Part shown: positions 1-64,000 of the stretch, piece after piece
Layout: the number at the start of each line of letters is the position of its first letter
Position numbering within the stretch: position 1 is the first letter of the stretch
Source: Dehalococcoidia bacterium
Lineage (GTDB): Bacteria > Chloroflexota > Dehalococcoidia > UBA2979
DNA: 64,000 nt
Direction of reading: 5' to 3'
Assembly (NCBI GenBank): GCA_965219085.1
Contig: OZ244720.1
Location: 2,624,001 to 2,688,000, forward strand
Program-made: the position numbers and the translations under genes
Notes under the pieces: generated by a model
The model's input: the letters and a program-made list of their open reading frames with translations, nothing else
Database searches by the model: none
What the model was told of the DNA's origin: nothing

Positions 1-600
1 GATCTCGGGGACGACCACCATGCCGGCGAAACGCTCGCCACGCTCGGTGCACAACCCGCTCTCGCGGACCCGTCCGGCGGCGAAGCCGGCGGATGCGAGC
101 GCCGTCTGCAGCCCGCGCCCCGGCACGTAACCGAGGCCGAGCCGCCGGGCGGTGTCGAGCCCGACGCCCCGTGAGGTGAGGTATGCCCTCGCCTCGGGAC
201 TGCGCCGCAACTCCCTGGCGTAGTGGCGCGCCGCCGCCGTCACCAGCGCCGGGTCCGGCGGCGGTGCCGCGGCCGGGGAGCGTGGCCGACGGGAGCTTGC
301 GGAGCGGCCGGGGACAGGCGTCGAGCCGTCGAGCCGCCGGATCGCCTCCCGCAGGCTCAGGCCCTCGGTGCGCTGGAGGAAGTCCAGCACGTCGCCGCCC
401 TCGCCGCAGCCGAAGCAGTACCAGCGCTCGGTGTCGGCGTAGACCGTGAAGCTGCCCTCGGCCTCGTTGTGGAAGGGGCAGACGCCCTGGCGGACGCGGC
501 CCCTGCCGTGCAGCCGAACGCCCGACGCCTCGACCACGTCGCCCAGCGGGTGACGCGACTTCAGCGCCGCGATGTCGACGGGCGCATGGGCGGCGACCAT
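1..600 (-). CDS. DnaG-like primase with CHC2 zinc finger (3'-truncated by window edge; not in ORF track)
   Basis: Manual translation from ATG at 600: MVAAHAPVDIAALKSRHPLGDVVEASGVRL...VCPFHNEAEGSFTVYADTERWYCFGCGEGGDVLDF; start overlaps the upstream stop (TGATG). Confidence 0.85.
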   Translation of the reverse strand, partial: MVAAHAPVDIAALKSRHPLGDVVEASGVRLHGRGRVRQGVCPFHNEAEGSFTVYADTERWYCFGCGEGGDVLDFLQRTEGLSLREAIRRLDGSTPVPGRSASSRRPRSPAAAPPPDPALVTAAARHYARELRRSPEARAYLTSRGVGLDTARRLGLGYVPGRGLQTALASAGFAAGRVRESGLCTERGERFAGMVVVPEI

Positions 601-1064
601 CAAGAGCCGCCCTTCGCCAGGGGCCGGAGCCCCCGCAGGCTGCGCCGCGAGACGACCTTGCCGGGCTGCCAGCGCATCCCGAGAACCGCCAGCACCTCCA
701 GCGCTCCGCCGGGGTGCGGCGCGAGCACGGCGGCTCGCCCGGTGGCGGGGCTGTAGACGACCGCCTCGCGCCCCGCGAAGCGCCGCCGTGCGAGGTCGAG
801 CCACTCGGCGTACGCCCAGCGCACGTCCTGCTCCGTGGCCTGCGTCAGGTCCGCGCTGGCGAGGACCCCCGCCGCGCTGTCGAGGTCGCCCTGCTGCCGG
901 AGCCGCCGCGCCTCGTGGACGCTGCGGGCGATGCTCGGTTCGGGCTCCGGGGCCGCTCCGAGGAGCGCCTCGAATACCCTGTCGACCAACTCTTCGAGGC
1001 TGCGCCCGGGGCGGGAGACCGCCTCGGTCGCAGCCGTGTTCATCGTTGCCGTTGCCATCGTCAT
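600..1064 (-). CDS. Hypothetical ICE protein
   Basis: ORF with AAGGAG RBS 7 nt before ATG 1064; translationally coupled to the primase gene. Confidence 0.7.
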   Translation of the reverse strand: MTMATATMNTAATEAVSRPGRSLEELVDRVFEALLGAAPEPEPSIARSVHEARRLRQQGDLDSAAGVLASADLTQATEQDVRWAYAEWLDLARRRFAGREAVVYSPATGRAAVLAPHPGGALEVLAVLGMRWQPGKVVSRRSLRGLRPLAKGGS

Positions 1065-1104
1065 TTCGATGCTCCTTGTGCTGTGGCTCGTGCCGGTGTC
1101 GTGC

Positions 1105-1176
1105 GCCCTCACGGGCATGAAGAGGGGCCGCCTCCGAAGAGACGGCCCCATGGCTGTGTGGATGCCGGGTGAGGGC
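1105..1176 (-). ncRNA. Structured cis-RNA / attenuator-like leader
   Basis: Inner hairpin GGGGCCGUCUC-UUCG-GAGGCGGCCCC (cUUCGg tetraloop) nested in outer helix GCCCUCAC..GGCAU / AUGCC..GUGAGGGC. Confidence 0.5.
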
Positions 1177-1183
1177 CGGGTCG

Positions 1184-1687
1184 TCAGCGGAGAAGCACCC
1201 TCGTGCGGCGGCGGCCGGCGAGCACCCGTGCGACGAGGAGCGTCCCGATGCCGAGGCCGGCCGCGTTGAGCACGGCCAGTTCGCCGCCATGGCCGAACAG
1301 CAGCGGCGCCGCGAGCAGCGCCACCAATCCGACGACCACGGCGGGCTTCCGCCCTTGCCGCTTCGGACGAACCGGGGCAGCCTCGGCCACCGGCTCGTAG
1401 GCCGTCCAGATCGGCAGCCTAAGGACGCCCTCGAGCGCCGTCACAGCGTGGGCGCGCGTGCATCCGCCGGTGTGACAGCGCACGTCGATGCCGTTGCCGT
1501 CGGGCCGCTGCCGGAACGCCAGTCCGTCCGACGCGCCGCCGTGGCAGATGGCGGTGGTCGTCCAGAACCAGCCCCGCTCGAAGCTCACCCGCTGCGGGAT
1601 GAGATTCGAGATCCGGCCGGCGCTCGGTCCTGTGTACTGCTGTGCCACGGCTCGCATCTCCATGGCGTCCCTCTGCTCTGTGTTCAT
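1184..1687 (-). CDS. Hypothetical protein with primase-type Zn-binding motif and two C-terminal hydrophobic helices
   Basis: CH...CHTGGC motif; hydrophobic C-terminus; AAGGAGG RBS. Confidence 0.65.
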   Translation of the reverse strand: MNTEQRDAMEMRAVAQQYTGPSAGRISNLIPQRVSFERGWFWTTTAICHGGASDGLAFRQRPDGNGIDVRCHTGGCTRAHAVTALEGVLRLPIWTAYEPVAEAAPVRPKRQGRKPAVVVGLVALLAAPLLFGHGGELAVLNAAGLGIGTLLVARVLAGRRRTRVLLR

Positions 1688-1770
1688 GTCTCGTGACCTC
1701 CTTCGTCACTGCTGCGTTGCTGGTGACCCGTGCCGGCATCCGTGGCGCGGGTCATGGCTGTGTTGCTGCT

Positions 1771-2252
1771 GGACGCACTCCGCCCACGGTCGGATGCCGG
1801 GACCGGGGAACGGAGTGGCTGGGCCGCGCGTATGCGAAGCGGCCGGCCTGCGAGTCAGTCGCGGGCCGGCACGTCTTCAGCGCGGCGGGCATGGGGAACG
1901 GGCCGAGCGCAGGACGCACTCCGCCCAGGGACTCCGGGGTCGTGGCGCATAACGCACCTCGCCCGCGGTCTCCCGGCGTTCGAGGCGGCGTCGGGGGAGC
2001 AGCGCTCGACCCTTCAGCTGCCTCCCGCTGCGGGAAGGCGGATGTCCCTCACTGGAACGCCGTCGGGAGAGCAGGGCTCGATCCGTCAGGTCGTTCCGGG
2101 TCCGGGATGGACCCTCCAGGTTTCTGTGGCAGGAAACGCTGGAAAAGCCGGAAACTGCTTGGCAGTGTCGCCGAACGCCCACCCCCAACGGAAGGGGTTT
2201 CGGGGCCTTCCGCCGGAATCACTTGCCGTGGTTCGACAGGAGTTCGACAGGA
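1771..2252. repeat. Cluster of direct repeats in ICE non-coding region
   Basis: GGACGCACTCCGCCCA at 1771-1786 and 1912-1927; 29-bp repeat (4 mismatches) at 1989-2017 and 2061-2089; tandem GTTCGACAGGA x2 at 2231-2252. Confidence 0.75.
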
Positions 2253-2277
2253 ATGCGACCACGACCGCAGCGCACGG

Positions 2278-3147
2278 CTACGCCCACCAGATCCCGAGCG
2301 TGAGGAGACGGCGCAGGCGGCGCAGCCACTGCGCCCGGCGGCGCTCGCCGCGGACGCGCTCGAGCGTCCGTTCGCGCCAGCGCAGCTGCGCCCGCCGCGT
2401 CAACCCGTCCCAGCGGTAACTCTGCGGCGGCAGCGCGAGTTCGTGGTTGCCGATGAGCGCGATCTCCAGCTCGCGCAGGCGCTCCCCGTCGCGCAGCCAG
2501 TCCACGCCCCGCCCTGCGGCGGGATGACGTGCGCGTACGGCCCGCCACTCCTCGACGAGCGGCCAGGCCGGGCCGTAGGCGCGCTCGTCGTCCGGCCCGG
2601 CCTCCTCCGTCACGACCGTGGGAGACGCCGTCGGCGGGCGAACGGGAGCGGACGTCGGCCTGACGGCGATGCGGGGCGCGCCCCGGTCCGGCGCGGGCGC
2701 CCCGCCGGAACGCGGGGTCTCGACCGCCGTGAGCTGCTGCTCGCTGTCCGCCAGCCGTTCCCCATGCTCGTGCCGGAGCTGTTCCACCGTGTCCGCCAGC
2801 GCCTGCACGGCGTCCGTGGCGCCGCGCACCTCGCCGGCCGTGCCATCGATGCCGTCCGGAGGAGCCTCGGACCCGGCTCCGCCATCGTCCGACGGGGCCG
2901 GCGTCGCCGTGGGCGGCAGGGCCGCGCCGCGTTCCAGCGCCTTTGTGAGCAGGGCCTCTCGCAGCCGCACCTTGAGCGGGCCCGGTTCGTCGAGGGCGCG
3001 CGCCAGCGTCTTGTAGTTGACCCCCAGCGCATCCGCCGCCCGCATCCGTCCCTGCTCCGCCACGAGCTCGTGCAGGAACGCCCGCAGCCGCCCCTCGTAG
3101 GGCTGTTCCGACTCCTCCGGGGCCTGTTGCCGGCTTGTCTCGTCCAT
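2278..3147 (-). CDS. Hypothetical ICE protein with N-terminal HTH and coiled coil
   Basis: GRMRAADALGVNYKTLARAL HTH-like motif; GGGAGG RBS before ATG 3147. Confidence 0.65.
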   Translation of the reverse strand: MDETSRQQAPEESEQPYEGRLRAFLHELVAEQGRMRAADALGVNYKTLARALDEPGPLKVRLREALLTKALERGAALPPTATPAPSDDGGAGSEAPPDGIDGTAGEVRGATDAVQALADTVEQLRHEHGERLADSEQQLTAVETPRSGGAPAPDRGAPRIAVRPTSAPVRPPTASPTVVTEEAGPDDERAYGPAWPLVEEWRAVRARHPAAGRGVDWLRDGERLRELEIALIGNHELALPPQSYRWDGLTRRAQLRWRERTLERVRGERRRAQWLRRLRRLLTLGIWWA

Positions 3148-3357
3148 CTCACGGCCTCCCGGCACTTCCCTCGGAGGGAACTCTGCCCCCTGCGGCGTGG
3201 AATACGCCCTGACAGCGAAGTTGTTGCTCAGCACGTCCTGTAGGGCCGTTTTCCCTTGGCCCGCCTTGTGTTTCGGCACATTTCCCTCGCTGGGAACCAA
3301 CGTCCTTCTCCGTACACACCCATCACACCCTTCGGCCCGCCCGATCGCCATGTCCTG

Positions 3358-3385
3358 TAGGGGAGGGCGCACACGCCCTCCCCTA
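3358..3385. repeat. Perfect 12-bp inverted repeat (candidate oriT or operator)
   Basis: TAGGGGAGGGCG-caca-CGCCCTCCCCTA between divergent operons; GTCCTGTAGGG also repeated at 3235 and 3352. Confidence 0.6.
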
Positions 3386-3461
3386 TGAGGCATTACATCG
3401 CGGCCCCGATATCCACACACTCGATTGCCGTCACGACCACTCACCTCGAGGAGACGACGGC

Positions 3462-4082
3462 ATGCGACGGCAACCGAGAACCACCACCAATAGAACGAGG
3501 AGACTGCGGGCGCTGGCGGCGGCGCTGCTGCTGGCGGCGCTGGCGGCGATCCCCTCGAGCGGCACCGCCCTCGCCCAGGAGCCGCCCGCGGGCGACGGCA
3601 TCGTGCTCGTCAACGAGGCCGCCGAGGATCTCGTCGAGCGCAAGGACGACGGACGCTTCATCGCCCGTCCCGTCTTCGACCGCGAGGTCCCACTCCTCTA
3701 CTACGGCGTGCGCGAGGGCGACACGGGCGAGTGGGTCACCGTCGTTTTCCGGGTGCGCGACGACGGCGAGGAGCGGCGCGACGGTCACGAGTACTCCTTC
3801 GAGTACCCCTTCGAGAACGGCCAGCCCGAGCTCGACCCGGACCGCCCCTACCTGCTGGTGATGCTCGCGGGCGAGCTGGCGGAGTCGCCACAGCCCTTCT
3901 ACGCCGTCATCCCGCCTCACCAGCCGGGGGGCCTCTGGAACAAGGTCCTCGGAGCGCTCGAACCCGAGCGCTGGGGCAAGGCCGTCGCCCGCTGGGTGAT
4001 CGAGGGCGCGCACGGGACGCTCTGCGGCGTCGTCGAGCGCGCCTCCGGCGCAGACGCCGATACCTGCGAGGCCACCCCGTGA
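3462..4082 (+). CDS. Secreted hypothetical protein, first gene of the transfer operon
   Basis: Signal peptide ending ALA-QEP; GAGGAG RBS; stop overlaps next start. Confidence 0.7.
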   Translation: MRRQPRTTTNRTRRLRALAAALLLAALAAIPSSGTALAQEPPAGDGIVLVNEAAEDLVERKDDGRFIARPVFDREVPLLYYGVREGDTGEWVTVVFRVRDDGEERRDGHEYSFEYPFENGQPELDPDRPYLLVMLAGELAESPQPFYAVIPPHQPGGLWNKVLGALEPERWGKAVARWVIEGAHGTLCGVVERASGADADTCEATP

Positions 4083-5065
4083 GCGACATCTTCACGGGCA
4101 CTCCGCCCGGCCTCACCTATGATCACGAGATCGTCCGCCAGGCGTGGACGGCGGTCTGGATCATCACCTCGGGTGCGCTCGTCGTGATCATCGGCTGGAT
4201 GGGGCTGAGCCTCATCGTCGGAGACCACCTCGGCCGCGCACAGGCGGGCTGGCGCGAGTTGGTCCCGCGCCTCGGGCTCGGGCTCGTGGCTGCCGCCGCC
4301 TCGCTCTGGTGGTGCGCGCTCGTCATCGACGTGGCCGACGCGGTGTCAGGGTTCGTGGCCGCCGAGCTGGGCGTCACCGCCAGCGACATGCTGCGCTCGA
4401 CGCTGCGCACGCTGCTGACCGCGGTGGCGGCGGGCAGCGTGGGCATGGCCCTGGTCCTGGCGCTGCTCTACCTCGTCTACGGCTTCTTCGTGCTCTACCT
4501 CGTGGTGCAGATGGTGCTGCGCCTCGCGCTGATCGACATCCTGCTCGCGCTCGCGCCGATCGCCCTCGGGCTGTGGATCCTCCCGCACACCGCGGGCTGG
4601 GGCCGGCACTGGCTGCGGCTCTTCATGACGACCGTCTTCCAGCAGGCGATCCAGCTCGTCGCGCTGGCGCTGGGCATCTCCTTCCTCAACGAGTTCGCGT
4701 CGATCGGCGCCGGCGAACCCGTACAGGAACTCGTCTGGAAGCTGCTGATGTCGCTCGCCTTCATCTACCTGGCGACGCGCGTGCCCTCGATGCTCGGCAA
4801 CACCGGGACCTTCGACGCCTGGCTGCACACCCTCTACTTCGGCATGTCCCTGCCCGGCTCGATGGTCCGCTCGGCGCGCTCCGTGGGACTGCTCGCGGGC
4901 GGCGGTGCGGCGGGCGGCCCGGTGGGCGCGGCGGTTGCCGCCGGGGCAGCAGGCGGCGTGGCCTCGGCGGCCACCTCGGGCGTGCGCTCGGCGGCCGATA
5001 TGGCAACCCCCTCCTCGGGCGGCGGCGCCGCCGGTGGCGGCGCCCCCCGGAGCAGCAGCGAGTAA
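4079..5065 (+). CDS. VirB6/TrbL-like polytopic T4SS membrane protein
   Basis: Multiple TM helices, LRLALIDILLALAPIALGLWILP..WGRHWLR motif, Gly/Ala-rich tail; GTG start coupled to upstream TGA. Confidence 0.75.
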   Translation: MSDIFTGTPPGLTYDHEIVRQAWTAVWIITSGALVVIIGWMGLSLIVGDHLGRAQAGWRELVPRLGLGLVAAAASLWWCALVIDVADAVSGFVAAELGVTASDMLRSTLRTLLTAVAAGSVGMALVLALLYLVYGFFVLYLVVQMVLRLALIDILLALAPIALGLWILPHTAGWGRHWLRLFMTTVFQQAIQLVALALGISFLNEFASIGAGEPVQELVWKLLMSLAFIYLATRVPSMLGNTGTFDAWLHTLYFGMSLPGSMVRSARSVGLLAGGGAAGGPVGAAVAAGAAGGVASAATSGVRSAADMATPSSGGGAAGGGAPRSSSE

Positions 5066-5209
5066 CCGAACCACAACGAGAACAAGGAGGCGCGGTGTGT
5101 CGCGCCGTTCGGAGAGAACACCGGAGGTGAGAGATGTGCCGGTAGGCGAACGAGCAGCAGCACCGAGAGACGAACGAGCACACGCAAACGCGAGAGGAGC
5201 GAAACACAA

Positions 5210-5497
5210 GTGGAAGACCTGACTCAGACCATCTCCAACCTGGTGGGCATCCTGCTGGGCGTCGTCGGCGCGATCGGCGTCGGCTTCTTCATCTACGGGT
5301 CCTACCTCTACCTCACCGCCTCGGGCGCACCGCACCAGATGGAGCGCGGCAAGAGCGCGATGATGACCGCTTTGGCCGGCATCGTGCTGGCGATGGTGGC
5401 CTTCGGCGTCGTCGAGCTGGTGATGGACGCCGTCGTCAACCCCGTCGTGGATGTCGACGTCCCCGAGCCCACGGGCGCGGGTTCGTCGGAAGGATAG
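5210..5497 (+). CDS. TrbC/VirB2-like pilin
   Basis: Two hydrophobic helices around YLTASGAPHQMERGKS. Confidence 0.75.
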   Translation: MEDLTQTISNLVGILLGVVGAIGVGFFIYGSYLYLTASGAPHQMERGKSAMMTALAGIVLAMVAFGVVELVMDAVVNPVVDVDVPEPTGAGSSEG

Positions 5498-5506
5498 GGG
5501 GACGTC

Positions 5507-7240
5507 ATGCGAGAGCACGAGGTTCCAACCCACGTGCAGGCCGAGGACCGCGTCCTGCTGTGGTTCACCTTCCCCCAGATCGTGGCGATGACGGCAGTCT
5601 GCGCCCTCGCCTACGGCGTCTACCGCTACGCCCCGCTCGGTCCGTCCGAGGTACGCATGGCCGCGGCCGTGCTCTTCGGACTGGCCGGACTGGCGGTCGT
5701 CGCGGGGCGGATCGGAGGCAGGCGGCTGCCGCTGGTGGCGGCCGACCTGCTGCGGTTCGGACTGGGCGCGCGGCGCTACGCCGGGCCTCCAGCCCAGTTG
5801 GTGCGGAGCGAACCACCCGCAGCCGCGCAGCCAGCATCGAGCGGCGCCAGGCCACGGCGGCTGCTGGCGCGTCGCATACGGCGCGTCGTGCGCCGCCGCT
5901 CAAGGAAGCGGAAGGAGGGTGAGCGCCGCAACGGGCGGATGCCCTTTCGTCCGCACCGCATCTTCGGCAAGCGCCGGCGGCAGGGCGGCGAGGAGCCCGC
6001 TGAGGCGCAACGGCCGGCGACGCAGGAGCGCGGCGGGCGGCGTCTCGGACGCTGGCGCGTGCTCCCGGCGGTCGCCGTCCTGGCGGTCGCCCTCGCCGCC
6101 ACGCCGCTGCTCCCGGCGCTGGCCCAGGAGCCGGGCGGGGAGGGCTGGTTTTCGGAGGAGATCGAGTTCCAGCCTCCGCCGCTGGTCCCCGGACGACGGC
6201 TCTTCGTCGAGGGGCTCACGGTCGGCGGCGAACAGGCAGCGGTCACGCTGCGGGCCGCCACGGACCTGGACCTGACGGTGCGGGCCTACGGCGGTCCGGA
6301 CGGACGGTCGCTCCGCTTCTTCGGGACGGCCGCCCTCGAGCAGGGCGAGCGCAGCGAGTACGACCTGCCGCTGCACGGCCCCTCGCCCTCGCTCGTCTTC
6401 TCCTGGGAGGACGAGCTGGGCCAGGCCGGGGCCGTCAGCCTCGGTGGCGAGCGGCTCCCGTGGCCGCTGCCCGCGGTGGCGGGCGAGCTGTGCGTCCTGC
6501 GCGTCGTCTCGCTCGGCTGGAGCGCGGGCGCCGTCGAGGGGGCGATCAGCTCGGAGTGCGTGAGCACCACCGAGGAAGCGGTCGTTCTCCAGACGGTCGC
6601 CGGGCACGCCGACGTGACCGCGACGGCCCTGCTGGAAGGCGAGGTCGTTGCCGTCACCGGGACCATCACGGTCGCCGGAGACGGCCCTGCGACGAGCGTC
6701 ACGTTTGTCGCCGGCGGCGAGACCCGCTTCCGGCTCCCGGTCGCGGCGGGCGAGGCCGTCCACGCCCTCGCCATCGAGGCGGACCTGGTGGCGTCCCTCA
6801 GCGTCGCCCTGCCGCCGCTCGTGGAGCTCACCCACCACCCGCGGCGCGTCGAGCAACTCACGGAGACGGCGGAGGTGGGCATCCCGGCGTTCGGCGACAC
6901 CGTGACGGAGACGTTCACGGTCCCCAACGAGGACGGCACCGTCACTGAGCACACCGTGACGGCCAGCTGCCATGTCCCCGCGTCGACCGTCCGCCAGGAC
7001 GTCGTCTTCAGCGTCGTCCACCCCGAACGCGTCGAGGCCGAGGTGATGGCGCGGCTACCGCTCGCACGCAGCCGGGATGAGTCGCTTGCCCTGGCGCTCA
7101 GCGTCGGGGCCGACGACCCCTACGTGGCGCTGGCCGTACCCGAGCCCGAGCCGGAGCCCGATCCCGTGACGCAAACACCCGCCGAAGAGGACGAGCTGAG
7201 CGACTGGTTCGAGCAGCTCGGCTGGGAGTGGGTCTGGTGA
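5507..7240 (+). CDS. PrgI/VirB3-like N-terminus fused to a large extracellular beta-rich domain
   Basis: HEVPTHVQAEDRVLLWFTFPQ PrgI-like start with 2 TMs; internal signal-like segment; position upstream of VirB4. Confidence 0.65.
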   Translation: MREHEVPTHVQAEDRVLLWFTFPQIVAMTAVCALAYGVYRYAPLGPSEVRMAAAVLFGLAGLAVVAGRIGGRRLPLVAADLLRFGLGARRYAGPPAQLVRSEPPAAAQPASSGARPRRLLARRIRRVVRRRSRKRKEGERRNGRMPFRPHRIFGKRRRQGGEEPAEAQRPATQERGGRRLGRWRVLPAVAVLAVALAATPLLPALAQEPGGEGWFSEEIEFQPPPLVPGRRLFVEGLTVGGEQAAVTLRAATDLDLTVRAYGGPDGRSLRFFGTAALEQGERSEYDLPLHGPSPSLVFSWEDELGQAGAVSLGGERLPWPLPAVAGELCVLRVVSLGWSAGAVEGAISSECVSTTEEAVVLQTVAGHADVTATALLEGEVVAVTGTITVAGDGPATSVTFVAGGETRFRLPVAAGEAVHALAIEADLVASLSVALPPLVELTHHPRRVEQLTETAEVGIPAFGDTVTETFTVPNEDGTVTEHTVTASCHVPASTVRQDVVFSVVHPERVEAEVMARLPLARSRDESLALALSVGADDPYVALAVPEPEPEPDPVTQTPAEEDELSDWFEQLGWEWVW

Positions 7241-7554
7241 GGCGGCTCACGACCGCCCTGCTACTCGCCGGGGTCGCGCTGGTCACGACCGGCGCGGCCC
7301 CGGCCGAGGAGCGGGCCATGCTCGACGCCTTCGATGAGGCGCTTACCGCGCTGGCCTACGCCGCCGCCGGGGTCTGCGTCTTCGCGATCGCCTGGGCGGG
7401 CGTCCTGCTCATGGCCGACGGTGCCGACGAGCGTGGCGGCGGGCGCGCAAAGAGCGCCGTCTTCCTGGCCGTGGCCGGCCTCGCGCTCGTGCTGTCGGCC
7501 AAGGGCGTGGCTGCCCTGCTGCGCGCAGGCATCGTCCCCATCCCCGTCCCCTGA
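7237..7554 (+). CDS. Second TrbC/VirB2-like pilin
   Basis: Signal peptide plus two hydrophobic helices flanking DGADERGGGRAKS. Confidence 0.65.
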   Translation: MRRLTTALLLAGVALVTTGAAPAEERAMLDAFDEALTALAYAAAGVCVFAIAWAGVLLMADGADERGGGRAKSAVFLAVAGLALVLSAKGVAALLRAGIVPIPVP

Positions 7555-7573
7555 CACCCAGGAGCAGATCCCG

Positions 7574-9874
7574 ATGAGACCACTACTCGAACTCACGAAG
7601 CGCGCGGCGGCGGCCCTGCCAGGCGGGGCCGCCGCCGCGCGGGCGCCCGGAGCCGCCCGCGAGGCCACCTCGCCAGCGACCGAGACCGAAGCGGCCGTTC
7701 CGAAGCTCCCGCCCGGGCTGCCGGTCGCCTTCATGCTCTCCCACCTCGAGGAGGACGGGCCGGTGCGCCTCGATGGCGTCAAGCTCGGCGTCTGCGAGGT
7801 GCTCGGACTCGAGCTGGACGAGCCGAAGCTGGGGGCCTTCGCCGGCGCGCTCAACGCCTGCGACTTCCCGCTCCAACTGCTCGTGCGCCAGCACCCGCCC
7901 GGCCTCGGGAAGCTCCGCGAGGACCTCGAGGAGTCACAGCCGGAGGATCTGCCCCCGCGGACGGAGGCTGCCGCGGGCTCGCTGCGGCGGCTGCTCGCCG
8001 AGCTGGAGCGCCGCGACGGCATCCTCGACCGCCGCTTCTACGCCGTCTGCGAGTTCGAGCGGATTGGCGAGCTGCGGGGCCTGCTGGCGCGGGCCGGACT
8101 CTCCGTCCACCCGCTCGAGGGCCGCCAGTTGCGCATGCTGCTGCTGGCGTCGGCGCTCGGCGGCTCGCCCCGCGAGATCGACGAGGACACGCCCACCGAC
8201 GTCACGGTCAACCGCCGTGACATCCGCATCGGCGATCGCCTCGTGCGCTCCCTGCATCTCGGCAAGTGGCCGCGCTCGCTCTCCCCCGGCTTCCTCCAGA
8301 ACCTGATGTCCACGGGCGCGCCCATGGACCTCTCCCTCCACCTCGGCCCGATCCCCGCCGCGCAGGCAGCGCGCACGCTGGAGTGGCAGAAGGTGCGCTT
8401 CGAGTCGGCGCAGAGCCTCTCCTTCAAGCGGGGGCGCTCGATGTCGTCGGAGGCGGAGATCGCCCTCGAGGATGTGATGCGCCTCCGAGACGAGGTGCAG
8501 CGTGGCAGGGAGCGGCTCTTCCACGCGTCCCTCTCCGTCACGCTCCATGCTGACGACGAGGAGTCGCTCAAGGAGCTGACGCAGCGCGCGAAGGCGCACT
8601 TCGCGGCCTCGCTCGGCAAGCTCGACGCGCTTCCGTTCCGCCAGCGTGAGGGGCTGCTCTCGACGCTCCCGCTCGCGCTCAACGCCGTCGCCGTCTGGCG
8701 CACGCTCGACACCTCGTCGCTGGCGCGCCTGTACCCCTTCTCCCCGCCCGACCTCGACACCCGCGGCGGCAGCCTCTACGGCATCGACATGCGGGCCTCG
8801 TCGCCCGTCGTCTACGACCCCTGGGACGGCACCCACCTCAACGCCAACACGGCGGTGCTCGCGCGCTCGGGCTCGGGCAAGTCCTTCGCAACCAAGCTGG
8901 GCGTGCTGCGCGGCCTCTGCCGCGGTGTCACCGCCTACGTGATCGACCCCGAGGGCGAGTACGCCGACATGGCCCGCGCCGCGGGCGGACGCGTGCTCTC
9001 GCCGGGCGTCGCTGGCGAAGGGATGAACCCCTTCGTTATCGACTCGGGCGACCCCGAGGAGCTACTGCTGCGCATCGGCAGCCTCAGGCGGCTGATCGAG
9101 GTGATGATCGGGGAGTCCCTCGGCGCCGAGCGGCGCGCCGCCCTCGACCACGCCCTCGCCGCCTACTACGCACAGCCGCGCGAGCGCACCGGCTTCGGCG
9201 ACTTTTTCACGTTCCTGAAGGGCGACGAGGCCGACGGCGATCCCGGCCTCGCCAGGCTGCTGCGCCCCTTCGCCACGGGCAGCCTGCGCCACCTGCTCAC
9301 CGACGAGGGTGACGACCTGCTCACCAACGAGGCGCTGGTGACGGTCTTCGACCTGCGGCTGCTGGAGCCGGAGCTGCGCCCCGCCGCGGCGATGGTCTGC
9401 ACCGAGACGGTCTGGGCCGCTGCCGCGCGCGACCCGAAGCCCCGGCTGCTCGTGGTCGACGAGGTGTGGTCGATCATGCAGCACCCCGAGGGCGCGGCCT
9501 TCATGGTCTCGATGGCGAAGCGGGCGCGGAAGCACCGCCTGGGTTTGCAGTTCATCACCCAGGATGTGCAGGACCTGCTCTCCGAGGACCCCTCGCGCGC
9601 CATCACCGGCCACAGCGGGCGCGCTCTGCTCCAGAACGCCGCCTTCAAGCTCCTGCTCCAGCAGGACGCCGCCGCCATCTCAACCGTCGGCGACGCCTTC
9701 GACCTCCCACAGGACCTGCAGCGCTGGCTGCTCTCGTGCCCTCGTGGTGACGGCCTCCTGCTCGCCCGAGGCAACCGCTTCCCGATCCGCATCGAGGCGA
9801 CGCCCGAGGAGGCGGAAGTGATCGAGTGGCGGCCGGGCTCGCACCACCGCAAGGGGGCTGCGGCCAGCGAGTGA
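7574..9874 (+). CDS. virB4: VirB4/TrsE-like conjugal transfer ATPase
   Basis: NANTAVLARSGSGKS Walker A, VIDPEGEY, LLVVDEVW Walker B, RARKHRLGLQFITQDV. Confidence 0.9.
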   Translation: MRPLLELTKRAAAALPGGAAAARAPGAAREATSPATETEAAVPKLPPGLPVAFMLSHLEEDGPVRLDGVKLGVCEVLGLELDEPKLGAFAGALNACDFPLQLLVRQHPPGLGKLREDLEESQPEDLPPRTEAAAGSLRRLLAELERRDGILDRRFYAVCEFERIGELRGLLARAGLSVHPLEGRQLRMLLLASALGGSPREIDEDTPTDVTVNRRDIRIGDRLVRSLHLGKWPRSLSPGFLQNLMSTGAPMDLSLHLGPIPAAQAARTLEWQKVRFESAQSLSFKRGRSMSSEAEIALEDVMRLRDEVQRGRERLFHASLSVTLHADDEESLKELTQRAKAHFAASLGKLDALPFRQREGLLSTLPLALNAVAVWRTLDTSSLARLYPFSPPDLDTRGGSLYGIDMRASSPVVYDPWDGTHLNANTAVLARSGSGKSFATKLGVLRGLCRGVTAYVIDPEGEYADMARAAGGRVLSPGVAGEGMNPFVIDSGDPEELLLRIGSLRRLIEVMIGESLGAERRAALDHALAAYYAQPRERTGFGDFFTFLKGDEADGDPGLARLLRPFATGSLRHLLTDEGDDLLTNEALVTVFDLRLLEPELRPAAAMVCTETVWAAAARDPKPRLLVVDEVWSIMQHPEGAAFMVSMAKRARKHRLGLQFITQDVQDLLSEDPSRAITGHSGRALLQNAAFKLLLQQDAAAISTVGDAFDLPQDLQRWLLSCPRGDGLLLARGNRFPIRIEATPEEAEVIEWRPGSHHRKGAAASE

Positions 9875-9932
9875 CGACCCCTCGGAACCATCAGCCCCAA
9901 CCAACACAGCAACCACGAAAGGGACCCCGGCC

Positions 9933-12539
9933 ATGCGATTCAATCCATTCAAGACCATCCCCAATCGCGAGCCCGTGCTGCTGGCGGTGACGCCGCCGCG
10001 CACGGGCGAGCGCACGCTGCTCGGCGTCGAGAACCTGCTCGGCTCGATCGCCGTGCCCGAGCCCTTTTCGCTCGAACTCGCGGGCGGCGCCGACGGCGTC
10101 ACCCTGCTGGCGCGCTGCCTCGGCGAGCAGGTCGTGCGCGGCCAGATCGCCGCCCACTATCCCCAGGCACGCATCCACCAGCTCCAGCCCGAAGAGGATC
10201 CGCTCCGGCTCCGCGGGGGCGAGCAGGCCTGGAGCATGACCCTGCGCCCGAGCGGACCCGAGTACCTGCCCCTGCGCCTCTTCCGCGACGACGACCTGCT
10301 CGACGCGGGCTCCGACCCGATCCTCGCCCTGCTCGGCGCGCTCTCCGACCTCGAGGAGGACGAGCGCGTCGTCGCGCGGCTGCGGCTGCGCTCGCTCGGT
10401 CCCGACTGGTCGCGGCAGCACCAGGTCAGGGCGCACGAGCGGCCCCAGCCGGAGCGGACCGACTCCTACCAGATCAGCGAGTCGCGCCGCCACCGCGTCG
10501 AGATCGCGGGGGTGGCCGTCCTCGGTGCCGCCGTCGCCGGCGCTGCCCAGGGCTACCGCTGGTGGCAGGCGGGCGAGCAGTGGAAGACGGTCGCGCTCGG
10601 GGCGGGCATCGCCCTCACGCTCGGTGTGGCCGGCTGGGCCTGGGCGCGCTGGCAGCGCGCCCGCAACCGCGTCGTCGACCCCCTCCTGGTCAAGGAGAAG
10701 GTCTCGCGCATCGCCTTCGAGGCGGAGATCGAGGCCGTCGCCGTGCTGCCCGCCGGCGGCACCGAGGAGCGCGCGCGCGACCTGCTCGAGCCGGTGGCGG
10801 CCGCCTACCGCCACTACGACCACCCCGCGGGCGCGCGCCTGCAGGCGGGCGAGGTGCAGCCGCTGATCCCGGACCCGGCGGCGCTGCATCCCTCCCCGCC
10901 CGGCCTCTTCCGGGGGCGCAGCGTGCTCGGCGTGCGCGAGGCGGCGGCGCTCTGGCATCCGCCCGGCGCCGGGGACGAGACGCCGCTCGTCTCCCGTTCC
11001 GGGGCGAAGGTGCTGCTCCCCACGGCGCGCAGCGTCAGGGGCGGGGCGCTCGTCGGCGAGACCACGGCGGGGAGCCCCCGCGAGATCCATTTCCCCGACG
11101 ACCTGCTGCGCCGCCATCACCTCTACGTGGCGCGCACGCGCATGGGCAAGTCGACGCTCATGCAGCACCTCGTTACCCACAGGCTGCGGGAGAAGGCGGC
11201 AGGGGTCGGCGGCGACGCGATCGTCGTCGTCGACCCCCACGCCGACCTCGTCGCCGGCATCCTCGAGCACGTCCCCGAGTCCCTGGTTGGCTCCGTGCGC
11301 CTCGTCGACCTCGCGGGCAGCGGCGGCTACCCCGGCATCAACCTGCTCGACACGCACGTCTTCGCCGACCGCGACCGCACCGCCGACTCGGTCGTGCGCG
11401 TCGCGCGGGGGCTCTGGGAGCAGTGGGGGCCGCGCATGCAGTCGATCCTCGAGCAGACGGTGAAGACGCTGCACGAAGCTAACGCCCACCCCGACACGGC
11501 GGCCGAGGAGCAGAGCACCATCCTCGATGGGCTGCGCCTCCTGTCCGACGACGGCTTCCGCAGCCACGTCCTGGAGCGGGTCTCCGACCCCTTCCTGCTC
11601 GACTGGTGGGCGCGAGACTTCGGTGGCTGGCGGCGCGAGTACCGCGCCGAGGCGCTGGCGCCGGTCCAGACGCGCCTCTCCTACTACGCCTCCTCGAAGC
11701 GGGCGCGAGCGATCCTCGGCCAGGCGCGGTCCACCATCGACCTGCGCCGCACCATCCTCGACGGGGGCGTGCTGCTCGTCTCCACCGCGCAGGGCACCGC
11801 CGGGCGCGACGTCGCCGCGCTCGTGGGCGCGTCGATCCTCAACCTCGTCGATGCCGTCATCCGCGAGCAGGGCGAGCTGCCCCCGGAGCGCAGGCGCGGC
11901 GCGCTCGTCGTCGTCGACGAGATGCAGTCGATGCCGGGCGTCGACTACGAGTCGATGCTCTCGGAGCTGGGCAAGTTCGGGGCCAGCTTCGTGCTCGCCA
12001 CGCAGAGCCTCGCCAAGCTCGCCGATCTCTCACCGACGATGCGCGACACGCTGCTCGCCAACGTGGGCTGTCTCGCCATCTTCCAGGTGGCCGGCTCCGA
12101 CGCGCGCCAGCTCGTCTGGGAGCTCGACCGCGACCGCGTCTCCGAGGAGGATGTCGTCTCCCTGCCCGCGCACCACTGCTACGTGCGCGCGACCGTGGGA
12201 ACGCAGCGCATGCCCGCCTTCTCCATGGAAGTGCGCAAGCCCGACGGAGGCGACCCGGGGCGGGCCTCCCGCATCCGCGCGGACGCGGCGTCCTACCTGC
12301 TGACGGAGGAGGAGATCGCCGCCCGCCAGGCGGAGGGCCGCCGTCGCGTGGAGCAGTGGCGCGAGGCCGGCGAGGCGCTTCGCAACGGCGATGGTTCCGG
12401 GCCGGACGCGGACGCTGCTCCGGGGGAGGGCTCCGATCCGGGCACGGGCGACACCTCCGGGGAAGCAGAGCGCGGGAAGCAGTCGCGCAGCAAGCACTTC
12501 CAGCCGCCCGGCCGCAACTCCGGGAAGGCTGAGCAGTGA
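9933..12539 (+). CDS. virD4: VirD4/TraD-like coupling protein
   Basis: 2 TMs, RHHLYVARTRMGKST, VVDPHADL, VVVDEMQ, LSELGKFGASFVLATQSLAKL. Confidence 0.85.
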   Translation: MRFNPFKTIPNREPVLLAVTPPRTGERTLLGVENLLGSIAVPEPFSLELAGGADGVTLLARCLGEQVVRGQIAAHYPQARIHQLQPEEDPLRLRGGEQAWSMTLRPSGPEYLPLRLFRDDDLLDAGSDPILALLGALSDLEEDERVVARLRLRSLGPDWSRQHQVRAHERPQPERTDSYQISESRRHRVEIAGVAVLGAAVAGAAQGYRWWQAGEQWKTVALGAGIALTLGVAGWAWARWQRARNRVVDPLLVKEKVSRIAFEAEIEAVAVLPAGGTEERARDLLEPVAAAYRHYDHPAGARLQAGEVQPLIPDPAALHPSPPGLFRGRSVLGVREAAALWHPPGAGDETPLVSRSGAKVLLPTARSVRGGALVGETTAGSPREIHFPDDLLRRHHLYVARTRMGKSTLMQHLVTHRLREKAAGVGGDAIVVVDPHADLVAGILEHVPESLVGSVRLVDLAGSGGYPGINLLDTHVFADRDRTADSVVRVARGLWEQWGPRMQSILEQTVKTLHEANAHPDTAAEEQSTILDGLRLLSDDGFRSHVLERVSDPFLLDWWARDFGGWRREYRAEALAPVQTRLSYYASSKRARAILGQARSTIDLRRTILDGGVLLVSTAQGTAGRDVAALVGASILNLVDAVIREQGELPPERRRGALVVVDEMQSMPGVDYESMLSELGKFGASFVLATQSLAKLADLSPTMRDTLLANVGCLAIFQVAGSDARQLVWELDRDRVSEEDVVSLPAHHCYVRATVGTQRMPAFSMEVRKPDGGDPGRASRIRADAASYLLTEEEIAARQAEGRRRVEQWREAGEALRNGDGSGPDADAAPGEGSDPGTGDTSGEAERGKQSRSKHFQPPGRNSGKAEQ

Positions 12540-14146
12540 GGCCGGAGCGCGACCTGCTGCGCCTGCTTGCGGAGATGCCCTTCCTCGACCGGCTGGAGGC
12601 GGCCGCCGTCTCCGGTTGGTCGCGGGGCGCGGTCTACGCCGCGGTGGCCAAGCTGGAGCGTGAGGGGATGGCCGCGGCCGTCCCCCACGCCTCGGAGTTC
12701 ATCGCCCCGACGCAGCGCTACTCCCTCACGGCAGCCGGGCTGCGGCGCCTCGCGGACGCCGAGGGGACCGCCGTGGAGCAGGTGCTGCGCTCGCGGCCGG
12801 TCTCGGGGCGCTCGCGGCGCATCCTGCTGGAGCGTCTCGACGGCGTGGCCGTCACCTACCGCCTCGCCTCGGCGATCGCCGACGCGGCCTGGCCGATCCG
12901 CCTGCGCTGGTACCGGGCGGCACCAATGGACGCCGCCATCGCGCTCCCCGGCGGGCGCACCCTCGCGATCGTCCGCCAGGGCCGCACGACCGAGCGCACG
13001 GCCTTCGCCAAGCGCCTCTGGCGGCTGCGCGAGGGGCCGCGCCCGGGCGCCTACCTGCTGCTTGCACCCGACGGTGTGCGCCTGCGCCGTCTCGCCCGCC
13101 TCATGGCGGAGGCGGGGACGGTCAGCTTCCTCGCGCTGGAGCGCGACGCGGCCGCGGCGCGTGCGGGCGCGCGCATCTGGCGCACTGCGTCCGGGTCGCC
13201 CGCGCTCTCGCTGGACGAAGCGCTCGCCCTCGTCGGGCCGGGCGGCGCCTGGCCCGGCGAGCAGCCGTTGGCGCGGGTCGCGTTGCCTTCCCCGCTGCCG
13301 GACACGGAGCACGGCGCGCTCCCGCTCTGGATGCTCCCCTCCGAGCTGACGCCCGTGGACAAGCGCGCCCTCGGCCTGCTCGCCGACTGGTCCTGGCTTG
13401 CCCGCGAGCCGCTGGGCGCGCTCCTCGGCGTGGGGCGCACGCGGCTGTCGGGCGTGCTCGGGCGGCTGGACGGGCTCGGCCTCGTCCGCGCCCCGCGCGA
13501 CGGCCGGCTCGCGCTCTCGGACCGCGGGCTGGCGCTGCTCGCGCGCCGCGACCGCGCCTCGGAGGGGGACGCGAGGCGGCGCTGGAGCGCGGCGCCGCTG
13601 GACCCGCGGGCGCCGCTCGCCTGGCGCAACGTCTCCGGCAGGCGCAGCCGCCAGCTCCTTCGCAACCTCGACCACACCGCGGCCGTGCACGGCTTCCTCG
13701 CGGCGCTGACGGCGCAGGCGCGTGAGCGCGGCTGGGAGGTGGCGCAGCTCGACCCGCCCCACCGCGCGTCGCGCTACTTCCGCCACGGCGGCGGCCTGCG
13801 CTCCGTCCACCCCGACGCCTTCGGTGTCCTCCGCCGCGGCGATGCCACACGGGCCTTCTTCCTCGAGTGGGAGCGCCGCGCCGTGCGGCCCTCCACGATG
13901 GCCGCCCGCCTCGCCCCCTACCTGCGCTACTACGCCTCGCAGCGCCCCACCGACGACCACGGCGTCCGCCCCGCCGTGCTGGTCGTCTTCGACGACGAAC
14001 TCGCCGCCCACCACTTCCTGCGCGTCGCGCGGAGGGAGCTGGACCGCGCCCGCGTCGAGTTGCCCCTGCGCGTCTCGCACCGCGCGCTCATCGAACGGGA
14101 AGGGCCGCTCGAGTGCCGCTGGCGCTCTCCCGCAGGCGGCTCCTGA
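12536..14146 (+). CDS. Replication-relaxation family protein (putative relaxase), tandem wHTH + PD-(D/E)XK domains
   Basis: LDHTAAVH...VHPDAFGVL...FFLEWER...RLAPYLRY..VLVVF; coupled to the coupling-protein gene. Confidence 0.8.
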   Translation: MRPERDLLRLLAEMPFLDRLEAAAVSGWSRGAVYAAVAKLEREGMAAAVPHASEFIAPTQRYSLTAAGLRRLADAEGTAVEQVLRSRPVSGRSRRILLERLDGVAVTYRLASAIADAAWPIRLRWYRAAPMDAAIALPGGRTLAIVRQGRTTERTAFAKRLWRLREGPRPGAYLLLAPDGVRLRRLARLMAEAGTVSFLALERDAAAARAGARIWRTASGSPALSLDEALALVGPGGAWPGEQPLARVALPSPLPDTEHGALPLWMLPSELTPVDKRALGLLADWSWLAREPLGALLGVGRTRLSGVLGRLDGLGLVRAPRDGRLALSDRGLALLARRDRASEGDARRRWSAAPLDPRAPLAWRNVSGRRSRQLLRNLDHTAAVHGFLAALTAQARERGWEVAQLDPPHRASRYFRHGGGLRSVHPDAFGVLRRGDATRAFFLEWERRAVRPSTMAARLAPYLRYYASQRPTDDHGVRPAVLVVFDDELAAHHFLRVARRELDRARVELPLRVSHRALIEREGPLECRWRSPAGGS

Positions 14147-14271
14147 CCACGCCCAGAGCGTTCCCGCTCGCCACCTGGCCGCACGGATCGACCGCCGCGC
14201 GCGGGGCCTCGGCGCACGCGGCCGGGCGGCCGGCGGCAGGGGGTTACGCTAGACGGGGCAGTGCATGGGTA

Positions 14272-14290
14272 AGAACTGGCGTTCTATGAT
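14272..14290 (+). promoter_or_regulatory. LexA (SOS) box abutting a TATGAT -10 element
   Basis: AGAAC-TGGC-GTTCT matches the GAAC-N4-GTTC box of Gram-positives and Dehalococcoides; TATGAT at 14285-14290. Confidence 0.75.
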
Positions 14291-14322
14291 GGATCGGGCG
14301 GGGCCGGCCGAGGAGCGCAGAC

Positions 14323-14691
14323 ATGACCGTCGACCACGGCTACCGCTGGAAGGAGTTCGGCGCCCGCATCCGCGCGGCCCGCGAGCGCGCCGGCTTCACG
14401 CAGAAGCGCCTCGGCGAGCTCGTCGGCGTGCGCGCGCACACCGTCTGGTGCTGGGAGGCGGGGCGGATGAAGCCCAACCACGCGAACCTCGCGGAAATCG
14501 CCTACCAGTGCGCGACGAGCGTGGCGCTGCTTGAGGGACGCGACGTGGTCGAGGCGGAGTTGCTGAGAGAAGCCGAAGTCTTGTTCCGCGACGCCGTCGC
14601 CGGCCTCCCCATGGAGGACATCGAGTCGATCCGCAACTACATCCGCTTCGTCAAGTCGGAGCGGCGCAGGCAACGCCGCGCCGGGAGCTGA
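14323..14691 (+). CDS. XRE-family HTH regulator
   Basis: FGARIRAARERAGFTQKRLGELVGV..HTVWCWEAGRMKP; GAGGAG RBS. Confidence 0.9.
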   Translation: MTVDHGYRWKEFGARIRAARERAGFTQKRLGELVGVRAHTVWCWEAGRMKPNHANLAEIAYQCATSVALLEGRDVVEAELLREAEVLFRDAVAGLPMEDIESIRNYIRFVKSERRRQRRAGS

Positions 14692-14722
14692 ACCGGGCGC
14701 AGCGGCGCGCGAGGGGCTGCCG

Positions 14723-15013
14723 CTACGCCGCCCGCCCGTCAGCCGCGGGCGGCGATTCCTCCTCCGAAGCCGATCCGGCGATGGCATGTCCCGCCGCCGT
14801 GAGGGTCACCGCGCGCGCCAGGCGGGGCGCACGCACGATCAGGCCCGCGCGCTCGCACGCGTCCAGCCAGTGCGCCACGTTGGAGGTGGAGGACAGCCCG
14901 GTCGCCGTCCTCAACTCGCGCACGCTCGGCGCATAGCCGTGCCTGGCCCGGTAGCGGGCGATCGCCCCGACCACCGCGCGCATCCGCTCCCGTCGCCGCC
15001 TCGAGGCGCTCAC
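14723..15013 (-). CDS. LexA DNA-binding-domain-only protein
   Basis: IARYRARHGYAPSVRELRTATGLSSTSNVAHWLDACERAGLIVRAPRLARAV; no C-terminal peptidase; GTGA overlap with upstream gene. Confidence 0.8.
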   Translation of the reverse strand: MSASRRRRERMRAVVGAIARYRARHGYAPSVRELRTATGLSSTSNVAHWLDACERAGLIVRAPRLARAVTLTAAGHAIAGSASEEESPPAADGRAA

Positions 15014-15393
15014 AGGGCGGCGCCCTTCGCGAGCGGCAGTGCCGCTCCCTGCCCGAACTCGCCGGGCGCGCCGCCGCGTACTGCCAGCTCCCACGAGCGG
15101 ACCAGACTCTCCGCTGGCGCCCCGGCCTCGTCGACGAGTAGCGCCGCGCCTGGCAGCAGGCAGGGCAGCAGGTTCCGTTCGAGGGCGAAGACGACCAGCG
15201 CGTAGAGATGGCCGGAATCGGGCGTCGTCCCGTTCCTCCAGCGCCGCAGCATGCGCGTGTCGACGCGCAGCGCGCGCGCCAGTCCCCGCCAGCTCAGCCC
15301 GGCCTCCCGCCGCAGGCGGTCGAGGCGCTCGGGGAAGTCCGGCGGAAAGCGTGACGGCTCAACGTGGTAGACGTGCTGCTGGCGGCGTCCCAT
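15010..15393 (-). CDS. XRE-like HTH protein
   Basis: FPERLDRLRREAGLSWRGLARALRVDTRMLRRWRNGTTP. Confidence 0.8.
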   Translation of the reverse strand: MGRRQQHVYHVEPSRFPPDFPERLDRLRREAGLSWRGLARALRVDTRMLRRWRNGTTPDSGHLYALVVFALERNLLPCLLPGAALLVDEAGAPAESLVRSWELAVRGGAPGEFGQGAALPLAKGAAL

Positions 15394-15686
15394 CAGCGCC
15401 TCCGCTCCGGGCGCACGACGATCAGCTCCTCGCCCAGCAGTGCGCCCAGGCCCCCGGGCACCCGCGTCGCGAGCCGCACCAGCGAGAGCATCGCCCCGCC
15501 GCCGGGCGAGGCGCCCTGCCGCCAGCGCCAGAGCTGGCGGGGGTCCACGCCCAGGCAGACCGCCATCCGCTCCCAGGGCAGCCCGGTCAGTTCCTTGATC
15601 GCCACGAGCCGCGCCGCGAAGTCCTCGGGCAGGAGCGCCACGCCGGGCAGGAAGGCCGTCTCGGGGGCCGTCGGCGCCCTACTCAT
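15393..15686 (-). CDS. XRE-like HTH protein, paralogue of neighbour
   Basis: FAARLVAIKELTGLPWERMAVCLGVDPRQLWRWRQGASP. Confidence 0.75.
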   Translation of the reverse strand: MSRAPTAPETAFLPGVALLPEDFAARLVAIKELTGLPWERMAVCLGVDPRQLWRWRQGASPGGGAMLSLVRLATRVPGGLGALLGEELIVVRPERRR

Positions 15687-15942
15687 CGGGCTCATCCTCG
15701 TCGGACTCATCGGGGTGCACCACGTAGAAGAGATCGTCGAAGCGCGCGTGCAGCACGCGCAGCATGCTCTCGCGCAGCCCGGCGGAGGCGCGCCGGCGCC
15801 CGTTCAGCACCAGCGAGATGTAGCCCGAGGAGCGGCCGACCGCTCGCGCGAAGCCGTTCTGCGTCAGGTTGAGGCGCACCATTCGCTCCCAGACGGCCTC
15901 GGCCCTGACCTCGACCGTGGGGCGGGCGACTCTACTCGGCAT
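15679..15942 (-). CDS. Cro/XRE-like HTH protein
   Basis: LNLTQNGFARAVGRSSGYISLVLNGRR; GGGGAGGG RBS. Confidence 0.8.
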   Translation of the reverse strand: MPSRVARPTVEVRAEAVWERMVRLNLTQNGFARAVGRSSGYISLVLNGRRRASAGLRESMLRVLHARFDDLFYVVHPDESDEDEPDE

Positions 15943-16138
15943 GCTCGCCCTCCCCGGCGGCCGCATCGCGGTCCGCTTCGTCGGACGGAAACGCGCCGTT
16001 GGGCCCCGTGCCGCCGCGGGCGGTCGAGGCGAGGTGGGCGCGCACGATCAGCCGCGCGAGGGCGCGCAGGCCGCGCAGCCGCTGCTCGTCCTGCTCCTTG
16101 GTGAGTTGCCGGGGGGTCGTCGTCCGGGGGGTTCGCAT
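15932..16138 (-). CDS. Small hypothetical protein
   Basis: LTKEQDEQRLRGLRALARLIVRAHL helix; first gene of the coupled leftward operon. Confidence 0.55.
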   Translation of the reverse strand: MRTPRTTTPRQLTKEQDEQRLRGLRALARLIVRAHLASTARGGTGPNGAFPSDEADRDAAAGEGEHAE

Positions 16139-16180
16139 CGTGGCATCCGCATGGCTGGTCTGGGGGAGTACCCCTGTGTA

Positions 16181-16194
16181 AGTACGTACGTTCT
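16181..16194 (-). promoter_or_regulatory. LexA-box-like site upstream of the HTH operon
   Basis: Minus strand AGAAC-GTAC-GTACT (one mismatch to GAAC-N4-GTTC). Confidence 0.6.
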
Positions 16195-16294
16195 GTTATC
16201 GTGACAATAGCAGCGAGGCAGGCGCGCCGACAACGAGATCCGAGCCTAATTCGGCCCGGATCTCCTAAATCGCTTGCTGCAATGTGACAGAAGG

Positions 16295-16308
16295 CGAACA
16301 ACTGTACG
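16295..16308 (+). promoter_or_regulatory. LexA-box-like site upstream of the integrase
   Basis: CGAAC-AACT-GTACG; TACCAT -10-like at 16320-16325. Confidence 0.55.
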
Positions 16309-16368
16309 CCTCGGCGCGCTACCATGTGACCAGCGAACACAGACTCCCCGCCTGTCAGGAAGCGACCG

Positions 16369-18042
16369 ATGCCCGACCAACAGCCCGATCTCAAGCCCGC
16401 CGCCCTCTACGCCCGCGTCTCCAGCGACCGCCAGGACGTCGACCTCTCCGTCTCCGCCCAGCTGCGCGCGCTCCGCGACTTCGCCGAGAAGAACAATTAC
16501 CTTGTCGTCCGCGAGTATGTCGACGAGGCCGAGAGCGGGCGCGTCGCCGACCGCCCGCAGTTCCGGCAGATGCTCGATGCGGCCGGCAGCGACGACGCGC
16601 CCTTCGAGGAGATCCTCGTCTGGAAGTTCTCGCGCTTCACCCGCAAGCGCGAGCACGCCGTCGCCTTCAAGTCGATGCTGCGCCGCCGCGGCATCCGCGT
16701 CGTCTCCATCACCGAGCACGCCGACGACTCCCCCACCGGCAAGCTCATGGAGGCGATCATCGAGAGCGTCGACGAGTTCTATTCGGAGAACCTGGCGCAG
16801 GAGGTCATGCGCGGTCTGCGCGAGTCGGCTTCACGCGGCTTCTGGGTCGCCCCGCGCGCGCCTTACGGCTACCGCAGGGTCCAGGTGCAGGACGGCCCTA
16901 GGACGCGACCGAAGCTGGAGTTGAATCCGCCCGCCGACGGCATGGTCCGCCGCATCTTCGAGATGGCTCTGCAGGACCGGAGCGTCCTCGAGATCAGCAA
17001 GACGTTCAACGCCGAGGGCATCCCCAGCCCGGCAGGCAAGCGCTGGAACAAGACGACTATCCACCAGATGCTCGCCAACGAGACCTATACGGGAACCTTG
17101 CTCTGGGGCGTCACGGCCAAAGACGGGCTCCCACCCGTGCGTGTCGAGGATGCGTTCCCCGCCATCGTCTCCCGGAAGGAGTTCCAGGAGGTCGCGGGCC
17201 TGCTGCGTGCGAAGGCGCCGGCGCAGGTACATCCGCGTCGCGCCGGGAGCCCATATCTGCTGAGCGGGCTCGTGAAGTGCCGGCGCTGCCGCCGAGCGCT
17301 CACGGCAGCCGAGGCGAAGAGCGGCAAGTACACCTACTACGTCTGCCAGTCGCTGTTGAAGCGAGGCAGCGGTACCTGCGAGACCCCGCGGCTCAACGCG
17401 CAGCACTTCGAGCGGCTGATCATCGAGCAGATTCGGGAGCACATCCTCACCGAGTCCAACATCCGCGACCTCGTGCGGCTCGTTGACGAGGAGATGGACG
17501 GCGTAGCGCGCGAGGAGCGTGCGAAACTCGAGACCACCGAGGCCGAGCTGGCCGAGGTGCGCAGCAAGATGGACCGGCTGTGGCACGCCGTCGAGACCTC
17601 CGATCTGGAGGTCAACGACATCTTGCCCCGCCTGAGGCAGCACCAGGAGCGCCAGGAGCGCCTCGAGACGGCGGCGGCGGATGCGCGCAGGGCGCTCTCG
17701 GAGCGCCGCGTGGCGCTGGACAGCGTCGAGACCATCACCGCCTTCGCTCGAGAGATGAGCGAGTTCCTGCGGACCAGTAAACTCACCGAGTCGAAGACGT
17801 TCATCCGCTCCTTTGTGAAGGAGATCGCCGTCAAGCCCGGGACGGCGACGATCCGGTACACCATCCCGACGCCGCCGGACAGCCCCATCGGTGGGGGAGA
17901 TGCTGCGGAGATCGAGTTGCCCGAGGCAGTTCGCAGTACAGTCAGCTATGGCTGCCGGGGGAGGAATCGAACCTCCATCAAGGGATCCAAAGTCCCCTGT
18001 GCTACCGTTGCACCACCCGGCACCGCTGCGGATCCAGTCTAG
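16369..18042 (+). CDS. Large serine recombinase (integrase)
   Basis: ALYARVSSDRQ catalytic motif, WKFSRFTR, PYGY recombinase domain, YLLSGLVKCRRC...YYVC Zn ribbon, coiled coil. Confidence 0.95.
   Translation: MPDQQPDLKPAALYARVSSDRQDVDLSVSAQLRALRDFAEKNNYLVVREYVDEAESGRVADRPQFRQMLDAAGSDDAPFEEILVWKFSRFTRKREHAVAFKSMLRRRGIRVVSITEHADDSPTGKLMEAIIESVDEFYSENLAQEVMRGLRESASRGFWVAPRAPYGYRRVQVQDGPRTRPKLELNPPADGMVRRIFEMALQDRSVLEISKTFNAEGIPSPAGKRWNKTTIHQMLANETYTGTLLWGVTAKDGLPPVRVEDAFPAIVSRKEFQEVAGLLRAKAPAQVHPRRAGSPYLLSGLVKCRRCRRALTAAEAKSGKYTYYVCQSLLKRGSGTCETPRLNAQHFERLIIEQIREHILTESNIRDLVRLVDEEMDGVAREERAKLETTEAELAEVRSKMDRLWHAVETSDLEVNDILPRLRQHQERQERLETAAADARRALSERRVALDSVETITAFAREMSEFLRTSKLTESKTFIRSFVKEIAVKPGTATIRYTIPTPPDSPIGGGDAAEIELPEAVRSTVSYGCRGRNRTSIKGSKVPCATVAPPGTAADPV
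17949..18022 (-). tRNA. tRNA-Gln: tRNA-Gln(TTG), ICE integration target
   Basis: TGCCGGGTGGTGCAACGGTAGCACAGGGGACTTTGGATCCCTTGATGGAGGTTCGATTCCTCCCCCGGCAGCCA folds into a cloverleaf with encoded CCA. Confidence 0.95.
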
Positions 18043-18126
18043 GCAACCGGCCCCTCCCGGCGATAGCCTGATAGGTGAAGGCGGCACGCTCGAGCTGCCG
18101 TCGCACTGCGCATGGGAGGCCTCACC

Positions 18127-19260
18127 ATGACCGAGTTGCAGGCCGAGGCACAGCAGCGCCTGGACGAGTTGGAGTCGAAGTTCGAAGCCCTGGCGGGGCA
18201 CTTCCTCGGCTACCCGACCAACCAGGACTTCGACTACTCGGCGCTGCTGCCGTTCCTGAGCTACAACGTGAACAATGTCGGCGATCCGTTTCACGAGAGC
18301 GGCTTCAGCACCAACACCCACGACATCGAGCGCGAGGTGATCGGCCACTTCGCGGACTTGATGCGCCTCCACGACGACGAGGCGTGGGGCTACGTCACCA
18401 ACGGCGGCACCGAGGGCAACATGTACGGCATGTTCCTCGCCCGCGAGCTGTTCCCGGACGGCATCGTCTACTTCTCCGAGGACACCCACTACAGCATCCT
18501 CAAGATCACGCGCGTCCTCAGGACCCGCAACATCATGATCAAGAGCCAGACGAGCGGCGAGATCGACTACGACGACCTCTACGAGTCAATCCGCATCAAC
18601 CGCGATGTGCCTGTGATCTTCATGGCCAACATCGGCACCACCATGAAGGGCGCCATCGACGACGCGCGACGCGTGCGCGAGATCTTCGAAGCCCTCGCCA
18701 TCACGCAGCACTACATCCACGGCGATGCGGCGCTCAGCGGGATGATCCTGCCGTTCGTCGACGACCCGCAGCCGCACACCTTCGCCGACGGCTTCGACAG
18801 CATCTCGATCAGCGGCCACAAGCTCATCGGCGCGCCGATCCCCTGCGGGGTCGTGCTTTCCCGCAAGGAGTACGTCGCGCGCATCGCCCGATCGATCGAG
18901 TACATCGGGGCGATGGACACCACGCTCACGGGCTCGCGCAACGGCATCACCCCGCTGATGCTGTGGCTCGCCTGGGAGCGTTACGGTATCGAGGGGTTCC
19001 GCGAGCTCGTCGCGAACATGCTCGGCGTCGCCGCGTACGCCGTCGAGCGCTTCAACAGCCTCGGGATCCCGGCGTGGCGCAACCGCAACTCGGCGACTGT
19101 CGTGTTCCCGCGTCCGCCCGCCGACATCATCGAGAAGTGGCAGCTCGCGCCGTACGAGGCCATCGCGCACCTGATCACGATGGGCCACGTGACCCGCGAG
19201 CAGATCGACCAACTCGGCGACGAGCTCGCGGCGGCGCGCAGGGTCAGCCGGTCCGCCTGA
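18127..19260 (+). CDS. hdcA: PLP-dependent histidine decarboxylase (group II; histidine/serine decarboxylase clade)
   Basis: GYPTN, NNVGDPF, WGYVTNGGTEGN, THYS, NIGTTMKGAIDD, HGDAAL, SISGHK(PLP). Confidence 0.85.
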   Translation: MTELQAEAQQRLDELESKFEALAGHFLGYPTNQDFDYSALLPFLSYNVNNVGDPFHESGFSTNTHDIEREVIGHFADLMRLHDDEAWGYVTNGGTEGNMYGMFLARELFPDGIVYFSEDTHYSILKITRVLRTRNIMIKSQTSGEIDYDDLYESIRINRDVPVIFMANIGTTMKGAIDDARRVREIFEALAITQHYIHGDAALSGMILPFVDDPQPHTFADGFDSISISGHKLIGAPIPCGVVLSRKEYVARIARSIEYIGAMDTTLTGSRNGITPLMLWLAWERYGIEGFRELVANMLGVAAYAVERFNSLGIPAWRNRNSATVVFPRPPADIIEKWQLAPYEAIAHLITMGHVTREQIDQLGDELAAARRVSRSA

Positions 19261-19312
19261 CCACGCACGTCCCTCGCGGCCGCCGAGCGGCCGTGGCATG
19301 AAGAGGAGCGCC

Positions 19313-19705
19313 ATGCAGCGCATCATCGTGAGCACGAAGAACGAGGTCGGCGTGATCGCCGGCATCACCGCGGCCCTCGCCGACCGCGGCATCAACATCC
19401 AGTCGCTCGACACCGAGGGCGTCGGCGATCACGGGATGGTCGTCATCACCACCGATGACGATGACCGCGCGCTCCTCGCGCTCTCGAGCGCTGGCTACCG
19501 CGCCGTCGCCGACGACGCCCTGATCGTGCGGCTCGTCGACGAGCCGGGCGCGCTCGCGCAGCTCTCGGCGCAGTTCCGCGACGCGGGCGTGAACATCCAG
19601 AGCATGCACATCCTCAACCGCCACGGCGGCCACGCCACGATCGCGCTCAGCGCCGACAACATCGACCTCGCACGCTCGGTCGTGGACGAGGGCTCGATGC
19701 TCTGA
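19313..19705 (+). CDS. Tandem ACT-domain protein
   Basis: NEVGVIAGITAALADRGINIQS and DEPGALAQLSAQFRDAGVNIQS. Confidence 0.85.
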   Translation: MQRIIVSTKNEVGVIAGITAALADRGINIQSLDTEGVGDHGMVVITTDDDDRALLALSSAGYRAVADDALIVRLVDEPGALAQLSAQFRDAGVNIQSMHILNRHGGHATIALSADNIDLARSVVDEGSML

Positions 19706-19789
19706 GCCGCGGCGGGGGCAGCGAGTTCCAGGCGCGCCCCGCCGTCCGGCCTGCACGCACGGAGCGAGGAATCGTAGACCGACCTGCTC

Positions 19790-20104
19790 CGGGAACCGGG
19801 TACCTCGCGCTGGTGCTCGGGCTCATCCTCGGACCGGTGTGCTGTTCGTCGTGTTCGGCCTGGGACTGCGTGGCAAGGGCCGCGTTGAGCAACTCGCCGC
19901 GGTCGCGAGGTGGCGACCGTCGAGCGAGCCGGGTTCATTCCGCGCGTGCTCGGTTGGGGCGGCGGGCGAGGCCTCGCGAATCGGCTGACCGACGGCCTCC
20001 GCATCACGCTGGAGTCGGGAGCTATCTACTACATCAGCCCCTCGGACCGCGCGGCGCTCGCGGACAGCGTCCTTGCGAGCGCGGAGGACCAGCAGGCCGG
20101 TTAG
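19790..20104 (+). pseudogene. Possible degraded PH-domain membrane protein
   Basis: Hydrophobic stretch in shifted frames followed by GLRITLESGAIYYISPSDRAAL; no clean start. Confidence 0.3.
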
Positions 20105-20140
20105 GCTTCCCGCCCCGGAGAGCGGGGCGGCGCGCGCTCG

Positions 20141-20551
20141 CTACCCCTCGGCGCGCTGGCGGACGAGCACCATCTCGCCCTCCGGCATGTAGCCGGCGGC
20201 GGCGGCAAGAGCGAGGCCGCCCGTGTTCTGCTCGTGGACCATCACGTAGATGGCGCTGGCGCCCTCGCCGAAGAGGTGGTCGGCGGCCTCGTCCATGAGC
20301 GCCCGCGCCACACCCTTGTGGCGCGCGTCCTCCGAGACGGCGACGTGGTAGATGTACGCACGCCACCCGTCGAAGGAGGCGACGGCCGCGCCGACCATGG
20401 CGTCACCGTCCTCGGCGACGAGGACGGCGGCCGCGGGATGCGCCACCAGCACGTCCCACTCCTCCTCGCTGAGGCGTCCGAGGCCGGTCTCGACCCACAG
20501 GTCGACGAGACTGTCGTGGTCGCTGCTGTTGGCTCTTCGGATGTCCACCAT
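20141..20551 (-). CDS. GNAT-family acetyltransferase
   Basis: AYIYHVAVSEDARHKGVARALM acetyl-CoA motif. Confidence 0.9.
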   Translation of the reverse strand: MVDIRRANSSDHDSLVDLWVETGLGRLSEEEWDVLVAHPAAAVLVAEDGDAMVGAAVASFDGWRAYIYHVAVSEDARHKGVARALMDEAADHLFGEGASAIYVMVHEQNTGGLALAAAAGYMPEGEMVLVRQRAEG

Positions 20552-20685
20552 CTCGCGCCTCGCTTCCCGCCGCGGTGCGCGTTCGCGGCTCACCACGAAC
20601 GTGCACCGTGCGGCCCGAGGCCGTCAACACCCGCCCAGCCGTTGCGCCCTGCCTCGGTCGCCGCGTGCCGGGGCGGAGCCCCGCG

Positions 20686-21507
20686 CTACCGCCCCTTGAA
20701 CTGCGGCGCGCGACGCTCCGAGAACGCCGCGACCGCCTCGCCCATGTCCTCGGTCTTCATCGCCAGCCCCTCGGCGGCGAGGGAGAACGGGATCACATCC
20801 TGCGAGATGCGCTCGAGCGAGCGGTTGATCGCGCGCTTCGTGGTGCGGATCGCGTAGGGCGCGCCCGCCGCGATGCGCGACGCCATCGCGATCGCCTCGT
20901 CGAGCAGGTCCTCGTCGTCGTAGACGCGGAACACGAGGCCGAGCCGCTCGGCGGTCTCGGCGTCGACGTGCTCGCCGGTGAAGAGGTAGTACTTCGCGGC
21001 CTGCGGGCCGACCAACTGCGGCCACAGCACCGCCCCGCCGTCGCCGGCCGTGATGCCGACCACGACGTGCGTGTCGCCGATGCGGATGCTGCGCCCGGCG
21101 AGCACGATGTCGCCGAGCAGCGCGACCGTCGCGCCGAGACCCAGTGCGTAGCCCTTGACCGCCGTGATCACCGGCTTGTCGAGCCGCAGGAAGCCGTCGA
21201 CGATGTTGCGCGCTTCGCCCTCGAGGCCGAGCGGCAGCGCGGGGTCGAGCGAGGGGTCGCCGAAGCTCGCCTCGACGTCGGCGCCGGAGCAGAACGAGCG
21301 CCCGGCGCCGGTGAGGACCACCGCTCGCACATCCTCGTCGTCCTGGATGTCGCCCGGCAACTGCGCAAGTTCGCTGTGCATCGGCCCGCCGACGGCGTTG
21401 TGACGCTCGGGTCGGTTGAGCGTGACGACGGCGACACCGTCGTCGCGCTTGTCGATGAGCATGACCTCGTAGTTGCTCTGGTCGAGGGTCCGGGGCGGGC
21501 GAGCCAT
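20686..21507 (-). CDS. Enoyl-CoA hydratase/isomerase family protein
   Basis: TLNRPERHNA, FCSGADV, KPVITAVKG. Confidence 0.9.
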   Translation of the reverse strand: MARPPRTLDQSNYEVMLIDKRDDGVAVVTLNRPERHNAVGGPMHSELAQLPGDIQDDEDVRAVVLTGAGRSFCSGADVEASFGDPSLDPALPLGLEGEARNIVDGFLRLDKPVITAVKGYALGLGATVALLGDIVLAGRSIRIGDTHVVVGITAGDGGAVLWPQLVGPQAAKYYLFTGEHVDAETAERLGLVFRVYDDEDLLDEAIAMASRIAAGAPYAIRTTKRAINRSLERISQDVIPFSLAAEGLAMKTEDMGEAVAAFSERRAPQFKGR

Positions 21508-21650
21508 GGGCGTGTGTTTCCTTTCACGATCGCGTGCCCAATCGATGCTACATGGGCGGGCGAAGGCTCGCGGGCGGGTGTACCATCCGCATCGTTATCT
21601 CCAGGGCAGGGGCCGCCGACATCCTCGCGCCGGGGCTTGGGGGAGCGCGC

Positions 21651-22352
21651 ATGGCTGGCGGCGTACCGAGTCACGGGCCGTGGTGCAGCACGCAGACGTA
21701 TCCGACGCGATGTGTCGTATGCGGTGACGATGTCTTCCATTTCCGATGCACCTGCGGATCGAGTGTCCTCTTCGACCATCTCGGCGACCCATGGCCGATC
21801 CACCGGGACGACTCGCTGCCCTACCAGCGCAAGCTTGAGATCGTGGCGGCGAAGATCGGCGGCAAGGATGCAGCCGCGCGCTACCTCGAGACCCAGATGA
21901 TGACCGGCACCGTCGATGCCGCCTCCGGGCGGCGCGTCGAGCCGACATGGTGGCGGGAGGTGAAGCCGCCGCCACATCCGCCTCTGCCCGATGAGCCCGC
22001 CCGCGAGATCGTCCGGATGGACCCCTACGCCGGGGCAGCCGAGGACGTGATGGGCGTGGTCCGCGACCTCTTCCGGGACGTTGACGTGTACCGCCGACTC
22101 GGGCTCCCGGAGACATCCGTCTCGGCCGCCGCGCTCGACGAACTGGGCGAGGGCCGGTTCGCCCAAATCACCGTGCACAACACGGCCATCGGCGAACCGG
22201 ACATCGAGAGCTACACGTTCTTCATCCGCGCGCGGCGGATTGCGGGGCTCGGCGTCCGCCGCGGGCACCTCGTCCATTGCTCGCTGCGAGGCGTCTCCGT
22301 GGTGGAACGCGATCCCGTCTGGCTGTGCGACGACATCGAGTGGCCGATCTAG
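21651..22352 (+). CDS. Hypothetical Cys/His-rich Zn-ribbon protein with OB-like C-terminus
   Basis: HGPWC..CVVC..CTC..LFDHLGDPWPIH; GGGGAG RBS. Confidence 0.65.
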   Translation: MAGGVPSHGPWCSTQTYPTRCVVCGDDVFHFRCTCGSSVLFDHLGDPWPIHRDDSLPYQRKLEIVAAKIGGKDAAARYLETQMMTGTVDAASGRRVEPTWWREVKPPPHPPLPDEPAREIVRMDPYAGAAEDVMGVVRDLFRDVDVYRRLGLPETSVSAAALDELGEGRFAQITVHNTAIGEPDIESYTFFIRARRIAGLGVRRGHLVHCSLRGVSVVERDPVWLCDDIEWPI

Positions 22353-22371
22353 GCTGCTCCCCACGGCTCCC

Positions 22372-22607
22372 CCACCCAGGTGCGAGGATCCCGGCGCTGC
22401 CGAGCAGCCGCGCGAGGTTGCGCGGGCGCACGCCGTCGCCAAGCCCTCGCACCGCGTCGACGACCGCCGTGCGGCCGTTCGCAGTCAGCGTGCGGTCCGT
22501 GAGATCGTCGAACCTGGCCTCGAGCTCGGCGGGGGAGAGCGGGCGCTCCGGGTCGCCCTTCGCGCCCTCGACGTACACACGCAGCGTGCGGCCGTCCGTC
22601 AGTTCGT
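22372..22607 (-). pseudogene. Diverged 3' fragment of an MmgE/PrpD gene
   Basis: ELTDGRTLRVYVEGAKGDPERPLSPAELEARF..LARLLGSAGILAPG aligns with the C-terminus of 23455-24864. Confidence 0.8.
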
Positions 22608-22704
22608 GGGCGAGCCATGGGCGTGTGTTTCCTTTCACGATCGCGCCGAGATGCTACGCGCGGGACCCTCTACGGCCCTCTCCCGCGACTTGAATCGTGC
22701 CCCG

Positions 22705-23379
22705 TTATCCGCGGCCGGTGGCTACCGCGGTGTATCGGTGGAGGTGGTGCGCGTAGGCCTCGGGCGAGACGAACGAAGGCGCGTTCGCGGTCTCGAATCG
22801 GTCCGTTGCGTCATTCCAGTGGTGGATCAGTCGCGCGGCTACCCGGCCGTCGCGGACATGATCGACTTCGTGGATGGTCTCGACGACGCGTCGCTCGGGG
22901 TTCTGCCACCTGCCGAAGCTGCGGATGTAGACGACCACATCGATCAGCGAGGCCTGCTCGTTGGTGACTCCGTTCTCCGCGATCACGTCGAATGCGGAGT
23001 CGATGCCGTCAGCGTGCAGCGCCGTCGCGATCACATGTCCGCGAGCGTGCGCGGCCGCGAAGACCTGCCGCACGTCGGGCCCCCACAGGTAGCTGTCGGT
23101 GACGGGGTGTGGCGCGATTTCGGACATCGTGAGGTAGCCGGGCGCCGCGCCCGCATCCGGTATCCCGAGCGAGTCGCCGTGTCGCCTCCCGAGCATGTAG
23201 AGCGGGATCGACTCGGGGCGCTCCTCGAACACCGCCGACATGAGCGTCGTCTTGCCCGCGTTCCGGGGAATCGCAACCATCAGCAGGGACCGCGGTTCGC
23301 CGACGGCCGCCGCAAGGAACGCGGCCATCCCAGGGCCGAGCGTCCGGTTCGCAACCAGTTCGCTGAGCGTGAGTGCCAT
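22705..23379 (-). CDS. Short type II/IV secretion-family (VirB11/TadA-like) P-loop ATPase
   Basis: PRNAGKTTL Walker A, MSEI Walker-B-like, ATALHA His box. Confidence 0.7.
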   Translation of the reverse strand: MALTLSELVANRTLGPGMAAFLAAAVGEPRSLLMVAIPRNAGKTTLMSAVFEERPESIPLYMLGRRHGDSLGIPDAGAAPGYLTMSEIAPHPVTDSYLWGPDVRQVFAAAHARGHVIATALHADGIDSAFDVIAENGVTNEQASLIDVVVYIRSFGRWQNPERRVVETIHEVDHVRDGRVAARLIHHWNDATDRFETANAPSFVSPEAYAHHLHRYTAVATGRG

Positions 23380-23454
23380 CGATCACCTCCCATTCCCCTG
23401 GCAGAAGGGGCAGCGGAGTCCCGAGCATGCCGAGGGCCTCGGCGCGGGCGCGGT

Positions 23455-24864
23455 TTAGCCGAGATCCGCCACCCCTGGCGCGAGGATCCCGGTGCTGCCG
23501 AGCAGCCGCGCGAGGTCGCGCGGGCGCACGCCATCGCCGAGGCGCCGGACTGCCTCGATCACCCGCGCGCGGCCGTCTGTGGTGAGCGTGCGGTCGGTGA
23601 GGTCGGCGAACTTGGCCTCGAGCTCGGCCAGCGACAGTGGCTGCTCCGGATCGCCCTTTGCACCCTCGACGTACTTGCGCAGCGTGCGGCCGTCGGTCAG
23701 CTCGATCTCGACCTCGGCGGGCCAGTGCTGTGGGAAGATCGCCTCGAGGTCCGGCGAGCGGTAGCACTCGACCCGGTCCATGAACGCGGCCGCCTCCGGC
23801 GAGGCGATCGCGTCAGGACGGTACTGGCGCGTGCCGGCGGCGCGATGCAGCACTGCCACCGCCGCGGCGTACGGCATGCTGAACTGCGCGTCGACGATCG
23901 AGGCCGGCCTGCGCTTCTCCGCCTCGGGCTCCGCGACGATGCTCCACCCCGCTTCGAGCACCCCGACGCGGACGCGCGCGATAGCGTCGGGCGCGAGGTC
24001 ATGCTCGCGAACGAGCGTGAGGATCGCGTCGATCGGCGCCTGGTTGTAGCGGCAGCACGCGTACGCCTTGATGCTGGTCGTGTGGATCGCGAGATCGGCG
24101 GTCCGGAGGCCCGCCGTGAGCGCGCCCGGATCGGACGTGTCGCTGTACGCCTGCAGGAACCCCGACCGCCCGGCGATGGGGTCGATCGGCCCGATGTAGC
24201 CGAGCGCGGCGAGCCGCGCGGCGACGATGCCGCCGTGCGCCGCCCAGCCGGGGTGCAGCCGCTTCGTCCACGCGCCGCCGTCGAGGAACGCCATCGAGCC
24301 CGCGGCCGTGCTGAGCGCGATGCCGAGCGCGGAGCGTAGCTGCGTGGCGTCGAGCCGGAGCAGCCGCCCGGCGGCGACCGCCGCGCCGAAGACGCCGACC
24401 GTGCCCGTGGGGTGGAAGCCGCGCGCGTACTGGCCGGCCGCGGTGGCGGCCTCGCCGATGCGCCCGATCACCTCGTACCCGGCGACGACCGCCTCGGCGA
24501 ACGCGTCGAAGTCGGCGTCGGTGGACTCGGCGAGCGCGAGCGCTGCCGGGAACACGGCCGAGCCGGGGTGCGACGACGACGGCTGGTGTGTGTCGTCGGA
24601 TTCGAGGGCGTGCGCGCTGACCCCGGCGACGAGCGCCGCGTACTCCTCGGGCGCTCGCAGCCCGCCCGGCGCCGGGCTCGCGCCCGGCCGGTCGGCGACG
24701 AAGCGCCGCACGGTACACGTCGACTCGGCGTCGAGCCCGCCGAGGGCGTTCGCGGCGTGGTCGAGCAGCAGGTAGCGGATCTGCGTCGCGTCGGCCTCAT
24801 CGAGCCGGTACGAGGCGGCCCAGTCGAGCAGCGCGGCGGTGGCGGTGAGGTCGGTGGTGGTCAT
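23455..24864 (-). CDS. MmgE/PrpD family protein
   Basis: HALESDDTH..SHP, GFHPTG, KRLHPG, IKAYACCRY, AQFSMPY. Confidence 0.9.
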   Translation of the reverse strand: MTTTDLTATAALLDWAASYRLDEADATQIRYLLLDHAANALGGLDAESTCTVRRFVADRPGASPAPGGLRAPEEYAALVAGVSAHALESDDTHQPSSSHPGSAVFPAALALAESTDADFDAFAEAVVAGYEVIGRIGEAATAAGQYARGFHPTGTVGVFGAAVAAGRLLRLDATQLRSALGIALSTAAGSMAFLDGGAWTKRLHPGWAAHGGIVAARLAALGYIGPIDPIAGRSGFLQAYSDTSDPGALTAGLRTADLAIHTTSIKAYACCRYNQAPIDAILTLVREHDLAPDAIARVRVGVLEAGWSIVAEPEAEKRRPASIVDAQFSMPYAAAVAVLHRAAGTRQYRPDAIASPEAAAFMDRVECYRSPDLEAIFPQHWPAEVEIELTDGRTLRKYVEGAKGDPEQPLSLAELEAKFADLTDRTLTTDGRARVIEAVRRLGDGVRPRDLARLLGSTGILAPGVADLG

Positions 24865-24940
24865 CGCGGCGGCGTCCCCGCTCGGCGCAGTCGCCGCCCG
24901 GCGGAGTCGCGAGGCCAGGGCGACGTCAATGCGGTGAGGT

Positions 24941-25014
<74 letters not shown>

Positions 25015-25127
25015 CCGGACTTCGATTGTCGCGGTTGCGCGCTGCGGTTTCCAGCGCGCCGGTTTCAGTGCTGCGGTTCAAGCGCACGCGCGCCCCGGAG
25101 ACCGGGGCGCGTGACGTGTGTGATTGC

Positions 25128-25214
25128 TGGTGCCGAGGATGAGACTCGAACTCATACGCCCTTACGGGCACCGCCCCCTCAAGACGGCGTGTCTGCCAAT
25201 TCCACCACCTCGGC
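25128..25214 (-). tRNA. tRNA-Leu: tRNA-Leu(GAG)
   Basis: GCCGAGGTGGTGGAATTGGCAGACACGCCGTCTTGAGGGGGCGG..long variable arm..CCTCGGCACCA. Confidence 0.95.
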
Positions 25215-25223
25215 AGGTGTTGC

Positions 25224-25299
25224 TGGCAGGAGTGGAGGGATTCGAACCCCCGACCTGCGGTTTTGGAGACCGCTGCTCTTCCAGCTGAGCTACACTCCT
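25224..25299 (-). tRNA. tRNA-Trp: tRNA-Trp(CCA)
   Basis: AGGAGTGTAGCTCAGCTGGAAGAGCAGCGGTCTCCAAAACCGC...GTTCGAATCCCTCCACTCCTGCCA. Confidence 0.95.
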
Positions 25300-25476
25300 G
25301 CGCCCCATCGAGTCTAACAATGGCTCTGCGGGGAGTGAAGCGCCCGCTATCCCCGTGGGCGTGTGGTCGCGGGGTGCCGATAGCAACGTGGGTTGGACGT
25401 GATAGCCAGCGAGGTCGCCTAAGAGCACACTACTGGAGCGTGTGAATCAAGCTACCGCTGCCAGGAGGACATACTG

Positions 25477-25629
25477 ATGGGCAGACAGAGCGACCGCGAC
25501 AACCACGCGAATCAGCTCAATCCCAATAACGACGCTTACTGGCAGTCGCGCCAGGAAGACGAGCGCCCGCGGGGCTGGGATAACCGGACGCAAGAAGACA
25601 AGAAGCGGGACGAGACTCAGAAGAGCTGA
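25477..25629 (+). CDS. 50-aa hydrophilic small protein (below ORF-track cutoff)
   Basis: AGGAGGA RBS; MGRQSDRDNHANQLNPNNDAYWQSRQEDERPRGWDNRTQEDKKRDETQKS. Confidence 0.7.
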   Translation: MGRQSDRDNHANQLNPNNDAYWQSRQEDERPRGWDNRTQEDKKRDETQKS

Positions 25630-25674
25630 ACGGGGCAGGCGACCACCGCCGATGTCCCGAGCGACCCGACTGGG

Positions 25675-26133
25675 TCACTCATCTGAGAGTCGCGAGCGGT
25701 TGATCGCCGCGCACAGTTGCGCCTGGACCTCGCGCATCTGTTCCGGGCTCTCGTAGGCGTGGCGAGGCCAGAAGAACCCTCGGAGCCCGTCGCCGCGGCT
25801 CCTCGGCACGACGTGCAAGTGCAGGTGCGCGACGCTCTGGCTCACGCGGTTGTTATTCGCCACGAACGTCCCCTGCGCGCCCAGCGCCTCCGGCATCACC
25901 CACGCGATGCGCTGCACGACCTCGAAGAACGCCCCGAGGTCACGTGCTGGCAGGTCCGACAGCGTCTCGACATGGGCGCGCGGAATCACGAGCGTGTGCC
26001 CCGGAAACAGCGGACGGTGATCGAGGAACGCGAGCGTCCGTTCGTCCTCGTACACGATGTGGGCCTCGGCATCGCCCGACGCGATCGCGCAGAAGACGCA
26101 GCGCTCGCCGCCCGTCGCGTCTGGCGGCGTCAC
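25675..26133 (-). CDS. HIT family hydrolase
   Basis: CVFCAI, FLDHRPLFPGHTLVIP, HLHLHVVPR triad. Confidence 0.9.
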   Translation of the reverse strand: MTPPDATGGERCVFCAIASGDAEAHIVYEDERTLAFLDHRPLFPGHTLVIPRAHVETLSDLPARDLGAFFEVVQRIAWVMPEALGAQGTFVANNNRVSQSVAHLHLHVVPRSRGDGLRGFFWPRHAYESPEQMREVQAQLCAAINRSRLSDE

Positions 26134-27281
26134 CGCGCGCTCGTTTCGCCATCGGCCCCAACAGTGGACACGAGGATCGCCGCGATGGCGGTCGTGATCG
26201 GCACGGCGGCCACGATGCCCATGCTGCCCATGAGCGTGCGCACGATCTCCGTCGCGAACAGGTCGCGGCTGATCAGCAGCCCGAGTGGCTCGGGCTGCGC
26301 CGCGAGCAGCACGACGAGTGGGAGCGACGCGCTGACGTAGGCAAGTACCAGCGTGTTCACGGTTGAGGCAATGTGGTCGCGGCCCACGTTCAGCGCCCGC
26401 GCGAACAGCTCGGTCGCGCCGAGGCGGTCGTTGGCGCGCCTCAGCTCGAACACCGTCGAGGCCTGCGTAGCGGTGACATCGTCGAGCACGCCGAGCGCGC
26501 CGATGATGATGCTCGCGAGCAGCAGCCCGCGTGCGTCGATCGTGTTGTGCGAGAGGATGTTGAGCGCGATCGCATGCTCGTCGGCGAGCCCGGTCAGCTC
26601 CGTGAACGCCACGCCGAAGCGTGCGAACACGAAGACGAGCGCGAGGCTGAGTGCGGTGCCGCTGATGGCCGCTACGGTCTTCCAGTTCGCCCCGTGCGCA
26701 AGCACGAGTGTAGAGAACGCGATCACCATTGCGCCGATCACCATGGTCGCGACGGGGTCCCAGCCGGTGAGTATGGCGGGGATGATGAAGCGCACGATCA
26801 CGAGGAAGCTCGCCGCCAGCCCGACCAGCGACCACACGCCTCGCCACCGCCCCACGACTGCCACCAGTGCCGCGAACGCGATCACCAGCACCCACAGCGC
26901 GAGCGTCCGCGAGCGGTCCGCGATGTAGTAGGTAGTCCCGTCGGGCGTCTCGTTCGCCGTCACGAGCACGCGGTCGCCGGGCGTGACGTGGATGCCGACC
27001 GGGTCGTCCTCGGCGAACTGCCGCTCGATGGCGACCTGTTCGCCGCCGCTCAGCCGCACGGTGACGCGCTCGCTGCGGATGACGCCGACCTCGCTCGGGC
27101 GGCGGTCGGTGACCTCGACGGTGAGCACCTCGGCGTCAGTGGAGTCGGCGCCGAACGGGTTGAGCGCGGGCACCTCGAAGGCGGCGACCGCCGGCACGAC
27201 GGCGATGGTCACGAACAGCACGAGCGCGACGGCGCCGTAGGTGAGCGCATGCGTGTGGAGGAGCAAGGAGCGCACTGTCAC
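26130..27281 (-). CDS. YibE/F family membrane protein
   Basis: IIGALGVLDDVTATQAS, VGRDHIASTVNTLVLAY, EIVRTLMGSMG. Confidence 0.9.
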   Translation of the reverse strand: MTVRSLLLHTHALTYGAVALVLFVTIAVVPAVAAFEVPALNPFGADSTDAEVLTVEVTDRRPSEVGVIRSERVTVRLSGGEQVAIERQFAEDDPVGIHVTPGDRVLVTANETPDGTTYYIADRSRTLALWVLVIAFAALVAVVGRWRGVWSLVGLAASFLVIVRFIIPAILTGWDPVATMVIGAMVIAFSTLVLAHGANWKTVAAISGTALSLALVFVFARFGVAFTELTGLADEHAIALNILSHNTIDARGLLLASIIIGALGVLDDVTATQASTVFELRRANDRLGATELFARALNVGRDHIASTVNTLVLAYVSASLPLVVLLAAQPEPLGLLISRDLFATEIVRTLMGSMGIVAAVPITTAIAAILVSTVGADGETSAR

Positions 27282-27343
27282 GCGGGCAGTCTGCCCGCGC
27301 TGCACGCCCCGCGCCACCGCGCCGCGCGACGTATGATCGACGC

Positions 27344-27799
27344 ATGAGTGACGTCGCGGCTCCGCTTGTGCAGCGCCGGCCTTCGCCCGCCGTACCACGG
27401 CGGCTCCTCGGCTTCGCAGTACTCGCTGCGGTCGTCGCCTGGGCGATCGTGCAGGGGGCGCACTCTCACGACGGCTTGCAGCCGGTCGCCGCCGACCTTT
27501 CGGGCGCGGAGGTCTCGCGTGTCATCCACGTCGACGCGTCGACGGGGCAACTGGACCTCGAGGATGTCGCGGTCGCGCCCGGTGAGATGGTGGAGTTCGT
27601 GCTCGACGGCAGCGGGGGATCGGGGCACCGCTTCGTGCTCAACGGCCTCACCGGCGCCGCGATCCAGCAGCGCAGGGCGCCGAACGGCGACGTGATCGTG
27701 CGCGTGCAGGCGCCGCAGAGCGGCGCGCTCAGCTTCTTCTGCGCGATTCCGGGCCACGAGGGCCTGCACGGCAGCCTCGTCGTCGGGGTCGGAGACTAG
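27344..27799 (+). CDS. Membrane-anchored cupredoxin-like protein
   Basis: N-terminal TM; HRFVL and FFCAIPGHEGLHG copper-site-like motif. Confidence 0.7.
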   Translation: MSDVAAPLVQRRPSPAVPRRLLGFAVLAAVVAWAIVQGAHSHDGLQPVAADLSGAEVSRVIHVDASTGQLDLEDVAVAPGEMVEFVLDGSGGSGHRFVLNGLTGAAIQQRRAPNGDVIVRVQAPQSGALSFFCAIPGHEGLHGSLVVGVGD

Positions 27800-28587
27800 G
27801 CGGAACCCCTCGACGCACGCGCTTGGCCGGGCCGGCCGTGCAGCGCCGGCTCGAGGCCATGGGCACGCAGCAATTCGCTGTCACCGAGGATCGCCTCGGT
27901 GGGGCCGTCGCCGACGACCCGTCCAGCCGACAGCACGACCACGCGGGTCGCGAGGCCGCGCGCCATCGCGAGGTCGTGTGTGGCGATGAGCTGCGTCTGC
28001 GGCAGCTCGCGCAGCAACTCGATCAGCTCGTGGCGCGCGGCCGGTGCGAGCGACGCCGTCGGCTCATCGAGCACGAGGACATCGGGGCGCATCGAGAGCA
28101 CGGTAGCGATGGCGACGCGTTTCTTCTCGCCGACGCTGAGCCGGTGCGGCGTCCGGTCCTCGTAGGCCTCCATCCCCACCTCGGCGAGGGCGGCGCGCGA
28201 GCGCGCCAGCACCTCGTCGGCGTCGAGGCCCTGGTGCAGCGGCCCGTAGGCGACGTCGTCGAGCACGGTGGGGGAGAAGAGCTGGTCGTCGGGGTTCGAG
28301 AACAGCAGCCCCACGCGCGAGCGGATCGACCGCACCGTGTCGTCGGTCAGCGGCTCGCCGAAGACCTCGATCGTCCCCTCGCCGCGGATCAGCCCGTTGA
28401 GGAGCCGCATGAGCGTGGACTTGCCGGCGCCGTTCGGGCCGATCACGGCCACGAGTTCGCCTCGCGCGATGTCGAGGTCGATGCCGCGCAGGCCGGGGGT
28501 GCCGTCCGGGTAGTCGTAGCGGACGCCGCGCAGCCGCAGTGCCGGCGCATCTTCGTGGAGGGGCGGTTGGGCCCCGTTCGTGCTCAC
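27796..28587 (-). CDS. cbiO: Co/Ni ECF transporter ATPase
   Basis: GPNGAGKST, NPDDQLF, LSVGEKKRVAIA, LVLDEP. Confidence 0.9.
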   Translation of the reverse strand: MSTNGAQPPLHEDAPALRLRGVRYDYPDGTPGLRGIDLDIARGELVAVIGPNGAGKSTLMRLLNGLIRGEGTIEVFGEPLTDDTVRSIRSRVGLLFSNPDDQLFSPTVLDDVAYGPLHQGLDADEVLARSRAALAEVGMEAYEDRTPHRLSVGEKKRVAIATVLSMRPDVLVLDEPTASLAPAARHELIELLRELPQTQLIATHDLAMARGLATRVVVLSAGRVVGDGPTEAILGDSELLRAHGLEPALHGRPGQARASRGSA

Positions 28588-29372
28588 AGCCGCACCGCCG
28601 CCTGCACCGCGCAGCCGTAGAGCACCACGACCACCGCGACGACTGCCGCACCCACGCCCACGCGGGGCGTCGCGAGGTGGCGCTGCTCCCCGTCATAGCC
28701 TCGCGCGAGCATCGCCGCGTGCACGCGCTCGCTGCGCTCGATGGAGCGGACGAAGAGCGTGCCGACGAGGTTGCCTGCGACGCGCGCACGCCAGCGCAGG
28801 CCAACGCCGGCGCGGCGGCCCTCGATCGCGGCGCTGCGGCTCGAGCGCGCCTGGAGCATGCGGGACGCCTCGTCGGTGACGACGAACAGGTAGCGATACG
28901 CGAACTCGACCGATGCGACCAGCAGCCTCGGCAGCCGCAGCGCGCGCAGCGCCCGCAGTAGCGCCGGCGCCTCGGTGCTCGCCATCAGCACCACGGCGAC
29001 AACGACGGAGAGCCAGGACTTCCCGAGGATGGTCGCGACTGCCACTGCTCCCTCGTCGCTGATCGTCCAGCCGAGCACGGGCAGCTCGGCGATCACCTCG
29101 CCGGGCCGCGTGAACAGCAGCGGCAGCGCCACGAGCAGGAACGGCACGGCGAGGAGTGCGCGCCCGAATACGAGACGCAGCGGCAACCTCGACGCCAGCA
29201 CGACGACGCCCACGGGCAGGACGAGCAGCGCGAGCGCCGTCCAGTCGCCCTCGCGCGTGAACGTGATCACGAAGATGAAGGCGATCGCGGCGACCAGCTT
29301 CACCCGCGCGTCGGCGCGATGCACGAGGCTGTCGCGCGCGTGGTATCGCTCAAGGAGCGCGGGGACGGCCAT
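28584..29372 (-). CDS. cbiQ: Co/Ni ECF transporter T component
   Basis: DARVKL, AYRYLFV, RSIERSERVHAAMLARGY. Confidence 0.9.
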   Translation of the reverse strand: MAVPALLERYHARDSLVHRADARVKLVAAIAFIFVITFTREGDWTALALLVLPVGVVVLASRLPLRLVFGRALLAVPFLLVALPLLFTRPGEVIAELPVLGWTISDEGAVAVATILGKSWLSVVVAVVLMASTEAPALLRALRALRLPRLLVASVEFAYRYLFVVTDEASRMLQARSSRSAAIEGRRAGVGLRWRARVAGNLVGTLFVRSIERSERVHAAMLARGYDGEQRHLATPRVGVGAAVVAVVVVLYGCAVQAAVRL

Positions 29373-29387
29373 GCGCGGCCCGCCGCG

Positions 29388-29723
29388 CTACCGCGGCCCG
29401 CTGGAGGCCGCGCCGCCTCGGCGGTTGCGGGCCGAGCGCGCGCGCAGCACCCGCACGGCGAGCAGCGTGATGCCCGCCACCACGAGCGCACCGATCACGC
29501 CCGAGAGGACCGTCGACGCGGCCTCGTTGTCCACGCCCGGGATGGTGTAGTCGGGCAGCAGCTCGAACCGTGCGCCCTCGGCGCCATCGGCGAAACCCTG
29601 GTCCTGGGCGACGCGCTCCAGGCCGTCGGGGCTGCTCGACGCATTCGGCGCCAGCACCAGCACGACGAGCAGCGCGACGGCGAGCCCGCCCGCGAGCAGC
29701 GCGAGGTTCCCGCGACGCACCAC
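29388..29723 (-). CDS. PDGLE-domain Co/Ni transport component (NikN/CbiN-like)
   Basis: ASSSPDGLERVA, LLPDYTIPG, two TMs. Confidence 0.85.
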   Translation of the reverse strand: MVRRGNLALLAGGLAVALLVVLVLAPNASSSPDGLERVAQDQGFADGAEGARFELLPDYTIPGVDNEAASTVLSGVIGALVVAGITLLAVRVLRARSARNRRGGAASSGPR

Positions 29724-30421
29724 TACACCTCCGCCCGGGCATGCCGCGCGAGCAGGTCCGGACGTGCCGCGCGCACGAGGCCGAGCGCGCCCACGGTGAT
29801 GAACCCCTCGCCGATCCCGATCAGGGCGTGCACGCCGAGCATCGCGGGTAGTGCGACCTCGAGCGGCGAGGTGTTGGATGCCGCTAGCTGGAACGTCGTC
29901 GCGATCGCGGCCGCCTCGACGGAGAGCCAGGCGGCGGCGAACGCCGCCACGGCGGGCACCGCCGGGTGGAGGGCGCGCAGGGGGTGGAGCGCGCGGTACA
30001 CGGCCCAGCCGACCAGGACGGTGAGCACGGCCATGTTGAGCGTGTTCACGCCCAGGGCCGCCAGCCCGCCGTCCTGGAAGAGCAGCGCCTGCAGCGCGAC
30101 CACAGCGGTCATGACGATGATCGCCGCCCATGGCCCGAGCAGGATCGCGGCGAGCGCGCCGCCCAGCAGGTGGCCCGAGGTGCCGCCCGCGACCGGGAAG
30201 TTGACCATCTGGCCGGCGAAGATGAACGCGGCCATTACGCCCATCAGCGGGGCCGCGCGCTCGTCGAGGTTGCGGTCCGCGCGGCGCGCCGCGAGTGCGA
30301 TCACCGCGCCTGCGACCACCCACCCCGCAGCCGCGACCGGGGCGCTGACGAACCCGTCCGGGATGTGCAGCGCGGGCGCCTCGGCGGCTGCGATGACGGT
30401 GACGGGGTCGATGTTCGCCAT
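29723..30421 (-). CDS. cbiM: Co/Ni ECF S component
   Basis: HIPDGF, AFIFAGQMVNFP, GTSGHLLGG, HALIGIGEG. Confidence 0.9.
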   Translation of the reverse strand: MANIDPVTVIAAAEAPALHIPDGFVSAPVAAAGWVVAGAVIALAARRADRNLDERAAPLMGVMAAFIFAGQMVNFPVAGGTSGHLLGGALAAILLGPWAAIIVMTAVVALQALLFQDGGLAALGVNTLNMAVLTVLVGWAVYRALHPLRALHPAVPAVAAFAAAWLSVEAAAIATTFQLAASNTSPLEVALPAMLGVHALIGIGEGFITVGALGLVRAARPDLLARHARAEV

Positions 30422-30436
30422 GGTCGGGGCCGTGCC

Positions 30437-30877
30437 CTAGCCGCTCGCGGGGCGGCAGTCCGGGCAGAGGCCCGGGATCGCGAGGTGACGGATGTCGGCC
30501 TCGAACCCGGCTTGCTCGCGGATCTCGGCCTCGGCGAGTCGCAGCGAGGCGAGTTCAACCACCTCGGTGCGGCCGCACGAGCTGCACTCGATGTGGTGGT
30601 GCGTGGTGCCGGGCTCGTTCCACTCGTAGACGGTGGTGCCGGAGGCGCCCCGCAGCTCGGAAGTGAGCTGCAGGTTCGTCGCGGTTTCGAGCGTGCGGTA
30701 GACCGTCGAGAGCGAGATGTCGGCGAGGGGATCGTCGCCGTGCACGCGGTCGAGGATCTGCTCCGCGCTCTGATGCTCGTCGGCGTGGCGGAGCGCGCTG
30801 AGGATCTTGGCGCGCTGGATGGTCAGCCGGCGCCCGCGTTCGCGGACGGCCTGCGCGATCTCGGGTTCGCAGCTCAC
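30437..30877 (-). CDS. Fur-family regulator (Zur/Nur-like)
   Basis: RLTIQR, SLSTVYRTL, HHHIECSSC, CPDC. Confidence 0.9.
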   Translation of the reverse strand: MSCEPEIAQAVRERGRRLTIQRAKILSALRHADEHQSAEQILDRVHGDDPLADISLSTVYRTLETATNLQLTSELRGASGTTVYEWNEPGTTHHHIECSSCGRTEVVELASLRLAEAEIREQAGFEADIRHLAIPGLCPDCRPASG

Positions 30878-30905
30878 GGTCGAGCCCCCTTCGCTGCGCG
30901 GATTC

Positions 30906-30937
30906 GCTGCTGCGAATCTTTGCAGCAGCATTGTATA
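30906..30937 (-). promoter_or_regulatory. Palindromic operator just downstream of a TACAAT -10 element of the fur-cbi operon
   Basis: GCTGCTGCGAA-TC-TTTGCAGCAGC (11-2-11, one mismatch) adjacent to minus-strand TATACAAT. Confidence 0.55.
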
Positions 30938-31016
30938 GCACCCGTTCCGGCTATCAAGCGCGCGCGGGGACTATGCTCGCGATTCCGGGACGCGGGAGGA
31001 GGCCACCATCGACGCA

Positions 31017-31523
31017 GTGCTGATCGTCGTGGTGGTCGCGGCCAAGTACCTGCTGCCGCTGCTGCTCATCCCGTTCCCCTTCTTCGCGGGCTGGGGGAAC
31101 TTCATCCTCGACAGCGCCGACGGCGAGCTGCTGATCCCGCTGGGGCTCTCGGACCCCGTGTACCAGCAGATCGACAAGTCTGCCGACTACGTCACGTACA
31201 TCTGCATGGTGGTCGCGGCGTGGCGCTGGCCGCTGCGGCGCGCGGTGATCGCGCTGTTCGCGCTGCGCACGGTCGGCCAGGCGCTCTTCTTCATCACGGG
31301 CAACGAGATCGTCTTCTTCCTGTTCCCGAACTTCCTCGAGCCGCTGTTCCTCGTCTACGCCACCATCCTGCTGTTCAAGCGGTCGGACGCCGCGGCGTTC
31401 TTCGCGCGCCACGCGATCGTGATCTGGGTGCTGGTGATCGCGTACAAGCTACAGGACGAGTTCGTCACGCACGTCGCCAACGTCGACCGCTCCGAGCTGA
31501 TCGGCCGCCTCTTCGGCGGCTGA
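31017..31523 (+). CDS. Hypothetical membrane protein
   Basis: Hydrophobic helices; LDSADG..YQQIDKSAD motif, faintly CDP-alcohol-phosphotransferase-like. Confidence 0.7.
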   Translation: MLIVVVVAAKYLLPLLLIPFPFFAGWGNFILDSADGELLIPLGLSDPVYQQIDKSADYVTYICMVVAAWRWPLRRAVIALFALRTVGQALFFITGNEIVFFLFPNFLEPLFLVYATILLFKRSDAAAFFARHAIVIWVLVIAYKLQDEFVTHVANVDRSELIGRLFGG

Positions 31524-31594
31524 GCACGGCCTGACGCGCGAGGGCGGTGCCGGCCTGGGCGCCGCGTGCCGCGAGGGGCGAACGGGGTGTGGTG

Positions 31595-31669
31595 TGGAGC
31601 GGGAGATGGGATTCGAACCCACGGCCCTCTGCTTGGAAGGCAGATGCTCTACCCCTGAGCTACTCCCGC
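31595..31669 (-). tRNA. tRNA-Gly: tRNA-Gly(TCC)
   Basis: GCGGGAGTAGCTCAGGGGTAGAGCATCTGCCTTCCAAGCAGA...GTTCGAATCCCATCTCCCGCTCCA. Confidence 0.95.
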
Positions 31670-31766
31670 CCGGGGTGATCCATTCAAGCGATGAGGCCGC
31701 GCGCGGTCAATGCGAGCACCCGGTGCATCCCTCGCACACAACGCGCGCGCCGTCGAACATGGCCGC

Positions 31767-33044
31767 ATGGCAAGCCTGATTCGGCATCTGCTCCCGGCGG
31801 CGCTGCTCGCCGCCGTCCTGCTCGGCGCCCTCGACTCGCCGGATAGGGCGAGCGCACAGGGACCGTTCGAGGCGGGTGAGCAGGTCGTCGTGAGCGCGGA
31901 CGGCGACTGCCTCAACCTGCGGGCGGGTGCAACGATCCTCGCAAGCGTCATCAGCTGCGTCGCCGACGGCACGCTCCTCACCGCGCTCGGAGGGCAACGG
32001 GAGGCCGACGGCTACCTGTGGGAGCGCGTCAACTACGACGGCCAGCGCGGCTGGATGGCCGGCGTGTACCTCGCCCCGTTCACCGCCCCGGATGACACAG
32101 AGGATGACGGGGAGGACGACGGCGACGACGCGATCGACGGTGACGAGGACGGCGAGGACACGACGCCGCCCGCGCCGCAGGAGCCGCGCGTGCTCGCGGT
32201 CCCGCCGCCCGGCGGGTTCACGCTCGGACCGATCGGCGCCACGGACCTCGATGCCTTCGCGGAGGCTCAGTCGTTCGAGGTGTCCGCGATCTGGTTCTTC
32301 CGGCTGGGCACGCAGGACTACGTGAGCTACATCCCCGGAGCGCCTGCATTCGTCAACACCCTCGATACCTCCTCGCTGCGGCCCGACAGCATCGTCATCG
32401 TGTCGCGTCGGGGAGGCGAGGAGGGTGAGACCGTCGAGCCGCCCGCCGCGACGGACGACCCGGTCACCGGCGACGCGAACGCGCTGCCCTCGCCGCCGTC
32501 CAACGGGCTGACGCTCGGCGTCTCCGGCACGAACGACCCCGCAACGCTCGCAGCCGCCCAGCCGTTCGAGGTCCGGCTCATCGCGCTGCTCGATGTGCCC
32601 TCGCAGCAGTGGGTGACGTACGTCCCCGGCGCACCCGACATCGTGCAGACGCTCGGACGCGGGCAGCTGCAGCCGGACTCCGTGGTCTGGATCCGCGCGG
32701 GAGCCGTGGTGGAGGTCGTGGAAACGGTTCACGCTACGCTCAGCTACTACTACTGCAACCAGGGAACACTCGCGGCGTCGATCGGTGACGGGGGCGGGTT
32801 CTGCGGCGCGATGGCCAGCGGCGAGATCGTGCACGAGGGGGCCGCCGCCTGCGCCCAGCAGTTCCTGTGGCAGCGGTTCCGGGTCGTCGGCGATCCGCGC
32901 GGTCTGATCTACACGTGCAAGGACACGGGCAGCGCCGTCCACGGCCATCACCGCGACATCTTTTTCCACAACAGCGACGACGGCTACCGGTGGATCGTCG
33001 AGGTCGGCTACACGGCCCAGATCGAGATTCTCGCCGACGAGTAA
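31767..33044 (+). CDS. Secreted SH3b + two repeat domains + 3D-like domain protein
   Basis: Signal peptide; CLNLRAG..WERVNYDGQRGWMAGVYL; two Y(I/V)PGAP repeats; YTCKDTGSAVHGHHRDIF. Confidence 0.75.
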   Translation: MASLIRHLLPAALLAAVLLGALDSPDRASAQGPFEAGEQVVVSADGDCLNLRAGATILASVISCVADGTLLTALGGQREADGYLWERVNYDGQRGWMAGVYLAPFTAPDDTEDDGEDDGDDAIDGDEDGEDTTPPAPQEPRVLAVPPPGGFTLGPIGATDLDAFAEAQSFEVSAIWFFRLGTQDYVSYIPGAPAFVNTLDTSSLRPDSIVIVSRRGGEEGETVEPPAATDDPVTGDANALPSPPSNGLTLGVSGTNDPATLAAAQPFEVRLIALLDVPSQQWVTYVPGAPDIVQTLGRGQLQPDSVVWIRAGAVVEVVETVHATLSYYYCNQGTLAASIGDGGGFCGAMASGEIVHEGAAACAQQFLWQRFRVVGDPRGLIYTCKDTGSAVHGHHRDIFFHNSDDGYRWIVEVGYTAQIEILADE

Positions 33045-33113
33045 CACCCACCGCCCCGGCCTCGACGAGGGGAACCGGTGGGGCTACTGTGTGGCCGCTC
33101 GAAGGAGTTTCAC

Positions 33114-33908
33114 ATGCCTGATGTCGACCTCGACGGCGTGACCATTCACTACGAGGAAGCCGGCGACGGACCGCTCGCGTACGTCTACTGCCACGGGCTC
33201 GGCTCGAACGGCGCGATGTTCGTGCAGGAGGACCTCCCGTGGTACGCGGAGCACTTCCGCGCGATCGCCTGGGACCAGCGCGGGCTTGGCGAGTCCGGTC
33301 AGGCCGCGAAGTACTCCTTGCCGCTGTACGCGGCCGACCTCGCCAACCTGCTCGACCACCTCGAGGTCGAACAGGCGGTGGTCTTCGGCGTCTCCTGGGG
33401 CGGCTACCTCGTCCAGCGCTTCGCGCTCGACTTCCCCGAGCGCTGCGCGGCGCTCGTGATCGACTCCTCGTCGAGCGAGGTGAACGCGACGAGTTCGCAG
33501 GACTGGTACCAGCGCGGCGAATTCGCCCGCCTCGGGGCGAAGGCCCTCGCGGGGCAGAGCTTCGAAGCGGCGTTCGAGGGGCACCGCGCCCTCGATGCCT
33601 CGAACGCGCCCGAAGTGGCGCCCGAGCACGTCGACTCGTTTGTGGCGCAGGCCCGCACCATCGCCGGGACGCGCGAACACCCCCTCACCGGCGAGCTGCA
33701 CCGCATCGCCTGCCCGACGCTCGTCGTCGGCGGGGGCAACGATGTGGTGGCCGGCGCGGGCGGCTCCGTGGTGCTCGGGCGCAACATCCCCGGCGCACGC
33801 ACGGAGATCGTGCAGGACGCGGGACACGGCGTGTACCGCGACAAGCGCGAGACGTTCCGGCCGCTGTTGCTCGAATTCCTCGCCGACAACGGCCTGCTCA
33901 GCGAGTAA
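33114..33908 (+). CDS. Alpha/beta hydrolase
   Basis: HGLG, DQRGLG, GVSWGG nucleophile elbow, GND, AGHG. Confidence 0.9.
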   Translation: MPDVDLDGVTIHYEEAGDGPLAYVYCHGLGSNGAMFVQEDLPWYAEHFRAIAWDQRGLGESGQAAKYSLPLYAADLANLLDHLEVEQAVVFGVSWGGYLVQRFALDFPERCAALVIDSSSSEVNATSSQDWYQRGEFARLGAKALAGQSFEAAFEGHRALDASNAPEVAPEHVDSFVAQARTIAGTREHPLTGELHRIACPTLVVGGGNDVVAGAGGSVVLGRNIPGARTEIVQDAGHGVYRDKRETFRPLLLEFLADNGLLSE

Positions 33909-33918
33909 GGGGTGACCC

Positions 33919-34308
33919 GTGGCGCTCGACCTGTCCAACCTCGGCGATGACGTGCTCGCGTTCCTTTCCGAGTACCACCTCGCCACGCTCACCACGCTGC
34001 GCGCCGACGGCAGCCCGCACGTCGTGCCGGTGGGGTTCAGCTACGACCCCTCGGACCGCACGGCGCGCGTGATCACGTCCGGCGGTTCGCAGAAGGCGCG
34101 CAACATCGGCGGGGGTGGATCGGCGGTGCTCGCGCAGGTCGACGGCGGGCGCTGGCTCTCGCTTGAGGGCGAGGCGCGCGTCGTACGCGACGCGGACGGC
34201 GTCGCGCGCGCCGTCGACGCCTACGCGAGCCGCTACGGCCAGCCGGGCGAGAGTTCCACTCGCGTCGGTATCGAGGTGTCGGTGACGCGGATGATGGGCA
34301 ACGCGTAG
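33919..34308 (+). CDS. PPOX-class (F420-dependent) oxidoreductase
   Basis: [31 protein letters not shown]. Confidence 0.85.
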
Positions 34309-34396
34309 CGGCAGAGCACCGCGGCTACGAGGTTGCGCCCCGTCAGGCGCGCCTCGCAGCCCGCTCCTCCCGGATACCCTCGCAAATCGTGCGGAA

Positions 34397-34871
34397 CTAC
34401 TGTCTCAGGTTCAGGAGTTCGAGGTCGTCACCGTCGGACAACTGCGCGATCAGTTCGCTGATCGGCCGGCTCACCTGCGCGCCGTGTCGCGGGAAGAGCA
34501 GACCGACGCGCTCGATCGCGTACTCGTCCATGCGGCGCAGGCCGGGGTCAACGCGAAGTCATGCACTTCTTGAGGCGGCTCGGGGGCAGCGCAATTGGGA
34601 TTCGGTCCGGCCTGACCACAAAGGGGACCCCTTTTCTCGCAACGAGGTCTCGCCATGGCGTGTGATCGAAGTGGTGGCGGAAGCGGTAGTCAATTGCCGT
34701 CCCGATCTGGCGATAGGCGGCGCGAGGGGCGGCATTGCCGAGGCGGATGAGCGCGGGCGCGGAGAGCGCCTCGCTACACTCGTCGAGCGCGCTGTCGGTA
34801 GTCGGGAACGTCTCGCTGAAGAACTGCCAGACCGGTGACTGCTTCTTTTCGAGTTGAGAAGTCAGGCTCAG
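34397..34871 (-). pseudogene. Internally deleted gene, possibly PD-(D/E)XK nuclease-like
   Basis: N-fragment (L/M)SLTSQLEKKQSPVWQFF..IGTAIDYRFR (34871-34548) and out-of-frame C-fragment DEYAIERVGLLFPRHG..PISELIAQL. Confidence 0.45.
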
Positions 34872-36649
34872 GCGAGCCCCTCGTGCGAGAGCGTGGCCAC
34901 GGTGCGCCCGTTTGGGCCGGGGGTGTCGCCGTTCGCTGCGTGCTCGATGCGCTCAACAGGCCGCTCGACCGGCTCGGCGGCAGCGATCGCGGCGACCGGA
35001 TCCGCTGCTTCGAGGCCTGCGACGGGCTCAGGGATGTCCATCGCTGCCGCGGGCTCGGCGCCGTCCATCGCCACGATGGGCTCGGGCGCTTCGGCGGGCG
35101 CGGCAGCCTGGAAGGCGACGACGGGTTCAGCGCCTTCGATGGCCACGACGGGCTCAACGGCTTCGACCGGCCTGTCGGCCTCGATGGTAGCGACCGGTTC
35201 GGCCGCTTCGACGGCGGCGACGGGAGCCCATGTGGCGGCGACCGGCGCCGCCGCGGCCATGGCCGGGCGCATGCTCGGTACCAGCCCCCTGGCCTGCCTC
35301 GCGAGCCACGACGGCGGCGGGGCGGGGCGCGTCGAGAAGACGAAGGCGATCGAGCCGAGCCCGCCAACGAGTGCAAGGCCGATGAAGCCCGTGCGGTAGG
35401 AGCCGGTGAGGTCGTAGCTCAGCCCGGCGAGGATGGGGCCGAACACCATTCCGAGGAGGATGATCAGCGACGAGAACCCCATCACCGTCCCGAACGCCGC
35501 GCGCCCGAAGTACTCGGCCCGGATCGCCATCGTGAGTGGACCTCGGGCGCCGAACGAGAGTCCGTGGATGATCGAGAATGCGATGGCGCCCGACAACGTC
35601 GTCCACAACGTCAGCACCAGCAGCGACACCATGTGCCCGATCATCGCCACGGCGAGGATGTGGCGCATCGGCATGCGGTCGCCGAGGTAGCCCCCCACGA
35701 GCATCCCGATCACGGTCGCCACCGTGATCACGAGCAGCAGGTTCGCCGCCTGGCCCAGCGAGTAGCCGAGGCTGTCGCTGACGTACGAGACGAAGTGCAC
35801 CATCACGGCGCCGATGACGAGCAGCGAGAGGGCGTGGCCGACGGAGATGAGCCAGAAGGCGCGCGTTCGCATCGCCTCCTGCCACGTGAAGTTGATCTCG
35901 TCGGGGTCGTAGTCCTCGATCGGTCCGCCGGCGCGGAAGCCCTGGCGCGGCGGGTCGCCGTCGACGCCGTAGCCGTACTGCTCGGGGCGGTGGCGCATGA
36001 GCAAGGCGAGCGGGAGCCCAACGCCAAGCACGAGCAGCCCTGAGATGAACGATGTTTCCCGCCAGCCGATGTTCTCGAGCGCCCACGCAACGCCCGGCTG
36101 CAGGAACCCCCCGAAGGCGAAGCCAATGGTCATGATCGCCGTCGCGAGCGCTCGCTTGCGGTTGAACCAGTTCACGACTGCAACCGCGACGCCCATCATC
36201 GAGCCGACGCCCATGCCGAGCGCGATCACGATGAAGGCGATGTAGAACTCGGTGAGGGTGTTGATCTGGCTCAGCATGAAGAAGCCGATGCCGAAGATCG
36301 TGATCCCGACGAGCATGATGCGCCGCGGCCCGTACTTGTCGAGGACCCAGCCCTGGATGGGGCCGAGAAGGCCGGCTTCGACCATCTGGATGGAGAAGGC
36401 GATCGAGAGCGCCGTGCGGCTCCACCCGAACTCCTCGACGAATTCCACGACGTACAGTCCGAAGGCGTGGAACATCAGCCCGCCAAGGATGGCGTTAAGC
36501 ACGAAGCCGCCGGCGACGATATACCAGCCGAAGAAGATGCCCTTGCGCTTCGGCGGCGCGGGCGGCGGCGCCGACAGCGGCGCGAACGAGCCGTTGCCGG
36601 CGCCGACGTCGGTCGGCGTCGTGGCGTCGCGCTCGCGCGTGGCGGTCAT
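34868..36649 (-). CDS. MFS transporter with repetitive acidic C-terminal tail
   Basis: FFGWYIV, GWVLDKYGPRR motif A, multiple TMs, EPVAAIEAA-like repeats. Confidence 0.9.
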   Translation of the reverse strand: MTATRERDATTPTDVGAGNGSFAPLSAPPPAPPKRKGIFFGWYIVAGGFVLNAILGGLMFHAFGLYVVEFVEEFGWSRTALSIAFSIQMVEAGLLGPIQGWVLDKYGPRRIMLVGITIFGIGFFMLSQINTLTEFYIAFIVIALGMGVGSMMGVAVAVVNWFNRKRALATAIMTIGFAFGGFLQPGVAWALENIGWRETSFISGLLVLGVGLPLALLMRHRPEQYGYGVDGDPPRQGFRAGGPIEDYDPDEINFTWQEAMRTRAFWLISVGHALSLLVIGAVMVHFVSYVSDSLGYSLGQAANLLLVITVATVIGMLVGGYLGDRMPMRHILAVAMIGHMVSLLVLTLWTTLSGAIAFSIIHGLSFGARGPLTMAIRAEYFGRAAFGTVMGFSSLIILLGMVFGPILAGLSYDLTGSYRTGFIGLALVGGLGSIAFVFSTRPAPPPSWLARQARGLVPSMRPAMAAAAPVAATWAPVAAVEAAEPVATIEADRPVEAVEPVVAIEGAEPVVAFQAAAPAEAPEPIVAMDGAEPAAAMDIPEPVAGLEAADPVAAIAAAEPVERPVERIEHAANGDTPGPNGRTVATLSHEGLA

Positions 36650-36814
36650 CGCTGCGGTCCCGCCTCGCGGCGTCCGCGCGTGTGTGGACGGCTCGAAGTC
36701 AGCATGTTGTCGCCGATGATAACGCGCCGGGGCGTTGCGGTCTGAAGGCGATGCACAGGGTTCCCGGGGAGCAGGCGCAGCCTCATGGCCCGGACGACTT
36801 CCCGTGCGACGACC

Positions 36815-38134
36815 TCAACCGCTCGCGTCCTCGAGGTAGACGGTGCCGATCACCTCGTCGTCGATGAGTTGCTGGTAGCGCGCCTCGTCGATGCCGAGGA
36901 GGCCCTGCAGGATTTCGGCGTTGTGCTCGCCGAGCGTCGGCGCGGGCGTCTCGAGGTCGGCCGGGCCGCGCGCGAACTTCGCCATCTCGCCGGGGTAGAG
37001 GTAGGGGCCGATGACGGGGTGGCCGATCTCGGCGAAGAAGTCGCGGGCCAGCAACTGCGGGTCGTCGAACATGTCGGGCTGGTGGTAGACGATCGCCGCC
37101 GGTAGGCCCACCGCCTGCAGCCGCGCCATCCACTCCCCCGGCGTACGGTCCGCCGTCGCGCCCGCCACGAGCGCCTCGAGGGCGTCCTCGTTGCGCTTGC
37201 GTGCGACGACGGTCGCGAAGCGCGGGTCGCCGGCGAGCCCGGGCAGCCCGAGCTCGGTGGCGAGTGCGCCGAACGCCGCGTCGCTCGGGACGGCGATCGC
37301 GATCCACGCGTCCTCGCCGCGTGCGGGGAAGACGCCGCATGGCGCCATCGAGGGGTCGCGGTTGCCCTGCGGCTCCTGCACGCGGCGGTTGAGCGAGTAG
37401 TCCATGAAGCCGTACGAGACGTGGTGGGCGACGGCCTCCGACTGCGAGATCTCGATGAACTGTCCGCGCCCCGTGTGCTCGCGGGCGATGAGCGCGGCGA
37501 TGATCGAGAAGGCGGCGTGTGCGCCCGCGTTCGGGTCGCCGTGGAACGTCGCCGTCACCTCGGCGGGCGACTCGCCGCGGTAGCCGCGCAGCATCGTGTG
37601 GCCGGCGACGGCCTCCATCGTCGCGCCGTAGCCCTTGAAGTGGCTGTACGGCCCGCTCAGCCCGAAGCCCGGGAAGCTCGCCATCACGAGCCTCGGGTTC
37701 AACTCCGACAGCGCGTCCCAGCCGCCGAAGAGCCGGTCGACGACGCCCGCGGCGTTGTTCTCGATGTACGCGTCGGAAATGCGCACGAGGTCGAAGAACA
37801 GCTCACGGCCCGCCTCGCTGCGGAGGTCGAGCGTGACGCTCTTGTGGCCGCGCGAGGCGTAGTTGAAGGAGTTGCGGCGGTTCCAGAAGCCCTCGCTGAT
37901 GTCGCGGCGGGCGAAGCTCGCGCCCATCGGTCCCTGCGCCTGCTCCCGCGGCACGTGGCGGACGTTGCCGCGCGTGGGCGTGAAGTGCTGGATCGACTCG
38001 ATCTCTATCACCTCGGCGCCGAGGTCGGAGAGCATGAGCGTGCCGGTCGGCCCCGCCCACACGATCGCCTGCGAGAGGATGCGCACACCCGCCAGCGGGC
38101 GAGGGTCGTTGGCGGCGTCGGGCGCGGCGGCCAT
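36815..38134 (-). CDS. CaiB/BaiF CoA-transferase
   Basis: PLAGVRIL, LSDLGAEVIEIE, GHKSVTLDL, GFGLSGPY, APTLGEH. Confidence 0.9.
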   Translation of the reverse strand: MAAAPDAANDPRPLAGVRILSQAIVWAGPTGTLMLSDLGAEVIEIESIQHFTPTRGNVRHVPREQAQGPMGASFARRDISEGFWNRRNSFNYASRGHKSVTLDLRSEAGRELFFDLVRISDAYIENNAAGVVDRLFGGWDALSELNPRLVMASFPGFGLSGPYSHFKGYGATMEAVAGHTMLRGYRGESPAEVTATFHGDPNAGAHAAFSIIAALIAREHTGRGQFIEISQSEAVAHHVSYGFMDYSLNRRVQEPQGNRDPSMAPCGVFPARGEDAWIAIAVPSDAAFGALATELGLPGLAGDPRFATVVARKRNEDALEALVAGATADRTPGEWMARLQAVGLPAAIVYHQPDMFDDPQLLARDFFAEIGHPVIGPYLYPGEMAKFARGPADLETPAPTLGEHNAEILQGLLGIDEARYQQLIDDEVIGTVYLEDASG

Positions 38135-39342
38135 CAGACGATGCTCCGCTGGCGCAGGACGGCGACATCCTGCCTCGTGTAGCCGAGCTCCCCGGTCAGC
38201 ACCTCGACGGTGTGCTGGCCGAGGGTGGGCGCCGGGAGCACCTCGCCGGGCGTGTCCGACATGCGCAGCGCCAGCCCCGGCAGCACGACGTCGCCCGTGG
38301 CCGGCTGCGTGACGGTCGCGAAGAACCCGCGCTCGCCCAGGTGGGGGTCGGCGAACAAGTCCGCCATCGTGTTGAGCGCGCTCACCGGCAAGCCCTCGGC
38401 CTGGCCCTTCTCCATCGCCTCACGCTTCGTGCGCGTGCGCAACCAGTCGGTGAGCAGCGGCTCGACCACCGGAAGGAAGTCGGGATCCTCGAGGCGCCCG
38501 AGGAACGCCTCGTCGTCCGCGATGTCGGGACGGTCGATCATGCGGGCCAGGCGAGGGAAGAAGTTCGATTGCCCGGTGATCGAGACGTAGCCGTCGCTGC
38601 AGCGGAACACGCCGTTCGGCATCGCGGTGCGGAACTGGTTCACCGCGCGCGTCGACATGAGGCCGCCCGTGTACTGGTACGCGACGAGGTTGGGGCCGCC
38701 CCGGTCCATCGAGCTGGCGAGGATCTCCATCAGCGAGGCGTCGACGCGCTCGCCGCGGCCGGTGCGGCGCGACCCGAAGACGGCGCCGATGGTGTAGGTG
38801 GCGAGCACGCCGCCCGCGAGGAAGAGCGGCGCGTAGAGCCCGATCCGCGTCGGCTCGCGACCCTCGGCGCCGGTGAGCGAGAGCACGCCGCCGATGGCGT
38901 ACGCGCCGAGGTCGTCGAGCTCGAAGTCGCGGTAGGGGCCGTCCTGCCCGAAGTTGCTGAGCTGTACGAGCGCCGCCGCCGGCTGGATCGCGTCGAGGCG
39001 CTCGGCGTCGAGCCCGAGCCGCGCGAGGGCGCCCGGCCGGAACGACTCGATCACGAGGTCGGCGTTGGCCGCGAGGCGCTGGAGGATGCGCCGTCCCGTG
39101 GCGGTCGCGAGGTTGAGCGTGACACTGCGCTTGCCGCTGTTGAGCTCGAAGAACAGGCCGCTGCGGTCGGGGTGCGGGCGGTCGCCGGGGAAGGGTCCGA
39201 TCCGCCGCGTGGGGTCGCCGCCGCCGGGGCGCTCGACCTTGATCACGTCGGCGCCGTAGTCGGAGAGCAGCATGGTGGCGTAGGGAGCCGCGACCCCCTG
39301 TGTGAGGTCCAGCACGCGGATGCCGAGCAGCGGTCCGGCCAT
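38134..39342 (-). CDS. CaiB/BaiF CoA-transferase
   Basis: PLLGIRVLDL, DYGADVIKVE, NSGKRSVTLNL, FGQDGPY, APTLGQHT. Confidence 0.9.
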   Translation of the reverse strand: MAGPLLGIRVLDLTQGVAAPYATMLLSDYGADVIKVERPGGGDPTRRIGPFPGDRPHPDRSGLFFELNSGKRSVTLNLATATGRRILQRLAANADLVIESFRPGALARLGLDAERLDAIQPAAALVQLSNFGQDGPYRDFELDDLGAYAIGGVLSLTGAEGREPTRIGLYAPLFLAGGVLATYTIGAVFGSRRTGRGERVDASLMEILASSMDRGGPNLVAYQYTGGLMSTRAVNQFRTAMPNGVFRCSDGYVSITGQSNFFPRLARMIDRPDIADDEAFLGRLEDPDFLPVVEPLLTDWLRTRTKREAMEKGQAEGLPVSALNTMADLFADPHLGERGFFATVTQPATGDVVLPGLALRMSDTPGEVLPAPTLGQHTVEVLTGELGYTRQDVAVLRQRSIV

Positions 39343-39514
39343 CGAGGCCCCCTCAACCGGTGGCCTGACGGTAGGCGGCGCGGGGCTGTCTTTCAAGCGG
39401 CGGGACGCCGTAGCCACCGGGAGCGAGGTGATCGGGGCGCGCGATCGCTAGACTGCGCTCGTCGGAGAGCGCACGCCGGAGCGGGCGGGCGCCGTGGGCG
39501 AAGGGAGTTGCGGG

Positions 39515-40276
39515 ATGGCGGACGTGATCTACGAGAAGCGCGACTTCTACGCGCTGTTCACGATGAACCGGCCCGAGCGCCTGAACGCTCAGAGCCTCGG
39601 TCTCCAGCAGGAGATGGAGGAGGCCGTGGCCGACTTCAACGAGGACGTGCACATGCGGGTCGGCATCCTCACGGGCGCCGGCCGCGCGTTCTGCGCGGGC
39701 GCGGACCTCAAGGAGATGGCGGAACGCATCGGCGCGCAAGACGAGTCCTACACGGATTGGGACGAGACGATCTTTCTGCGGAGCCCCAAGCCGTTCATCG
39801 CGGCGATCAACGGCCTCGCCATCGGGGGCGGCCTGGAGTACGCGCTCGACTGCGACATCCGGATCTGCTCGGCGGAGGCCTACTTCGGACTGTTCGAGGT
39901 GCGTCGCGGGATCGCTGCCGGTTACGCCTGGTACCACCTGCCGCGCGTCATCGACATGGCGGCCGCGAACTACGTGCTGCTGACCGGCGAGCGCATCTCC
40001 ACGGAGCAGGCGCTGCGGTTCGGCATCGTGACGGAGGTGGTCGAGCCGGACCGCCTGATGCCGCGCGCGGTCGAGATCGCGGGGTTGATCGCGCAGAACG
40101 CGCCGCTGTCCGTGCAGGGCACGAAGGAGGTCGCGCGCACCTGGCGCACGGCCCAACTGGACGACTCGGTGCGCGTCGGCGACCTGGTGCTCGAGACGAT
40201 CATGGCCTCCGAGGACGCAATCGAGGGCCCGACGGCCTTCGCGGAGAAGCGCGAGCCGCGCTGGCAGGGTCGCTAA
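39515..40276 (+). CDS. Enoyl-CoA hydratase
   Basis: NRPERLNA, FCAGADLKE, GGGLE, FGLFE. Confidence 0.9.
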   Translation: MADVIYEKRDFYALFTMNRPERLNAQSLGLQQEMEEAVADFNEDVHMRVGILTGAGRAFCAGADLKEMAERIGAQDESYTDWDETIFLRSPKPFIAAINGLAIGGGLEYALDCDIRICSAEAYFGLFEVRRGIAAGYAWYHLPRVIDMAAANYVLLTGERISTEQALRFGIVTEVVEPDRLMPRAVEIAGLIAQNAPLSVQGTKEVARTWRTAQLDDSVRVGDLVLETIMASEDAIEGPTAFAEKREPRWQGR

Positions 40277-40392
40277 CGTTCACGCCGCGAGGCGCTGAGG
40301 CCGCGTGTTCGCTAGACTGCTTGCGCCCGGAAGTGACGGGCCGGCGCGAACGTCGAGCAGGCGAGGGCGCTGAAGTCGGGAGGAGCTGGCGA

Positions 40393-41166
40393 ATGCCGGA
40401 CGTAATCTATGAGAAGCGTGACTTCTATGCGCTGTTCACGCTGAACCGCCCCGAGCGCCTCAACGCCCTCGGCGGCACGCTCATGTCCGAGATGGAGGAG
40501 GCGGTCGCCGACTTCAACGAGGACGTGAACATGCGGGCCGGCATCGTGACCGGCTCGGGCCGCGCCTTCTGCGCGGGCGCGGATCTCAAGGAGATGGCCG
40601 AGCGCGTCACCGGCGAGGGCCAGGCCTTCCGCGGCGGCCAGCCGCAGATGGATGGCATGGTCTACTCGCGCAGCCCCAAGCCGTTCATCGCCGCGGTCAA
40701 CGGCCTCGCTATCGGCGGCGGCATGGAGACCTCGCTCGACTGCGACATCCGCATCTGCTCGACCGAGGCGTACTTCGGCCTGTTCGAGGTGAAGCGCGGC
40801 ATCCTCGCCGGGTACGGCATGTACCACCTGCCGCGCGTCATCGGCGCGGCGGCCTCGAACTACGTGCTGCTGACGGGCGACCGCATCTCGCCGGAGCAGG
40901 CGCTGCAGTTCGGGATCGTGACCGAGGTGCTTGAGCCCGACCGGCTGATCCCGCGCGCGGCCGAGATCGCCGAGCTGATCGCGAGCAACGCGCCGCTGTC
41001 CATCCAGGGCACGAAGCAGGTCGCGCAGTCCTGGCGCAAGGCCAAGATGACCGACTCGATGGCCGTCGGCGCGCTCGTCAGCGAGAAGGTGCTCGCGTCC
41101 GAGGACTCCAAGGAAGGCCCCGTGGCCTTCGCCGAGAAGCGCGAGGCACGCTGGCAGGGCCGCTAG
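40393..41166 (+). CDS. Enoyl-CoA hydratase, tandem paralogue
   Basis: MPDVIYEKRDFYALFTLNRPERLNA, GGGME, FGLFE. Confidence 0.9.
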   Translation: MPDVIYEKRDFYALFTLNRPERLNALGGTLMSEMEEAVADFNEDVNMRAGIVTGSGRAFCAGADLKEMAERVTGEGQAFRGGQPQMDGMVYSRSPKPFIAAVNGLAIGGGMETSLDCDIRICSTEAYFGLFEVKRGILAGYGMYHLPRVIGAAASNYVLLTGDRISPEQALQFGIVTEVLEPDRLIPRAAEIAELIASNAPLSIQGTKQVAQSWRKAKMTDSMAVGALVSEKVLASEDSKEGPVAFAEKREARWQGR

Positions 41167-41343
41167 CGCCCACCTCGCAGCATCGTTCGTAACGGACGGC
41201 CCGCGCCGAGAGGTGTGGGCCGTTCTGCGTCTCCGGATGCTCGCGCCCGTACCCGGTACGCGGCCCTCGCCAGTACACTACCCCGGCGGGGTATGCGGGC
41301 GGCTTGTGGCCGCGCTCAGAGGGCGCCTGTGACGCACGGAGCA

Positions 41344-42660
41344 ATGGCGGACGTGGATGCGACGCCGCGCCGGCCGCGCGTCTTCTGGGGCTGGTGGATC
41401 TTCGCCGCCGCGATCATCGCGCAGTTCGTCACCATCGGCTTCGCTGCGCAGGTCACCGGCGTGTTCCTCAAGCCGATGACCGAGGAGCTCGGCTGGACGC
41501 GCTCCGAGTACGTGCTCGCCGCCTCGCTGGGGTTCGGCATCGGCGGGATCAGCGGCTTCTTCATCGGCCCGCTCATCGACCGCTACGGCGCGCGTCCGAT
41601 CATGCTCGTGGGCGCGACGCTCGGCGGGCTGTCGCTCATCGTCGTCTCGCAGATCGAGGCGCTGTGGCAGTTCATCCTCGTGCGAGGTGCATTCAGCCAA
41701 CTCGGGCTCTTCATGGTCGGCCCGTTCGTCGTGAACGTGACGCTCTCGAAGTGGTTCGTGATCAACCGGGGGCGCGTGATCGCGCTGGCCTCGATCGGCC
41801 CCGCGCTCGGCGGGGTGATCCCGCCGCTGGTGCTCACGCCGATCGTCGACAACTACGGCTGGGAAGCGGGCTGGGTGGTGATGGGCATCACCACGCTCGT
41901 GCTCGTGTACCCGTGCGCGCTCATCATGCGGAGGCAGCCGGAGGACTATGGCATCCTGCCCGACGGCAAGACCGGCTACGAGGAGTCGACCGAGGAGGAG
42001 CGGCGGCAGAGGGAGTTCGTCCGTCGCGACTTCGCGAGTTCCTACACGCGCGGCGAAGCCGTGCGGACCAGCTCGATGTGGTTGCTTGTGGTGGGGTTCG
42101 CCTTCGCGGTAGCCGTGGTGGGCTCGGTGTTCGCGCACGTCATCCCGTTTATCACCGACGCGGGCTACACCCGGCCGCAGGCGGCGTTCGTGTTCGCGAC
42201 GCAGGGCGTGGTCGCGCTTGTCTCGAAGTTCTTCTGGGCGTGGATCATGCAGAAGAGCTCACCGCGCGGGCTGACGGTGCTGTCGATGGCGATGATGGGC
42301 GCCTCGGTGGCGCTGCTCTCGCCGGCCGCCGACCACTCGTTGGGGGCGCTGCTTGTGGCGTTCTCGATGTTCGGGTTCGGCGTCGGCGGGATGTTCCCGC
42401 TGTTCGAGTTCGTATGGGCGTGGTACTTCGGGCGGCGCTACATCGGGGCGGTGCGCAGCACCGGACTGCCGGTGAGCGTGGTGATCGCGGTGACGGGGCC
42501 GATCCTGACCGGGCTCTACTTCGACTCGGTCGGGAACTACACCGGCGCATTCTTCGCCCTCGCCGCCGTGCTCATCATCGGCAGTGCGCTCATCCTGATC
42601 TCGCGTCGGCCTGCGCCAAAGCAGCCCGCCGAGGCGCCGCCGATGGCGCGGGGGGCGTAG
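41344..42660 (+). CDS. MFS transporter
   Basis: FWGWWI, GPLIDRYGARP, YFGRR. Confidence 0.9.
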   Translation: MADVDATPRRPRVFWGWWIFAAAIIAQFVTIGFAAQVTGVFLKPMTEELGWTRSEYVLAASLGFGIGGISGFFIGPLIDRYGARPIMLVGATLGGLSLIVVSQIEALWQFILVRGAFSQLGLFMVGPFVVNVTLSKWFVINRGRVIALASIGPALGGVIPPLVLTPIVDNYGWEAGWVVMGITTLVLVYPCALIMRRQPEDYGILPDGKTGYEESTEEERRQREFVRRDFASSYTRGEAVRTSSMWLLVVGFAFAVAVVGSVFAHVIPFITDAGYTRPQAAFVFATQGVVALVSKFFWAWIMQKSSPRGLTVLSMAMMGASVALLSPAADHSLGALLVAFSMFGFGVGGMFPLFEFVWAWYFGRRYIGAVRSTGLPVSVVIAVTGPILTGLYFDSVGNYTGAFFALAAVLIIGSALILISRRPAPKQPAEAPPMARGA

Positions 42661-43614
42661 TTGGGCGAGGCAGCCGCAGTGGGCGCGGCGGTCAGTTGGG
42701 CCTTCTCGAGCGTCGCGCTCACCTCGGTGAGCGCGCGCGTGCCGGCGCTGGTGGTCGGCGCGCTGATGGCGTCGTTCGCGAGCCTCATCCTCCTCGGCGC
42801 ACTCGTCGTCACAGGGCAGTACGAGGACCTGACGGCGGCGAGCGCGACAACGCTGCTGGCCCTCCTGGGGAGCGGCGTCATCGGCTTCGTCATCGCGGAG
42901 CCGCTCTACGTGCGCACGCTCTCCATCCTCGGTATGCAGCGCACCTACCCGGTCGCCATGGGCCTGTTCATCCTGTTCGCGACCACCGGCGGCATCGTGC
43001 TGCTGGGCGAGCGTTTCACGCCCGGGCTGATTGCGGGAGGGGTGCTGATCGTGGGCGGCGCGTATCTCATCGCGGCATTCCGCCGGGAGCAGTTGCCGCA
43101 CGCGAGCCATGCCGGTCCGCAGTCCGCCGGTGAGGGCGGGACCCGGAGGGCGACGGCTCCTGCCGCGGTCAGCGCGAGCCCCAGACGCCTCCAGGCGTAC
43201 GGCATGCTGGTGCTCGTGCCCGTGATGTGGACGACGGCCACACTGGTGCTCGCCCACACGGGCGACGAAGTCGGCCCGATCCCGGCGGCCGCGCTGCGCG
43301 TACCCGCGGGCGCGATGTTGCTGACGGCGTTCCTGCTGCTCGCGCGTCCGCGCGATCTGGAGGCCGCGCTGCGGAGTCGGCGCGACGTGCTCACGATCGC
43401 CGGGGCAGGCGTGGTGGGCATCTCGATCGCGAGTCTGCTGTTCGTCTTCGCGCTGTTCGAGGCGGGCGCGGCGCGTACGTCGGTGCTGACGGCCAGTTCG
43501 CCGCTGTTCGCGATGCCACTCGCCGTTGCGTTCCTGGGCGAGCAACTGACGCGGTACGTGCTGCTGGGGACGACCCTGAGCGTGGCGGGCATCATTATCG
43601 TCGTCACGCTCTGA
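42661..43614 (+). CDS. DMT/EamA family transporter
   Basis: Two EamA halves, LLGERFT and FLGEQLT. Confidence 0.85.
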   Translation: MGEAAAVGAAVSWAFSSVALTSVSARVPALVVGALMASFASLILLGALVVTGQYEDLTAASATTLLALLGSGVIGFVIAEPLYVRTLSILGMQRTYPVAMGLFILFATTGGIVLLGERFTPGLIAGGVLIVGGAYLIAAFRREQLPHASHAGPQSAGEGGTRRATAPAAVSASPRRLQAYGMLVLVPVMWTTATLVLAHTGDEVGPIPAAALRVPAGAMLLTAFLLLARPRDLEAALRSRRDVLTIAGAGVVGISIASLLFVFALFEAGAARTSVLTASSPLFAMPLAVAFLGEQLTRYVLLGTTLSVAGIIIVVTL

Positions 43615-43647
43615 GCCCTCGGGCCGGCGGCGCGCTGGAGGCCAAAC

Positions 43648-44562
43648 GTGGGTGAAGCTGCGGCACTGACGATGGCGGTGAGCTGGGCCGCCACGGGCGC
43701 TGCCGTCACCTCGCTCAGTGCCCGCCTCCCGGCGATGGCGCTGACGGGCCTGGAGATCTCGTTCGCCACCATCGTCATCCTCGGCGCGCTCATCGTGTCG
43801 GGGCAGGCGGGAGACGTGGCCGGCGCCAGCGCGGTCACGCTGCTGGCGGTGGCGGGCAGCGGCGTCATCGATTTCGCCGTCGCCGAGCCGGTCTACATTC
43901 GCGCACTGCGCGTGGCCGGGATGCAGCGCACCTACGGCGTCACGACGGGACTCTTCATCCTGCTCACCACCGCTGGCGGCGTCGTCATCCTCGGCGAGCG
44001 CTTCACGCCCGGCCTCCCGATCGGCGGCGCGCTCATCGTCTGCGGCACCTACCTCATCGTCGCGCGCTGGCAGGCGCCCGCCAGTCGCGAGGCGGCGCCG
44101 CCCGGCTCCTCGGCGGTCGCTGCGCCGGCGCGGGCCATCGAGGGCTATGCGTTGCTGGTGGCGGTGCCGATCCTGTGGGCCGCCTCGACGCTGTGGCTCG
44201 CGGGCGCGGGCGGCGACCTCGGCACGATCCCGTCGGCTGCACTGCGTGTGACGACAGGCACCGTCTTGCTGATGGCGGTGCTGCTGACCGTGCGCCGCAA
44301 GGACCTGCGGTTCGCGGTCTCGCGGCGGCGCGACGTGGTCACGATCGCGCTCGCGAGCCTTGTGGGTATCTCCGTCGCCAACCTGCTCTACGTCTACGCG
44401 CTGGTCGAGGCGGGCGCGGCGCGCACGGCCGTACTCGCGGCGAGCGCCCCACTGTTCGCGATCCCGTTCGCGATCGTGTTTCTTCGGGAGCCGCTGACAC
44501 GGCGAGTGGTGCTGGGGACTACCCTGAGCGTGACGGGCATCATCGTCGTCGTCACGTTCTGA
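43648..44562 (+). CDS. DMT/EamA family transporter, tandem paralogue
   Basis: Collinear with the upstream gene; ILGERFT and FLREPLT. Confidence 0.85.
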   Translation: MGEAAALTMAVSWAATGAAVTSLSARLPAMALTGLEISFATIVILGALIVSGQAGDVAGASAVTLLAVAGSGVIDFAVAEPVYIRALRVAGMQRTYGVTTGLFILLTTAGGVVILGERFTPGLPIGGALIVCGTYLIVARWQAPASREAAPPGSSAVAAPARAIEGYALLVAVPILWAASTLWLAGAGGDLGTIPSAALRVTTGTVLLMAVLLTVRRKDLRFAVSRRRDVVTIALASLVGISVANLLYVYALVEAGAARTAVLAASAPLFAIPFAIVFLREPLTRRVVLGTTLSVTGIIVVVTF

Positions 44563-44598
44563 GCCCTCGCGGCGCGGAACGCCGGGAGGAGGGCCGAG

Positions 44599-45621
44599 GT
44601 GAGCGCGAGCGAACACGACGCGGACGAGCAGGGCGCGGACGAGCACGACGCGGACGAGCAGAGCCCGCCAGAGCAGACCGCGCCGGGGCCACGAGTCCCG
44701 GGACTGGGCCTCCCCAGGGCCGGTGCAACGGAGCAGGGCACACCTGAAGCGGACCCAGCGGGACCGGGCGCACCGGGACCGGGCGCACCGGGACTGGGCA
44801 TACCGAGGGCGGACGCCCCCGAACAGCCCTCGCCCGACCGCAGCCCGAGCGACATCGCCAACGAACTCAACGAGCGCGGCATCGCGTTCGCGCAGTCGGG
44901 CGAGACCGAGCGCGCGCTCGCCGAGTTCACGCGCGCGATCGAGACCGCGCCCGACGCGAAGGAGCCGTACAACAACCGCGGCAACCTGCTGCTCGACGTC
45001 GGCCAGCCCCAGCGCGCCGAGGACGACTACAACCGCGCGCTCGAGATCGACCCCAACTACGTCGACCCGTACTGCGGCCGCGCGGCGGCGCGCCGCACCC
45101 TCGGGCGCGTGGACGAGGCGCTCGAGGACTACGAGCGGGCGCTGGCGCTGCAGCCGGGCAAGGTGAACGCGTTCCTCGGGCGCGGCGAGACGCGCCGCCT
45201 GCGTGGTGACCTGGACGGCGCGCTCGATGACTTCGACCAGGCGATGGAGATCGGGAGCGACCCGGACCGCGTGGCGGCGCTGACGGGCCGCGCGGCGGTC
45301 CTCGCCGACGTCGGCGAGTTCGACCGGGCGCTCGAGGATCTGGACCGCGCAATCGGCATTGCGCCGAACAGCGTCACCGCGCTGAACAACCGGGGCGTGG
45401 TGCTGCTCGGCGCGGGCCGGGCGGAGGGGGCGATCGCGGACTTCGACAAGGTGCTGGAGCAGCAGCCGCTACTGGTGGCCGCGCTGGTGAATCGCGGTCG
45501 CGCGCACGCCAGCACGGGGGCGAGGTGGAAGGCGCGGTCGGACTTCGAACGCGCCCTGGCGGTGACCGCCGACGAGGGGCTGCGGGCACGCATCAACACG
45601 CTCATGGAGCGATTGACGTAG
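44599..45621 (+). CDS. TPR-repeat protein with low-complexity N-terminus
   Basis: Repeated YNNRG / A..DF..A TPR motifs. Confidence 0.85.
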   Translation: MSASEHDADEQGADEHDADEQSPPEQTAPGPRVPGLGLPRAGATEQGTPEADPAGPGAPGPGAPGLGIPRADAPEQPSPDRSPSDIANELNERGIAFAQSGETERALAEFTRAIETAPDAKEPYNNRGNLLLDVGQPQRAEDDYNRALEIDPNYVDPYCGRAAARRTLGRVDEALEDYERALALQPGKVNAFLGRGETRRLRGDLDGALDDFDQAMEIGSDPDRVAALTGRAAVLADVGEFDRALEDLDRAIGIAPNSVTALNNRGVVLLGAGRAEGAIADFDKVLEQQPLLVAALVNRGRAHASTGARWKARSDFERALAVTADEGLRARINTLMERLT

Positions 45622-45738
45622 CCCCGAGGCACTGCGAGGCTGCCCGCAACCGACGCAGGCAACGGGTGCCAGGGTGCCTCGTGGCCCGCGGGCCGATGAC
45701 AGCGAATCAGCGCGTTCGCGCGTGTGAGAGGGGATGCA

Positions 45739-46956
45739 ATGGACTGGGGAGACAGCACCGAGCAGGCGACGTTCCGCGAGGACGTGTCGAGCTTCATCCA
45801 GTCCCGGCTGCCCGAGCACTACCGCCGGCTGGCCGAGCAGGGCGACGCAGGCGACTGGCAGACCGACCGCCACCTCGGCGACGATCAGGCGAAGGCCGCC
45901 GCCAAGGAGTGGGAAGAGGCCGTCGCGGAGCGCGGCTGGGTCGCGCCCCACTGGCCGACCGAGTACGGCGGCGCCGGCATGTCCTCGATGGAGCACTTCA
46001 TCCTCAACGAGGAGATGTCCAAGGCGGGCGCCCCGCAGGTCGGCGGCCAGGGCGTGGCGATGCTGGGCCCGACGCTGATCGTGCACGGCACCGACGACCA
46101 GAAGAGCAAGTTCCTGACGGCGACGCTCAGCGGCGAGATTGACTGGGCGCAGGGTTACTCCGAGCCGAGCGCCGGCTCCGACCTCGCCTCGCTGCAGACG
46201 CGCGCCGTCCGCGACGGCGACGAGTGGGTGATCAACGGCCAGAAGATCTGGACCTCCAACGCGCACCGCGCCGACTGGATCTTCGCGCTCGTGCGCACCG
46301 ACCCGGACGCCCCGAAGCACCGCGGTATCAGCTTCATGCTCATGGACATGGCGACGCCCGGCATCGGCGTGCGCCCGCTCATCAGCGGCGGCTGGAGGCA
46401 CTTCTCCAACGAGACGTTCTACGAGGACGTCCGGGTGCCGGCCTCGCAGGTGGTGGGTGAGGTCAACCGCGGCTGGTACGTCGGCATGACGCTGCTCGAC
46501 TACGAGCGCTCCTCGATCGGCGGCGCCGTGGAGATGAGCCGCCAGCTGATGGCGGCCATCGAGTACATCCACACGGACGAGGGCGGCGAGAAGTCGCGCG
46601 TCGGCGAGCTGCCCTCGGTGCGTGCGGAGATAGCGGACCGCTACATCGAGATCGAGGTGAGCTTCAACCTGTCGTTCCGCATCGCGTCGATGCAGGCGTC
46701 GGGGCTGATCCCGAACATGGAAGCGTCGATGGGCAAGGTGTTCTCGTCCGAGGTGAGCCAGCGGGTGCACCGCACGGGCACGCGCATGTTCGGGCTGTAC
46801 TCGAACGTGTGGGACGAGGAGAGCGAGTACTCGCCGTACCGCAGCCGCTTCACGCAGAACTACTTCCACCGCATCCCGGCCACGATCGCGGGCGGGACAT
46901 CGGAGATTCAGCGCAACATCATCGCCACGCGCGGGCTCGGCCTGCCGCGCGGTTAG
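45739..46956 (+). CDS. Acyl-CoA dehydrogenase
   Basis: WAQGYSEPSAGSDLASL, NGQKIWTS, TIAGGTSEIQRNII. Confidence 0.92.
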   Translation: MDWGDSTEQATFREDVSSFIQSRLPEHYRRLAEQGDAGDWQTDRHLGDDQAKAAAKEWEEAVAERGWVAPHWPTEYGGAGMSSMEHFILNEEMSKAGAPQVGGQGVAMLGPTLIVHGTDDQKSKFLTATLSGEIDWAQGYSEPSAGSDLASLQTRAVRDGDEWVINGQKIWTSNAHRADWIFALVRTDPDAPKHRGISFMLMDMATPGIGVRPLISGGWRHFSNETFYEDVRVPASQVVGEVNRGWYVGMTLLDYERSSIGGAVEMSRQLMAAIEYIHTDEGGEKSRVGELPSVRAEIADRYIEIEVSFNLSFRIASMQASGLIPNMEASMGKVFSSEVSQRVHRTGTRMFGLYSNVWDEESEYSPYRSRFTQNYFHRIPATIAGGTSEIQRNIIATRGLGLPRG

Positions 46957-46980
46957 CCACCCTCGCACGCTCGCGAACAC

Positions 46981-47007
46981 GCAGCCCCCGCTTCGTGCGG
47001 GGGCTGC
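46981..47007. terminator. Stem-loop after the acyl-CoA dehydrogenase
   Basis: GCAGCCCCCGC-ttcgt-GCGGGGGCTGC. Confidence 0.55.
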
Positions 47008-47114
47008 GGCGTTAACGGCGGCGCGGGAACACGACGCGGATGTGAACGGTCCGCCCGCCTCCGGGTATATGCTCGGGCCGCGCATGACGCTCCCACAGCG
47101 GTCATGAGGAAAGC

Positions 47115-47387
47115 GTGATGAAGGGCAAGTACCAGCCGGACGAGGTGGCGGCTCGAGGAGACGCCATCTACCACGAGCAGATCAAACCGAAGGTCGGGGA
47201 CCTCGAGAAGGGTACGTTCGTTGTCATCGACATCGAGTCGGGCGACTACGAGATAGCTCCCGACGACGCCACGGCTACCTTTCGGCTGCTTGACCGGCAT
47301 CCGTCGGCCGTGACCTGGGCGGTGCGCATCGGTTACCGCGCGGCATACTCGCACCTCGGCCCGTGGCCGTCCCCTCGAGATGCCTAG
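47115..47387 (+). CDS. Small hypothetical protein (DUF5678-like partner of aspartic protease)
   Basis: RGDAIY..KGTFVVIDIESGDYE..VRIG; overlaps protease start. Confidence 0.7.
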   Translation: MMKGKYQPDEVAARGDAIYHEQIKPKVGDLEKGTFVVIDIESGDYEIAPDDATATFRLLDRHPSAVTWAVRIGYRAAYSHLGPWPSPRDA

Positions 47388-47760
47388 CGGGACGGTGAGG
47401 GCGGACCGGCGCGCGCAGCTGACGATCGAGACACTCGACCGAGACGGTCGCTCTCACCCGGTGGATGTGGTTCTGGACACTGGATTCACGGGTAGTCTGA
47501 CGTTGCCGCCCGAGACCATCCGGCTGCTTGGCCTGCTCTACATAGGTATGAGGACATTCGAGCTGGCCGATAGCCAGCAGGTCCGTTTCGATACCTACCT
47601 CGGATCGGTGTCCTGGCATGATCGTGAGCGGTTGGTCGTCACCCTGGAATCGGACGGAGCGCCGCTCCTCGGGACGCGGCTGCTCTGGGGCAGCCGCGTC
47701 ACGATGGACGCGCTGGCCGGAGGAGCCGTCGAGATCGAGGAGCTGGCGACGGCCGAATGA
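47380..47760 (+). CDS. Clan AA (retropepsin-like) aspartic protease
   Basis: VVLDTGFTGSL and PLLG motifs. Confidence 0.85.
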   Translation: MPSGTVRADRRAQLTIETLDRDGRSHPVDVVLDTGFTGSLTLPPETIRLLGLLYIGMRTFELADSQQVRFDTYLGSVSWHDRERLVVTLESDGAPLLGTRLLWGSRVTMDALAGGAVEIEELATAE

Positions 47761-47790
47761 TGGCGTTGGCGTCCTGTCGGTGAGGGCAGC

Positions 47791-48180
47791 GTGGAGCGCC
47801 TGATCGTCGACGGGATGAACGTCATCGGCAGCCGCCCGACAGGCTGGTGGCGCGACCGCGACGGTGCGAAGCGAGAGTTCATCGCCACGCTCCAGGACTT
47901 CGCCAACGCCTCCGGCGCCTCCATCACCGTCGTCCTCGACGGTCGCCCGCTACCCGACATGCCCGAGGGCTCGCACGACGGCGTGCGCGTGCTCTACGCA
48001 CGGAGGCGCGAGCGCGACGCTGCCGACGACCGCATCGTCGAGCTGGTTGAAGGTGACGCCGAGCCCGAAACGCTCGTCGTGGTCACCTCGGACGCGGCGC
48101 TGCGGCGTCGCGTACAGCGGCTGGGCGCCGGCGTGGTCGGGAGCTCGCAGCTGCTGCGACGCATCGAGGAGTCTCGGTAG
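47791..48180 (+). CDS. NYN/YacP-like (PIN-fold) nuclease
   Basis: LIVDGMNV, VVLDG, AADDRI, VVTSD. Confidence 0.85.
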   Translation: MERLIVDGMNVIGSRPTGWWRDRDGAKREFIATLQDFANASGASITVVLDGRPLPDMPEGSHDGVRVLYARRRERDAADDRIVELVEGDAEPETLVVVTSDAALRRRVQRLGAGVVGSSQLLRRIEESR

Positions 48181-48276
48181 CCACGTCCGCCCTCGGCGCG
48201 CTCGCGCGGCGTGCCGCGCGACGACCTACAATGCGGCGCGAACTGCATCGGAAACACCGAAGAGCGGAGGAACTAC

Positions 48277-49074
48277 ATGGCCATCACACCGACCGACACG
48301 CTGCGGTACGAGACCGAGGGCCGCAAGGCGATCATCACCCTCACTCGCCCCGAGGCGATGAACGCGCTGAACCGCGAGATCCTGAACGCCATCGGCGAGG
48401 CCATCCACGAGTACGAGGCCGACGACAACCTGCTGGTGGCCATCATCACCGGCGAGGGCGGGCGCGCGTTCTCGGCCGGCGCCGACCTCAAGGAGATGAC
48501 CCAGCGCGACCAGGCCGAGGGTGTCGACGACACCGACATGGGCCCGGGCTACAACGGCTTCGACGAGCTCGACGCCTGCCGCAAGCCCCTCATCGCCGCC
48601 GTCGATGGCTACTGCCTGGCGGGCGGCCTCGAGGTGACGATCTACTGCGACATGGTGGTCGCGACGGAGCAGTCGCGCTTCGGCCTGCCGGAGCCGCGCC
48701 GCTCGCTGCTGGCAGGCCCCGGCCTGCACAACCTCGCGCGGATCATCCCGTACCGCGAGGCGATGATGATCCAGCTCACCGGCGGCCACATGCCCTCGGA
48801 CCGCGCCTACGACATCGGCCTCATCCAGCGGCGCGTGCCCGACCGCGACGCGATGTGGGCAGCCGCCCACGAGTTGGCCGACGAGATCCTCGAGTGCGCC
48901 CCGCTGGCCGTGCAGGCCATCAAGCGCATCGTCAAGACCGGCCGCCAGTTGCCGGTCGAGTACTCCGAGAAGCTCGCCGAGCCGATCGCCGACTTCATCG
49001 CGACGACGGAGGACCGCCTCGAGGGCCCGAAGGCCTTCGCCGAGAAGCGCACCCCGAACTGGAAGATGCGCTAG
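48277..49074 (+). CDS. Enoyl-CoA hydratase
   Basis: TRPEAMNAL, FSAGADLKE, AGGLE, FGLPE. Confidence 0.9.
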   Translation: MAITPTDTLRYETEGRKAIITLTRPEAMNALNREILNAIGEAIHEYEADDNLLVAIITGEGGRAFSAGADLKEMTQRDQAEGVDDTDMGPGYNGFDELDACRKPLIAAVDGYCLAGGLEVTIYCDMVVATEQSRFGLPEPRRSLLAGPGLHNLARIIPYREAMMIQLTGGHMPSDRAYDIGLIQRRVPDRDAMWAAAHELADEILECAPLAVQAIKRIVKTGRQLPVEYSEKLAEPIADFIATTEDRLEGPKAFAEKRTPNWKMR

Positions 49075-49099
49075 CGCGAAGCAGCCACAGCCGCACAAC

Positions 49100-49132
49100 C
49101 GACGAGCCCTCGGTGCGTCCGAGGGCTCGTCG
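49100..49132. terminator. Stem-loop between convergent genes
   Basis: CGACGAGCCCTCGG-tgcgt-CCGAGGGCTCGTCG perfect 14-bp stem. Confidence 0.65.
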
Positions 49133-49172
49133 CATGCGGTCCGCCCACGTGGCCAGAGCCACGTCCTGCGCC

Positions 49173-51884
49173 TCACGTACTGGGCTGGCCGAGCACCGTG
49201 AGCCGGTCTTCCGCCCCACTGAGCCGCTCTTCGGCCCACGACCTCACATCGTCCTCGTGGGTAAACAGGATCACCTGCGTTGACTCGCTAATCGACAGCA
49301 GCGTCTCAAGCAGTTGCCGCTTACGTTCGCTGTCAGCAGCACTGACCACGTCGTCGAGGATGAGCGGGCACGCTTCTCCTGCCGGGTCGGTGAGATGCCG
49401 GGCGAGCGCGACACGCAGGAGCAGATACAGTTGCTCGGCTGTTCCATGCGACAGTAGCCGCGCCGCCCGCCACCGCCCCGCAGCATCAGCCACCTCGACT
49501 TGCAGCGACTCGGGGTTGACGCGGCAATCGGTGTACCGGCCACCAGTCACGTGCTCGAGTTGCTCCAACACGGTGGCGCGCAAGACCGGCGCGATGTCCC
49601 GGTGCACGCGTTCCTGTGCCGCCTGGAGGAACTTGATCGCGGTGCCGAGGGTCTGATCGAGGCCTTCGACGCGCGCAAGCTCCGCCTGGCCGTGCGCGAC
49701 ACGCTCCTCGGCTTCCGCGACATCCGGCAACCCGCTCTCGAACTCGGTCAGTTCGCCGCGCGCCGTATCGCGGCGGGCGCGGGCCTCGTCCAACCTTGTC
49801 TCCAGATCCTCAAGATCTCTTTTGGACGGCTCGCGTTGCCTCGCCTGAGCGATTGCTTCCGGGGCTGAGCTGGCGACCAGCGAGTCCGCGTCGTTACGGA
49901 GCGCCTCAGTCTCCGCTTCGAAGTTCGCGAGTGTCCGCTCGCCTAGCAGTCGCTGGAGTTCTTCCCACTCATTGGTCTTACGACGATCCTCGGCGAGGAT
50001 TTGGTGCCGACGCTCCGTCCATCCGGTGAGGGCTGACTCCTGCTCGTCCGGGGTGGGCGCCTCACTCCTGATCGCTACGCCTGCATCGCGAAGCCCTGCC
50101 GATGCCTCGTCTCGCGCGGCCGCGGCTTTGTCGAATCGGGTGTCCTGCTCTTCGCGCATTCGGAGACGGCTCTCCGTCTCCGCACGGCCGGCGGCGCTCG
50201 TCCGTGCCCGGAGTTCGGCAAGCTCGGCGTAGTCGAGCGGCTGAGCGAGAGCGCGGCTGAGCCGGTCATGGTCCGTCGCCGCCGCTCTCGACTCTGCTTG
50301 GCGCCGTGCGCGAGCGGCGTCTCCTTCCACGTCATCGAGGCTCTGCTCACCGAGGACTCGCTGCAGCTGTGCCCACTCGTCGCGCCGCGCATCGGCTTCA
50401 CTCATCTGCTCTGCCCGTGTCGCCTGCCACTCGTGAAGGCGCGACACCAGCACCTCAGGCGAACCATCAGTGAGCCCGGCGGCGCGCACCGCGTGGCGGA
50501 GGGCGGCCAAGGCTTCCTCGACCCGTGTTGCGTCTTCGATGTCCCGTTCGACGGTTCTGCGGCGCTCGACCAGGTCCGTGTTGTCAGGCTCAGATCCTTG
50601 TGGATCACGGCCAAACAGGCGAGCGAACCAATGAATGATCGAGCGTAGGAGGCCCAACAGGCCCCCGTTCTGCGTCGCGGCGAGACCTTGGTCGAGCTCA
50701 TCGAGTTGTCTGCGGAGGTCGCTGATCGGTCTGCCGCTCACGGCCGGACGCGCTTCCCATGCGGCGAGCGCGTTTGCGATCTCCAGGCTGAGTTCGTCTT
50801 CTTCGCTTGGACGTCTCGGCGCGCCGTCGGGGAAGGCCGCACTCAACTCATGCGCTCGGGCGAGGCGCCCCTCGGCCGCTGACGCATCGGCCTCGGCGAG
50901 GATGGCCAGATGCAAATCCTCGTCGGCGAGTTGCGCCCGGAGTTCGCCTGCGGTTGGACCTACAGGCTCTTCTGGGTGGGGGGCATTACTCCACTGCTCG
51001 AGCGCTCTCGTAACCTGCTCGGCGAGCTCACTGTCGTCAGCGGGATGCCTAGGCTCCCCCTCCGGGAAGGCCTCACTCAAGACTCTGGCCCGAGCAAGCC
51101 GCTCTTCTGCCGATCCGGCAGCCGCCTCAGCTAGCACTGCGCGAGTAGCGTCCCGCTCGCGCTCAATGGCCTGCAACTCGGCCTCGAGGTCGTCGACGCG
51201 ATGGCGGCGCTCTGTGGCTTCGGCCCGTGCGTTCCCCGCCGAGCTGAGCGCGATTTGAGCGTTCTCGACCTCTGTCCGCGACTTGGCGAGCGGTCTCGTC
51301 CAAGCTCGTTCCGTCCCGACGTGCTCGGTGCGGTAGTCATTCAGCAGTACCAGCGCGTCGGCCGCGGTCTCGCCGGTGCGGGCTGTGGCGGCTGCGCTCT
51401 GCAGCTCGTCCTGAAGGTCACCCGGGTCATCGAGCACGGCAAGGATGCTCGTCTGCCGCACGCAAGCCGTGTTCAGGAATGATCTGCGATCGAGGCCCAG
51501 CCAGCGAGAGCCGTCAGGGGCTCCATCGTTCATGATCTCGCTCGAGTAGTCTCGTTCGGCGAGGTCTGCGTCGCGGGCGCTGCTGTCCACACGACCATCG
51601 AGGTCGTGCCGAAGTACGACACGCCGATCCTTGAGCGCGATGGCCGCTCCAACTTCCCACCCATCGCCGTCCCATGGCTTGTGGCGCTGCTGGAAGTCGC
51701 TGTCTTCGGTACGCGCTCGCCCCCGGGCCCGTCGCATACCGCAGAGCCCGGCATAGAGTGCGGCGTGCCACGTCGACTTCCCGGCTTCGTTGGGCCCGAA
51801 GATGACGTTCATTCCGGGGGCGAGCTCCAGCGATTCGTCCCGGAAGCGCCCGAAGGCATGAGCTGTTACTGACTCGAAACGCAT
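49173..51884 (-). CDS. YhaN/SbcC-like SMC-family ATPase
   Basis: FGPNEAGKST, long coiled coil, LSHGTAEQLYLLLRVAL, PLILDD, QVILFTH. Confidence 0.88.
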   Translation of the reverse strand: MRFESVTAHAFGRFRDESLELAPGMNVIFGPNEAGKSTWHAALYAGLCGMRRARGRARTEDSDFQQRHKPWDGDGWEVGAAIALKDRRVVLRHDLDGRVDSSARDADLAERDYSSEIMNDGAPDGSRWLGLDRRSFLNTACVRQTSILAVLDDPGDLQDELQSAAATARTGETAADALVLLNDYRTEHVGTERAWTRPLAKSRTEVENAQIALSSAGNARAEATERRHRVDDLEAELQAIERERDATRAVLAEAAAGSAEERLARARVLSEAFPEGEPRHPADDSELAEQVTRALEQWSNAPHPEEPVGPTAGELRAQLADEDLHLAILAEADASAAEGRLARAHELSAAFPDGAPRRPSEEDELSLEIANALAAWEARPAVSGRPISDLRRQLDELDQGLAATQNGGLLGLLRSIIHWFARLFGRDPQGSEPDNTDLVERRRTVERDIEDATRVEEALAALRHAVRAAGLTDGSPEVLVSRLHEWQATRAEQMSEADARRDEWAQLQRVLGEQSLDDVEGDAARARRQAESRAAATDHDRLSRALAQPLDYAELAELRARTSAAGRAETESRLRMREEQDTRFDKAAAARDEASAGLRDAGVAIRSEAPTPDEQESALTGWTERRHQILAEDRRKTNEWEELQRLLGERTLANFEAETEALRNDADSLVASSAPEAIAQARQREPSKRDLEDLETRLDEARARRDTARGELTEFESGLPDVAEAEERVAHGQAELARVEGLDQTLGTAIKFLQAAQERVHRDIAPVLRATVLEQLEHVTGGRYTDCRVNPESLQVEVADAAGRWRAARLLSHGTAEQLYLLLRVALARHLTDPAGEACPLILDDVVSAADSERKRQLLETLLSISESTQVILFTHEDDVRSWAEERLSGAEDRLTVLGQPST

Positions 51885-52990
51885 CAGAGCACCTCAAGGT
51901 CGCGTCGACCCTCGAGAGCCCGCAGCCCAGCCATGAGCACACGCCGCTCCTCCGCTGGGTCAAGGTCCGCTTCCGAGACATCGGCGACAAACTGTCCTCG
52001 CACCGTCGGCTCGCTCCGGAGGGCTTCGAAGTCGTAGCCGGGGCTCAGTGCTCCTAGCCGAACCTGAACGGCGTCGAAAGCACGCATTGCGTCGTGCAGG
52101 TCGGTTTCCGTGACGCTGACTTCAGGGGCTACTTCCCCGCGCACGGTGAGCCTCGCGAAGCCTCCAAGTCCTTCGGTTCGCTTCGCGATACCGTCACGAA
52201 TCTGTTGCAGTGTCGTGTAGCCCGAGATGTCGATCTCGATGTCATGGACGGACGTATGCGCAACGATGTGGCGCTCATGGGTGATGCGGCCCTCAGCGTC
52301 GACGGTCGCGACGATTGCGCCGCGCGTGCCGTCCTCACCGAATGCGAGAGGGTCTGGGTTTCCCGGATACGTGTGCCGGTCGCCGTCTTTCGGACGGTGA
52401 TAGTGGCCCAGGAACGCGTGGTCGATGCCTACTTCAGCAATCTGAGTGGCGTCGAATGGTGCATGTGGCTGCTTCCCCTCACCTTGCTCGCTGAACCACG
52501 AGTTCTCGGCACCGTGGAACAGCGCGAGGTGGGTCCCTGGGCCTTCAGCGCGGAACCCGTCGAGGAAGTTGTCAGTGTTCGCCGGTGCGCAGTGTGCCGC
52601 GCCCCAGAGCGTGACTCCGGACGAAATCTCCACAGGCCGGAGATTGGGCTCAGTGAAAACGTGGACGTTTGGACTCCAATCAACCAGGGCATAGAGGCTG
52701 TCCGGCCCGTACCAGTCATGATTGCCCGGCGCGAGGTAGACGGGTATCGGGTCGAGGCTGGCGAACGCCTGACGCAGAAACTCTGCGGTGTCGTGGCCGG
52801 CCTGTTCATGCTCATAGAGGTCGCCGCCACTGAAGAGAGCGTCCGCCTTTTGCGCTCGCGTCAGATCCACGATCTGCACGAGGGTGTCTCGCAGCGCCTG
52901 ACGGCGGTGCCGAGCCGCCTCCCCTGCGGCGCCAGCCCAGGAGAATGTGGAGTCGAGGTGCAGATCCGAGAAGTGAACTATTCTTACCAC
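51884..52990 (-). CDS. YhaO/SbcD(Mre11)-like metallophosphoesterase nuclease
   Basis: DLH, GDLYE, GNHD, HG, GHYH, YPGNP motifs. Confidence 0.9.
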   Translation of the reverse strand: MVRIVHFSDLHLDSTFSWAGAAGEAARHRRQALRDTLVQIVDLTRAQKADALFSGGDLYEHEQAGHDTAEFLRQAFASLDPIPVYLAPGNHDWYGPDSLYALVDWSPNVHVFTEPNLRPVEISSGVTLWGAAHCAPANTDNFLDGFRAEGPGTHLALFHGAENSWFSEQGEGKQPHAPFDATQIAEVGIDHAFLGHYHRPKDGDRHTYPGNPDPLAFGEDGTRGAIVATVDAEGRITHERHIVAHTSVHDIEIDISGYTTLQQIRDGIAKRTEGLGGFARLTVRGEVAPEVSVTETDLHDAMRAFDAVQVRLGALSPGYDFEALRSEPTVRGQFVADVSEADLDPAEERRVLMAGLRALEGRRDLEVL

Positions 52991-53089
52991 GATCCGAATC
53001 TAGGGATGGTCATCGATGCGATCTACTTGAGCCGCAGCGTAGTACCGGCTGCGCGATGCGACCGCACACGATTGCGGCGACCGCGAGGC

Positions 53090-53629
53090 TCAGCGGTTGG
53101 GGCGACGCTCCGACGCGCCCTCGGCGAAGTTTGGCACGTAGTCCGACTCCTCGCCGCGGATCTGCGCGCGGTGCATGCGGTCGTGGCGGTAGTACGAGCG
53201 CAGCCACTGCATCACCGTCAGCTCGCCGAACGCCGGCACGAACGCGGTGCGCTCGTACTGCTCGGGGTCGATGCCGCGTGCGAGCTCCAGCGTCTCGGCT
53301 CGCTCGGCGTTCATCTGGGCGATGAGCGTGGGGAGGTTCGCCGAGTGTGCATCCTCCTGCGGGACGTCGAGCGGGACGTCCGGCGTGTTGCCGTCGGAGG
53401 TGTCGGGGCGGTCCTCGGCGAGGGCGCGGATGACCCACTGCCGGTAGCTGCGGTCCATGCCGGCGAGGTGCGTCAGCTGCTCCTTGACGGACCAGCCCTC
53501 CTCGCCGTCGCCCTCGGGCGGCTGCACCTCGGCCTGCTCTTCATCGACCTCGGTGAGGGCGGCAAGCAGCACGGTGCGCTCCTCCTCGAGCTTCTCGAAT
53601 AGGTCGTCGATCTGTGCCTGTGTCGCCAT
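53090..53629 (-). CDS. DinB-family protein
   Basis: WSVKEQLTHL and HDRMHRAQI. Confidence 0.85.
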   Translation of the reverse strand: MATQAQIDDLFEKLEEERTVLLAALTEVDEEQAEVQPPEGDGEEGWSVKEQLTHLAGMDRSYRQWVIRALAEDRPDTSDGNTPDVPLDVPQEDAHSANLPTLIAQMNAERAETLELARGIDPEQYERTAFVPAFGELTVMQWLRSYYRHDRMHRAQIRGEESDYVPNFAEGASERRPNR

Positions 53630-53633
53630 GACG

Positions 53634-55064
53634 TTACTCCTCGGCGTCTATCTGCGCGCGCCAGCGGTAGTAGGCGCTGACCTTCGCGAGCGCGCGTGCT
53701 GCGCGGTCGTAGCTCGGGTATGCGGCGATGCCCAGCGCCTGGAGCTCATGGTCCAGCTCCCGCATCGCCTCGCCGTGCGCCATCGGCGTCGGCGAGTGCA
53801 GCAGCACGATATGCGGCTTCGAGGAGCGTGCGTTCGCCGTCGCGAGCGCGGCGACCGGCTCGTCGAGCTGCTCGCGCTCCGGGTCGTCCTTGGGCCGCGG
53901 GCGGAGCTGCATGCTGATCACGTCGACGTGCTCGTCGCTATCGAGGATGCCGAGGATCTGCTCGAGCTCGGTGCGGTTCGTGCCCATGTCGATGGGGTTG
54001 CGGAAGCTCGCCCCGACGAGGCTGAACCACTCGCCGAGCTGGGTGAGTGAGGCCTCGCCCAACTCGGGCACGTGCATCCCGTGGTCGCTGAAGGCGTCCG
54101 TCATCGAGACGGACTGGCCGCCGGAGCCACCCATCACGCCGACGCCGGTGCCGGTGAACGGCGGCACGAGCGAGAGCGTCTTGAGGAGGTCGACCGCCTC
54201 GGTCAGCGAGTCCGCCTGGATGGCGCCCGTCTGGCGGCAGAGCGCGTTCCACACCTCGGTCGAGCCGGCGAGCGAGGCGGTGTGGGAGCGGGTGGCGCGG
54301 CTGCCGTCTGAGCTGCGGCCGCCCTTCCACAGCACCACGGGCTTGATGCGCGTGGCCTTGCGGAGCTGCTCGAAGAAGGCGCGGCCGTCCTGCAGGCCCT
54401 CGACGTACATCGCGAGGTACTCCGTGCCGGGGTCGCCGGCGAAGTACTCGAGGTAGTCGGCGTTCTCGAGGGTGATGCCGTTGCCGAAGCTGACGGCCTT
54501 GCCAATGCGCACACCGGCGTCGTGCGCGCCCATGATGAAGTCCATCGCGTGCGCGCCGCTCTGCGAGACGAAGCTCACGGGCCCGTCGAAGCCTGCGGGC
54601 TGGCTCGGCCCGAAACGCACGCCGGCGGCGGGGTTGTAGAGGCCCATGCAGTTCGGCCCGATGACCACGAGGCCGGACTCGGTGGCCGCGGCCTTGAGTG
54701 TGTCCTGTAGCTCGCGGCCCTCGTCGGTGTCGGTCTCGGCGAAGCCGGAGGTGAAGAACGCCGCGCCGGCGACATCGCGTGCGATGCAGTGGCGCATGAT
54801 GAGCGGGGCGACCTGCCTGGGGACGGCGACGAGGACGTAGTCGATGTCGCCGGGGACGTCGGCGAGGCTCGAGAAGTTCTCGACGCCGAGCGCCTCGATC
54901 TCCGCGAGTTCGTTGGGGTCGACCTGCACGGAGTAGAGGTTGCCGTTGCCCTCGACGGTCTTGTTGCTCCGGAGCCAGCGGTTGTTGCGAGCCTTGGCGT
55001 CGCCGACGACGACGACGGTCCTGGGGTTGAGTGCCCGGTCCAGCCGCTCCCGATCCACGCGCAT
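53634..55064 (-). CDS. ADP-forming acyl-CoA synthetase alpha-type (CoA-binding) subunit
   Basis: TSGFAE, IGPNCMG, VSQSG, SHTASLAG phospho-His, NPID. Confidence 0.88.
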   Translation of the reverse strand: MRVDRERLDRALNPRTVVVVGDAKARNNRWLRSNKTVEGNGNLYSVQVDPNELAEIEALGVENFSSLADVPGDIDYVLVAVPRQVAPLIMRHCIARDVAGAAFFTSGFAETDTDEGRELQDTLKAAATESGLVVIGPNCMGLYNPAAGVRFGPSQPAGFDGPVSFVSQSGAHAMDFIMGAHDAGVRIGKAVSFGNGITLENADYLEYFAGDPGTEYLAMYVEGLQDGRAFFEQLRKATRIKPVVLWKGGRSSDGSRATRSHTASLAGSTEVWNALCRQTGAIQADSLTEAVDLLKTLSLVPPFTGTGVGVMGGSGGQSVSMTDAFSDHGMHVPELGEASLTQLGEWFSLVGASFRNPIDMGTNRTELEQILGILDSDEHVDVISMQLRPRPKDDPEREQLDEPVAALATANARSSKPHIVLLHSPTPMAHGEAMRELDHELQALGIAAYPSYDRAARALAKVSAYYRWRAQIDAEE

Positions 55065-55150
55065 GAGTGTCCGCCCTCCATGGTGACCCGTCAGCGGCGA
55101 CAGGCTACCGCGTCGGCGGTGCGCCTGTCGCCTCGATGGTGGGGGGCGGG

Positions 55151-55579
55151 TCAGACCGCGGTGACCTCGACGCGGATGCTGCGGCCCACGGCCCGGAGCG
55201 CCCTCTGGACCTGGCTCACGTGGGAGCGGTGGTCGAGGTTGGCCAGCTTCCGCACTGCCGACTCGCTGATGCCGAGCCGCCGGGCGAGTTCGACCTTCGT
55301 GACGCCCCGCTCGCGCATGGCCGAGTAGAGTGCGAGCTTGGCGGCCACGACCGGCGGGACGGCGACGAGCTCCTGGTCGTCGGCAGCCTCACCGGGAGCC
55401 GGGATCTCTCGCTTCTCGTGGACGTAGCCGGCGAGGGCGGTAGCGAGCGCGTCCTCGGCCATCGAGAGCGCCTCGGCCCGGTCGTCGCGGCCGGTGATGG
55501 CTTCTGGTACATCCGGGAAGGTGACGGCGAGCCCGCCGTCTTCGTCAGCGGCAAGTTCGCACGGGTACGCGTAGAGCAT
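55151..55579 (-). CDS. hicB: HicB-family antitoxin with C-terminal HTH
   Basis: VTFPDVPEAIT..EALSMAEDAL; KVELARRLG. Confidence 0.85.
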   Translation of the reverse strand: MLYAYPCELAADEDGGLAVTFPDVPEAITGRDDRAEALSMAEDALATALAGYVHEKREIPAPGEAADDQELVAVPPVVAAKLALYSAMRERGVTKVELARRLGISESAVRKLANLDHRSHVSQVQRALRAVGRSIRVEVTAV

Positions 55580-55788
55580 GGCTCGGCCCTCGTCCGCCGC
55601 CACACAACGATCGCACCTTTCGGTGCGACGCCGCAACGACCGCTGCGGCGTAGCGCGGCCGGCAGTCGCGGCTGATTGCCCCGCCTCGCCCGTGAGCACG
55701 AAGCCGGTATGATTCCCTCGACGCCTGCTACGGGCCGCGTACGCGGCCGGGGTGGCGTCCCGACGTTCGTACGTTCGCAGCGAAGGAG

Positions 55789-58089
55789 TTGAGCGTGGTC
55801 GCGACCGATCAGGAATACCAGGTCATCGGCACCCGCCCCGTGCGCCCAGACGGCGCCGACAAGGTGACCGGCCGTGCCGAGTACGGCGGAGACGTGCGCC
55901 TCCCCCGCATGCTCTACGGCCGCGTCAAGCGCAGCCCGCACGCGCACGCCCGCATCATCAGCATCGACACCTCGAAGGCGCTTGAGCTCGACGGCGTCAA
56001 GGCCGTCGTCACCAACGCCGACTTCCCGCGCGTCGACGGCGACATGGTCGACCTCGGCGAGACGTTCGCGCCCTTCAAGTGGGTGCGCGACAACGTGCTC
56101 GCCTCGGACAAGGTGCTCTACGCCGGCCACGCCGTGGCCGCTGTCTGCGCCACCGACCAGCACATCGCCGAGGACGCGCTCGACCTCATCGAGGTGGAGT
56201 ACGAGGTCCTGGACCCGGTGCTGAACGTGCACCAGGCGATGGCCGACGGCGCGACGCAGCTGCACGACTCCATGCACACCACCGAGATGGCCGCTCGCTT
56301 CGTGCCCGGCGACCAGCGCTCCGAGGCCCCGAGCAACATCGCGAGCCACCTGCGCTTCGACGTCGGCGACGTCGACGCCGGGTTCGTCGAGGCCGACATC
56401 GTCCTCGAGCGCGAGTTCGAGACCGCGATGGCCCACCAGGGGTACATCGAGTACCACAACGGCACCGCGTTCTGGAGTTCCGACGGCGAAGTCACGGTGT
56501 GGTGCAGCTCGCAGGCGCCGTTCTCGATTCGCGACTCGGTGGCGGCGCTGCTTGACCTGCCGGTCTCGAAGGTGAAGGTGATCCCGATGGAAATCGGGGG
56601 CGGCTTCGGCGGCAAGATCAGCGTCTATATGGAGCCGATGGCCGCGATGATGTCGAAGATGACCGGCCAGCCCGTGAAGATGCTGATGACCCGCGAGGAG
56701 GTCCTGACCGCCACCGGCCCGACCTCCGCCACCTACGTGCGCTGCAAGATCGGCGCGATGCGCGACGGCACCCTCGTCGCCGTCGAGTCGGAGCTGGCCT
56801 ACGAGGCCGGCGCCTTCCCCGGCTCACCCGTGGCCTCCGGCGCGGGCTGCATGTTCGGCTCGTACGACATTCCGAACCAGCGCGCCGACGCCTACGACGT
56901 GGTCACGAACAAGCCGAAGGTCGCCGCGTACCGCGCTCCCGGCTCGCCGCAGGGCACGTACGCGATGGAATCGCTCATGACCGAGCTGGCCGAGCGGCTC
57001 GAGATGGACGAGATGGAGCTTCGGCTCAAGAACGTCTCCACCGAGGGCGTGCGCCGCACCGACGGCGTCCAGCACGGCCGCATCGGCGCCGAGGAGGTCA
57101 TGCAGGCCGCGCAGGAGACCCCGCACTACCGCTCCGAACTCACCGGCAAGAACCGCGGCCGCGGCATCTCGATGGGCTACTGGGGCAACGCGGGCCTCGA
57201 GTCGAGCGCGTTCGCGCTCGTGAGCGCCGACGGCGACGTGAGCCTCGTGCTCGGCTCGGTCGACATCGGCGGGCAGCGTGCGGCACTCGCGATGCAGCTC
57301 GCCGAGACGCTCGGTCTCGCGTACGAGAACATCCACCCGCGCGTGGTCGACACCGACTCGATCGGCTTCACGCACGTCACCGGCGGCAGCCGCACGACGT
57401 TCGCGACCGGCTGGGCGGTCTACGAGGCGGGCATGGACATCCGCCGCCAGTTCGAGGAGCGCGCGGCGACCATCTGGGAAGTCGACCGCGACTCGGTCGC
57501 CTACGGCGCCGACGGCGTCGTGCGCGGCCCGGCCGACGAGGACGGCAACGACCGCTCGTTCACGTTCGCCGAGATGAGCGCGCAGCTGCCGCTCACCGGC
57601 GGCCTCATCCAGGGCCACGCGGACGTGTTGCCGACGGGCGTCGGCGCGGCCTTCGGCTGCCACATCGTGGACGTCGAGGTGGACCCGGAGACCGGCAAGG
57701 TCGACGTGCTCCGCTACACGGCCGTCCAGGACGTCGGCAAGGCGATCCACCCCTCGTACGTCGAGGGTCAGATCCAGGGCGGCGCCGCACAGGGCGTCGG
57801 CATGGCGCTGACGGAGGAGTACTTCTACCGCGAGGACGGCGCGATGGCGAACTCGAGCCTGCTCGACTACCGCATGCCGACCGCGCTCGACCTCCCGGAG
57901 ATCGAGACGGTGCTCGTCGAGGTCCCGAACCCCGGCCACCCGTACGGGGTGCGGGGCGTGGGCGAAGTGCCGATCGTGCCGCCGCTGGCAGCGGTCGCGA
58001 ACGCCATCCACGACGCCACGGACATCCGCGTCACGCAGCTCCCGGCCTCGCCGCGCTGGCTGCTCGACCAGATGGACGACGAGGGGTAA
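55789..58089 (+). CDS. Xanthine dehydrogenase family molybdopterin-binding subunit
   Basis: KVTGRAEY, RSPHAHA, GGGFGGK, AYRAPG, EGQIQGG, GVGE. Confidence 0.92.
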   Translation: MSVVATDQEYQVIGTRPVRPDGADKVTGRAEYGGDVRLPRMLYGRVKRSPHAHARIISIDTSKALELDGVKAVVTNADFPRVDGDMVDLGETFAPFKWVRDNVLASDKVLYAGHAVAAVCATDQHIAEDALDLIEVEYEVLDPVLNVHQAMADGATQLHDSMHTTEMAARFVPGDQRSEAPSNIASHLRFDVGDVDAGFVEADIVLEREFETAMAHQGYIEYHNGTAFWSSDGEVTVWCSSQAPFSIRDSVAALLDLPVSKVKVIPMEIGGGFGGKISVYMEPMAAMMSKMTGQPVKMLMTREEVLTATGPTSATYVRCKIGAMRDGTLVAVESELAYEAGAFPGSPVASGAGCMFGSYDIPNQRADAYDVVTNKPKVAAYRAPGSPQGTYAMESLMTELAERLEMDEMELRLKNVSTEGVRRTDGVQHGRIGAEEVMQAAQETPHYRSELTGKNRGRGISMGYWGNAGLESSAFALVSADGDVSLVLGSVDIGGQRAALAMQLAETLGLAYENIHPRVVDTDSIGFTHVTGGSRTTFATGWAVYEAGMDIRRQFEERAATIWEVDRDSVAYGADGVVRGPADEDGNDRSFTFAEMSAQLPLTGGLIQGHADVLPTGVGAAFGCHIVDVEVDPETGKVDVLRYTAVQDVGKAIHPSYVEGQIQGGAAQGVGMALTEEYFYREDGAMANSSLLDYRMPTALDLPEIETVLVEVPNPGHPYGVRGVGEVPIVPPLAAVANAIHDATDIRVTQLPASPRWLLDQMDDEG

Positions 58090-58190
58090 CCACTCCTCGT
58101 CGCAGGGCAGAATCCACATGCACTCACAGGGCCGCCGGCACACGCCGGCGGCCTTCGTGTATCCCGCGCACCCCGCGCGCCCGGTCGCGC

Positions 58191-58835
58191 TCAGGCTCGG
58201 GGTTCGGTGAGGGTGTCGGTGAACCAGTCGAGGAGGAGGGCGCGGACCTCCTCGCGGCGCTGGCGCAGGCTGTGCGTCGCGCCCTCGAACAGTTCGAGGC
58301 GCTTCGGTTCGCCGGCCATCTCGTGCAGCAGCCGCGAGCAGTCCGGCGGCAGCCGATCGTCGGCGAGGCCGTGCATGAGCAGCAGCGGCGTCGGCGCGAG
58401 CTCGGCCACGCGCTGCGCGCCGGCGGTCTGTGTCGCCAGCGTCGCCACCGACGCCACGAGCTCTGAGCGCACGCCCGCCTCGATCACCACAGCGCCGCCG
58501 AAGGAGTGGCCGGCAAGCCCGACGCGTCGTGCGCCCTCGCTCGCGAGGAACTCGACGCCGAGCAGCACGTCGAACACGCCCTCGTCCATCGGACCGGGGA
58601 ACGCGTGGACGCGGAAGTCGAGCCGCAACGCCGCGATGCCCCGCGCGGCGAGGTCGGAGGCGAGGTCGGGGTAGAGCGCGTTCGCAGGGCCGTCGAGGCC
58701 GCCGTCGCCGCCGCCGACCATGACCACGGCCGCCTCGGCGTCCGCGGCCGCGTGCCAGGCGCAGCGGAGCGCGCCTCGCTCGGACTCGATCTCGATGATG
58801 CGAGGGTCGCCGGGTGCCTCCACAGGATCGTCCAT
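58191..58835 (-). CDS. Alpha/beta hydrolase
   Basis: GHSFGG, HGLADD, GATH. Confidence 0.85.
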   Translation of the reverse strand: MDDPVEAPGDPRIIEIESERGALRCAWHAAADAEAAVVMVGGGDGGLDGPANALYPDLASDLAARGIAALRLDFRVHAFPGPMDEGVFDVLLGVEFLASEGARRVGLAGHSFGGAVVIEAGVRSELVASVATLATQTAGAQRVAELAPTPLLLMHGLADDRLPPDCSRLLHEMAGEPKRLELFEGATHSLRQRREEVRALLLDWFTDTLTEPRA

Positions 58836-58846
58836 GGTCGCGGGCG

Positions 58847-61021
58847 TCAGGCCGGGACTTCCTCGGGGACCGCTTCGACGTCGGCCGGGCGCTCCACCGG
58901 CAGGTCGATGATCATGTCGGTGCCCTCGCCTGCTTCGGACTCGACACGGATGCCACCGCCGTGCCTGCGCACGATGTCCGCTGAGATCGCGAGACCGAGG
59001 CCGGTGCCCTGGTCCGTGGGCTTGGTCGTGAAGAATGGGTTGAAGATCTTCTCGATCACGTCTTCGGGCATTCCCATACCGTTGTCCCGGATCCGGATCT
59101 CGATCTGGTCGCCGTCGCGCCTGGTGACCAGCGTCAGCGTGGGCATGAACTTGCCGGGGCCGATGCTCCCGTCGCCCGTCGACATGCGCCTCTCGTGTGT
59201 CGCGTAGCCGGCGTTGCTGACCATGTTGAGGAAGACGCGGCCGAGGTCCTGCGGGATGGCGTCGATCTCCCCGACATCGGGGTCGAAGTCCTCCTTGATG
59301 TCGAGCTGGAACTCCTGGTTCGTGCCGCGTGCGCTGTGGTAGGCGAGCCGCGCGTGCTCCTCCAACAGTGCGTTAATGTCCGTCGGGCGGAACTCCTGAC
59401 CGCCGCGGCCCATCTGCAGCATGTCGTTCACGATGCGGTCCGCGCGCTGGCCGTGTGAGCTGATGCGCTCGACGTTGCTCACGAGGTCGTTCGTGATGTC
59501 GTCGACGAGTCCGCGCTGCTCCTCGCTGAGCTCGACGCCTTCCTCTTCGAGGACTTCCTTGAGTTCCTCGACCAGGTCGCCCGATGCCTCGGAGAAGTTC
59601 TTCACGAAGTTGAGCGGGTTGCGGATCTCGTGCGCCACGCCGGCGGTCAGCTCGCCGAGCGCGGCCAGCTTCTCGCGCATCACGATCTGGTCCTGTGCCG
59701 TCTGCAACTGGGCCAGCACGGACTCGAGCTCGTCGTTCTTGCCCTGCAACTCGTCGGCGAGCTGCTCGACGAGGTTGAGGCGCTGCACCTCCAGTGCGTG
59801 GCGGCGGAACACCTCCAGCGCGGCGGCCATCTCCGCGACTTCGTCTCGGCCGCCCACGTCGACGGTGGTTTCGAGGTCGCCCTGCGCCATGCCGCGCATC
59901 CAGTCGGAGACCATGCCGATGCGCCGCAGCAGCACCCGTCGCACGAACGCCACGACGATCATCACCGTGCTGGCGACGCTGACGACGCTGATGGCGAGCA
60001 GCAGGATCAGGCCGGTGCGCATCGCCTGTGAGGATCCCGCCGTCGCTTCCTGGACGCTCGCCTGCGCAGCGCTGATGAGGCCGTTGACCTCGGCGTTCAG
60101 TTCGAGCGAGACGTCGCGGTTCTGGCTGAGCAACTCCTCCTGCTGCATGGAGATCGTGAGCTCGGAAGCGAACAGGTCGAAGACGCTGTCGTCTCCCGAC
60201 CCGAGTGCGACCAGCCGCTCGAACACGGAAGCCGATTCGTAGTGGAATGCCGTGCCCTCCAGGGGTGAGAGGTTCCGGTTGATGCGATTGATGGTCGCCT
60301 CGAAGCGCTCGCGCAGCGGCTCGATGAGCGAGGGGTCGGACAGCGTGAAGGCGTTCGCGAGGAGTTCCGTGGCGATGTTCACATCGCCGTGCAGCTCGGA
60401 GAGGCGCCGGTACTGGACGAGCTCGGCCTCCGAGAAGTGCGCCTCGCGTTCAGCGGGAGAGTCGGCGAGGGCGCGGTATCCGGTCAGGATGTAGAAGAGC
60501 TGGTCGTCGATGGCCGGCGCCAGCGCGGTCCCGAGCTCCGAGCGCACGTTGGCGAGTTCCGTCTCCAGCAGTTCCCGCGTTGCTGTCAGGGCAAAGACTC
60601 CGGCGGTCTCGCTCTCCAGTTCCTCGATGTTGGCGATCAGCGTGTCCGCGTGGGCGCGGATGCGAGCCACCCGGGCGGGGTCGCTGTCGGTCTGCTCCAG
60701 CGCTCCCACCTGCTGCTCGAAGGCCGCATAGGCCACGTCAATGTCGAGGCTGATCTGGCCGAACTCTTCGGGTGTGGCGGCGACGGTGAGGTTGGGGGCC
60801 GCAGCCACCAGCACGCCGCTCTGGCGGGCAACGTCGAAGGCAGCGGCCATCTCCGGCACGCTGCCCTCGTTGACGTTGCTCTGGACCTCGCCCACGCGGT
60901 TGAACGAGAACCAGCCGACGAGGCTGGCGGCGAGAGTCAGCAGCACCGCTCCGCCGAAGGCGAGGTAGAGCTGGGTGGAGATCCGGTTGCGGCTGGCGAG
61001 CAGCCGTCTGAGGTGCGACAT
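58847..61021 (-). CDS. Sensor histidine kinase (helical extracytoplasmic sensor, HAMP, HisKA, HATPase)
   Basis: 2 TMs, GRDEVAEMA HAMP, AHEIRNPL, RDNGMG, FFTTKP, GTGLGL. Confidence 0.92.
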   Translation of the reverse strand: MSHLRRLLASRNRISTQLYLAFGGAVLLTLAASLVGWFSFNRVGEVQSNVNEGSVPEMAAAFDVARQSGVLVAAAPNLTVAATPEEFGQISLDIDVAYAAFEQQVGALEQTDSDPARVARIRAHADTLIANIEELESETAGVFALTATRELLETELANVRSELGTALAPAIDDQLFYILTGYRALADSPAEREAHFSEAELVQYRRLSELHGDVNIATELLANAFTLSDPSLIEPLRERFEATINRINRNLSPLEGTAFHYESASVFERLVALGSGDDSVFDLFASELTISMQQEELLSQNRDVSLELNAEVNGLISAAQASVQEATAGSSQAMRTGLILLLAISVVSVASTVMIVVAFVRRVLLRRIGMVSDWMRGMAQGDLETTVDVGGRDEVAEMAAALEVFRRHALEVQRLNLVEQLADELQGKNDELESVLAQLQTAQDQIVMREKLAALGELTAGVAHEIRNPLNFVKNFSEASGDLVEELKEVLEEEGVELSEEQRGLVDDITNDLVSNVERISSHGQRADRIVNDMLQMGRGGQEFRPTDINALLEEHARLAYHSARGTNQEFQLDIKEDFDPDVGEIDAIPQDLGRVFLNMVSNAGYATHERRMSTGDGSIGPGKFMPTLTLVTRRDGDQIEIRIRDNGMGMPEDVIEKIFNPFFTTKPTDQGTGLGLAISADIVRRHGGGIRVESEAGEGTDMIIDLPVERPADVEAVPEEVPA

Positions 61022-61025
61022 CGAT

Positions 61026-62291
61026 CTACTCCGGGGCGGCAACGCCGCGCAGTGTCTTCACATGATAGTAGCGGCCGTCGAAACCGATCACGGTCAGGAA
61101 CACCGCGTCCGATCCCTGGTTGTCGTCTGCACCGAATTGGAGCGGGAATCCGTCGATCTCCAGTGGCTCGTCGCTGCGGAACGTCTCGAGGAAGCACGTC
61201 CGGTCGACCTCGGCCCCGCAGCGCTCCAGCCCGATGATGGCGAGCCGGCCGGCGAGGTAGCCCTCGAGCGAGACGAACCCGGGTTCAGCCTCCGGGTCGT
61301 GGGCCTCGAGGGCGCGCTGGTAGGCCGCCACTACCGCCTGCGAGTCATCCCACGGGAAGGGGACCACCTGGGTCACGAAGACGCCCACGCCCCGGTAGCC
61401 GAGCGCCCTGGCGAGGGCGTTACTCCCGACGAAGGAGACGTTCATGAAGACGGGCTCCCAACCCGTGCGCCGGGCCCACATGATCATCTCGGCGACCGGC
61501 TCATACGCGCCGATCTGAATCACGGCTTCGGGCTCACCCTCGCGGAGGTCGAGCAGCGCGGTCTTCACGGCCGTGGTATTGCGCGGATAGATACCGATCG
61601 CAACGGGCTCCATGCTGCGCCGGTCGAGCGCCTGCACGACGCCTCCGTAGCCGGCGCGGCCGTAGGAATCGTCCTGGTACATGATGCCGACGCGCGTCAT
61701 GCCGAGATCCTCGATCAGGCGCTGGACCATCTCCTCGGTCTCCTGGTTGTAGGAGGCGCGCAGGTTGACGATGTTGTCCCACCCGGGGTCGCGCAGGAAC
61801 GCCGCGCCGGTGAACGGCGCGATGTATGGCACGTCGGCGTCCGCGGCGATCGGCGTCGCGGAGCGTGAGGTGGGTGTGCCGACGGCGCCGATGAGCGCGA
61901 AGACCTCGTGGTTCTCGATCAGGTCTCGGGTGTTGGCGATGGCCGCCTCGGGCTCGTAGGCGTCGTCGAGGGAGACAAGTTCCAGTCGCCGGCCGTTGAC
62001 GCCGCCCGCGTCGTTGGCCTCCTGGAACGCCGCGAGGATCCCGAGCCGCATGTTCTGGCCGAGCTGGGCTGCGGGTCCGTCGAACGCCGCGGACTGCCCG
62101 AACAGGATCCGGTCGGCGGAGACGCCGGGAATCCCGGCTTCCGGCGTTGCGGTCGGTGAAGGAGTGGCGGTCGCGGCGTCGTCGTCGGGATCGTTGTCGC
62201 TGCCGAGGCAGGCGGCGAGGAGCAGCGTGGTGGCGGCGAGGGCTAGCCATACCACCGGCCGGAGGACCCGGGCAGGCGGCTTCCGGGTCAT
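61026..62291 (-). CDS. LivJ-type periplasmic binding lipoprotein
   Basis: Lipobox LLAAC, GGVNGRRLELVSLDDAYEP, VGTPT. Confidence 0.88.
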   Translation of the reverse strand: MTRKPPARVLRPVVWLALAATTLLLAACLGSDNDPDDDAATATPSPTATPEAGIPGVSADRILFGQSAAFDGPAAQLGQNMRLGILAAFQEANDAGGVNGRRLELVSLDDAYEPEAAIANTRDLIENHEVFALIGAVGTPTSRSATPIAADADVPYIAPFTGAAFLRDPGWDNIVNLRASYNQETEEMVQRLIEDLGMTRVGIMYQDDSYGRAGYGGVVQALDRRSMEPVAIGIYPRNTTAVKTALLDLREGEPEAVIQIGAYEPVAEMIMWARRTGWEPVFMNVSFVGSNALARALGYRGVGVFVTQVVPFPWDDSQAVVAAYQRALEAHDPEAEPGFVSLEGYLAGRLAIIGLERCGAEVDRTCFLETFRSDEPLEIDGFPLQFGADDNQGSDAVFLTVIGFDGRYYHVKTLRGVAAPE

Positions 62292-62707
62292 CTGACCTTG
62301 CGCGTCACCAGCTTCAGGTGATTCTTGCCCAGCTCGCGCTTGTAGAGCACCTCATCCATGAGCGTGCGCATGAAGTGCACGCCAAGTCCGCCCACGCGGC
62401 GCTCGCCGACTGCGGAGGTGAGATCGGGTGGCGGGGCGTCGTGGAGCGGGTCGAACGGGCGGCCGCCGTCGACGATCTCGATCGTGACCTGGTCGGCGTC
62501 GGTGGTGAGCGCGATATCGATCTCGTGGGTGTCGTCGTCATGGCCGTGGTCCATAACGTTGAGGTTCCACTCCTCGAGCACGAGCTCGACGCGGTAGAGG
62601 AGGTCCGCCGGCCAGCTGTCGCTTTCGGCGAGGCTCTCGACGGCAGCGTTGATGCGGTCGAGTTCGTCGTGGGCGGTCCGGATCGTGAGGGACATAGTGG
62701 TGCCCAC
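62288..62707 (-). CDS. RsbW-like anti-sigma / serine kinase
   Basis: LVLEE..NVMDHG, DGGRPFDP, GGLGVHF. Confidence 0.88.
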   Translation of the reverse strand: MGTTMSLTIRTAHDELDRINAAVESLAESDSWPADLLYRVELVLEEWNLNVMDHGHDDDTHEIDIALTTDADQVTIEIVDGGRPFDPLHDAPPPDLTSAVGERRVGGLGVHFMRTLMDEVLYKRELGKNHLKLVTRKVR

Positions 62708-62710
62708 GGG

Positions 62711-63859
62711 TCAGTTCCTTCGCAGGGTCAGGCAGGTGATGTCGTCGCTCTGGGGGGCATCGCCCGCGAACGCGGACACGGCCTGCATGACCTGCAGGCC
62801 GGTGGCCTCCGGGTCGCCCGGAGGCGTGGCCTCGAAGTACGACCGCAGGCCCTCGAGGCCGAACAACTCGCCGTCGTGGTTCATGGCCTCGGTGACGCCG
62901 TCGGTGTACAGCACGATGGTCTCACCCGGCTCGAGGTGATGCGTCGTCTGTCGGTACTCGAAGCCGGGCAGCACGCCGAGGGCGATCCCGCCGGTGAGCG
63001 GGAGCAGGGTGGAGGAGCCGTCCGGGCGGACCAGGAGTGGGGCGTCGTGACCGCCGCTGGCATAGGTGAAGATTCCCGTCTCCGGGTCGTACACGGCGTA
63101 GAGCATGGTCACGAACATGCTGTCGGTCTCGTCCTCCTGGAGCAGCGTGTTGACCTCGGAGAGCACGCTGCCCGGGTCCTGGTGGCTGATGGCGGAGCCC
63201 TTGAGCAGCGTGCGGCTGGACATCATGAAGAGCGCCGCGGGCACGCCCTTCCCCGAGACATCGGCGATGGCCAACCCGACGCGGTCGTCTTGCAGGCGGA
63301 CGACGTCGAAGAAGTCGCCGCCGACATCGAGCGCCGGATGCATGGCGCCGAACGTCTCGTAGGTGGTGCTGCTCGGGAAGGTCGTGGGCAGGATCGATTG
63401 CTGCATCTTGCTGGCGACATCGAGCTCGTTCTGGAGCGCCACCAGCCTGTCGCGACTATCGAGTGCGGCACGCCACTCCTCGATGTGCTGGAGGGTGCGG
63501 TCCACGGTGACCCGCAGGTCTTCGAAGTCCACGGGCTTGGTGACAAAGTCGAACGCGCCGCGGTTCATCGCGGTGCGGATGTTCTGCATGTCGCCGTAGG
63601 CGGAGATGATCACTGCGCGGAGGTTTGGGTTGACCTTGGGGATCTGCTCCAGGAGGGTCAGGCCGTCCATCTGGGGCATGTTGATGTCGGAGAGGACCAT
63701 ATCAATGGTGTCGTCCGCCGCGAGCTTCTCGAGCGCTTCGACTCCGTTGCCGGCGAAGACAAATTCGTAGCGGCCCGCCCGGATCTGACGCCGCATGCGC
63801 TGCAACATCAGGGGCTCGAGATCGGGCTCGTCGTCTACGACCAGGATCCTGTACGGCAT
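62711..63859 (-). CDS. Receiver + PP2C (SpoIIE/RsbU-like) phosphatase
   Basis: ILVVDD..SDINMP..KP; VGGDFFD, ADVSGKG, YTDGVTEA, DDIT. Confidence 0.92.
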   Translation of the reverse strand: MPYRILVVDDEPDLEPLMLQRMRRQIRAGRYEFVFAGNGVEALEKLAADDTIDMVLSDINMPQMDGLTLLEQIPKVNPNLRAVIISAYGDMQNIRTAMNRGAFDFVTKPVDFEDLRVTVDRTLQHIEEWRAALDSRDRLVALQNELDVASKMQQSILPTTFPSSTTYETFGAMHPALDVGGDFFDVVRLQDDRVGLAIADVSGKGVPAALFMMSSRTLLKGSAISHQDPGSVLSEVNTLLQEDETDSMFVTMLYAVYDPETGIFTYASGGHDAPLLVRPDGSSTLLPLTGGIALGVLPGFEYRQTTHHLEPGETIVLYTDGVTEAMNHDGELFGLEGLRSYFEATPPGDPEATGLQVMQAVSAFAGDAPQSDDITCLTLRRN

Positions 63860-63902
63860 CTACCTCGCCCCGGCCCGGAGGTTCCGCTCGGCGATGGGGC
63901 GG

Positions 63903-64000
63903 CTAGCCCTTGACGGACGCGACGGCCTCCGCGCGGGAAGCGTGAATCGGGATGATGCTGTCGAACCCGCTGATCCCGAATACCTCGCGGATGGGCTCAT
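63903..64000 (-). CDS. STAS anti-anti-sigma factor (3' end only)
   Basis: ..EPIREVFGISGFDSIIPIHASRAEAVASVKG*. Confidence 0.8.
   Translation of the reverse strand, partial: EPIREVFGISGFDSIIPIHASRAEAVASVKG

Follow-up and report, generated by a model that had tools for sequence, protein, structure and literature searches.

Left of a tRNA-Gln gene, the genome of a Dehalococcoidia bacterium carries T4SS genes and a large serine recombinase gene, raising the question of whether they belong to an ICE that can still transfer itself and, if so, which relaxase would process its DNA. In the window (the whole analyzed stretch of 64,000 nucleotides, contig OZ244720.1, positions 2,624,001 to 2,688,000), positions 1–18042 are likely to be the right end of an ICE of ~77 kb with an intact structure, element Y, which occupies genome positions 2,564.95–2,641.95 kb; the window covers only its right-hand 18 kb. 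Pfam and NCBIfam searches found all ICE signature modules present and intact, the ends of Y could be defined, and a genome of the same genus has an element-free tRNA-Gln site. These results bear out the ICE reading proposed earlier from the sequence alone (the sequence-only reading): Y is apparently an intact, self-transmissible element in tRNA-Gln of a Dehalococcoidia (Chloroflexota) bacterium, the closest relatives of which are MAGs titled Tepidiformaceae. The same genome holds a second intact copy, element Z, at tRNA-Gln(ctg), and every core gene is an uninterrupted ORF in both Y and Z, with 66–100% identity between them. Defence-like cargo, together with a second serine recombinase, lies in the lower-GC left half of Y, and Y also has a second Replic_Relax gene (genome 2,599,314–2,601,323). 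Features of the right end are collected in the table.

Table. Features of the right end of element Y (window positions; loci are the best 80 of at least 588 related loci)
Feature	Position	Strand	Evidence
DnaG-like primase gene, 5' part	1..590	-	Zn_ribbon_DnaG E 5e-20; Toprim_2 and DNAG_N in full ORF
Conserved protein, 183 aa	600..1151	-	Strong GC3 signal; 88% identical in Z; 58/80 loci
Conserved protein, 167 aa	1184..1687	-	GC3 frame; 91% identical in Z; 45/80 loci
Non-coding repeat region	1688..2277	.	No coding frame signal (GC3)
Variable protein, 388 aa, helix-turn-helix-like stretch	2278..3444	-	Frame conserved, 31-36% in Z and X
Secreted or anchored protein, 206 aa	3462..4082	+	N-terminal signal-like hydrophobic segment; 78/80 loci
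VirB6/TrbL-like polytopic membrane protein	4079..5065	+	PF04610 TrbL E 6e-8, 33.1 bits (cut-off 25.9)
VirB2-like T4SS pilin 1	5210..5497	+	PF18895 T4SS_pilin E 2e-12; 80/80 loci
PrgI/VirB3-like fusion protein	5507..7240	+	80/80 loci
Second small two-TM pilin-like (VirB2/TrbC-like) protein	7228..7554	+	T4SS_pilin E 5e-4, TrbC E 1e-3, both below cut-off
VirB4 ATPase	7574..9874	+	TraG P-loop/AAA_10/TraC_F_IV (Pfam, ORF 7334-9874); 80/80 loci
VirD4-type coupling protein (T4CP)	9933..12539	+	TrwB_AAD_bind E 4e-6, 26.3 bits (cut-off 20.5)
MOBC-family (Replic_Relax) relaxase candidate	12536..14146	+	PF13814 34.6 bits (cut-off 25.3); 79/80 loci
HTH_31/XRE-type repressor-like protein	14323..14691	+	PF13560 E 1e-8; RstR-like match below cut-off
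Cluster of small DNA-binding proteins and one small ORF	14723..16138	-	Pfam
LexA_DNA_bind	14723..15094	-	Pfam
HTH_3	15010..15393	-	Pfam
HTH_23	15393..15710	-	Pfam
HTH_31	15679..15966	-	Pfam
Large serine recombinase (integrase), 557 aa	16369..18042	+	Resolvase, Recombinase, Zn_ribbon_recom (Pfam)
attR	17929..17973	.	Five sites in genome share P or P' arm plus core
tRNA-Gln(ttg), integration target	17949..18022	-	ARAGORN; Rfam tRNA 67 bits

We then asked how widely this gene set occurs. At least 588 related loci were found, and gene counts were taken from the best 80, which are titled Dehalococcoidia, Tepidiformaceae or Chloroflexota, in keeping with the proposal of a poorly characterised ICE family of Chloroflexota-like hosts. 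These 80 keep the core almost without exception (VirB6 78, pilin 80, PrgI-like fusion 80, VirB4 80, T4CP 80, Replic_Relax 79). The family is common and every part of Y is of known type, though the family is apparently undescribed, as we found no description of it in the literature.

The co-oriented T4SS run was confirmed from the secreted protein gene, the first of the operon, to Replic_Relax. Neither Pfam (one stray hit among 25 members) nor a PDB profile search nor the ESM Atlas gave a match for the secreted protein. The VirB6-like protein, with at least five hydrophobic segments, starts at a GTG at ~4079 that overlaps the stop of the preceding gene (its ORF was first listed as 3731–5065). 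Pilin 1 also resembles the NCBIfam Mbov_0395 pilin-like family just below its cut-off (E 1e-9, 38 bits; cut-off 40). The idea of a PrgI fusion held in part: the N-terminal predicted transmembrane hairpin fits, but the sequence similarity to PrgI is not significant (Pfam E 0.18). Beyond the hairpin, a basic linker is predicted to lead to a third transmembrane helix, followed outside the cell by ~300 aa of Ig-like beta-sandwich domains in tandem; the AlphaFold2 model has a mean pLDDT of 66, with blocks mostly of 84–93 at residues 230–470 and 500–530 and dips of 60–76 between, and its best Foldseek matches (E 3e-4, with low TM-scores) are beta-sandwiches of transglutaminases, alpha-2-macroglobulins and adhesins. 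Third-codon-position variability across the 80 loci follows the frame of the second pilin, and not the VirB4 frame, up to ~7540, which shows that this pilin frame is real; the VirB4 start is therefore placed near 7574. Y further encodes a giant 4513-aa subtilase/cadherin/fn3 surface protein that is conserved in the sister element.

The best NCBIfam match of VirB4 was conju_CD1110 (235 bits, below the cut-off of 325), ahead of VirB4_plasma (154), TraC-F (129.5) and VirB4_CagE (91), and its sole PDB sequence match was 4AG5, the Thermoanaerobacter VirB4. In the tree, it lies within the monoderm/archaeal (MPF_FATA-like) radiation in a clade of its own, weakly sister to Streptomycetaceae plasmids (UFBoot 79 / SH-aLRT 37). 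The cell-wall hydrolase missing from the first 18 kb is likewise missing from the whole of Y, where no NlpC/P60, CHAP, SLT or M23 enzyme was found, and no recognisable VirB8 was found. Because the VirB4 clade is separate and the canonical hydrolase does not appear further left, Y is not a described MPF class with all of its canonical components lying beyond the window. Since these four common hydrolase families and VirB8 were not found and the host genome has the murG, mraY and PBP genes of peptidoglycan synthesis, the machine may be incomplete or host-dependent. Calling this T4SS stripped-down, as in the sequence-only reading, is apt only in a relative sense: the roles left without a recognised component could be taken over by five conserved proteins of unknown fold. 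The coupling protein is present in 80/80 loci and 78% identical in Z.

We next considered the gene that comes straight after the coupling-protein gene, with an overlap, in 79/80 loci. Its product had been put forward as a non-HUH relaxase candidate, and it belongs to a known family, MOBC. In an AlphaFold2 model (pLDDT 93.7, pTM 0.92), it consists of two winged-helix plus alpha/beta modules, and H380, P426, D427, E444, E446, Y462, Y465 and W529 are invariant among 36 sequences of 29–73% identity. Fold matches of the nuclease domain to the PD-(D/E)XK nucleases HamA, Can2, FokI, XisH and Cdn1 are weak (Foldseek E ≥ 0.011; VIA Z 8.7). No other relaxase family turned up in the 85 + 31 ORFs scanned, and the absence of an HUH relaxase extends beyond the window to the whole element. 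PF13814 serves as MobC in CONJscan according to PMC5357655, and PMC12857230 and PMC3424549 relate MOBC to PD-(D/E)XK nucleases. TraX of pAD1 is described as having an N-terminal winged helix and binding direct repeats away from nic (PMC12857230).

On the other side of the T4SS operon, the predicted primase operon was found as well. The DnaG Zn-ribbon match lies in the minus-strand ORF 1–1290; the coding frame switches at ~590–600 (GC3 frame plot). The primase gene reaches beyond the window to genome position 2,623,560 and was counted in 45/80 loci (a count bounded by flank extent). With it begins the recognisable part of an "establishment" operon on the minus strand, which continues leftward with Rad52, two SSB genes, RadC, a DUF6094 methylase and a ResIII helicase. 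No family in Pfam or NCBIfam matched the 183-aa protein above cut-off, and the 167-aa protein has two C-terminal hydrophobic segments (residues 116–155). Between the establishment and T4SS operons lies a repeat region (a 22-nt direct repeat ×4, a 53-nt repeat ×2, a tandem 11-mer and inverted repeats), which is 89% identical to Z over 540 bp, compared with only 31% for the neighboring 2278–3444 gene, and partly conserved in 60/80 loci, with no Rfam match. We propose this region, from its position, repeats and conservation, as a candidate oriT and/or regulatory region. The 2278–3444 gene occurs in 74/80 loci at a median identity of 34%; its product, which has no Pfam family, may be a specificity, regulatory or relaxosome accessory factor. 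A long plus-strand ORF at 1642–3243 was rejected as spurious, its translation being Arg/Pro/Gly-rich junk, with the minus-strand 2278–3444 frame conserved instead. At the recombinase side, the expected HTH cluster is present, mostly on the minus strand rather than in the T4SS direction. Three of its members occur in 62–66/80 loci, the small ORF at 15932–16138 has no family match, and the cluster may supply regulators and/or a recombination directionality factor. The 14323–14691 repressor-like gene occurs in just 12/80 related loci.

We also analyzed the ends of the element. The recombinase (N-terminal motif YARVSSDRQ) runs into tRNA-Gln(ttg), the gene at which it had been placed from the sequence, and its final 30 codons are the antisense of the tRNA gene, the 3' end of which faces Y. 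At this right end (P arm plus tRNA, 2,641.95 kb), attR comprises a P half-site (17929–17943), the shared core TGGCTG (17949–17954) and a B' half-site, the 3' part of the tRNA; the crossover is probably at the TG at 17953–17954. The distal att was not the anticipated duplicate of the tRNA-Gln 3' end: only a 6–7-bp core and a P' half-site are shared, abutting a decayed 27-kb relative, element X. A short shared core with a P' half-site is what is expected of a serine recombinase att. At the left end of Y (2,564.95 kb), this P' half-site is joined to the end of recX, a sister recombinase gene with a frameshift, and Y is therefore in tandem with X, whose own left end (2,538.03 kb) is B arm plus P' arm. 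Element Z is flanked by the same pair of site types (566.58 and 746.34 kb). The Y recombinase is 89% identical to its Z paralogue and 87%/84% to that of X, and the C-terminal tails diverge beyond the att core. X keeps a VirD4 coupling protein, a MOBC relaxase and a serine integrase. Among eight same-genus tRNA-Gln loci, the P arm is absent from five, one has a homologous recombinase and two have a P-arm-like remnant. In one such genome (G018), the DNA adjoining an element-free tRNA-Gln matches the far-left flank here (G000 2,533,415–2,534,810), which implies an insert of ~107 kb in the present genome. Elsewhere, 11 related loci have a recombinase whose 3' end overlaps that of a tRNA (Ile 4, Val 3, Ala 3, Met 1); the targets of related recombinases comprise at least six tRNA species (Gln ×2, Ile, Val, Ala ×2, Met), and copies occupy different tRNA genes in different genomes.

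Since the usual excision rule is attL × attR and the left end of Y is an attP-like P–P' site (P arm of recX, core, P' arm) rather than attL, Y by that rule cannot excise alone. Y might thus be a stranded genomic island that looks intact and is no longer mobile by itself, tandem insertion having swapped attL for the attP-like junction while its partner decayed. Besides the junction, this is suggested by the frameshift in recX, by the loss from the X coupling-protein gene of an equivalent of residues 73–442, and by the failure to find an excision signal, the runs with this stretch being short metagenome contigs only. We regard it as unlikely: an intact recY could recombine attL of X with attR of Y and so release a composite, none of the core genes of Y is interrupted, and VirB4 relatives at 94–96% identity in other assemblies suggest recent spread and so argue for recent movement of the lineage.

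A different doubt concerns the relaxase. The Replic_Relax protein could be a regulator or replication factor, with the true relaxase escaping recognition, being the second Replic_Relax paralogue or acting in trans. The two winged-helix domains and the weak C-terminal-domain fold matches would suit this, PMC3424549 labelled the family a predicted transcriptional regulator, and PMC12857230 states that no covalent DNA intermediate has been shown for MOBC relaxases. The invariant PD...ExE-type acidic set, the gene position behind the coupling protein (an order shared with a Streptomycetaceae plasmid), the CONJscan usage and the lack of another relaxase family in the ORFs scanned speak for a relaxase, making the regulator quite unlikely. 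It is very improbable that the T4SS as such is a mere passenger on an integrative island with a non-conjugative task such as contact between cells, protein delivery or DNA uptake, along the lines proposed for Patescibacteria. VirB2-like pilins, the giant adhesin and the missing hydrolase fit such a role, and Patescibacteria MPF_FATA-derived T4SSs are described as mostly without relaxases (PMC12102498), but here coupling-protein and MOBC genes accompany VirB4 (80/80 and 79/80 loci), integrase and ssb/primase establishment genes are linked, and copies sit at different tRNA genes.

Together, these results favor a conjugative element, for which we propose the following course. The serine recombinase, whose own gene holds the attP within its 3' end, would have joined that site to the 3' end of tRNA-Gln(ttg), so that the last bases of the tRNA come from the element. 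Because the X|Y junction is an attP-like site, Y would probably not leave without X, the two moving as a ~104-kb composite. Following excision, an oriT in the conserved repeat region beside the ssb/radC/methylase/primase establishment genes would be nicked by the MOBC-type PD-(D/E)XK relaxase, and the coupling protein would hand the DNA to a monoderm-type T4SS made up of VirB4, VirB6, the PrgI-like protein with its Ig-like stalk, two VirB2-like pilins and the conserved secreted protein. Cell contact would probably be made by the giant surface protein.

Finally, we compared Y with known systems. The nearest named VirB4 relative (33–38% identity over the C-terminal two thirds) is on Embleya sp. 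NBC_00896 plasmid unnamed2 (NZ_CP108778), which has the same order of PrgI family, VirB4, T4SS coupling protein and replication-relaxation family protein. This module, however, lies on a linear plasmid, whereas Y is integrated by a serine recombinase; an NlpC/P60 hydrolase gene comes immediately behind its relaxase gene, pilins are not annotated in it, and its relaxase has 331 aa versus 536 aa with a duplicated module in Y. By PF13814 family and published description, the MOBC relaxases TraX of pAD1 and MobC of CloDF13 are non-HUH, PD-(D/E)XK-related and have an N-terminal winged helix (PMC5357655, PMC12857230); the winged helices, the invariant acidic set and the repeat-rich candidate oriT of Y would match this, while its two predicted modules set the putative relaxase apart from TraX and MobC. 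Streptococcal IME_Class_8, as described by Coluzzi et al. 2017 (PMC5357655), has the same compact trio of VirD4 coupling protein, MOBC relaxase and serine integrase, just what X keeps, but these Bacillota elements are mobilisable and without a T4SS, whereas Y has its own full one. The MPF_FATA prototypes pCF10/pTEF2 and pGO1 share with Y a monoderm-type T4SS with PrgI, VirB4 and VirB6-like genes, and the CD1110 family, the best yet below-cut-off profile for Y VirB4, is PGAP-assigned also to pTEF2; unlike Y, whose VirB4 clade is apart from both, they have a hydrolase adjoining VirB4 and MOBP or MOBQ relaxases. Patescibacteria, placed as sister phylum to Chloroflexota, have T4SSs that, by the description in PMC12102498, share MPF_FATA descent, VirB2-like pilins recognised by the same Pfam models (PF04956, PF18895) and MOBC as the commonest relaxase class where one exists, but mostly lie on the chromosome, lack a relaxase and are regarded as non-conjugative. 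Serine-recombinase integration at a tRNA 3' end is called rare, the cases cited in PMC3218068 being mycobacterial AICEs in tRNA-Leu and phage phiRSM1 in tRNA-Ser; like Y, these enter a tRNA 3' end, but they use FtsK-type transfer or are phages, whereas the family of Y has its att core inside the recombinase ORF.

Element Y, the ICE of about 77 kb whose right end occupies window 1-18042, appears from its sequence to be a genuine and apparently complete ICE, with mobility predicted. Its VirB4, coupling protein and relaxase family all scored above the Pfam gathering thresholds, and the three were linked in 79 to 80 of the 80 best-matching related loci. Each of its modules belongs to a type already known: the integrase is a large serine recombinase, the T4SS is MPF_FATA-like, the coupling protein is of the VirD4 type, and the relaxase candidate is a MOBC member. 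The source contig is a single one of 3,305,961 bp, of which the window covers positions 2,624,001-2,688,000. Because the GC content of the region is about 70-77%, long spurious ORFs are common, and true frames were chosen by GC3 frame plots together with conservation. The gene list of the sequence-only reading was borne out by Pfam and NCBIfam with two frame corrections. The plus-strand ORF at 1642-3243, considered as a secreted protein, was rejected as spurious, the true gene there lying on the minus strand. The other correction concerns the second pilin, whose frame is genuine: in the 80 related loci, variation is greatest at the codon position set by this frame as far as about 7540, and by the VirB4 frame beyond it. 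The secreted 206-aa protein had no match in the ESM Atlas and none below E 0.5 in a PDB profile search, and its family gave one stray Pfam match among 25 members.

Features of element Y and its right flank, with occurrence in the best 80 of at least 588 related loci (window coordinates unless marked genome)
Feature	Position	Strand	Basis or remark	Loci
Surface protein, 4513 aa	Y, farther left		S8 subtilase with cadherin, fn3 and Big_9 repeats
fn3 protein	Y, farther left
Helicase-nuclease, 1900 aa	Y, farther left		DUF4011/AAA_11/AAA_12/MTES_1575
Second large serine recombinase	Y, left part		90% paralogue at genome 358,435-360,225
Lower-GC stretch of Y	genome 2,566,000-2,592,000 (window -58,000 to -32,000)		GC 60-69%
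Second Replic_Relax gene, 669 aa	genome 2,599,314-2,601,323 (window -24,686 to -22,677)		35% identical to first
DnaG-like primase	left edge of window	minus
Candidate oriT	1688-2277
Gene opposite junk frame	2278-3444	minus	homologue counted	74/80
Secreted 206-aa protein	3462-4082	+	frame chosen by GC3 and conservation	78/80
VirB6/TrbL	4079-5065	+	Pfam, 33.1 bits (cut-off 25.9)	78/80
T4SS pilin (pilin 1)	5210-5497	+	Pfam/NCBIfam	80/80
577-aa PrgI-like fusion protein	5507-7240	+	PrgI match only E 0.18; predicted hairpin compatible	80/80
Second pilin-like protein	7228-7554	+
VirB4	about 7574-9874	+		80/80
VirD4-type coupling protein	9933-12539	+		80/80
Replic_Relax protein	12536-14146	+	Pfam PF13814	79/80
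HTH_31 protein	14323-14691	+
Four small DNA-binding proteins	between 14723 and 15966	minus
Three HTH genes				62-66/80
Large serine recombinase, 557 aa	16369-18042	+	ORF runs into tRNA-Gln(ttg)	53/80
tRNA-Gln(ttg)	17949-18022	minus
tRNA genes Cys, Leu, Trp and Gly, right of the element	24941-25299 and 31595-31669	minus

The recombinase gene of Y (recY; recX and recZ are those of X, a decayed relative in tandem to the left, and of Z, an intact copy elsewhere in the genome) encodes an intact product with all three Pfam domains (Resolvase, E 1e-31; Recombinase, E 7e-19; zinc ribbon, E 5e-12) and a YARVSSDRQ motif, which points to a large serine recombinase. When the att region was searched against the source genome and the matches were read, five related sites were found. 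At tRNA-Gln(ttg), the recombinase ORF ends ...GTTCGCAGTACAGTCAGCTATGGCTG, followed directly by the 3' part of the tRNA (CCGGGGGAGGAATCGAACC...). At genome 2,564.95 kb the sequence reads GTTCGCAGTACAGTCAGCTTTGGCTGGCCAAAGAAGACTGTACTGCGAAC; here the same att half-site (P arm) closes recX, and an inverted copy of the arm (P') follows. Unrelated DNA (...GGAGGCTGGCTGG) precedes a P' arm at 2,538.03 kb, as unrelated DNA also does at 566.58 kb, while at 746.34 kb the P arm of recZ (89% identical) is followed by tRNA-Gln(ctg). Common to all five sites is TGGCTG(G) only. At the junction between X and Y, the 15-nt arms are exact inverted repeats, with an inner TTTGGC/GCCAAA pair around a central TG that is the probable 2-bp crossover. 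This layout, inverted half-sites with no long direct repeat, is the anatomy that would be expected of a large serine recombinase. Identity of recX to recY is split over two frames (87% and 84%), and recX is thus frameshifted. Our reading of these sites is a tandem array at tRNA-Gln(ttg), in which X (27 kb; 2,538.03-2,564.95 kb) would be followed by Y (77 kb; 2,564.95-2,641.95 kb), and a third element, Z, placed at tRNA-Gln(ctg). In Dehalococcoides, serine-recombinase islands stand in tandem at the tmRNA gene. A passage of PMC3218068 calls serine-recombinase integration into tRNA genes rare.

Since the att core sits inside the recombinase ORF, the C-terminal tail of the protein varies by context, reading ...STVSYGCRGRNRTSIKGSKVPCATVAPPGTAADPV at tRNA-Gln(ttg), ...STVQYGWGPGIRTPTY at tRNA-Gln(ctg) and ...STVSFGWPKKTVLRTFELSVAL at the P-P' junction. 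The same recombinase family has left a remnant at genome 837,192-838,738, spread across three frames at 64-74% identity, and a 100-aa C-terminal fragment at 146,126-146,447.

Several other accounts of this structure were weighed. The sequence-only reading had pointed to a distal duplicate of the tRNA-Gln 3' part, and this expectation failed: in the source genome, the 160-bp att region had no second copy of the tRNA part, an absence that follows from serine-recombinase att anatomy. A 43-bp match 77 kb leftward, considered as a tRNA fragment, is the 3' end of the sister recombinase gene. The X-Y junction is the product that would be expected if attP of Y recombined with attR of X; homologous exchange within the recombinase 3' ends, which are 84-89% identical, would give the same product. 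A prophage reading was set aside, capsid, terminase and tail families all being absent from the ORFs scanned.

Insertion was examined in 30 relatives searched with tRNA-Gln and its right flank, eight same-genus loci being read at the tRNA. The P arm was absent at tRNA-Gln in five of the eight (G018, G013, G015, G004 and G012), one (G014) had a homologous recombinase there, and two (G008 and G003) carried P-arm-like sequence but nothing resembling the final 950 nt of recY. Flank synteny was seen at one locus only, that of G018: the DNA beside tRNA-Gln matches 2,533,415-2,534,810 of the source genome, and about 107 kb of the latter is thus replaced by about 110 bp. As read from these alignments, the array has defined att ends (2,538.03, 2,564.95 and 2,641.95 kb) at a site that appears unoccupied in relatives, as an ICE should. 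Between the G018-shared flank and attL of X lies a stretch of about 3.2 kb (genome 2,534,810-2,538,030; window -89,190 to -85,970) with no counterpart beside tRNA-Gln in G018, which could be an older remnant or strain-specific DNA. In G004 (locus L014), 61 nt about 1.15 kb from tRNA-Gln are 98% identical to the P'-arm region of Z, with no P arm at the tRNA; this looks like the scar of a deleted element. Excision was sought in four runs of one study that held 50-75% of the sampled words, as short mixed-community metagenome contigs. Among the contig matches listed, none had a joint or loose end at the att core, and 416 further loose ends fell outside that list. Contigs of two runs connect position 18015 to 17949 through 15 letters of other sequence, which suggests two tandem copies of tRNA-Gln in some related organisms.

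The relaxase candidate, proposed earlier as a non-HUH enzyme, held up: PF13814 matched residues 295-480 at 34.6 bits (cut-off 25.3), and no HUH relaxase family occurred anywhere among the ORFs scanned in the window and the left part of Y, as had been supposed for the window part. The second Replic_Relax paralogue scored 35.9 bits. PF13814 is given in a passage of PMC5357655 as the MobC relaxase family of CONJscan, and the protein is, by profile, a MOBC member. Steczkiewicz et al. (PMC3424549) assign PF13814, in the part concerned with it, to the PD-(D/E)XK fold. The relevant section of a 2025 review (PMC12857230) places MOBC relaxases on conjugative plasmids and ICEs of both Gram-positive and Gram-negative bacteria and describes TraX of pAD1 as having an active site like that of restriction endonucleases and a winged helix at its N terminus, and as binding five direct repeats 70-120 bp from nic; that section states that no covalent DNA intermediate has been seen for MOBC relaxases. 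A library search returned 1215 clusters of relatives at E <= 0.001. Across 36 aligned sequences sharing 29-73% identity with the query, R61, R100, D132, G149, R160, D339, G368, H380, P426, D427, E444, E446, Y462, Y465 and W529 were invariant and R448 nearly so. The AlphaFold2 model (pLDDT 93.7, pTM 0.92) has two successive winged-helix plus alpha/beta modules, with P426-D427 and E444-x-E446 on neighboring predicted strands of the second. The whole-model fold search was dominated by the two winged helices (Z about 10), with weak nuclease matches to HamA, Can2, FokI, XisH and PfoI (Foldseek E 0.011-0.06) and to Cdn1 (Z 8.7, 139 residues aligned, over residues 280-527). A nuclease core in this protein is plausible.

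A relaxase would act at an oriT, for which the 590 bp without coding signal in the GC3 frame plot are a candidate on inference from layout and repeats. Within the stretch, a 22-nt repeat occurs four times and a 53-nt repeat twice, alongside a tandem 11-mer and inverted repeats; the stretch is 89% identical to its counterpart in Z, versus only 31% for the adjoining gene, and is partly kept in 60 of the 80 loci. No Rfam family matched it at E <= 0.1; the one match of that search was to the tRNA gene. It lies between the T4SS operon and the ssb/radC/methylase/primase genes, and an oriT usually lies between the transfer operon and the establishment genes. The latter form a minus-strand operon adjoining the window on the left (primase, Rad52/22, two SSB, RadC, an unknown gene, DUF6094 methyltransferase and ResIII helicase), a set typical of establishment or leading-region functions.

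Scanning of 85 ORFs left of the window completed the content of Y. In the lower-GC stretch, genes for a DUF1156/methylase-like protein, an SNF2 helicase, a 987-aa unknown, a UDG-like protein and a DACNG-DACNH-DAC protein were found; the DACNG-DACNH-DAC, SNF2, DUF1156/methylase and UDG-like genes look defence-like, and this left part may represent an element nested in Y or accreted to it. The conserved half of Y recurs in Z, where the adhesin is 84% identical over residues 1717-4513 and identity ranges over 66-100% for ResIII, DUF6094, RadC, Rad52, the primase and every T4SS gene; the second Replic_Relax gene of Y has no counterpart there. The bounds of Z, from the P' arm at 566.58 kb to recZ and tRNA-Gln(ctg) at 746.34 kb (genome 566,580-746,422), span about 180 kb. 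Z, which may itself be composite, carries another full conjugation module (727-741 kb) and no fewer than four paralogues of the giant adhesin (601, 650, 669-678 and 687 kb).

The class of the T4SS was approached through VirB4. Its best NCBIfam profile was CD1110 (235 bits, under the cut-off of 325), followed by Mycoplasma ICE VirB4 (154), F-type TraC (129.5) and VirB4_CagE (91); the only PDB sequence match was Thermoanaerobacter VirB4. Among 72,556 plasmids, 1177 records matched, none above 60% identity, mainly from Bacillus, Enterococcus, Staphylococcus, Lactococcus, Clostridium and haloarchaea. The best came from Streptomyces and Embleya (33-38%), a Candidatus Chlorohelix plasmid reaching 31%, and all of the 40 best as well as 57 of 60 spread matches were from Bacillota, Actinomycetota, Chloroflexota or Archaea. 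A tree (IQ-TREE, LG+C20) was built from 23 sequences, namely nine from Dehalococcoidia (Y and Z included), 13 named plasmid references and one MPF_F TraC outgroup; of the classes MPF_F, FA, T, I, G, B and C, the first alone was represented. The Dehalococcoidia formed a 100/100 clade on a long stem, sister with weak support (79/37) to two Streptomycetaceae plasmids. It stood apart both from a CD1110 clade supported at 100/100, which groups pTEF2 with Clostridium, Cutibacterium and others, and from a clade of pGO1 and B. thuringiensis (97/97). With plasmid references and a weakly supported backbone, the tree places this VirB4 among monoderm and archaeal sequences, away from the MPF_F TraC outgroup. 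The system is called MPF_FATA-like here.

The cell-wall hydrolase missing from the window part is missing from all three elements as far as NlpC_P60, CHAP, SLT and M23 are concerned, none of which matched in X, Y or Z. A six-frame search of the whole genome gave no NlpC_P60 or CHAP match, one SLT (2.06 Mb) and two M23 (1.41 and 1.46 Mb). A wall-less host was considered as the reason and rejected, mraY and three transpeptidase genes scoring over the cut-off and murG just under. A VirB8-like (NTF2-fold) component is recognisable only by fold, and the secreted 206-aa protein is a candidate. In the model of the 577-aa protein, a hairpin of two helices is followed through a disordered basic linker by a third helix and tandem beta-sandwiches, and nothing in it points to a VirB8 or lytic fold.

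The family is abundant and confined mainly to Dehalococcoidia. VirB4 relatives at 82-96% identity were numerous, the few named ones being called Chloroflexi or Chloroflexota, and at least 588 loci in species-representative genomes encode a relative (588 of 598 pattern matches listed). The best 80 of these are all in MAGs titled Dehalococcoidia, Tepidiformaceae or Chloroflexota, often several to a genome. Among their 53 recombinase matches, 37 were at 56-88% identity and 16 at 25-29%; the remaining 27 loci had no recombinase within the 10-kb flank examined. In 11 loci, the recombinase end overlaps a tRNA 3' end (Ile-gat, 4; Val-gac, 3; Ala-ggc, 2; Ala-tgc, 1; Met, 1). Probing with the 577-aa protein matched at least 9 of 18 other genomes of the genus (up to six matches in one genome), at least 10 of 98 of the family and at least 5 of 400 across the phylum, including genomes labelled only "same phylum", all floors because a stricter first look was used. 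The full-text literature searched, supplementary tables aside, gave no description of such elements in Chloroflexota, Dehalococcoidia or Tepidiforma.

What sets the family apart is a monoderm-type system that has pilin genes and a PrgI-like protein with an Ig stalk, the lack of any recognisable hydrolase, a MOBC protein whose module is duplicated, an integrase ORF that encloses the att core, the targeting of many tRNA genes, and tandem accretion that leaves an attP-like junction. One joint reading, improbable as a whole in our judgment, combines a separate monoderm conjugation lineage, a hydrolase-free pilus and stalk, and a self-regulating integrase. The actinomycete PrgI-VirB4-T4CP-MOBC plasmid systems would be the sister group of this lineage, which possibly stands close to the stock of the Patescibacteria T4SS; a VirB2-type pilus with an Ig-like stalk may pass the peptidoglycan wall with no dedicated hydrolase; and, attP being located within the integrase ORF, each integration or excision would exchange the last 10-30 integrase residues, which could set stability or directionality. 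Conjugation in Chloroflexota has hardly been described so far, and this family is probably among the main routes by which genes, those for defence systems and giant adhesins included, move within a widespread environmental lineage. It offers material on how DNA passes from MOBC relaxases to a T4SS, how the cell wall is crossed by a monoderm T4SS with no recognisable hydrolase, and how related large serine integrases retarget between tRNA genes; in genome engineering, the integrases could serve as tools together with the att sites paired with them.

Compared with known systems, Y shares with the Embleya plasmid the order PrgI, VirB4, coupling protein and replication-relaxation, whereas the plasmid carries NlpC/P60 after the replication-relaxation gene and Y has none. 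In the Bacillota and Actinomycetota references a hydrolase stands directly after VirB4, unlike in Y. X (genome 2,538,030-2,564,950; window -85,970 to -59,050) retains no more than a coupling-protein gene in which an internal deletion has removed the counterpart of residues 73-442, a Replic_Relax gene split in two, a 2278-3444 homologue and the frameshifted recombinase, and its trio of coupling protein, Replic_Relax and recombinase is identical in kind to that of streptococcal IME_Class_8.

Follow-up and report, generated by a model that had tools for sequence, protein, structure and literature searches.

Host LexA is most likely a direct repressor at two promoters of an integrative conjugative element (ICE), that of an XRE gene and that of a five-gene HTH/mini-LexA operon, as predicted from a LexA box at each. 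The element resides in a host of the class Dehalococcoidia (G+C 69.8%). The window, a 64,000-nt stretch of this host's genome, contains the right-hand part of the element. We favor, with somewhat better than even confidence, a reading with three parts: operators for host LexA borrowed at both control promoters, a cascade of HTH regulators released in the SOS response, and a mini-LexA that resembles gp6 of phage GIL01. Should host LexA act as master repressor throughout this element family, gene transfer in the Dehalococcoidia, a largely uncultured class, would be driven directly by DNA damage. For Dehalococcoides, a literature search returned no work on mobile elements controlled by LexA.

Element and regulatory genes

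Pfam matches in the window include type IV secretion and coupling proteins, by which an ICE is recognized. The predicted genes are as follows.

3731..14146, + strand, transfer gene block (Pfam)
3731-5065, + strand, TrbL/VirB6 (Pfam)
5210-5497, + strand, type IV secretion system pilin (Pfam)
7334-9874, + strand, VirB4-like ATPase with TraG/TraC-type P-loop (Pfam)
9933-12539, + strand, TrwB-type coupling protein (Pfam)
12536-14146, + strand, Replic_Relax (PF13814) protein (Pfam)
14323..14691, + strand, XRE-type HTH protein, 122 aa, with a conserved C-terminal region (HTH_31, E 1.4e-8)
14723..15013, - strand, mini-LexA, 96 aa, final operon gene (LexA_DNA_bind PF01726, E 1.3e-10, its only Pfam match)
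15010..15393, - strand, HTH_C, 127 aa, operon gene 4 (HTH_3, E 7.7e-5); its stop overlaps the mini-LexA start
15393..15710, - strand, HTH_B, 105 aa, paralogue of HTH_C with 42% identity by tblastn (HTH_23, E 1.3e-3)
15679..15966, - strand, HTH_A, 95 aa, XRE-type (HTH_31, E 3.9e-6)
15932..16138, - strand, orf68, first ORF of the operon, with homologues at the equivalent place in relatives
16369..18042, + strand, large serine recombinase, the integrase (Resolvase, Recombinase and Zn_ribbon_recom domains)
17949..18022, - strand, tRNA-Gln at the element's right edge (ARAGORN), overlapped antisense by the tail of the integrase ORF

Homology with a paralogous element, ElA, extends to window position 18009. 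Leftward the element runs past the window start, and its left end lies outside the window. A search around the integrase and tRNA-Gln resolved no att repeats; a 43-bp repeat of the region beside tRNA-Gln, found at genome position 2564909 and considered as an att site, is the 3' end of a paralogous integrase gene. No classical MOB relaxase was identified in the part of the element covered, the Replic_Relax protein being the sole candidate, and no excision factor was identified in the element. Searches with the integrase confirmed 591 relatives, whose titles name Dehalococcoidia/Chloroflexota MAGs, and the best 80 of the 591 were kept as loci. Exact contigs from four contig-only runs of one study, possibly the source of the assembly, span 13936-14400 and 16040-16424; these four runs contained no informative joints or element ends. 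The run search listed no RNA sequencing runs carrying the locus.

The operon consists of five tightly packed genes (orf68, HTH_A, HTH_B, HTH_C and mini-LexA), and the GTG start of mini-LexA overlaps the preceding stop codon as GTGA. The gene after mini-LexA is the convergent XRE gene. The commoner layout in relatives has XRE and the HTH operon diverging from a single control region. The XRE protein has 91 homologues, and in other elements domains homologous to it are joined to a LexA DNA-binding domain. No Pfam or PHROG match was found for orf68. The operon does end, as the earlier note had described, in a LexA N-terminal domain of about 96 aa without an autoprotease, PF01726 being matched with S24 absent. 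That note's statement that no CI- or ImmA-type cleavable repressor is visible was likewise borne out: the single Peptidase_S24 match above cut-off in the whole genome is host LexA (genome 1247245-1247901), and no Peptidase_M78/ImmA match lies within the window.

Predicted LexA boxes and their conservation

Three box-like sites and one promoter-like hexamer lie around these genes.

14272..14285, no strand, predicted LexA box 1, AGAAC-TGGC-GTTCT (sequence), in the XRE promoter region
14285..14290, + strand, TATGAT, -10-like hexamer (sequence), its first base being the last T of box 1
16181..16194, no strand, predicted LexA box 2, AGTAC-GTAC-GTTCT, reading GAAC-N4-GTAC on the minus strand
16296..16307, no strand, doubtful box 3, GAAC-AACT-GTAC, lying 62 nt ahead of the integrase start codon (ATG, 16369)

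Box 1 is 37 nt ahead of the XRE ATG (14323) and box 2 is 44 nt upstream of orf68 (minus strand, start 16138). The perfect AGAAC-N4-GTTCT first reported beside the XRE gene thus abuts TATGAT with one base shared, and the GAAC-N4-GTAC variants reported before the HTH operon and the integrase are both present. Around TATGAT, GTTCTATG[AC]TGG is kept in relative L004 and in a paralogous remnant. A strict sigma-70 and terminator scan of 14100-16420 called no promoter and no terminator; we therefore infer the promoter role of TATGAT, and the argument for an operator over a promoter is based on position and conserved flanks.

Short palindromes of this kind could be chance matches in AT-richer intergenic DNA with no regulatory role, and simple counts are what this explanation would expect. 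GAAC-N4-GTTC occurs twice in the window (0.53 expected) and GAAC-N4-GTAC also twice (0.56 expected), with 11 of 100 shuffles reaching two in each case; these counts are not significant, and there is no genome-wide excess of the pattern over permuted half-sites. Comparison with the host's own SOS regulon points the other way for two of the boxes. The host motif is GAAC-N4-GT[TA]C, in agreement with the GAAC-N4-GTTC-type LexA box that the earlier note had assumed. Boxes lie 12 to ~300 bp upstream of recA, ruvB, the IMS Y-family polymerase, the DnaE2-like polymerase and DUF5131, and at the same range from ribonucleotide reductase, dnaE, recQ, lexA and a DinB_2 gene. This box type recurs at recA or lexA in hosts from three families of the class, with a site scoring 18.6 bits or more in 4 of 5 host genomes. 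A LexA box has reportedly been described for Dehalococcoides ethenogenes.

A matrix derived from the 11 host boxes that precede these genes was scanned over the 3.3-Mb genome (~3.3 million positions). Box 2 (16182) scored 23.4 bits and ranked 3 genome-wide, directly behind recA's own box at genome position 548288, which ranked 2; box 1 (14273) scored 20.2 bits and ranked 15, and box 3 (16296) scored 9.7 bits and ranked 248. Boxes 1 and 2 are on par with the host recA, dnaE2 and ruvB boxes. By these ranks boxes 1 and 2 stand well above chance and box 3 does not, and the sites at 16182 and 14273 match the host LexA box where that at 16296 fails to.

The positions of boxes 1 and 2 are conserved in related elements, their half-sites being kept while the spacers are free. 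Strict copies of box 2 occur at the homologous place in L004, L005, L006, L009, L117, L119 and ElA (seven strict boxes), with spacers GTAC, GAGC, GGAC, GGTA, TACC and ATCC. The best match upstream of HTH_A is at a near-constant distance across 36 related loci, and it reaches at least 14 bits at the operon promoter in 16 of the 36, compared with 1.8% of 1,800 random windows, although the loci are kin and counts across them overstate independence. At the XRE position, GAAC-N4-GTTC occurs in 6 of 26 loci, GAAC-N4-GTGC in 5 and AAAC-N4-GTTC in 2, so that 13 of the 26 carry a box-type motif at this promoter. Five complete XRE loci lack the XRE box. An association of strict boxes with mini-LexA was ruled out, since L005, L006 and ElA have strict boxes and no mini-LexA. 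Chance is therefore contradicted for boxes 1 and 2 both by genome rank and by position, since many relatives keep the box in place with its spacer free to vary, more often than random windows contain one, and is a very improbable explanation of the set.

It does hold for box 3. This site is absent from L004, L005 and L006, the three closest relatives that also bear the operon-promoter box, and near the integrase 2 of 80 loci (the best 80 of 591) have a site scoring 9.7 bits or more against 1.1% of controls, which is no enrichment. Because it ranks 248 and is not conserved, box 3 is probably a chance match. Two of the three LexA boxes first proposed, and their positional conservation in homologous ICEs, are thus upheld, and the third is not. 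The proposal that host LexA directly gates excision is not supported by this weak, unconserved site: any such gating would run through the element's regulators and, since no excision factor was identified, the step from SOS to excision is one that we infer.

A rival explanation takes the conserved sites as operators of the element's own HTH proteins (XRE, HTH_A, or XRE with mini-LexA) in a cI/cro-like divergent switch, with host LexA uninvolved and the likeness to the host SOS box due to mimicry or shared ancestry. The element family does keep its own asymmetric flanks (GTCAAGAAC..., ...GTTCTGT), and the asymmetry is fixed across hosts (TTAGAA[AG]-N4-GTTCTGT at the operon, GTCAAGAAC-N4-GT[TG]C at XRE). 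Many relatives have half-sites one mismatch away from the LexA consensus (GAAA, GAAG, GTGC, AAAC), and the commoner divergent layout resembles classical immunity regions. Against this, ranks of 3 and 15, level with recA, dnaE2 and ruvB, are not expected of an unrelated operator. The same motif type is also found at promoters of elements that lack both XRE and mini-LexA, and at XRE promoters without mini-LexA (9 of the 13 boxed XRE loci, as fetched), and the LexA motif is common to hosts across three families. The GTGC half is itself seen in a host box, that of recA in genome G154, as in the boxes of that genome's elements. We consider this rival improbable, and retain host LexA as the predicted occupant of boxes 1 and 2.

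Mini-LexA and the proposed mechanism

In the proposed mechanism, host LexA would bind box 1 over the -10-like TATGAT of XRE and box 2 upstream of the orf68 operon, its predicted operators, and would hold both promoters closed in the undamaged cell. DNA damage would lead to RecA-stimulated self-cleavage of LexA, which would free both promoters; the HTH regulator cascade would then be made in the SOS response only, and may in turn lead to excision and transfer.

The mini-LexA is a genuine LexA DNA-binding domain. It comprises the LexA winged-helix domain, an extra helix and a tail ending GRAA; the AF2 model has a pLDDT of 79, with the tail disordered. Foldseek returned Thermotoga maritima LexA (3k2z) as the top match of the model, and LexA accounted for nine of the ten best matches in a family-profile search of the PDB; the profile was needed, as phmmer with the single mini-LexA sequence found nothing there. 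Of a full-length LexA it has the N-terminal winged-helix domain and lacks the C-terminal S24 domain and Ala-Gly cleavage site, since only one extra helix follows before the end of the protein. Each of the 11 longer relatives is a fusion of XRE-type HTH and LexA domains, and the arrangements XRE-LexA-XRE and XRE-LexA-LexA-XRE occur among relatives; PF00717 (S24) is present in none of the 11, and L119 and P0041 have two LexA domains per chain. An Ala-Ala C-terminus is found in 22 of 40 standalone members and 6 of 11 fusions, versus 0 of 91 XRE homologues. This tail appears degron-like, and mini-LexA is probably short-lived because of it. The family, with its standalone, XRE-fused and tandem forms and its conserved Ala-Ala end, offers a natural series on how a LexA DNA-binding domain may function without the dimerizing, self-cleaving half.

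We favor a role for mini-LexA as a second-tier regulator of the GIL01 gp6 kind, acting jointly with the XRE protein on a target that may be either the LexA boxes or a separate site of its own. Prediction of an XRE and mini-LexA complex gave a score of 0.00, a result without a verdict that counts neither for nor against binding.

The earlier note suggested instead that, after host LexA has gated the element, mini-LexA fills the same boxes, insensitive to RecA, and either shuts the element off again or dampens the host SOS response. Several features are consistent with such feedback. At the beginning of the recognition helix mini-LexA agrees with host LexA: SSTS is invariant, and 6 of 10 positions are identical in the window copy and 8 of 10 in some family members (SSTSVVAYWL versus host SSTSVVDYNL), despite 27-41% identity over the whole domain. 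The tandem LexA domains of L119 and P0041 would suit a palindromic operator, and a phage CI repressor, once cleaved, is described as still repressing through its N-terminal fragment, whose removal needs ClpX (PMC10584840). The distribution of boxes and protein argues against it: boxes are kept without mini-LexA, which occurs in only 2 of the 80 integrase-anchored loci (best 80 of 591) and is absent from most boxed XRE loci, and the XRE box is degenerate in four mini-LexA-bearing relatives, half of the eight XRE loci with a standalone mini-LexA. Furthermore, mini-LexA is a single domain without the LexA dimer interface, its Ala-Ala tail argues for a short-lived protein and not for lasting shut-off, and gp6 of GIL01 is described as binding a different palindrome and activating transcription (PMC6182141). 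We judge feedback of this form unlikely.

A related and quite improbable reading makes mini-LexA and XRE together a composite, RecA-immune stand-in for LexA. Such a regulator would read LexA-type half-sites, would be made only after host LexA is cleaved and, being short-lived through its Ala-Ala end, would re-close the promoters of the element, and possibly of the host SOS response, as a timed pulse independent of RecA with a lifetime set by a protease. It would amount to an element-encoded replacement of the SOS repressor.

Comparison with known systems

The use and abuse of LexA by mobile genetic elements has reportedly been reviewed. Host LexA boxes are known from SaPI operon I, CTX-phi, the tum gene of coliphage 186, integron integrases and colicin operons, and ISCR and SCCmec are described as further examples. 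In these elements, as proposed for the present one, the host's SOS repressor itself serves as the sensor for releasing element genes. In most of them LexA acts at one accessory promoter beside an element repressor, whereas here LexA boxes are on both core-module promoters and the element encodes no cleavable repressor. A literature search for ICEs with LexA boxes gave nothing on point, as judged by titles and the openings of abstracts.

The SOS-responsive ICEs SXT/R391 and ICEBs1 carry their own cleavable or degradable repressor, the cI-like SetR and ImmR/ImmA, respectively. DNA damage is the cue for activation of those ICEs and would be so here. Damping of the host SOS response by an ICE is also described, for RamT/RamA of ICEBs1 (PMC11841131). 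Unlike those ICEs, the Dehalococcoidia element has no S24 repressor or ImmA-type protease, so that sensing would fall to host LexA; RamT/RamA, which do not resemble LexA, act on RecA filaments.

Mini-LexA also resembles the fragments left by LexA and CI cleavage, DNA-binding-domain-only proteins able to repress and with an Ala-Ala-type C-terminus. The expected cleavage site of host LexA has the sequence ...KIAA|GAP, and mini-LexA ends ...GRAA. The N-terminal fragment of LexA is said to be removed by ClpX/ClpXP. Mini-LexA differs in being encoded by a gene, and its degradation is suggested by the tail.

Small LexA-domain-like proteins are found on other mobile elements. Gene 13 of mycobacteriophage Cosmo, annotated as a "LexA-like DNA binding domain protein", is 40% identical over 55 residues (tblastn), and mini-LexA matches phrog_3502 (E 1.6e-11), with PHROG 362 also related. 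These proteins differ in being distant and uncharacterized, with no known link to LexA boxes in the sources consulted.

The closest precedent is GIL01, a tectivirus of Bacillus thuringiensis, the paper on which was the sole result of a literature search for "truncated LexA". Its lysogeny repressor is described as host LexA acting with gp7, and its gp6 as a truncated LexA homologue, 44% identical to the domain of its host's LexA, with an activator role and a distinct palindrome shown experimentally (Fornelos et al. 2018, PMC6182141). Both are mobile elements without a dedicated cleavable repressor, both have LexA boxes in early or regulatory promoters, and both encode a LexA-DNA-binding-domain-only protein within a LexA-controlled unit, that control being predicted here from the box. 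The two differ in that GIL01 is a linear plasmid-like phage of Firmicutes, and the present element an ICE of Chloroflexota with type IV secretion and a serine integrase. No gp7-like partner was identified in the Dehalococcoidia element. Tandem and XRE-fused forms also belong to the mini-LexA family, most of whose members end in Ala-Ala, and the role of gp6 comes from experiment whereas mini-LexA is known here from sequence. A tblastn search of 50,697 phage records with mini-LexA matched 12, none of them a Bacillus phage or tectivirus; the truncation of LexA is therefore probably independent of that in GIL01. If our reading is correct, the GIL01 strategy of a borrowed host LexA together with a truncated LexA would have evolved separately in a different phylum, here in a conjugative element.

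Layout of the regulatory module

The window contains the right-hand portion of an ICE, with a TrbL/VirB6 protein, a T4SS pilin, a VirB4-like ATPase, a coupling protein and a Replic_Relax protein encoded upstream of the regulatory module. The element extends leftward out of the window, since homology to a paralogous element of this genome covers window 1-2615. The three LexA-type motifs claimed in the earlier note, in the regions of 14272, 16181 and 16295, were read in the sequence as described. The minus-strand operon likewise ends in a LexA N-domain without an autoprotease domain, a 96-aa protein (mini-LexA) with LexA_DNA_bind as its sole Pfam match.

Features of the regulatory module (window coordinates)
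14272-14285, box 1, AGAAC-TGGC-GTTCT (sequence reading)
14285-14290, TATGAT hexamer, its first base the last base of box 1 (sequence reading)
14323-14691, plus strand, XRE-type gene, 122 aa, ATG 37 nt beyond box 1
14723-15013, minus strand, mini-LexA, last in the operon, LexA_DNA_bind E 1.3e-10
Minus strand, operon of five ORFs with overlapping stops and starts: orf68, HTH_A, HTH_B, HTH_C, mini-LexA
16181-16194, box 2, AGTAC-GTAC-GTTCT, 44 nt upstream of the operon's first ORF (minus strand)
16296-16307, box 3, GAAC-AACT-GTAC, 62 nt ahead of the integrase ATG
16369-18042, large serine recombinase (integrase), start ATG at 16369
17949-18022, tRNA-Gln, entered antisense by the integrase ORF

The XRE and mini-LexA genes are convergent, with stop codons 31 bp apart (14692-14722) and no terminator predicted between them, so the two LexA-boxed transcription units may collide, with possible transcriptional interference. 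Upstream of the integrase, a conserved CTTGCTCC-N4-6-GTGACAG-like motif (window 16198-16210 and 16283-16290), aligned with the related loci L004, L005 and L006 and the paralogous element ElA, may be the integrase promoter or another regulator's site. The end of the integrase ORF crosses tRNA-Gln in antisense, and homology to ElA reaches 60 nt inside the tRNA (window 17889-18062), which suggests an attachment site within tRNA-Gln. The 43-47-bp repeats at genome 746297-746343 and 2564909-2564951 were rejected as att repeats, since each represents the 3' end of a paralogous integrase gene.

The genome contains three more loci of this element family, copies or remnants. ElA (C1:727201-746409, on the genome contig) is complete-looking over the compared part, with an integrase 89% identical to that of the window, and carries neither XRE nor mini-LexA. 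In ElB (genome 2556720-2564949) the coupling protein and the Replic_Relax gene are each split, and the integrase is frameshifted. EL2 (genome 837192-840516) retains the HTH operon, with a mini-LexA 70% identical and a frameshifted XRE, but lacks the intergenic region and the integrase's first ~20 codons.

The boxes in the host regulon and in relatives

The host genome (3.31 Mb, 69.8% G+C, single contig) encodes one full-length LexA, with LexA_DNA_bind and Peptidase_S24 domains. Its regulon uses the motif that the earlier note had assumed and not another: GAAC-N4-GT[TA]C boxes occur, at distances from 12 to about 300 bp, upstream of the following genes (Pfam identities): recA (ATAGAACGAGCGTTCGTA, 42 bp upstream), lexA itself (GAACATACGTAC), ruvB, an IMS Y-family polymerase, a DnaE2-like polymerase, a DUF5131 gene, ribonucleotide reductase, dnaE, recQ and a DinB_2 gene. 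Upstream of the latter (C1:2395446-2395488), one of two LexA-type boxes sits between TTGACA and TATATT hexamers and the second directly after, on sequence the clearest operator-in-promoter layout within the host regulon. The same box type was found at recA or lexA in hosts from three families of the class (five genomes), four of the five having a site of at least 18.6 bits; the best site in genome G217 scores 12.7 bits. In genome G154 a GTGC half occurs both in the recA box and in the XRE boxes of its own elements.

Simple pattern counts in the window do not exceed chance significantly: GAAC-N4-GTTC and GAAC-N4-GTAC each occur twice against about 0.5 expected, a count reached in 11 of 100 shuffles. 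Genome-wide there are 39 GAAC-N4-GTTC sites (permuted half-sites range from 10 to 82). A palindromic matrix built from 11 host sites was then scanned over the whole genome, training sites being included in the ranking. Box 2 (16182) ranks 3 at 23.4 bits and box 1 (14273) ranks 15 at 20.2 bits, and by this measure both equal recA's box in quality, whereas box 3 (16296; rank 248, 9.7 bits) is indistinguishable from background. Two of the three boxes are real in the sense of standing well above chance. Outside the element, window 22775 holds a weak match, AACGAAGGCGCGTTCGCG (13.3 bits, rank 57). A repeat, CTAGAACAAA[CT]GTAC followed by at least 12 C, contains a GAAC-N4-GTAC motif and occurs in four copies (C1:666331, 690783, 704592 and 2601920), one of them ~255 bp upstream of a 3,731-aa gene.

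Relatives were compared at the best 80 of 591 integrase loci, one genome per species, all by title from Dehalococcoidia/Chloroflexota MAGs. Among these 80, the three closest relatives (L004, L005, L006) carry a strict box 165-188 bp ahead of the integrase start, which aligns with box 2 with half-sites kept and spacers differing. Equivalents with the same pattern occur in L009, L117, L119 and ElA (genome 742901). For 36 loci with a minus-strand HTH_A homologue and at least 300 bp of upstream sequence, the scan covered the 400 bp upstream; the best match lies at near-constant distance from HTH_A and reaches at least 14 bits in 16, compared with 1.8% of 1,800 windows drawn at random from these loci. 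More distant relatives have TTAGAA[AG]-N4-GTTCTGT, one mismatch in one half-site. Across the class, the XRE gene was found in 14 of 401 genomes (26 loci).

Sequence at the box 1 position in the 26 XRE loci
GAAC-N4-GTTC, 6 loci: window, L136, L142, L145, L151, L153
GAAC-N4-GTGC, 5 loci: L137, L139, L140, L143, L149
AAAC-N4-GTTC, 2 loci: L138, L152
Degenerate remnant, 4 loci: L144, L148, L150, L154
Other upstream context, box absent at XRE, 5 loci: L134, L135, L141, L146, L147
Partial or fused XRE matches, promoter not judgeable, 4 loci: L155-L158

Positional conservation holds for box 2 and for box 1 (13 of 26 loci boxed) but not for box 3: a site scoring 9.7 bits or more in the 130 bp ahead of the integrase occurs in 2 of the best 80 of 591 loci versus 1.1% of controls, and the alignment shows no equivalent in L004, L005 or L006. 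GAAC-N4-GTGC stands 54-80 bp ahead of the integrase in three other loci (L007, L008, L082), which may hold a weak recurrent site.

The mini-LexA family and the reader of the boxes

Searched against PDB, the mini-LexA family profile has LexA repressors as nine of its ten best matches (T. maritima LexA 3k2z, E 1.2e-4 over residues 8-72); the single sequence gave no LexA match. The AlphaFold model (pLDDT 79) shows three helices with a wing, followed by an extra helix (73-86) and a disordered tail, and its best Foldseek match is again 3k2z (rmsd 1.3 Å, 63 columns). The recognition helix starts with SSTS, as in the class's cellular LexAs; the comparison with host LexA gave 6 of 10 helix positions equal and 27% identity over the whole domain.

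Together with 40 standalone homologues (81-160 aa), the protein forms a distinct clade. Of 401 genomes of the class, 7 have close relatives (E below 1e-20); the weaker matches there lie in open frames typical of full-length LexA. All 11 longer relatives (P0041-P0051) are XRE-LexA fusions, none with S24. Single frames of this make-up read XRE-LexA-LexA-XRE (L119:4539-6155, plus, 538-aa ORF) and XRE-LexA-XRE (L009:640-2100, minus), and P0041 has two LexA domains; such a tandem would serve as a built-in dimer. The XRE moiety of the fusions is homologous to the XRE gene that stands apart, in convergent orientation, in the window, and this suggests that XRE and mini-LexA act together. An Ala-Ala end (GRAA or RAA, mostly GRAA) closes 22 of 40 standalone proteins, 6 of 11 fusions and 0 of 91 XRE homologues, and stays terminal on whichever chain holds the LexA domain (P0001-P0051; window C-terminus 14723-14737). 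Where cleavage is expected, host LexA has the sequence KIAA|GAP. In E. coli, ClpXP acts on the N-terminal LexA fragment, whose last residues are VAA; the Ala-Ala tail could be a degron.

As the earlier note had held, no cleavable repressor was seen: host LexA is the genome's sole Peptidase_S24 match above cut-off and no ImmA-type M78 protease was found within the window, so the element lacks a conventional one. The boxes are independent of mini-LexA, which is present in only 2 of the 80 integrase-anchored loci (best 80 of 591). Nine of 13 boxed XRE loci have none within 1.5 kb either side, ElA has the box without XRE or mini-LexA, and the XRE box is degenerate in 4 of 8 XRE loci with a standalone mini-LexA. 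These distributions argue for a factor common to all hosts, with host LexA as the simplest candidate. The main rival, that the element's own HTH proteins (XRE, HTH_A) read the boxes, could also hold and fits the family-specific flanks and fixed asymmetry of the sites. Direct control of the regulatory module by host LexA is the best-supported reading and probably correct; from it we infer a link to excision. The feedback role proposed for mini-LexA is possible but unsupported, and rather unlikely.

Comparison with known systems

The closest system is phage GIL01, whose logic the present element appears to share. In the published account (PMC6182141), GIL01 has no phage repressor, and its promoters P1 and P3 are held by host LexA with gp7. 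Its gp6, a truncated LexA homologue comprising the DNA-binding domain, is expressed from the early unit under LexA control; it recognises another palindrome and switches on the late promoter. However, GIL01 is a phage whereas this is an ICE in another phylum, without a recognisable gp7, and its LexA domain also occurs XRE-fused, in tandem and Ala-Ala-tailed. A tblastn search of 50,697 phage records with mini-LexA matched 12, none from a Bacillus phage or tectivirus, and so showed no tectivirus kinship. The protein matches PHROG 3502 and 362 and resembles the small 'LexA-like DNA binding domain' proteins annotated in mycobacteriophages. By analogy with gp6, a second-tier role of mini-LexA with XRE would be at least as likely as the feedback role.

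Follow-up and report, generated by a model that had tools for sequence, protein, structure and literature searches.

The integrase gene described here is likely, on the explanation that fits best as a whole, to encode a serine integrase with an internal attP, and to be complete only on the circular form of the element that carries it. According to this explanation, an integrative conjugative element, with the integrase at its right end, would have been inserted at the tip of a tRNA-Gln(TTG) gene. The starting points are an ORF that overlaps this tRNA, a register that is common to the integrase family, a palindromic junction elsewhere in the genome, and a tail with a stop that are conserved, all of which are read directly from the DNA.

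The proposed mechanism can be described in the following way. attP would lie within the integrase gene, at its 3' end, with the P half-site in codons 521-528 and the crossover in the first two bases of codon 529. On the free circle, the ORF would continue over the P' half-site for 16 codons to a stop of its own. Integration would part these last 16 codons from the gene and move them to the far left end of the element, and at the same time it would fuse the gene to antisense tRNA coding, in the present case 29 codons, with the tRNA left intact.

The integrase gene and its surroundings

The window, by which is meant the whole analysed stretch of 64,000 nucleotides, corresponds to positions 2624001-2688000 of a 3.3-Mb single-contig assembly. 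According to the sequence and the ORF list, the integrase is encoded on the forward strand by one single ORF, 16369..18042 (557 amino acids, C-terminus ...STVSYGCRGRNRTSIKGSKVPCATVAPPGTAADPV), the stop of which, TAG at 18040-18042, is in host DNA. The ORF has no stop ahead of the tRNA-Gln(TTG) gene and reads antisense across the whole tRNA, which is the sole tRNA-Gln(TTG) gene that ARAGORN finds in the whole genome. Codon 528 (GGC) begins at 17950, and codons 528-557 cover the entire tRNA and, on its 5' side, 17 nt of flank. The sequence from 17949 onward is common to relatives that do not have the element. The first-pass annotation had claimed that the ORF lacks a stop within the element and is antisense to all of tRNA-Gln, and the ORF list and the ARAGORN prediction agree with it on both points. 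The features of the region are collected in Table 1.

By its domains, the product of the ORF is a large serine recombinase. The Pfam scan assigns Resolvase (PF00239) to residues 11-157 (1.3e-31), Recombinase (PF07508) to residues 192-280 (7.1e-19) and Zn_ribbon_recom (PF13408) to residues 297-356 (5.1e-12), and the best full-length match in the PDB is the SPbeta integrase (E = 6e-13). Since the domains in the Pfam scan are those of serine recombinases only, a tyrosine integrase identity is rejected, and the parallel with att-split tyrosine integrases that was drawn in the first-pass annotation is an analogy only.

Within the window there are Pfam matches to a pilin, a VirB4/TraC-like ATPase, a TrwB-like ATPase and a Replic_Relax protein, which would belong to the right-hand part of the conjugative element; most of the element, with an estimated length of 77 kb and a putative left boundary, would lie outside the window. 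Just upstream of the integrase the ORFs match HTH families only, and there is no second resolvase among the 13 ORFs scanned. On the host side, the gene for a PLP-dependent decarboxylase is syntenic with tRNA-Gln in relatives with as well as without the element (12 loci). The relatives of the window are Dehalococcoidia / Chloroflexota MAGs.

No terminator-like site was found between the integrase gene and the tRNA, and the promoter scan found nothing, both with scans that are not tuned to this phylum. Among the public Logan contigs of four runs, compared over 16900-18900, one contig of 405 nt covers 17574-17978 with zero differences and a second one of 293 nt begins at 17956. These short contigs have neither a joint nor a loose end at 17953, which says nothing for or against excision. 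The first-pass annotation had also proposed an integrase mRNA that would be antisense to the host tRNA, and this is conceivable.

Table 1. Features at and around the 3' end of the integrase gene, in window coordinates
Feature	Position	Strand	Basis and remarks
Conjugative element, right-hand part (putative)	5066..16047	.	Pfam scan; GC3-based ORF list
T4SS pilin	5066-5497		Pfam
VirB4/TraC-like ATPase	7241-9874		Pfam
Coupling-protein-like (TrwB-like) ATPase	9822-12539		Pfam
Replic_Relax protein	12533-14146		Pfam
Four small HTH genes	14290-15966		Pfam
Integrase codons 1-520, element-encoded and protein-conserved	16369..17928	+	Entropy in 79 sequences; alignment A1, 51 sequences
P half-site of attP, 24 bp, codons 521-528 (putative)	17929..17952	+	From att anatomy; matches left half of the palindromic junction except for one base
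tRNA-Gln(TTG)	17949-18022	-	ARAGORN; intact
Crossover dinucleotide TG (putative)	17953..17954	.	Codon 529, bases 1-2; tRNA nt 71-72
B' half-site, host tRNA acceptor stem and T arm (putative)	17955..17978	.	Analogy with 24-bp half-sites
Integrase ORF end, host-derived, codons 529-557 antisense to tRNA and its 5' flank, then TAG	17955..18042	+	Sequence and ORF
PLP-dependent decarboxylase gene, host flank	18112..19260	+	Pfam

A register common to the integrase family

A genome scan found 591 relatives of the integrase, and the best 80 of them, with 62-87% identity, were kept. In 55 of these best 80 of 591 a tRNA gene on the opposite strand adjoins the ORF, and the tRNAs have nine identities in total: Ala (15), Ile (9), Arg (8), Val (6), Gln (4), Met (4), Lys (4), Glu (3) and Leu (2). 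The distance from the IRYTIP motif of the protein to the tRNA's 3' end is 80 nt at 54 of the 55 loci and 77 nt at the remaining one. The relatives are kin, so that these counts and those that follow are not independent trials and overstate independence. The other 25 of the 80 loci consist of two that are cut by a contig end, 13 with a second, convergent recombinase gene, and 10 of other kinds, attP-like joints included.

None of the 55 ORFs that abut a tRNA has a stop before it. The ORF ends inside the tRNA in 32 cases and beyond it in 23, and the tails after the crossover range from 2 to 216 codons. That the ORF of the window reads through all of tRNA-Gln is, with such a spread of end points, incidental.

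The absence of a stop can be followed in more relatives when the 84 nt after the IRYTIP motif are compared in 79 sequences, i.e., in 78 loci and the window, which have 72 distinct 84-mers. In the integrase frame, stops occur in 0 of the 79 sequences, and in the other two frames they occur in 64 and 43 of them. From this follows that translation must enter the att site in every member. The conservation in this segment is of two kinds. Codons 1-20 after the motif, which are codons 501-520 in the window, have the pattern expected for protein, with low entropy at codon positions 1 and 2 and high entropy at position 3, and the linker that leads into attP is thus both invariant in length and conserved as protein. 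In the eight P-arm codons, 521-528, the pattern is that of conserved DNA. Where homologues are aligned, then, protein conservation stops with codon 520, and from codon 521 it is of the DNA type. The P arms of the 78 relatives all end with TGG(T/C).

Anatomy of the att site

The geometry of the site is best illustrated by a second locus in the same genome. At genome positions 2564926-2564975 there is a 50-bp palindromic junction, in which two near-identical, inverted 24-bp half-sites surround a central TG. The left half of this junction is identical to window positions 17929-17952 except for one base, and the junction comes after a frameshifted paralogue of the integrase (genome 2563370-2564949). 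We read it as the probable joint of two tandem elements, which would give it the structure of an attP. The 16-nt motif that starts at 17929 recurs genome-wide in both orientations. Putative sites of attL type, where host flank is followed by a P' arm, are found at genome positions 2538028 and 566572 and have counterparts in sister genomes.

When the empty site (in L002 and other relatives), the attL-type sites, attR and the junction are compared, the only identity common to all is the 6-bp sequence TGGCTG. Because the TG at 17953-17954 is the centre of symmetry of the palindrome and is also inside the shared TGGCTG, the crossover is placed there. The last four bases of the P half-site, TGGC, correspond to the discriminator base and CCA of the tRNA. 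With the crossover at this TG, the element would supply only the last four bases of the tRNA (GCCA), and codons 529-557 would be host DNA. The tRNA sequence at the integrated site is the same as in the empty sites of relatives, and the putative B' half-site is identical to the corresponding part of their unoccupied tRNA-Gln. The first-pass annotation had placed the att site within the integrase gene, and the half-site and crossover proposed here support that placement.

A displaced tRNA fragment was found neither by a direct-repeat search of window positions 1-30000 nor by blastn-short in the genome with 17901-18060 as query. The lack of such a fragment fits a serine recombinase, and a tRNA duplication of the tyrosine type is thereby ruled out. 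The features of att sites of large serine recombinases are present: the sites are short, inverted half-sites surround a 2-bp crossover, and there is no long direct repeat. The correspondence with the empty site on the left-hand side is incomplete. The left flank of L002 maps to genome 2533415-2534801 and ends 3.2 kb before the outermost attL-type site is reached; the empty site of L002 has no base-for-base alignment with the sequence to the left of that site, and the correspondence does not extend over these approximately 3.2 kb.

Three tails in one genome and the probable left end of the element

Consider now what follows the same G codon at three places in this genome. In the window, the tail has 29 codons and ends at 18040-18042 in host DNA. 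In a paralogue with 89% identity, situated at tRNA-Gln(CTG), it has 11 codons and ends inside that tRNA. In the copy at the palindromic junction it has 16 codons, WPKKTVLRTFELSVAL, and ends with a stop at genome 2564998-2565000. The two integrated copies and the junction accordingly have three differing tails.

Between genome positions 2564976 and 2641929 no other P'-like motif was found, and the left end of the window element is for this reason put at the junction. The element, then, probably starts at the palindromic junction and is approximately 77 kb long. We infer that the last 16 codons of its circular form are located at genome 2564952-2565000, outside the window and approximately 77 kb away from the rest of the gene. 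The proposal of the first-pass annotation that the integrated and excised forms encode different C-termini gains support from this, in that 29 host codons stand against a 16-codon tail at the far left end, given that a circular form exists as we suppose; the possibility that the attP form would encode the same tail is contradicted by the differing tail at the attP-type junction.

The tail of the putative circular form

P' arms were gathered by a motif in 16 of 19 genomes of the genus and in 59 of 401 genomes of other genera in the class; for the other genera, the search pattern fixed the P' arm and the F codon and left the residues after F free. Within the genus, 19 of 37 distinct instances have a stop in the integrase frame at one fixed position, 16 codons past the G codon, and this stop is TAG in 10, TGA in 7 and TAA in 2 of them. 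In five further instances the +1 frame has a stop that comes one codon sooner, and apart from those five no stop position in the other two frames is used more than twice. In the other genera, the stop has the same position in 18 of 30 instances, as TAG or TGA and never as TAA. Any one stop position in the other two frames is used by at most 5 of the 37 instances in the genus and at most 3 of the 30 in other genera. The stop at the fixed position is absent from 18 of the 37 instances and 12 of the 30.

The residues that lead to this stop are also conserved. The consensus tail in other genera is T-V-L-R-T-F-x-W-E-V-x-(L/I), where V occurs in all 18 sequences and is written with three different codons, W occurs in 17 of 18, and E in 14 of 18 with both of its codons in use. 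Over the six codons that come after F, the mean entropy in these genera is 0.77, 0.47 and 1.22 at the first, second and third codon positions, which is a coding-type pattern. When the tail is taken from the genus only, the corresponding entropies are flat, 0.90, 0.88 and 1.00. Sixty loci with the P' motif were scanned for an ORF upstream; one with more than 300 amino acids was present at two of them, and at one of them (L140) it was an integrase that lay upstream of the P' arm. On balance, these patterns suggest that the 16-residue tail is a real, selected coding end, which exists only when attP is intact.

A structural prediction was made with AlphaFold2 for a natural homologue in attP form (L074, 543 amino acids), which has 65% identity to the window protein, from the 51 rows of alignment A1. 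The mean pLDDT of the model is 71.7. Long helices at residues 343-481, which follow the zinc ribbon and precede the last beta-hairpin, are predicted to form a coiled-coil insertion in this homologue. Confident structure ends with a hairpin (482-496) and a short strand (512-516). The pLDDT of residues 521-543 is below 50, with the tail covered by only 3 of the 51 rows of the alignment, and the model hints that the att-encoded residues may be disordered in the monomer.

Possible explanations for the tail

A gene with two alternative ends, one that would exist on the circle and one that is provided by the host, can be understood in more than one way. The tail that derives from the tRNA is most likely an incidental by-product of integration. 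The native tail most likely has a function in the enzyme that the circular form encodes. If so, it is conceivable that the enzyme is altered by integration and becomes less active, less stable or different in directionality.

In one alternative, attP merely overlaps the end of the gene for reasons of neutral compaction, residues past approximately codon 520 are in all forms a dispensable and disordered appendix, and the stop does nothing else than limit run-on translation on the circle. This is possible, but we find it somewhat doubtful. It would account for the low pLDDT from residue 521, for the DNA-type conservation of the P-arm codons, for the arbitrary nature of the tRNA-derived tails, and for the fact that the tail has no excess of third-position entropy within the genus. 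It does not account for the conservation of W, E, V and L/I beyond the P' half-site, which in the wider sample is accompanied by synonymous variation, nor for a stop with an exact position but a variable codon.

A second alternative is that the tail is a built-in control; the first-pass annotation, too, had suggested that the two C-termini could control directionality or stability. The circular enzyme would then be proficient in integration or short-lived, the form without the tail would be altered in directionality, activity or stability, and transcription of the convergent tRNA gene may in addition cut the integrase message short, in which case mRNA without a stop would be the source of much of the protein made in the integrated state. 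A regulatory switch of this kind would explain why the tail and its stop are conserved across genera with a coding-type pattern and why the linker into attP does not vary in length and is conserved as protein; it would also agree with the absence of a terminator-like site between gene and tRNA, and the same idea is raised for DsiB by McMurdie et al. 2011 (PMC3146451). The tail is, however, predicted to be disordered, and an enzyme that has lost it must still catalyse excision if the elements are to move. Furthermore, when integrated tails vary from 2 to 216 codons there is no single property of the integrated form that could be selected. We think a switch rather unlikely. Its strongest version seems still less likely: here the 16-residue peptide, present on the circle only, would be a self-contained switch, the removal of which flips activity, directionality or stability without, or besides, a directionality factor, and stop-less messages from convergent tRNA transcription would lower the amount of integrase.

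It is, finally, exceedingly improbable that the stop was lost through an error in sequencing or assembly or through mutation of an element that is dead. Decayed copies do exist in this genome (the frameshifted paralogue at 2563370-2564949 and another one, 838738-837192, in three pieces), but the ORF of the window is intact, 55 of 55 tRNA-abutting relatives from many assemblies likewise read openly into the tRNA, the 405-nt public contig agrees with the window over 17574-17978, and the sequencing error that the first-pass annotation had considered is excluded by the missing stop being family-wide.

Discussion

Serine integrases are tools of genome engineering that are valued for their controlled direction. 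If it is true that recombination rewrites the C-terminus of the enzyme that carries it out, this would be a different kind of directionality control. The present family also uses tRNA genes for at least nine different amino acids as insertion sites, and it would do so by replacing the last four bases only, with the tRNA kept intact. For annotation it would mean that, wherever such an integrase is called from an integrated copy, its stop and C-terminus differ from the native ones.

Comparison with known systems

The serine integrases of phage type, such as those of Bxb1, phiC31, A118/LI and SPbeta (SprA), have the same domain architecture with a long helical insertion, and the same attP of approximately 50 bp with inverted half-sites around a central dinucleotide. 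Their known targets are in protein-coding genes or between genes, and attP is not known to lie within their int ORF. The att-split tyrosine integrases, exemplified by IntP/IntX of Myxococcus phage Mx8 and the archaeal integrases of SSV1 type, have attP inside int, so that integration changes or partitions the protein. In these systems a part of the tRNA is duplicated by a long core identity, and their enzymes are tyrosine recombinases, an unrelated family, the fold of which the Pfam scan does not find in the window integrase. In mycobacteriophage BPs and its relatives, where immunity depends on integration, attP is reportedly inside the repressor gene, the product of which has different C-termini in the integrated and free states. 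There the split gene is that of the repressor and the integrase is a tyrosine recombinase, whereas here the integrase itself is split.

A database paper from 2015 describes the tRNA-gene niche as unknown for serine integrases, and in a review from 2017 (PMC5704250) tRNA 3' ends are listed for tyrosine integrases only. In the literature covered, which includes little from subscription journals, there is no serine integrase family that targets tRNA genes and, besides DsiB, no serine integrase that spans attP.

DsiB is the closest parallel. As described by McMurdie et al. 2011 (BMC Genomics 12:287, PMC3146451), it is a serine recombinase of approximately 540 amino acids from the ssrA islands of Dehalococcoides. 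The 3' end of its gene always overlaps the att site, and the reading frame is closed only beyond the island, even if the stop is then in ssrA or in the next island. The C-termini of DsiB are divergent, and the true stop is left unclear; the authors suggest that full function of the gene may be restricted to the circle or to a position beside another island (PMC3146451). The likeness to the present integrase is in the enzyme class (large serine recombinase), the bacterial class, the 3' overlap with att, the absence of a stop inside the island, and the occurrence of the ssrA islands in tandem arrays. The layout of DsiB is reproduced in G038, where an ORF of 541 amino acids shares 68 nt with the tmRNA gene at the 3' end of the latter.

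There are also clear differences. According to the same authors, the target of DsiB is the tmRNA gene ssrA, the T loop of which is the place of insertion, with a direct repeat of 20 bp, whereas the target here is tRNA genes, with a probable crossover at nt 71-72 in the acceptor stem and an identity of 6 bp. The DsiB-type homologue in G038, which stands in for DsiB itself in this comparison, has 26% identity to the window protein over 498 amino acids. The module of DsiA, RecF-like, ParB-like and Mom-like genes is not seen among the 13 ORFs scanned in the window, the far left end of the element being outside the window, and the window element carries conjugation genes. Of the features of the DsiB-type ssrA-island integrases, the window integrase thus has the overlap but not the ssrA target, and neither the syntenic module nor a close relationship is seen. 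The window family differs, moreover, in having an identified conserved tail, with a stop, for the putative circular form. The bare overlap between an integrase gene and its att site was thus reported for DsiB already in 2011, and what is new here is a conserved native tail together with a fixed geometry.

Loci with two convergent recombinase genes

In 13 of the 80 related Dehalococcoidia loci that were examined, the best 80 of 591 relatives, the tRNA is absent and a second large serine recombinase gene stands in its place (L019, L024, L045, L050, L059, L061, L071, L076, L078, L080, L085, L088 and L089). At all of them the second gene lies tail-to-tail with the homologue of the window's integrase, so that both genes converge on the same site, and its product is 44-55% identical to the window's integrase when the longest tblastn match per locus is taken. 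Both open reading frames cross the site, each reading into the antisense of the other, and the arm opposite to that of the integrase homologue is the second recombinase's own half-site, which is nearly constant among the 13 loci. All 13 second recombinases have 60 nt between their YxxP motif and the crossover. The end of the second recombinase gene loosely resembles the antisense of the acceptor and T arm of a tRNA. The arrangement could be an attP with two integrases, a tail-to-tail tandem or a case of target mimicry.

Possible scars and unusual ends

The P half-site, the 24 bp on the element side of the crossover, is retained just left of tRNA-Gln(TTG) in two sister genomes, at L004 (genome G003) and L005 (genome G008), and no integrase similarity was found upstream of it at either locus. 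These half-sites look like scars of deleted elements. At a third locus, the close relative L014 (87% identity), a stop codon falls exactly at the crossover, at about locus position 3057, which leaves a tail of 0 codons; the DNA that adjoins this reading frame is without an ARAGORN tRNA call.

Other features of the genome, the element and its flanks

At least four additional copies of the window's integrase family occur elsewhere in the genome, outside the window, as listed in the table.

Positions of recombinase genes and associated features
Feature	Coordinates	Remark
Integrase-family copy, intact	genome 744775-746409	at tRNA-Gln(CTG)
Integrase-family copy, frameshifted	genome 2563370-2564949	at tandem junction
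Integrase-family copy, in three pieces	genome 838738-837192	at another attP-like joint
Integrase-family C-terminal remnant	genome 145986-146447	runs into tRNA-Arg(CCG)
Second recombinase site, 13 loci	around locus position 3050-3130	
Recombinase-like ORF	genome 2591753-2590221	27% identity
Four helix-turn-helix genes	window 14290-15966	three of four on opposite strand
Direct repeat, 232 nt	window 22375-22606 and 23473-23704	82% identity
Perfect repeat, 38 nt	window 21497 and 22608	
Segment of ~3.2 kb	genome 2534801-2538028	outside window

The part of the inferred 77-kb element that lies beyond the window contains an unrelated large serine recombinase-like reading frame, which may represent a nested element. 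Within the window, the relaxase-like gene is separated from the integrase by the four small helix-turn-helix genes, whose products could act as regulators or as a directionality factor.

The segment of ~3.2 kb is bounded on one side by the end of synteny with L002, a relative with an empty site, and on the other by the outermost attL-type site. It could represent one more decayed element. In the host flank, both repeats have a spacing of ~1.1 kb, and this suggests tandemly duplicated genes.
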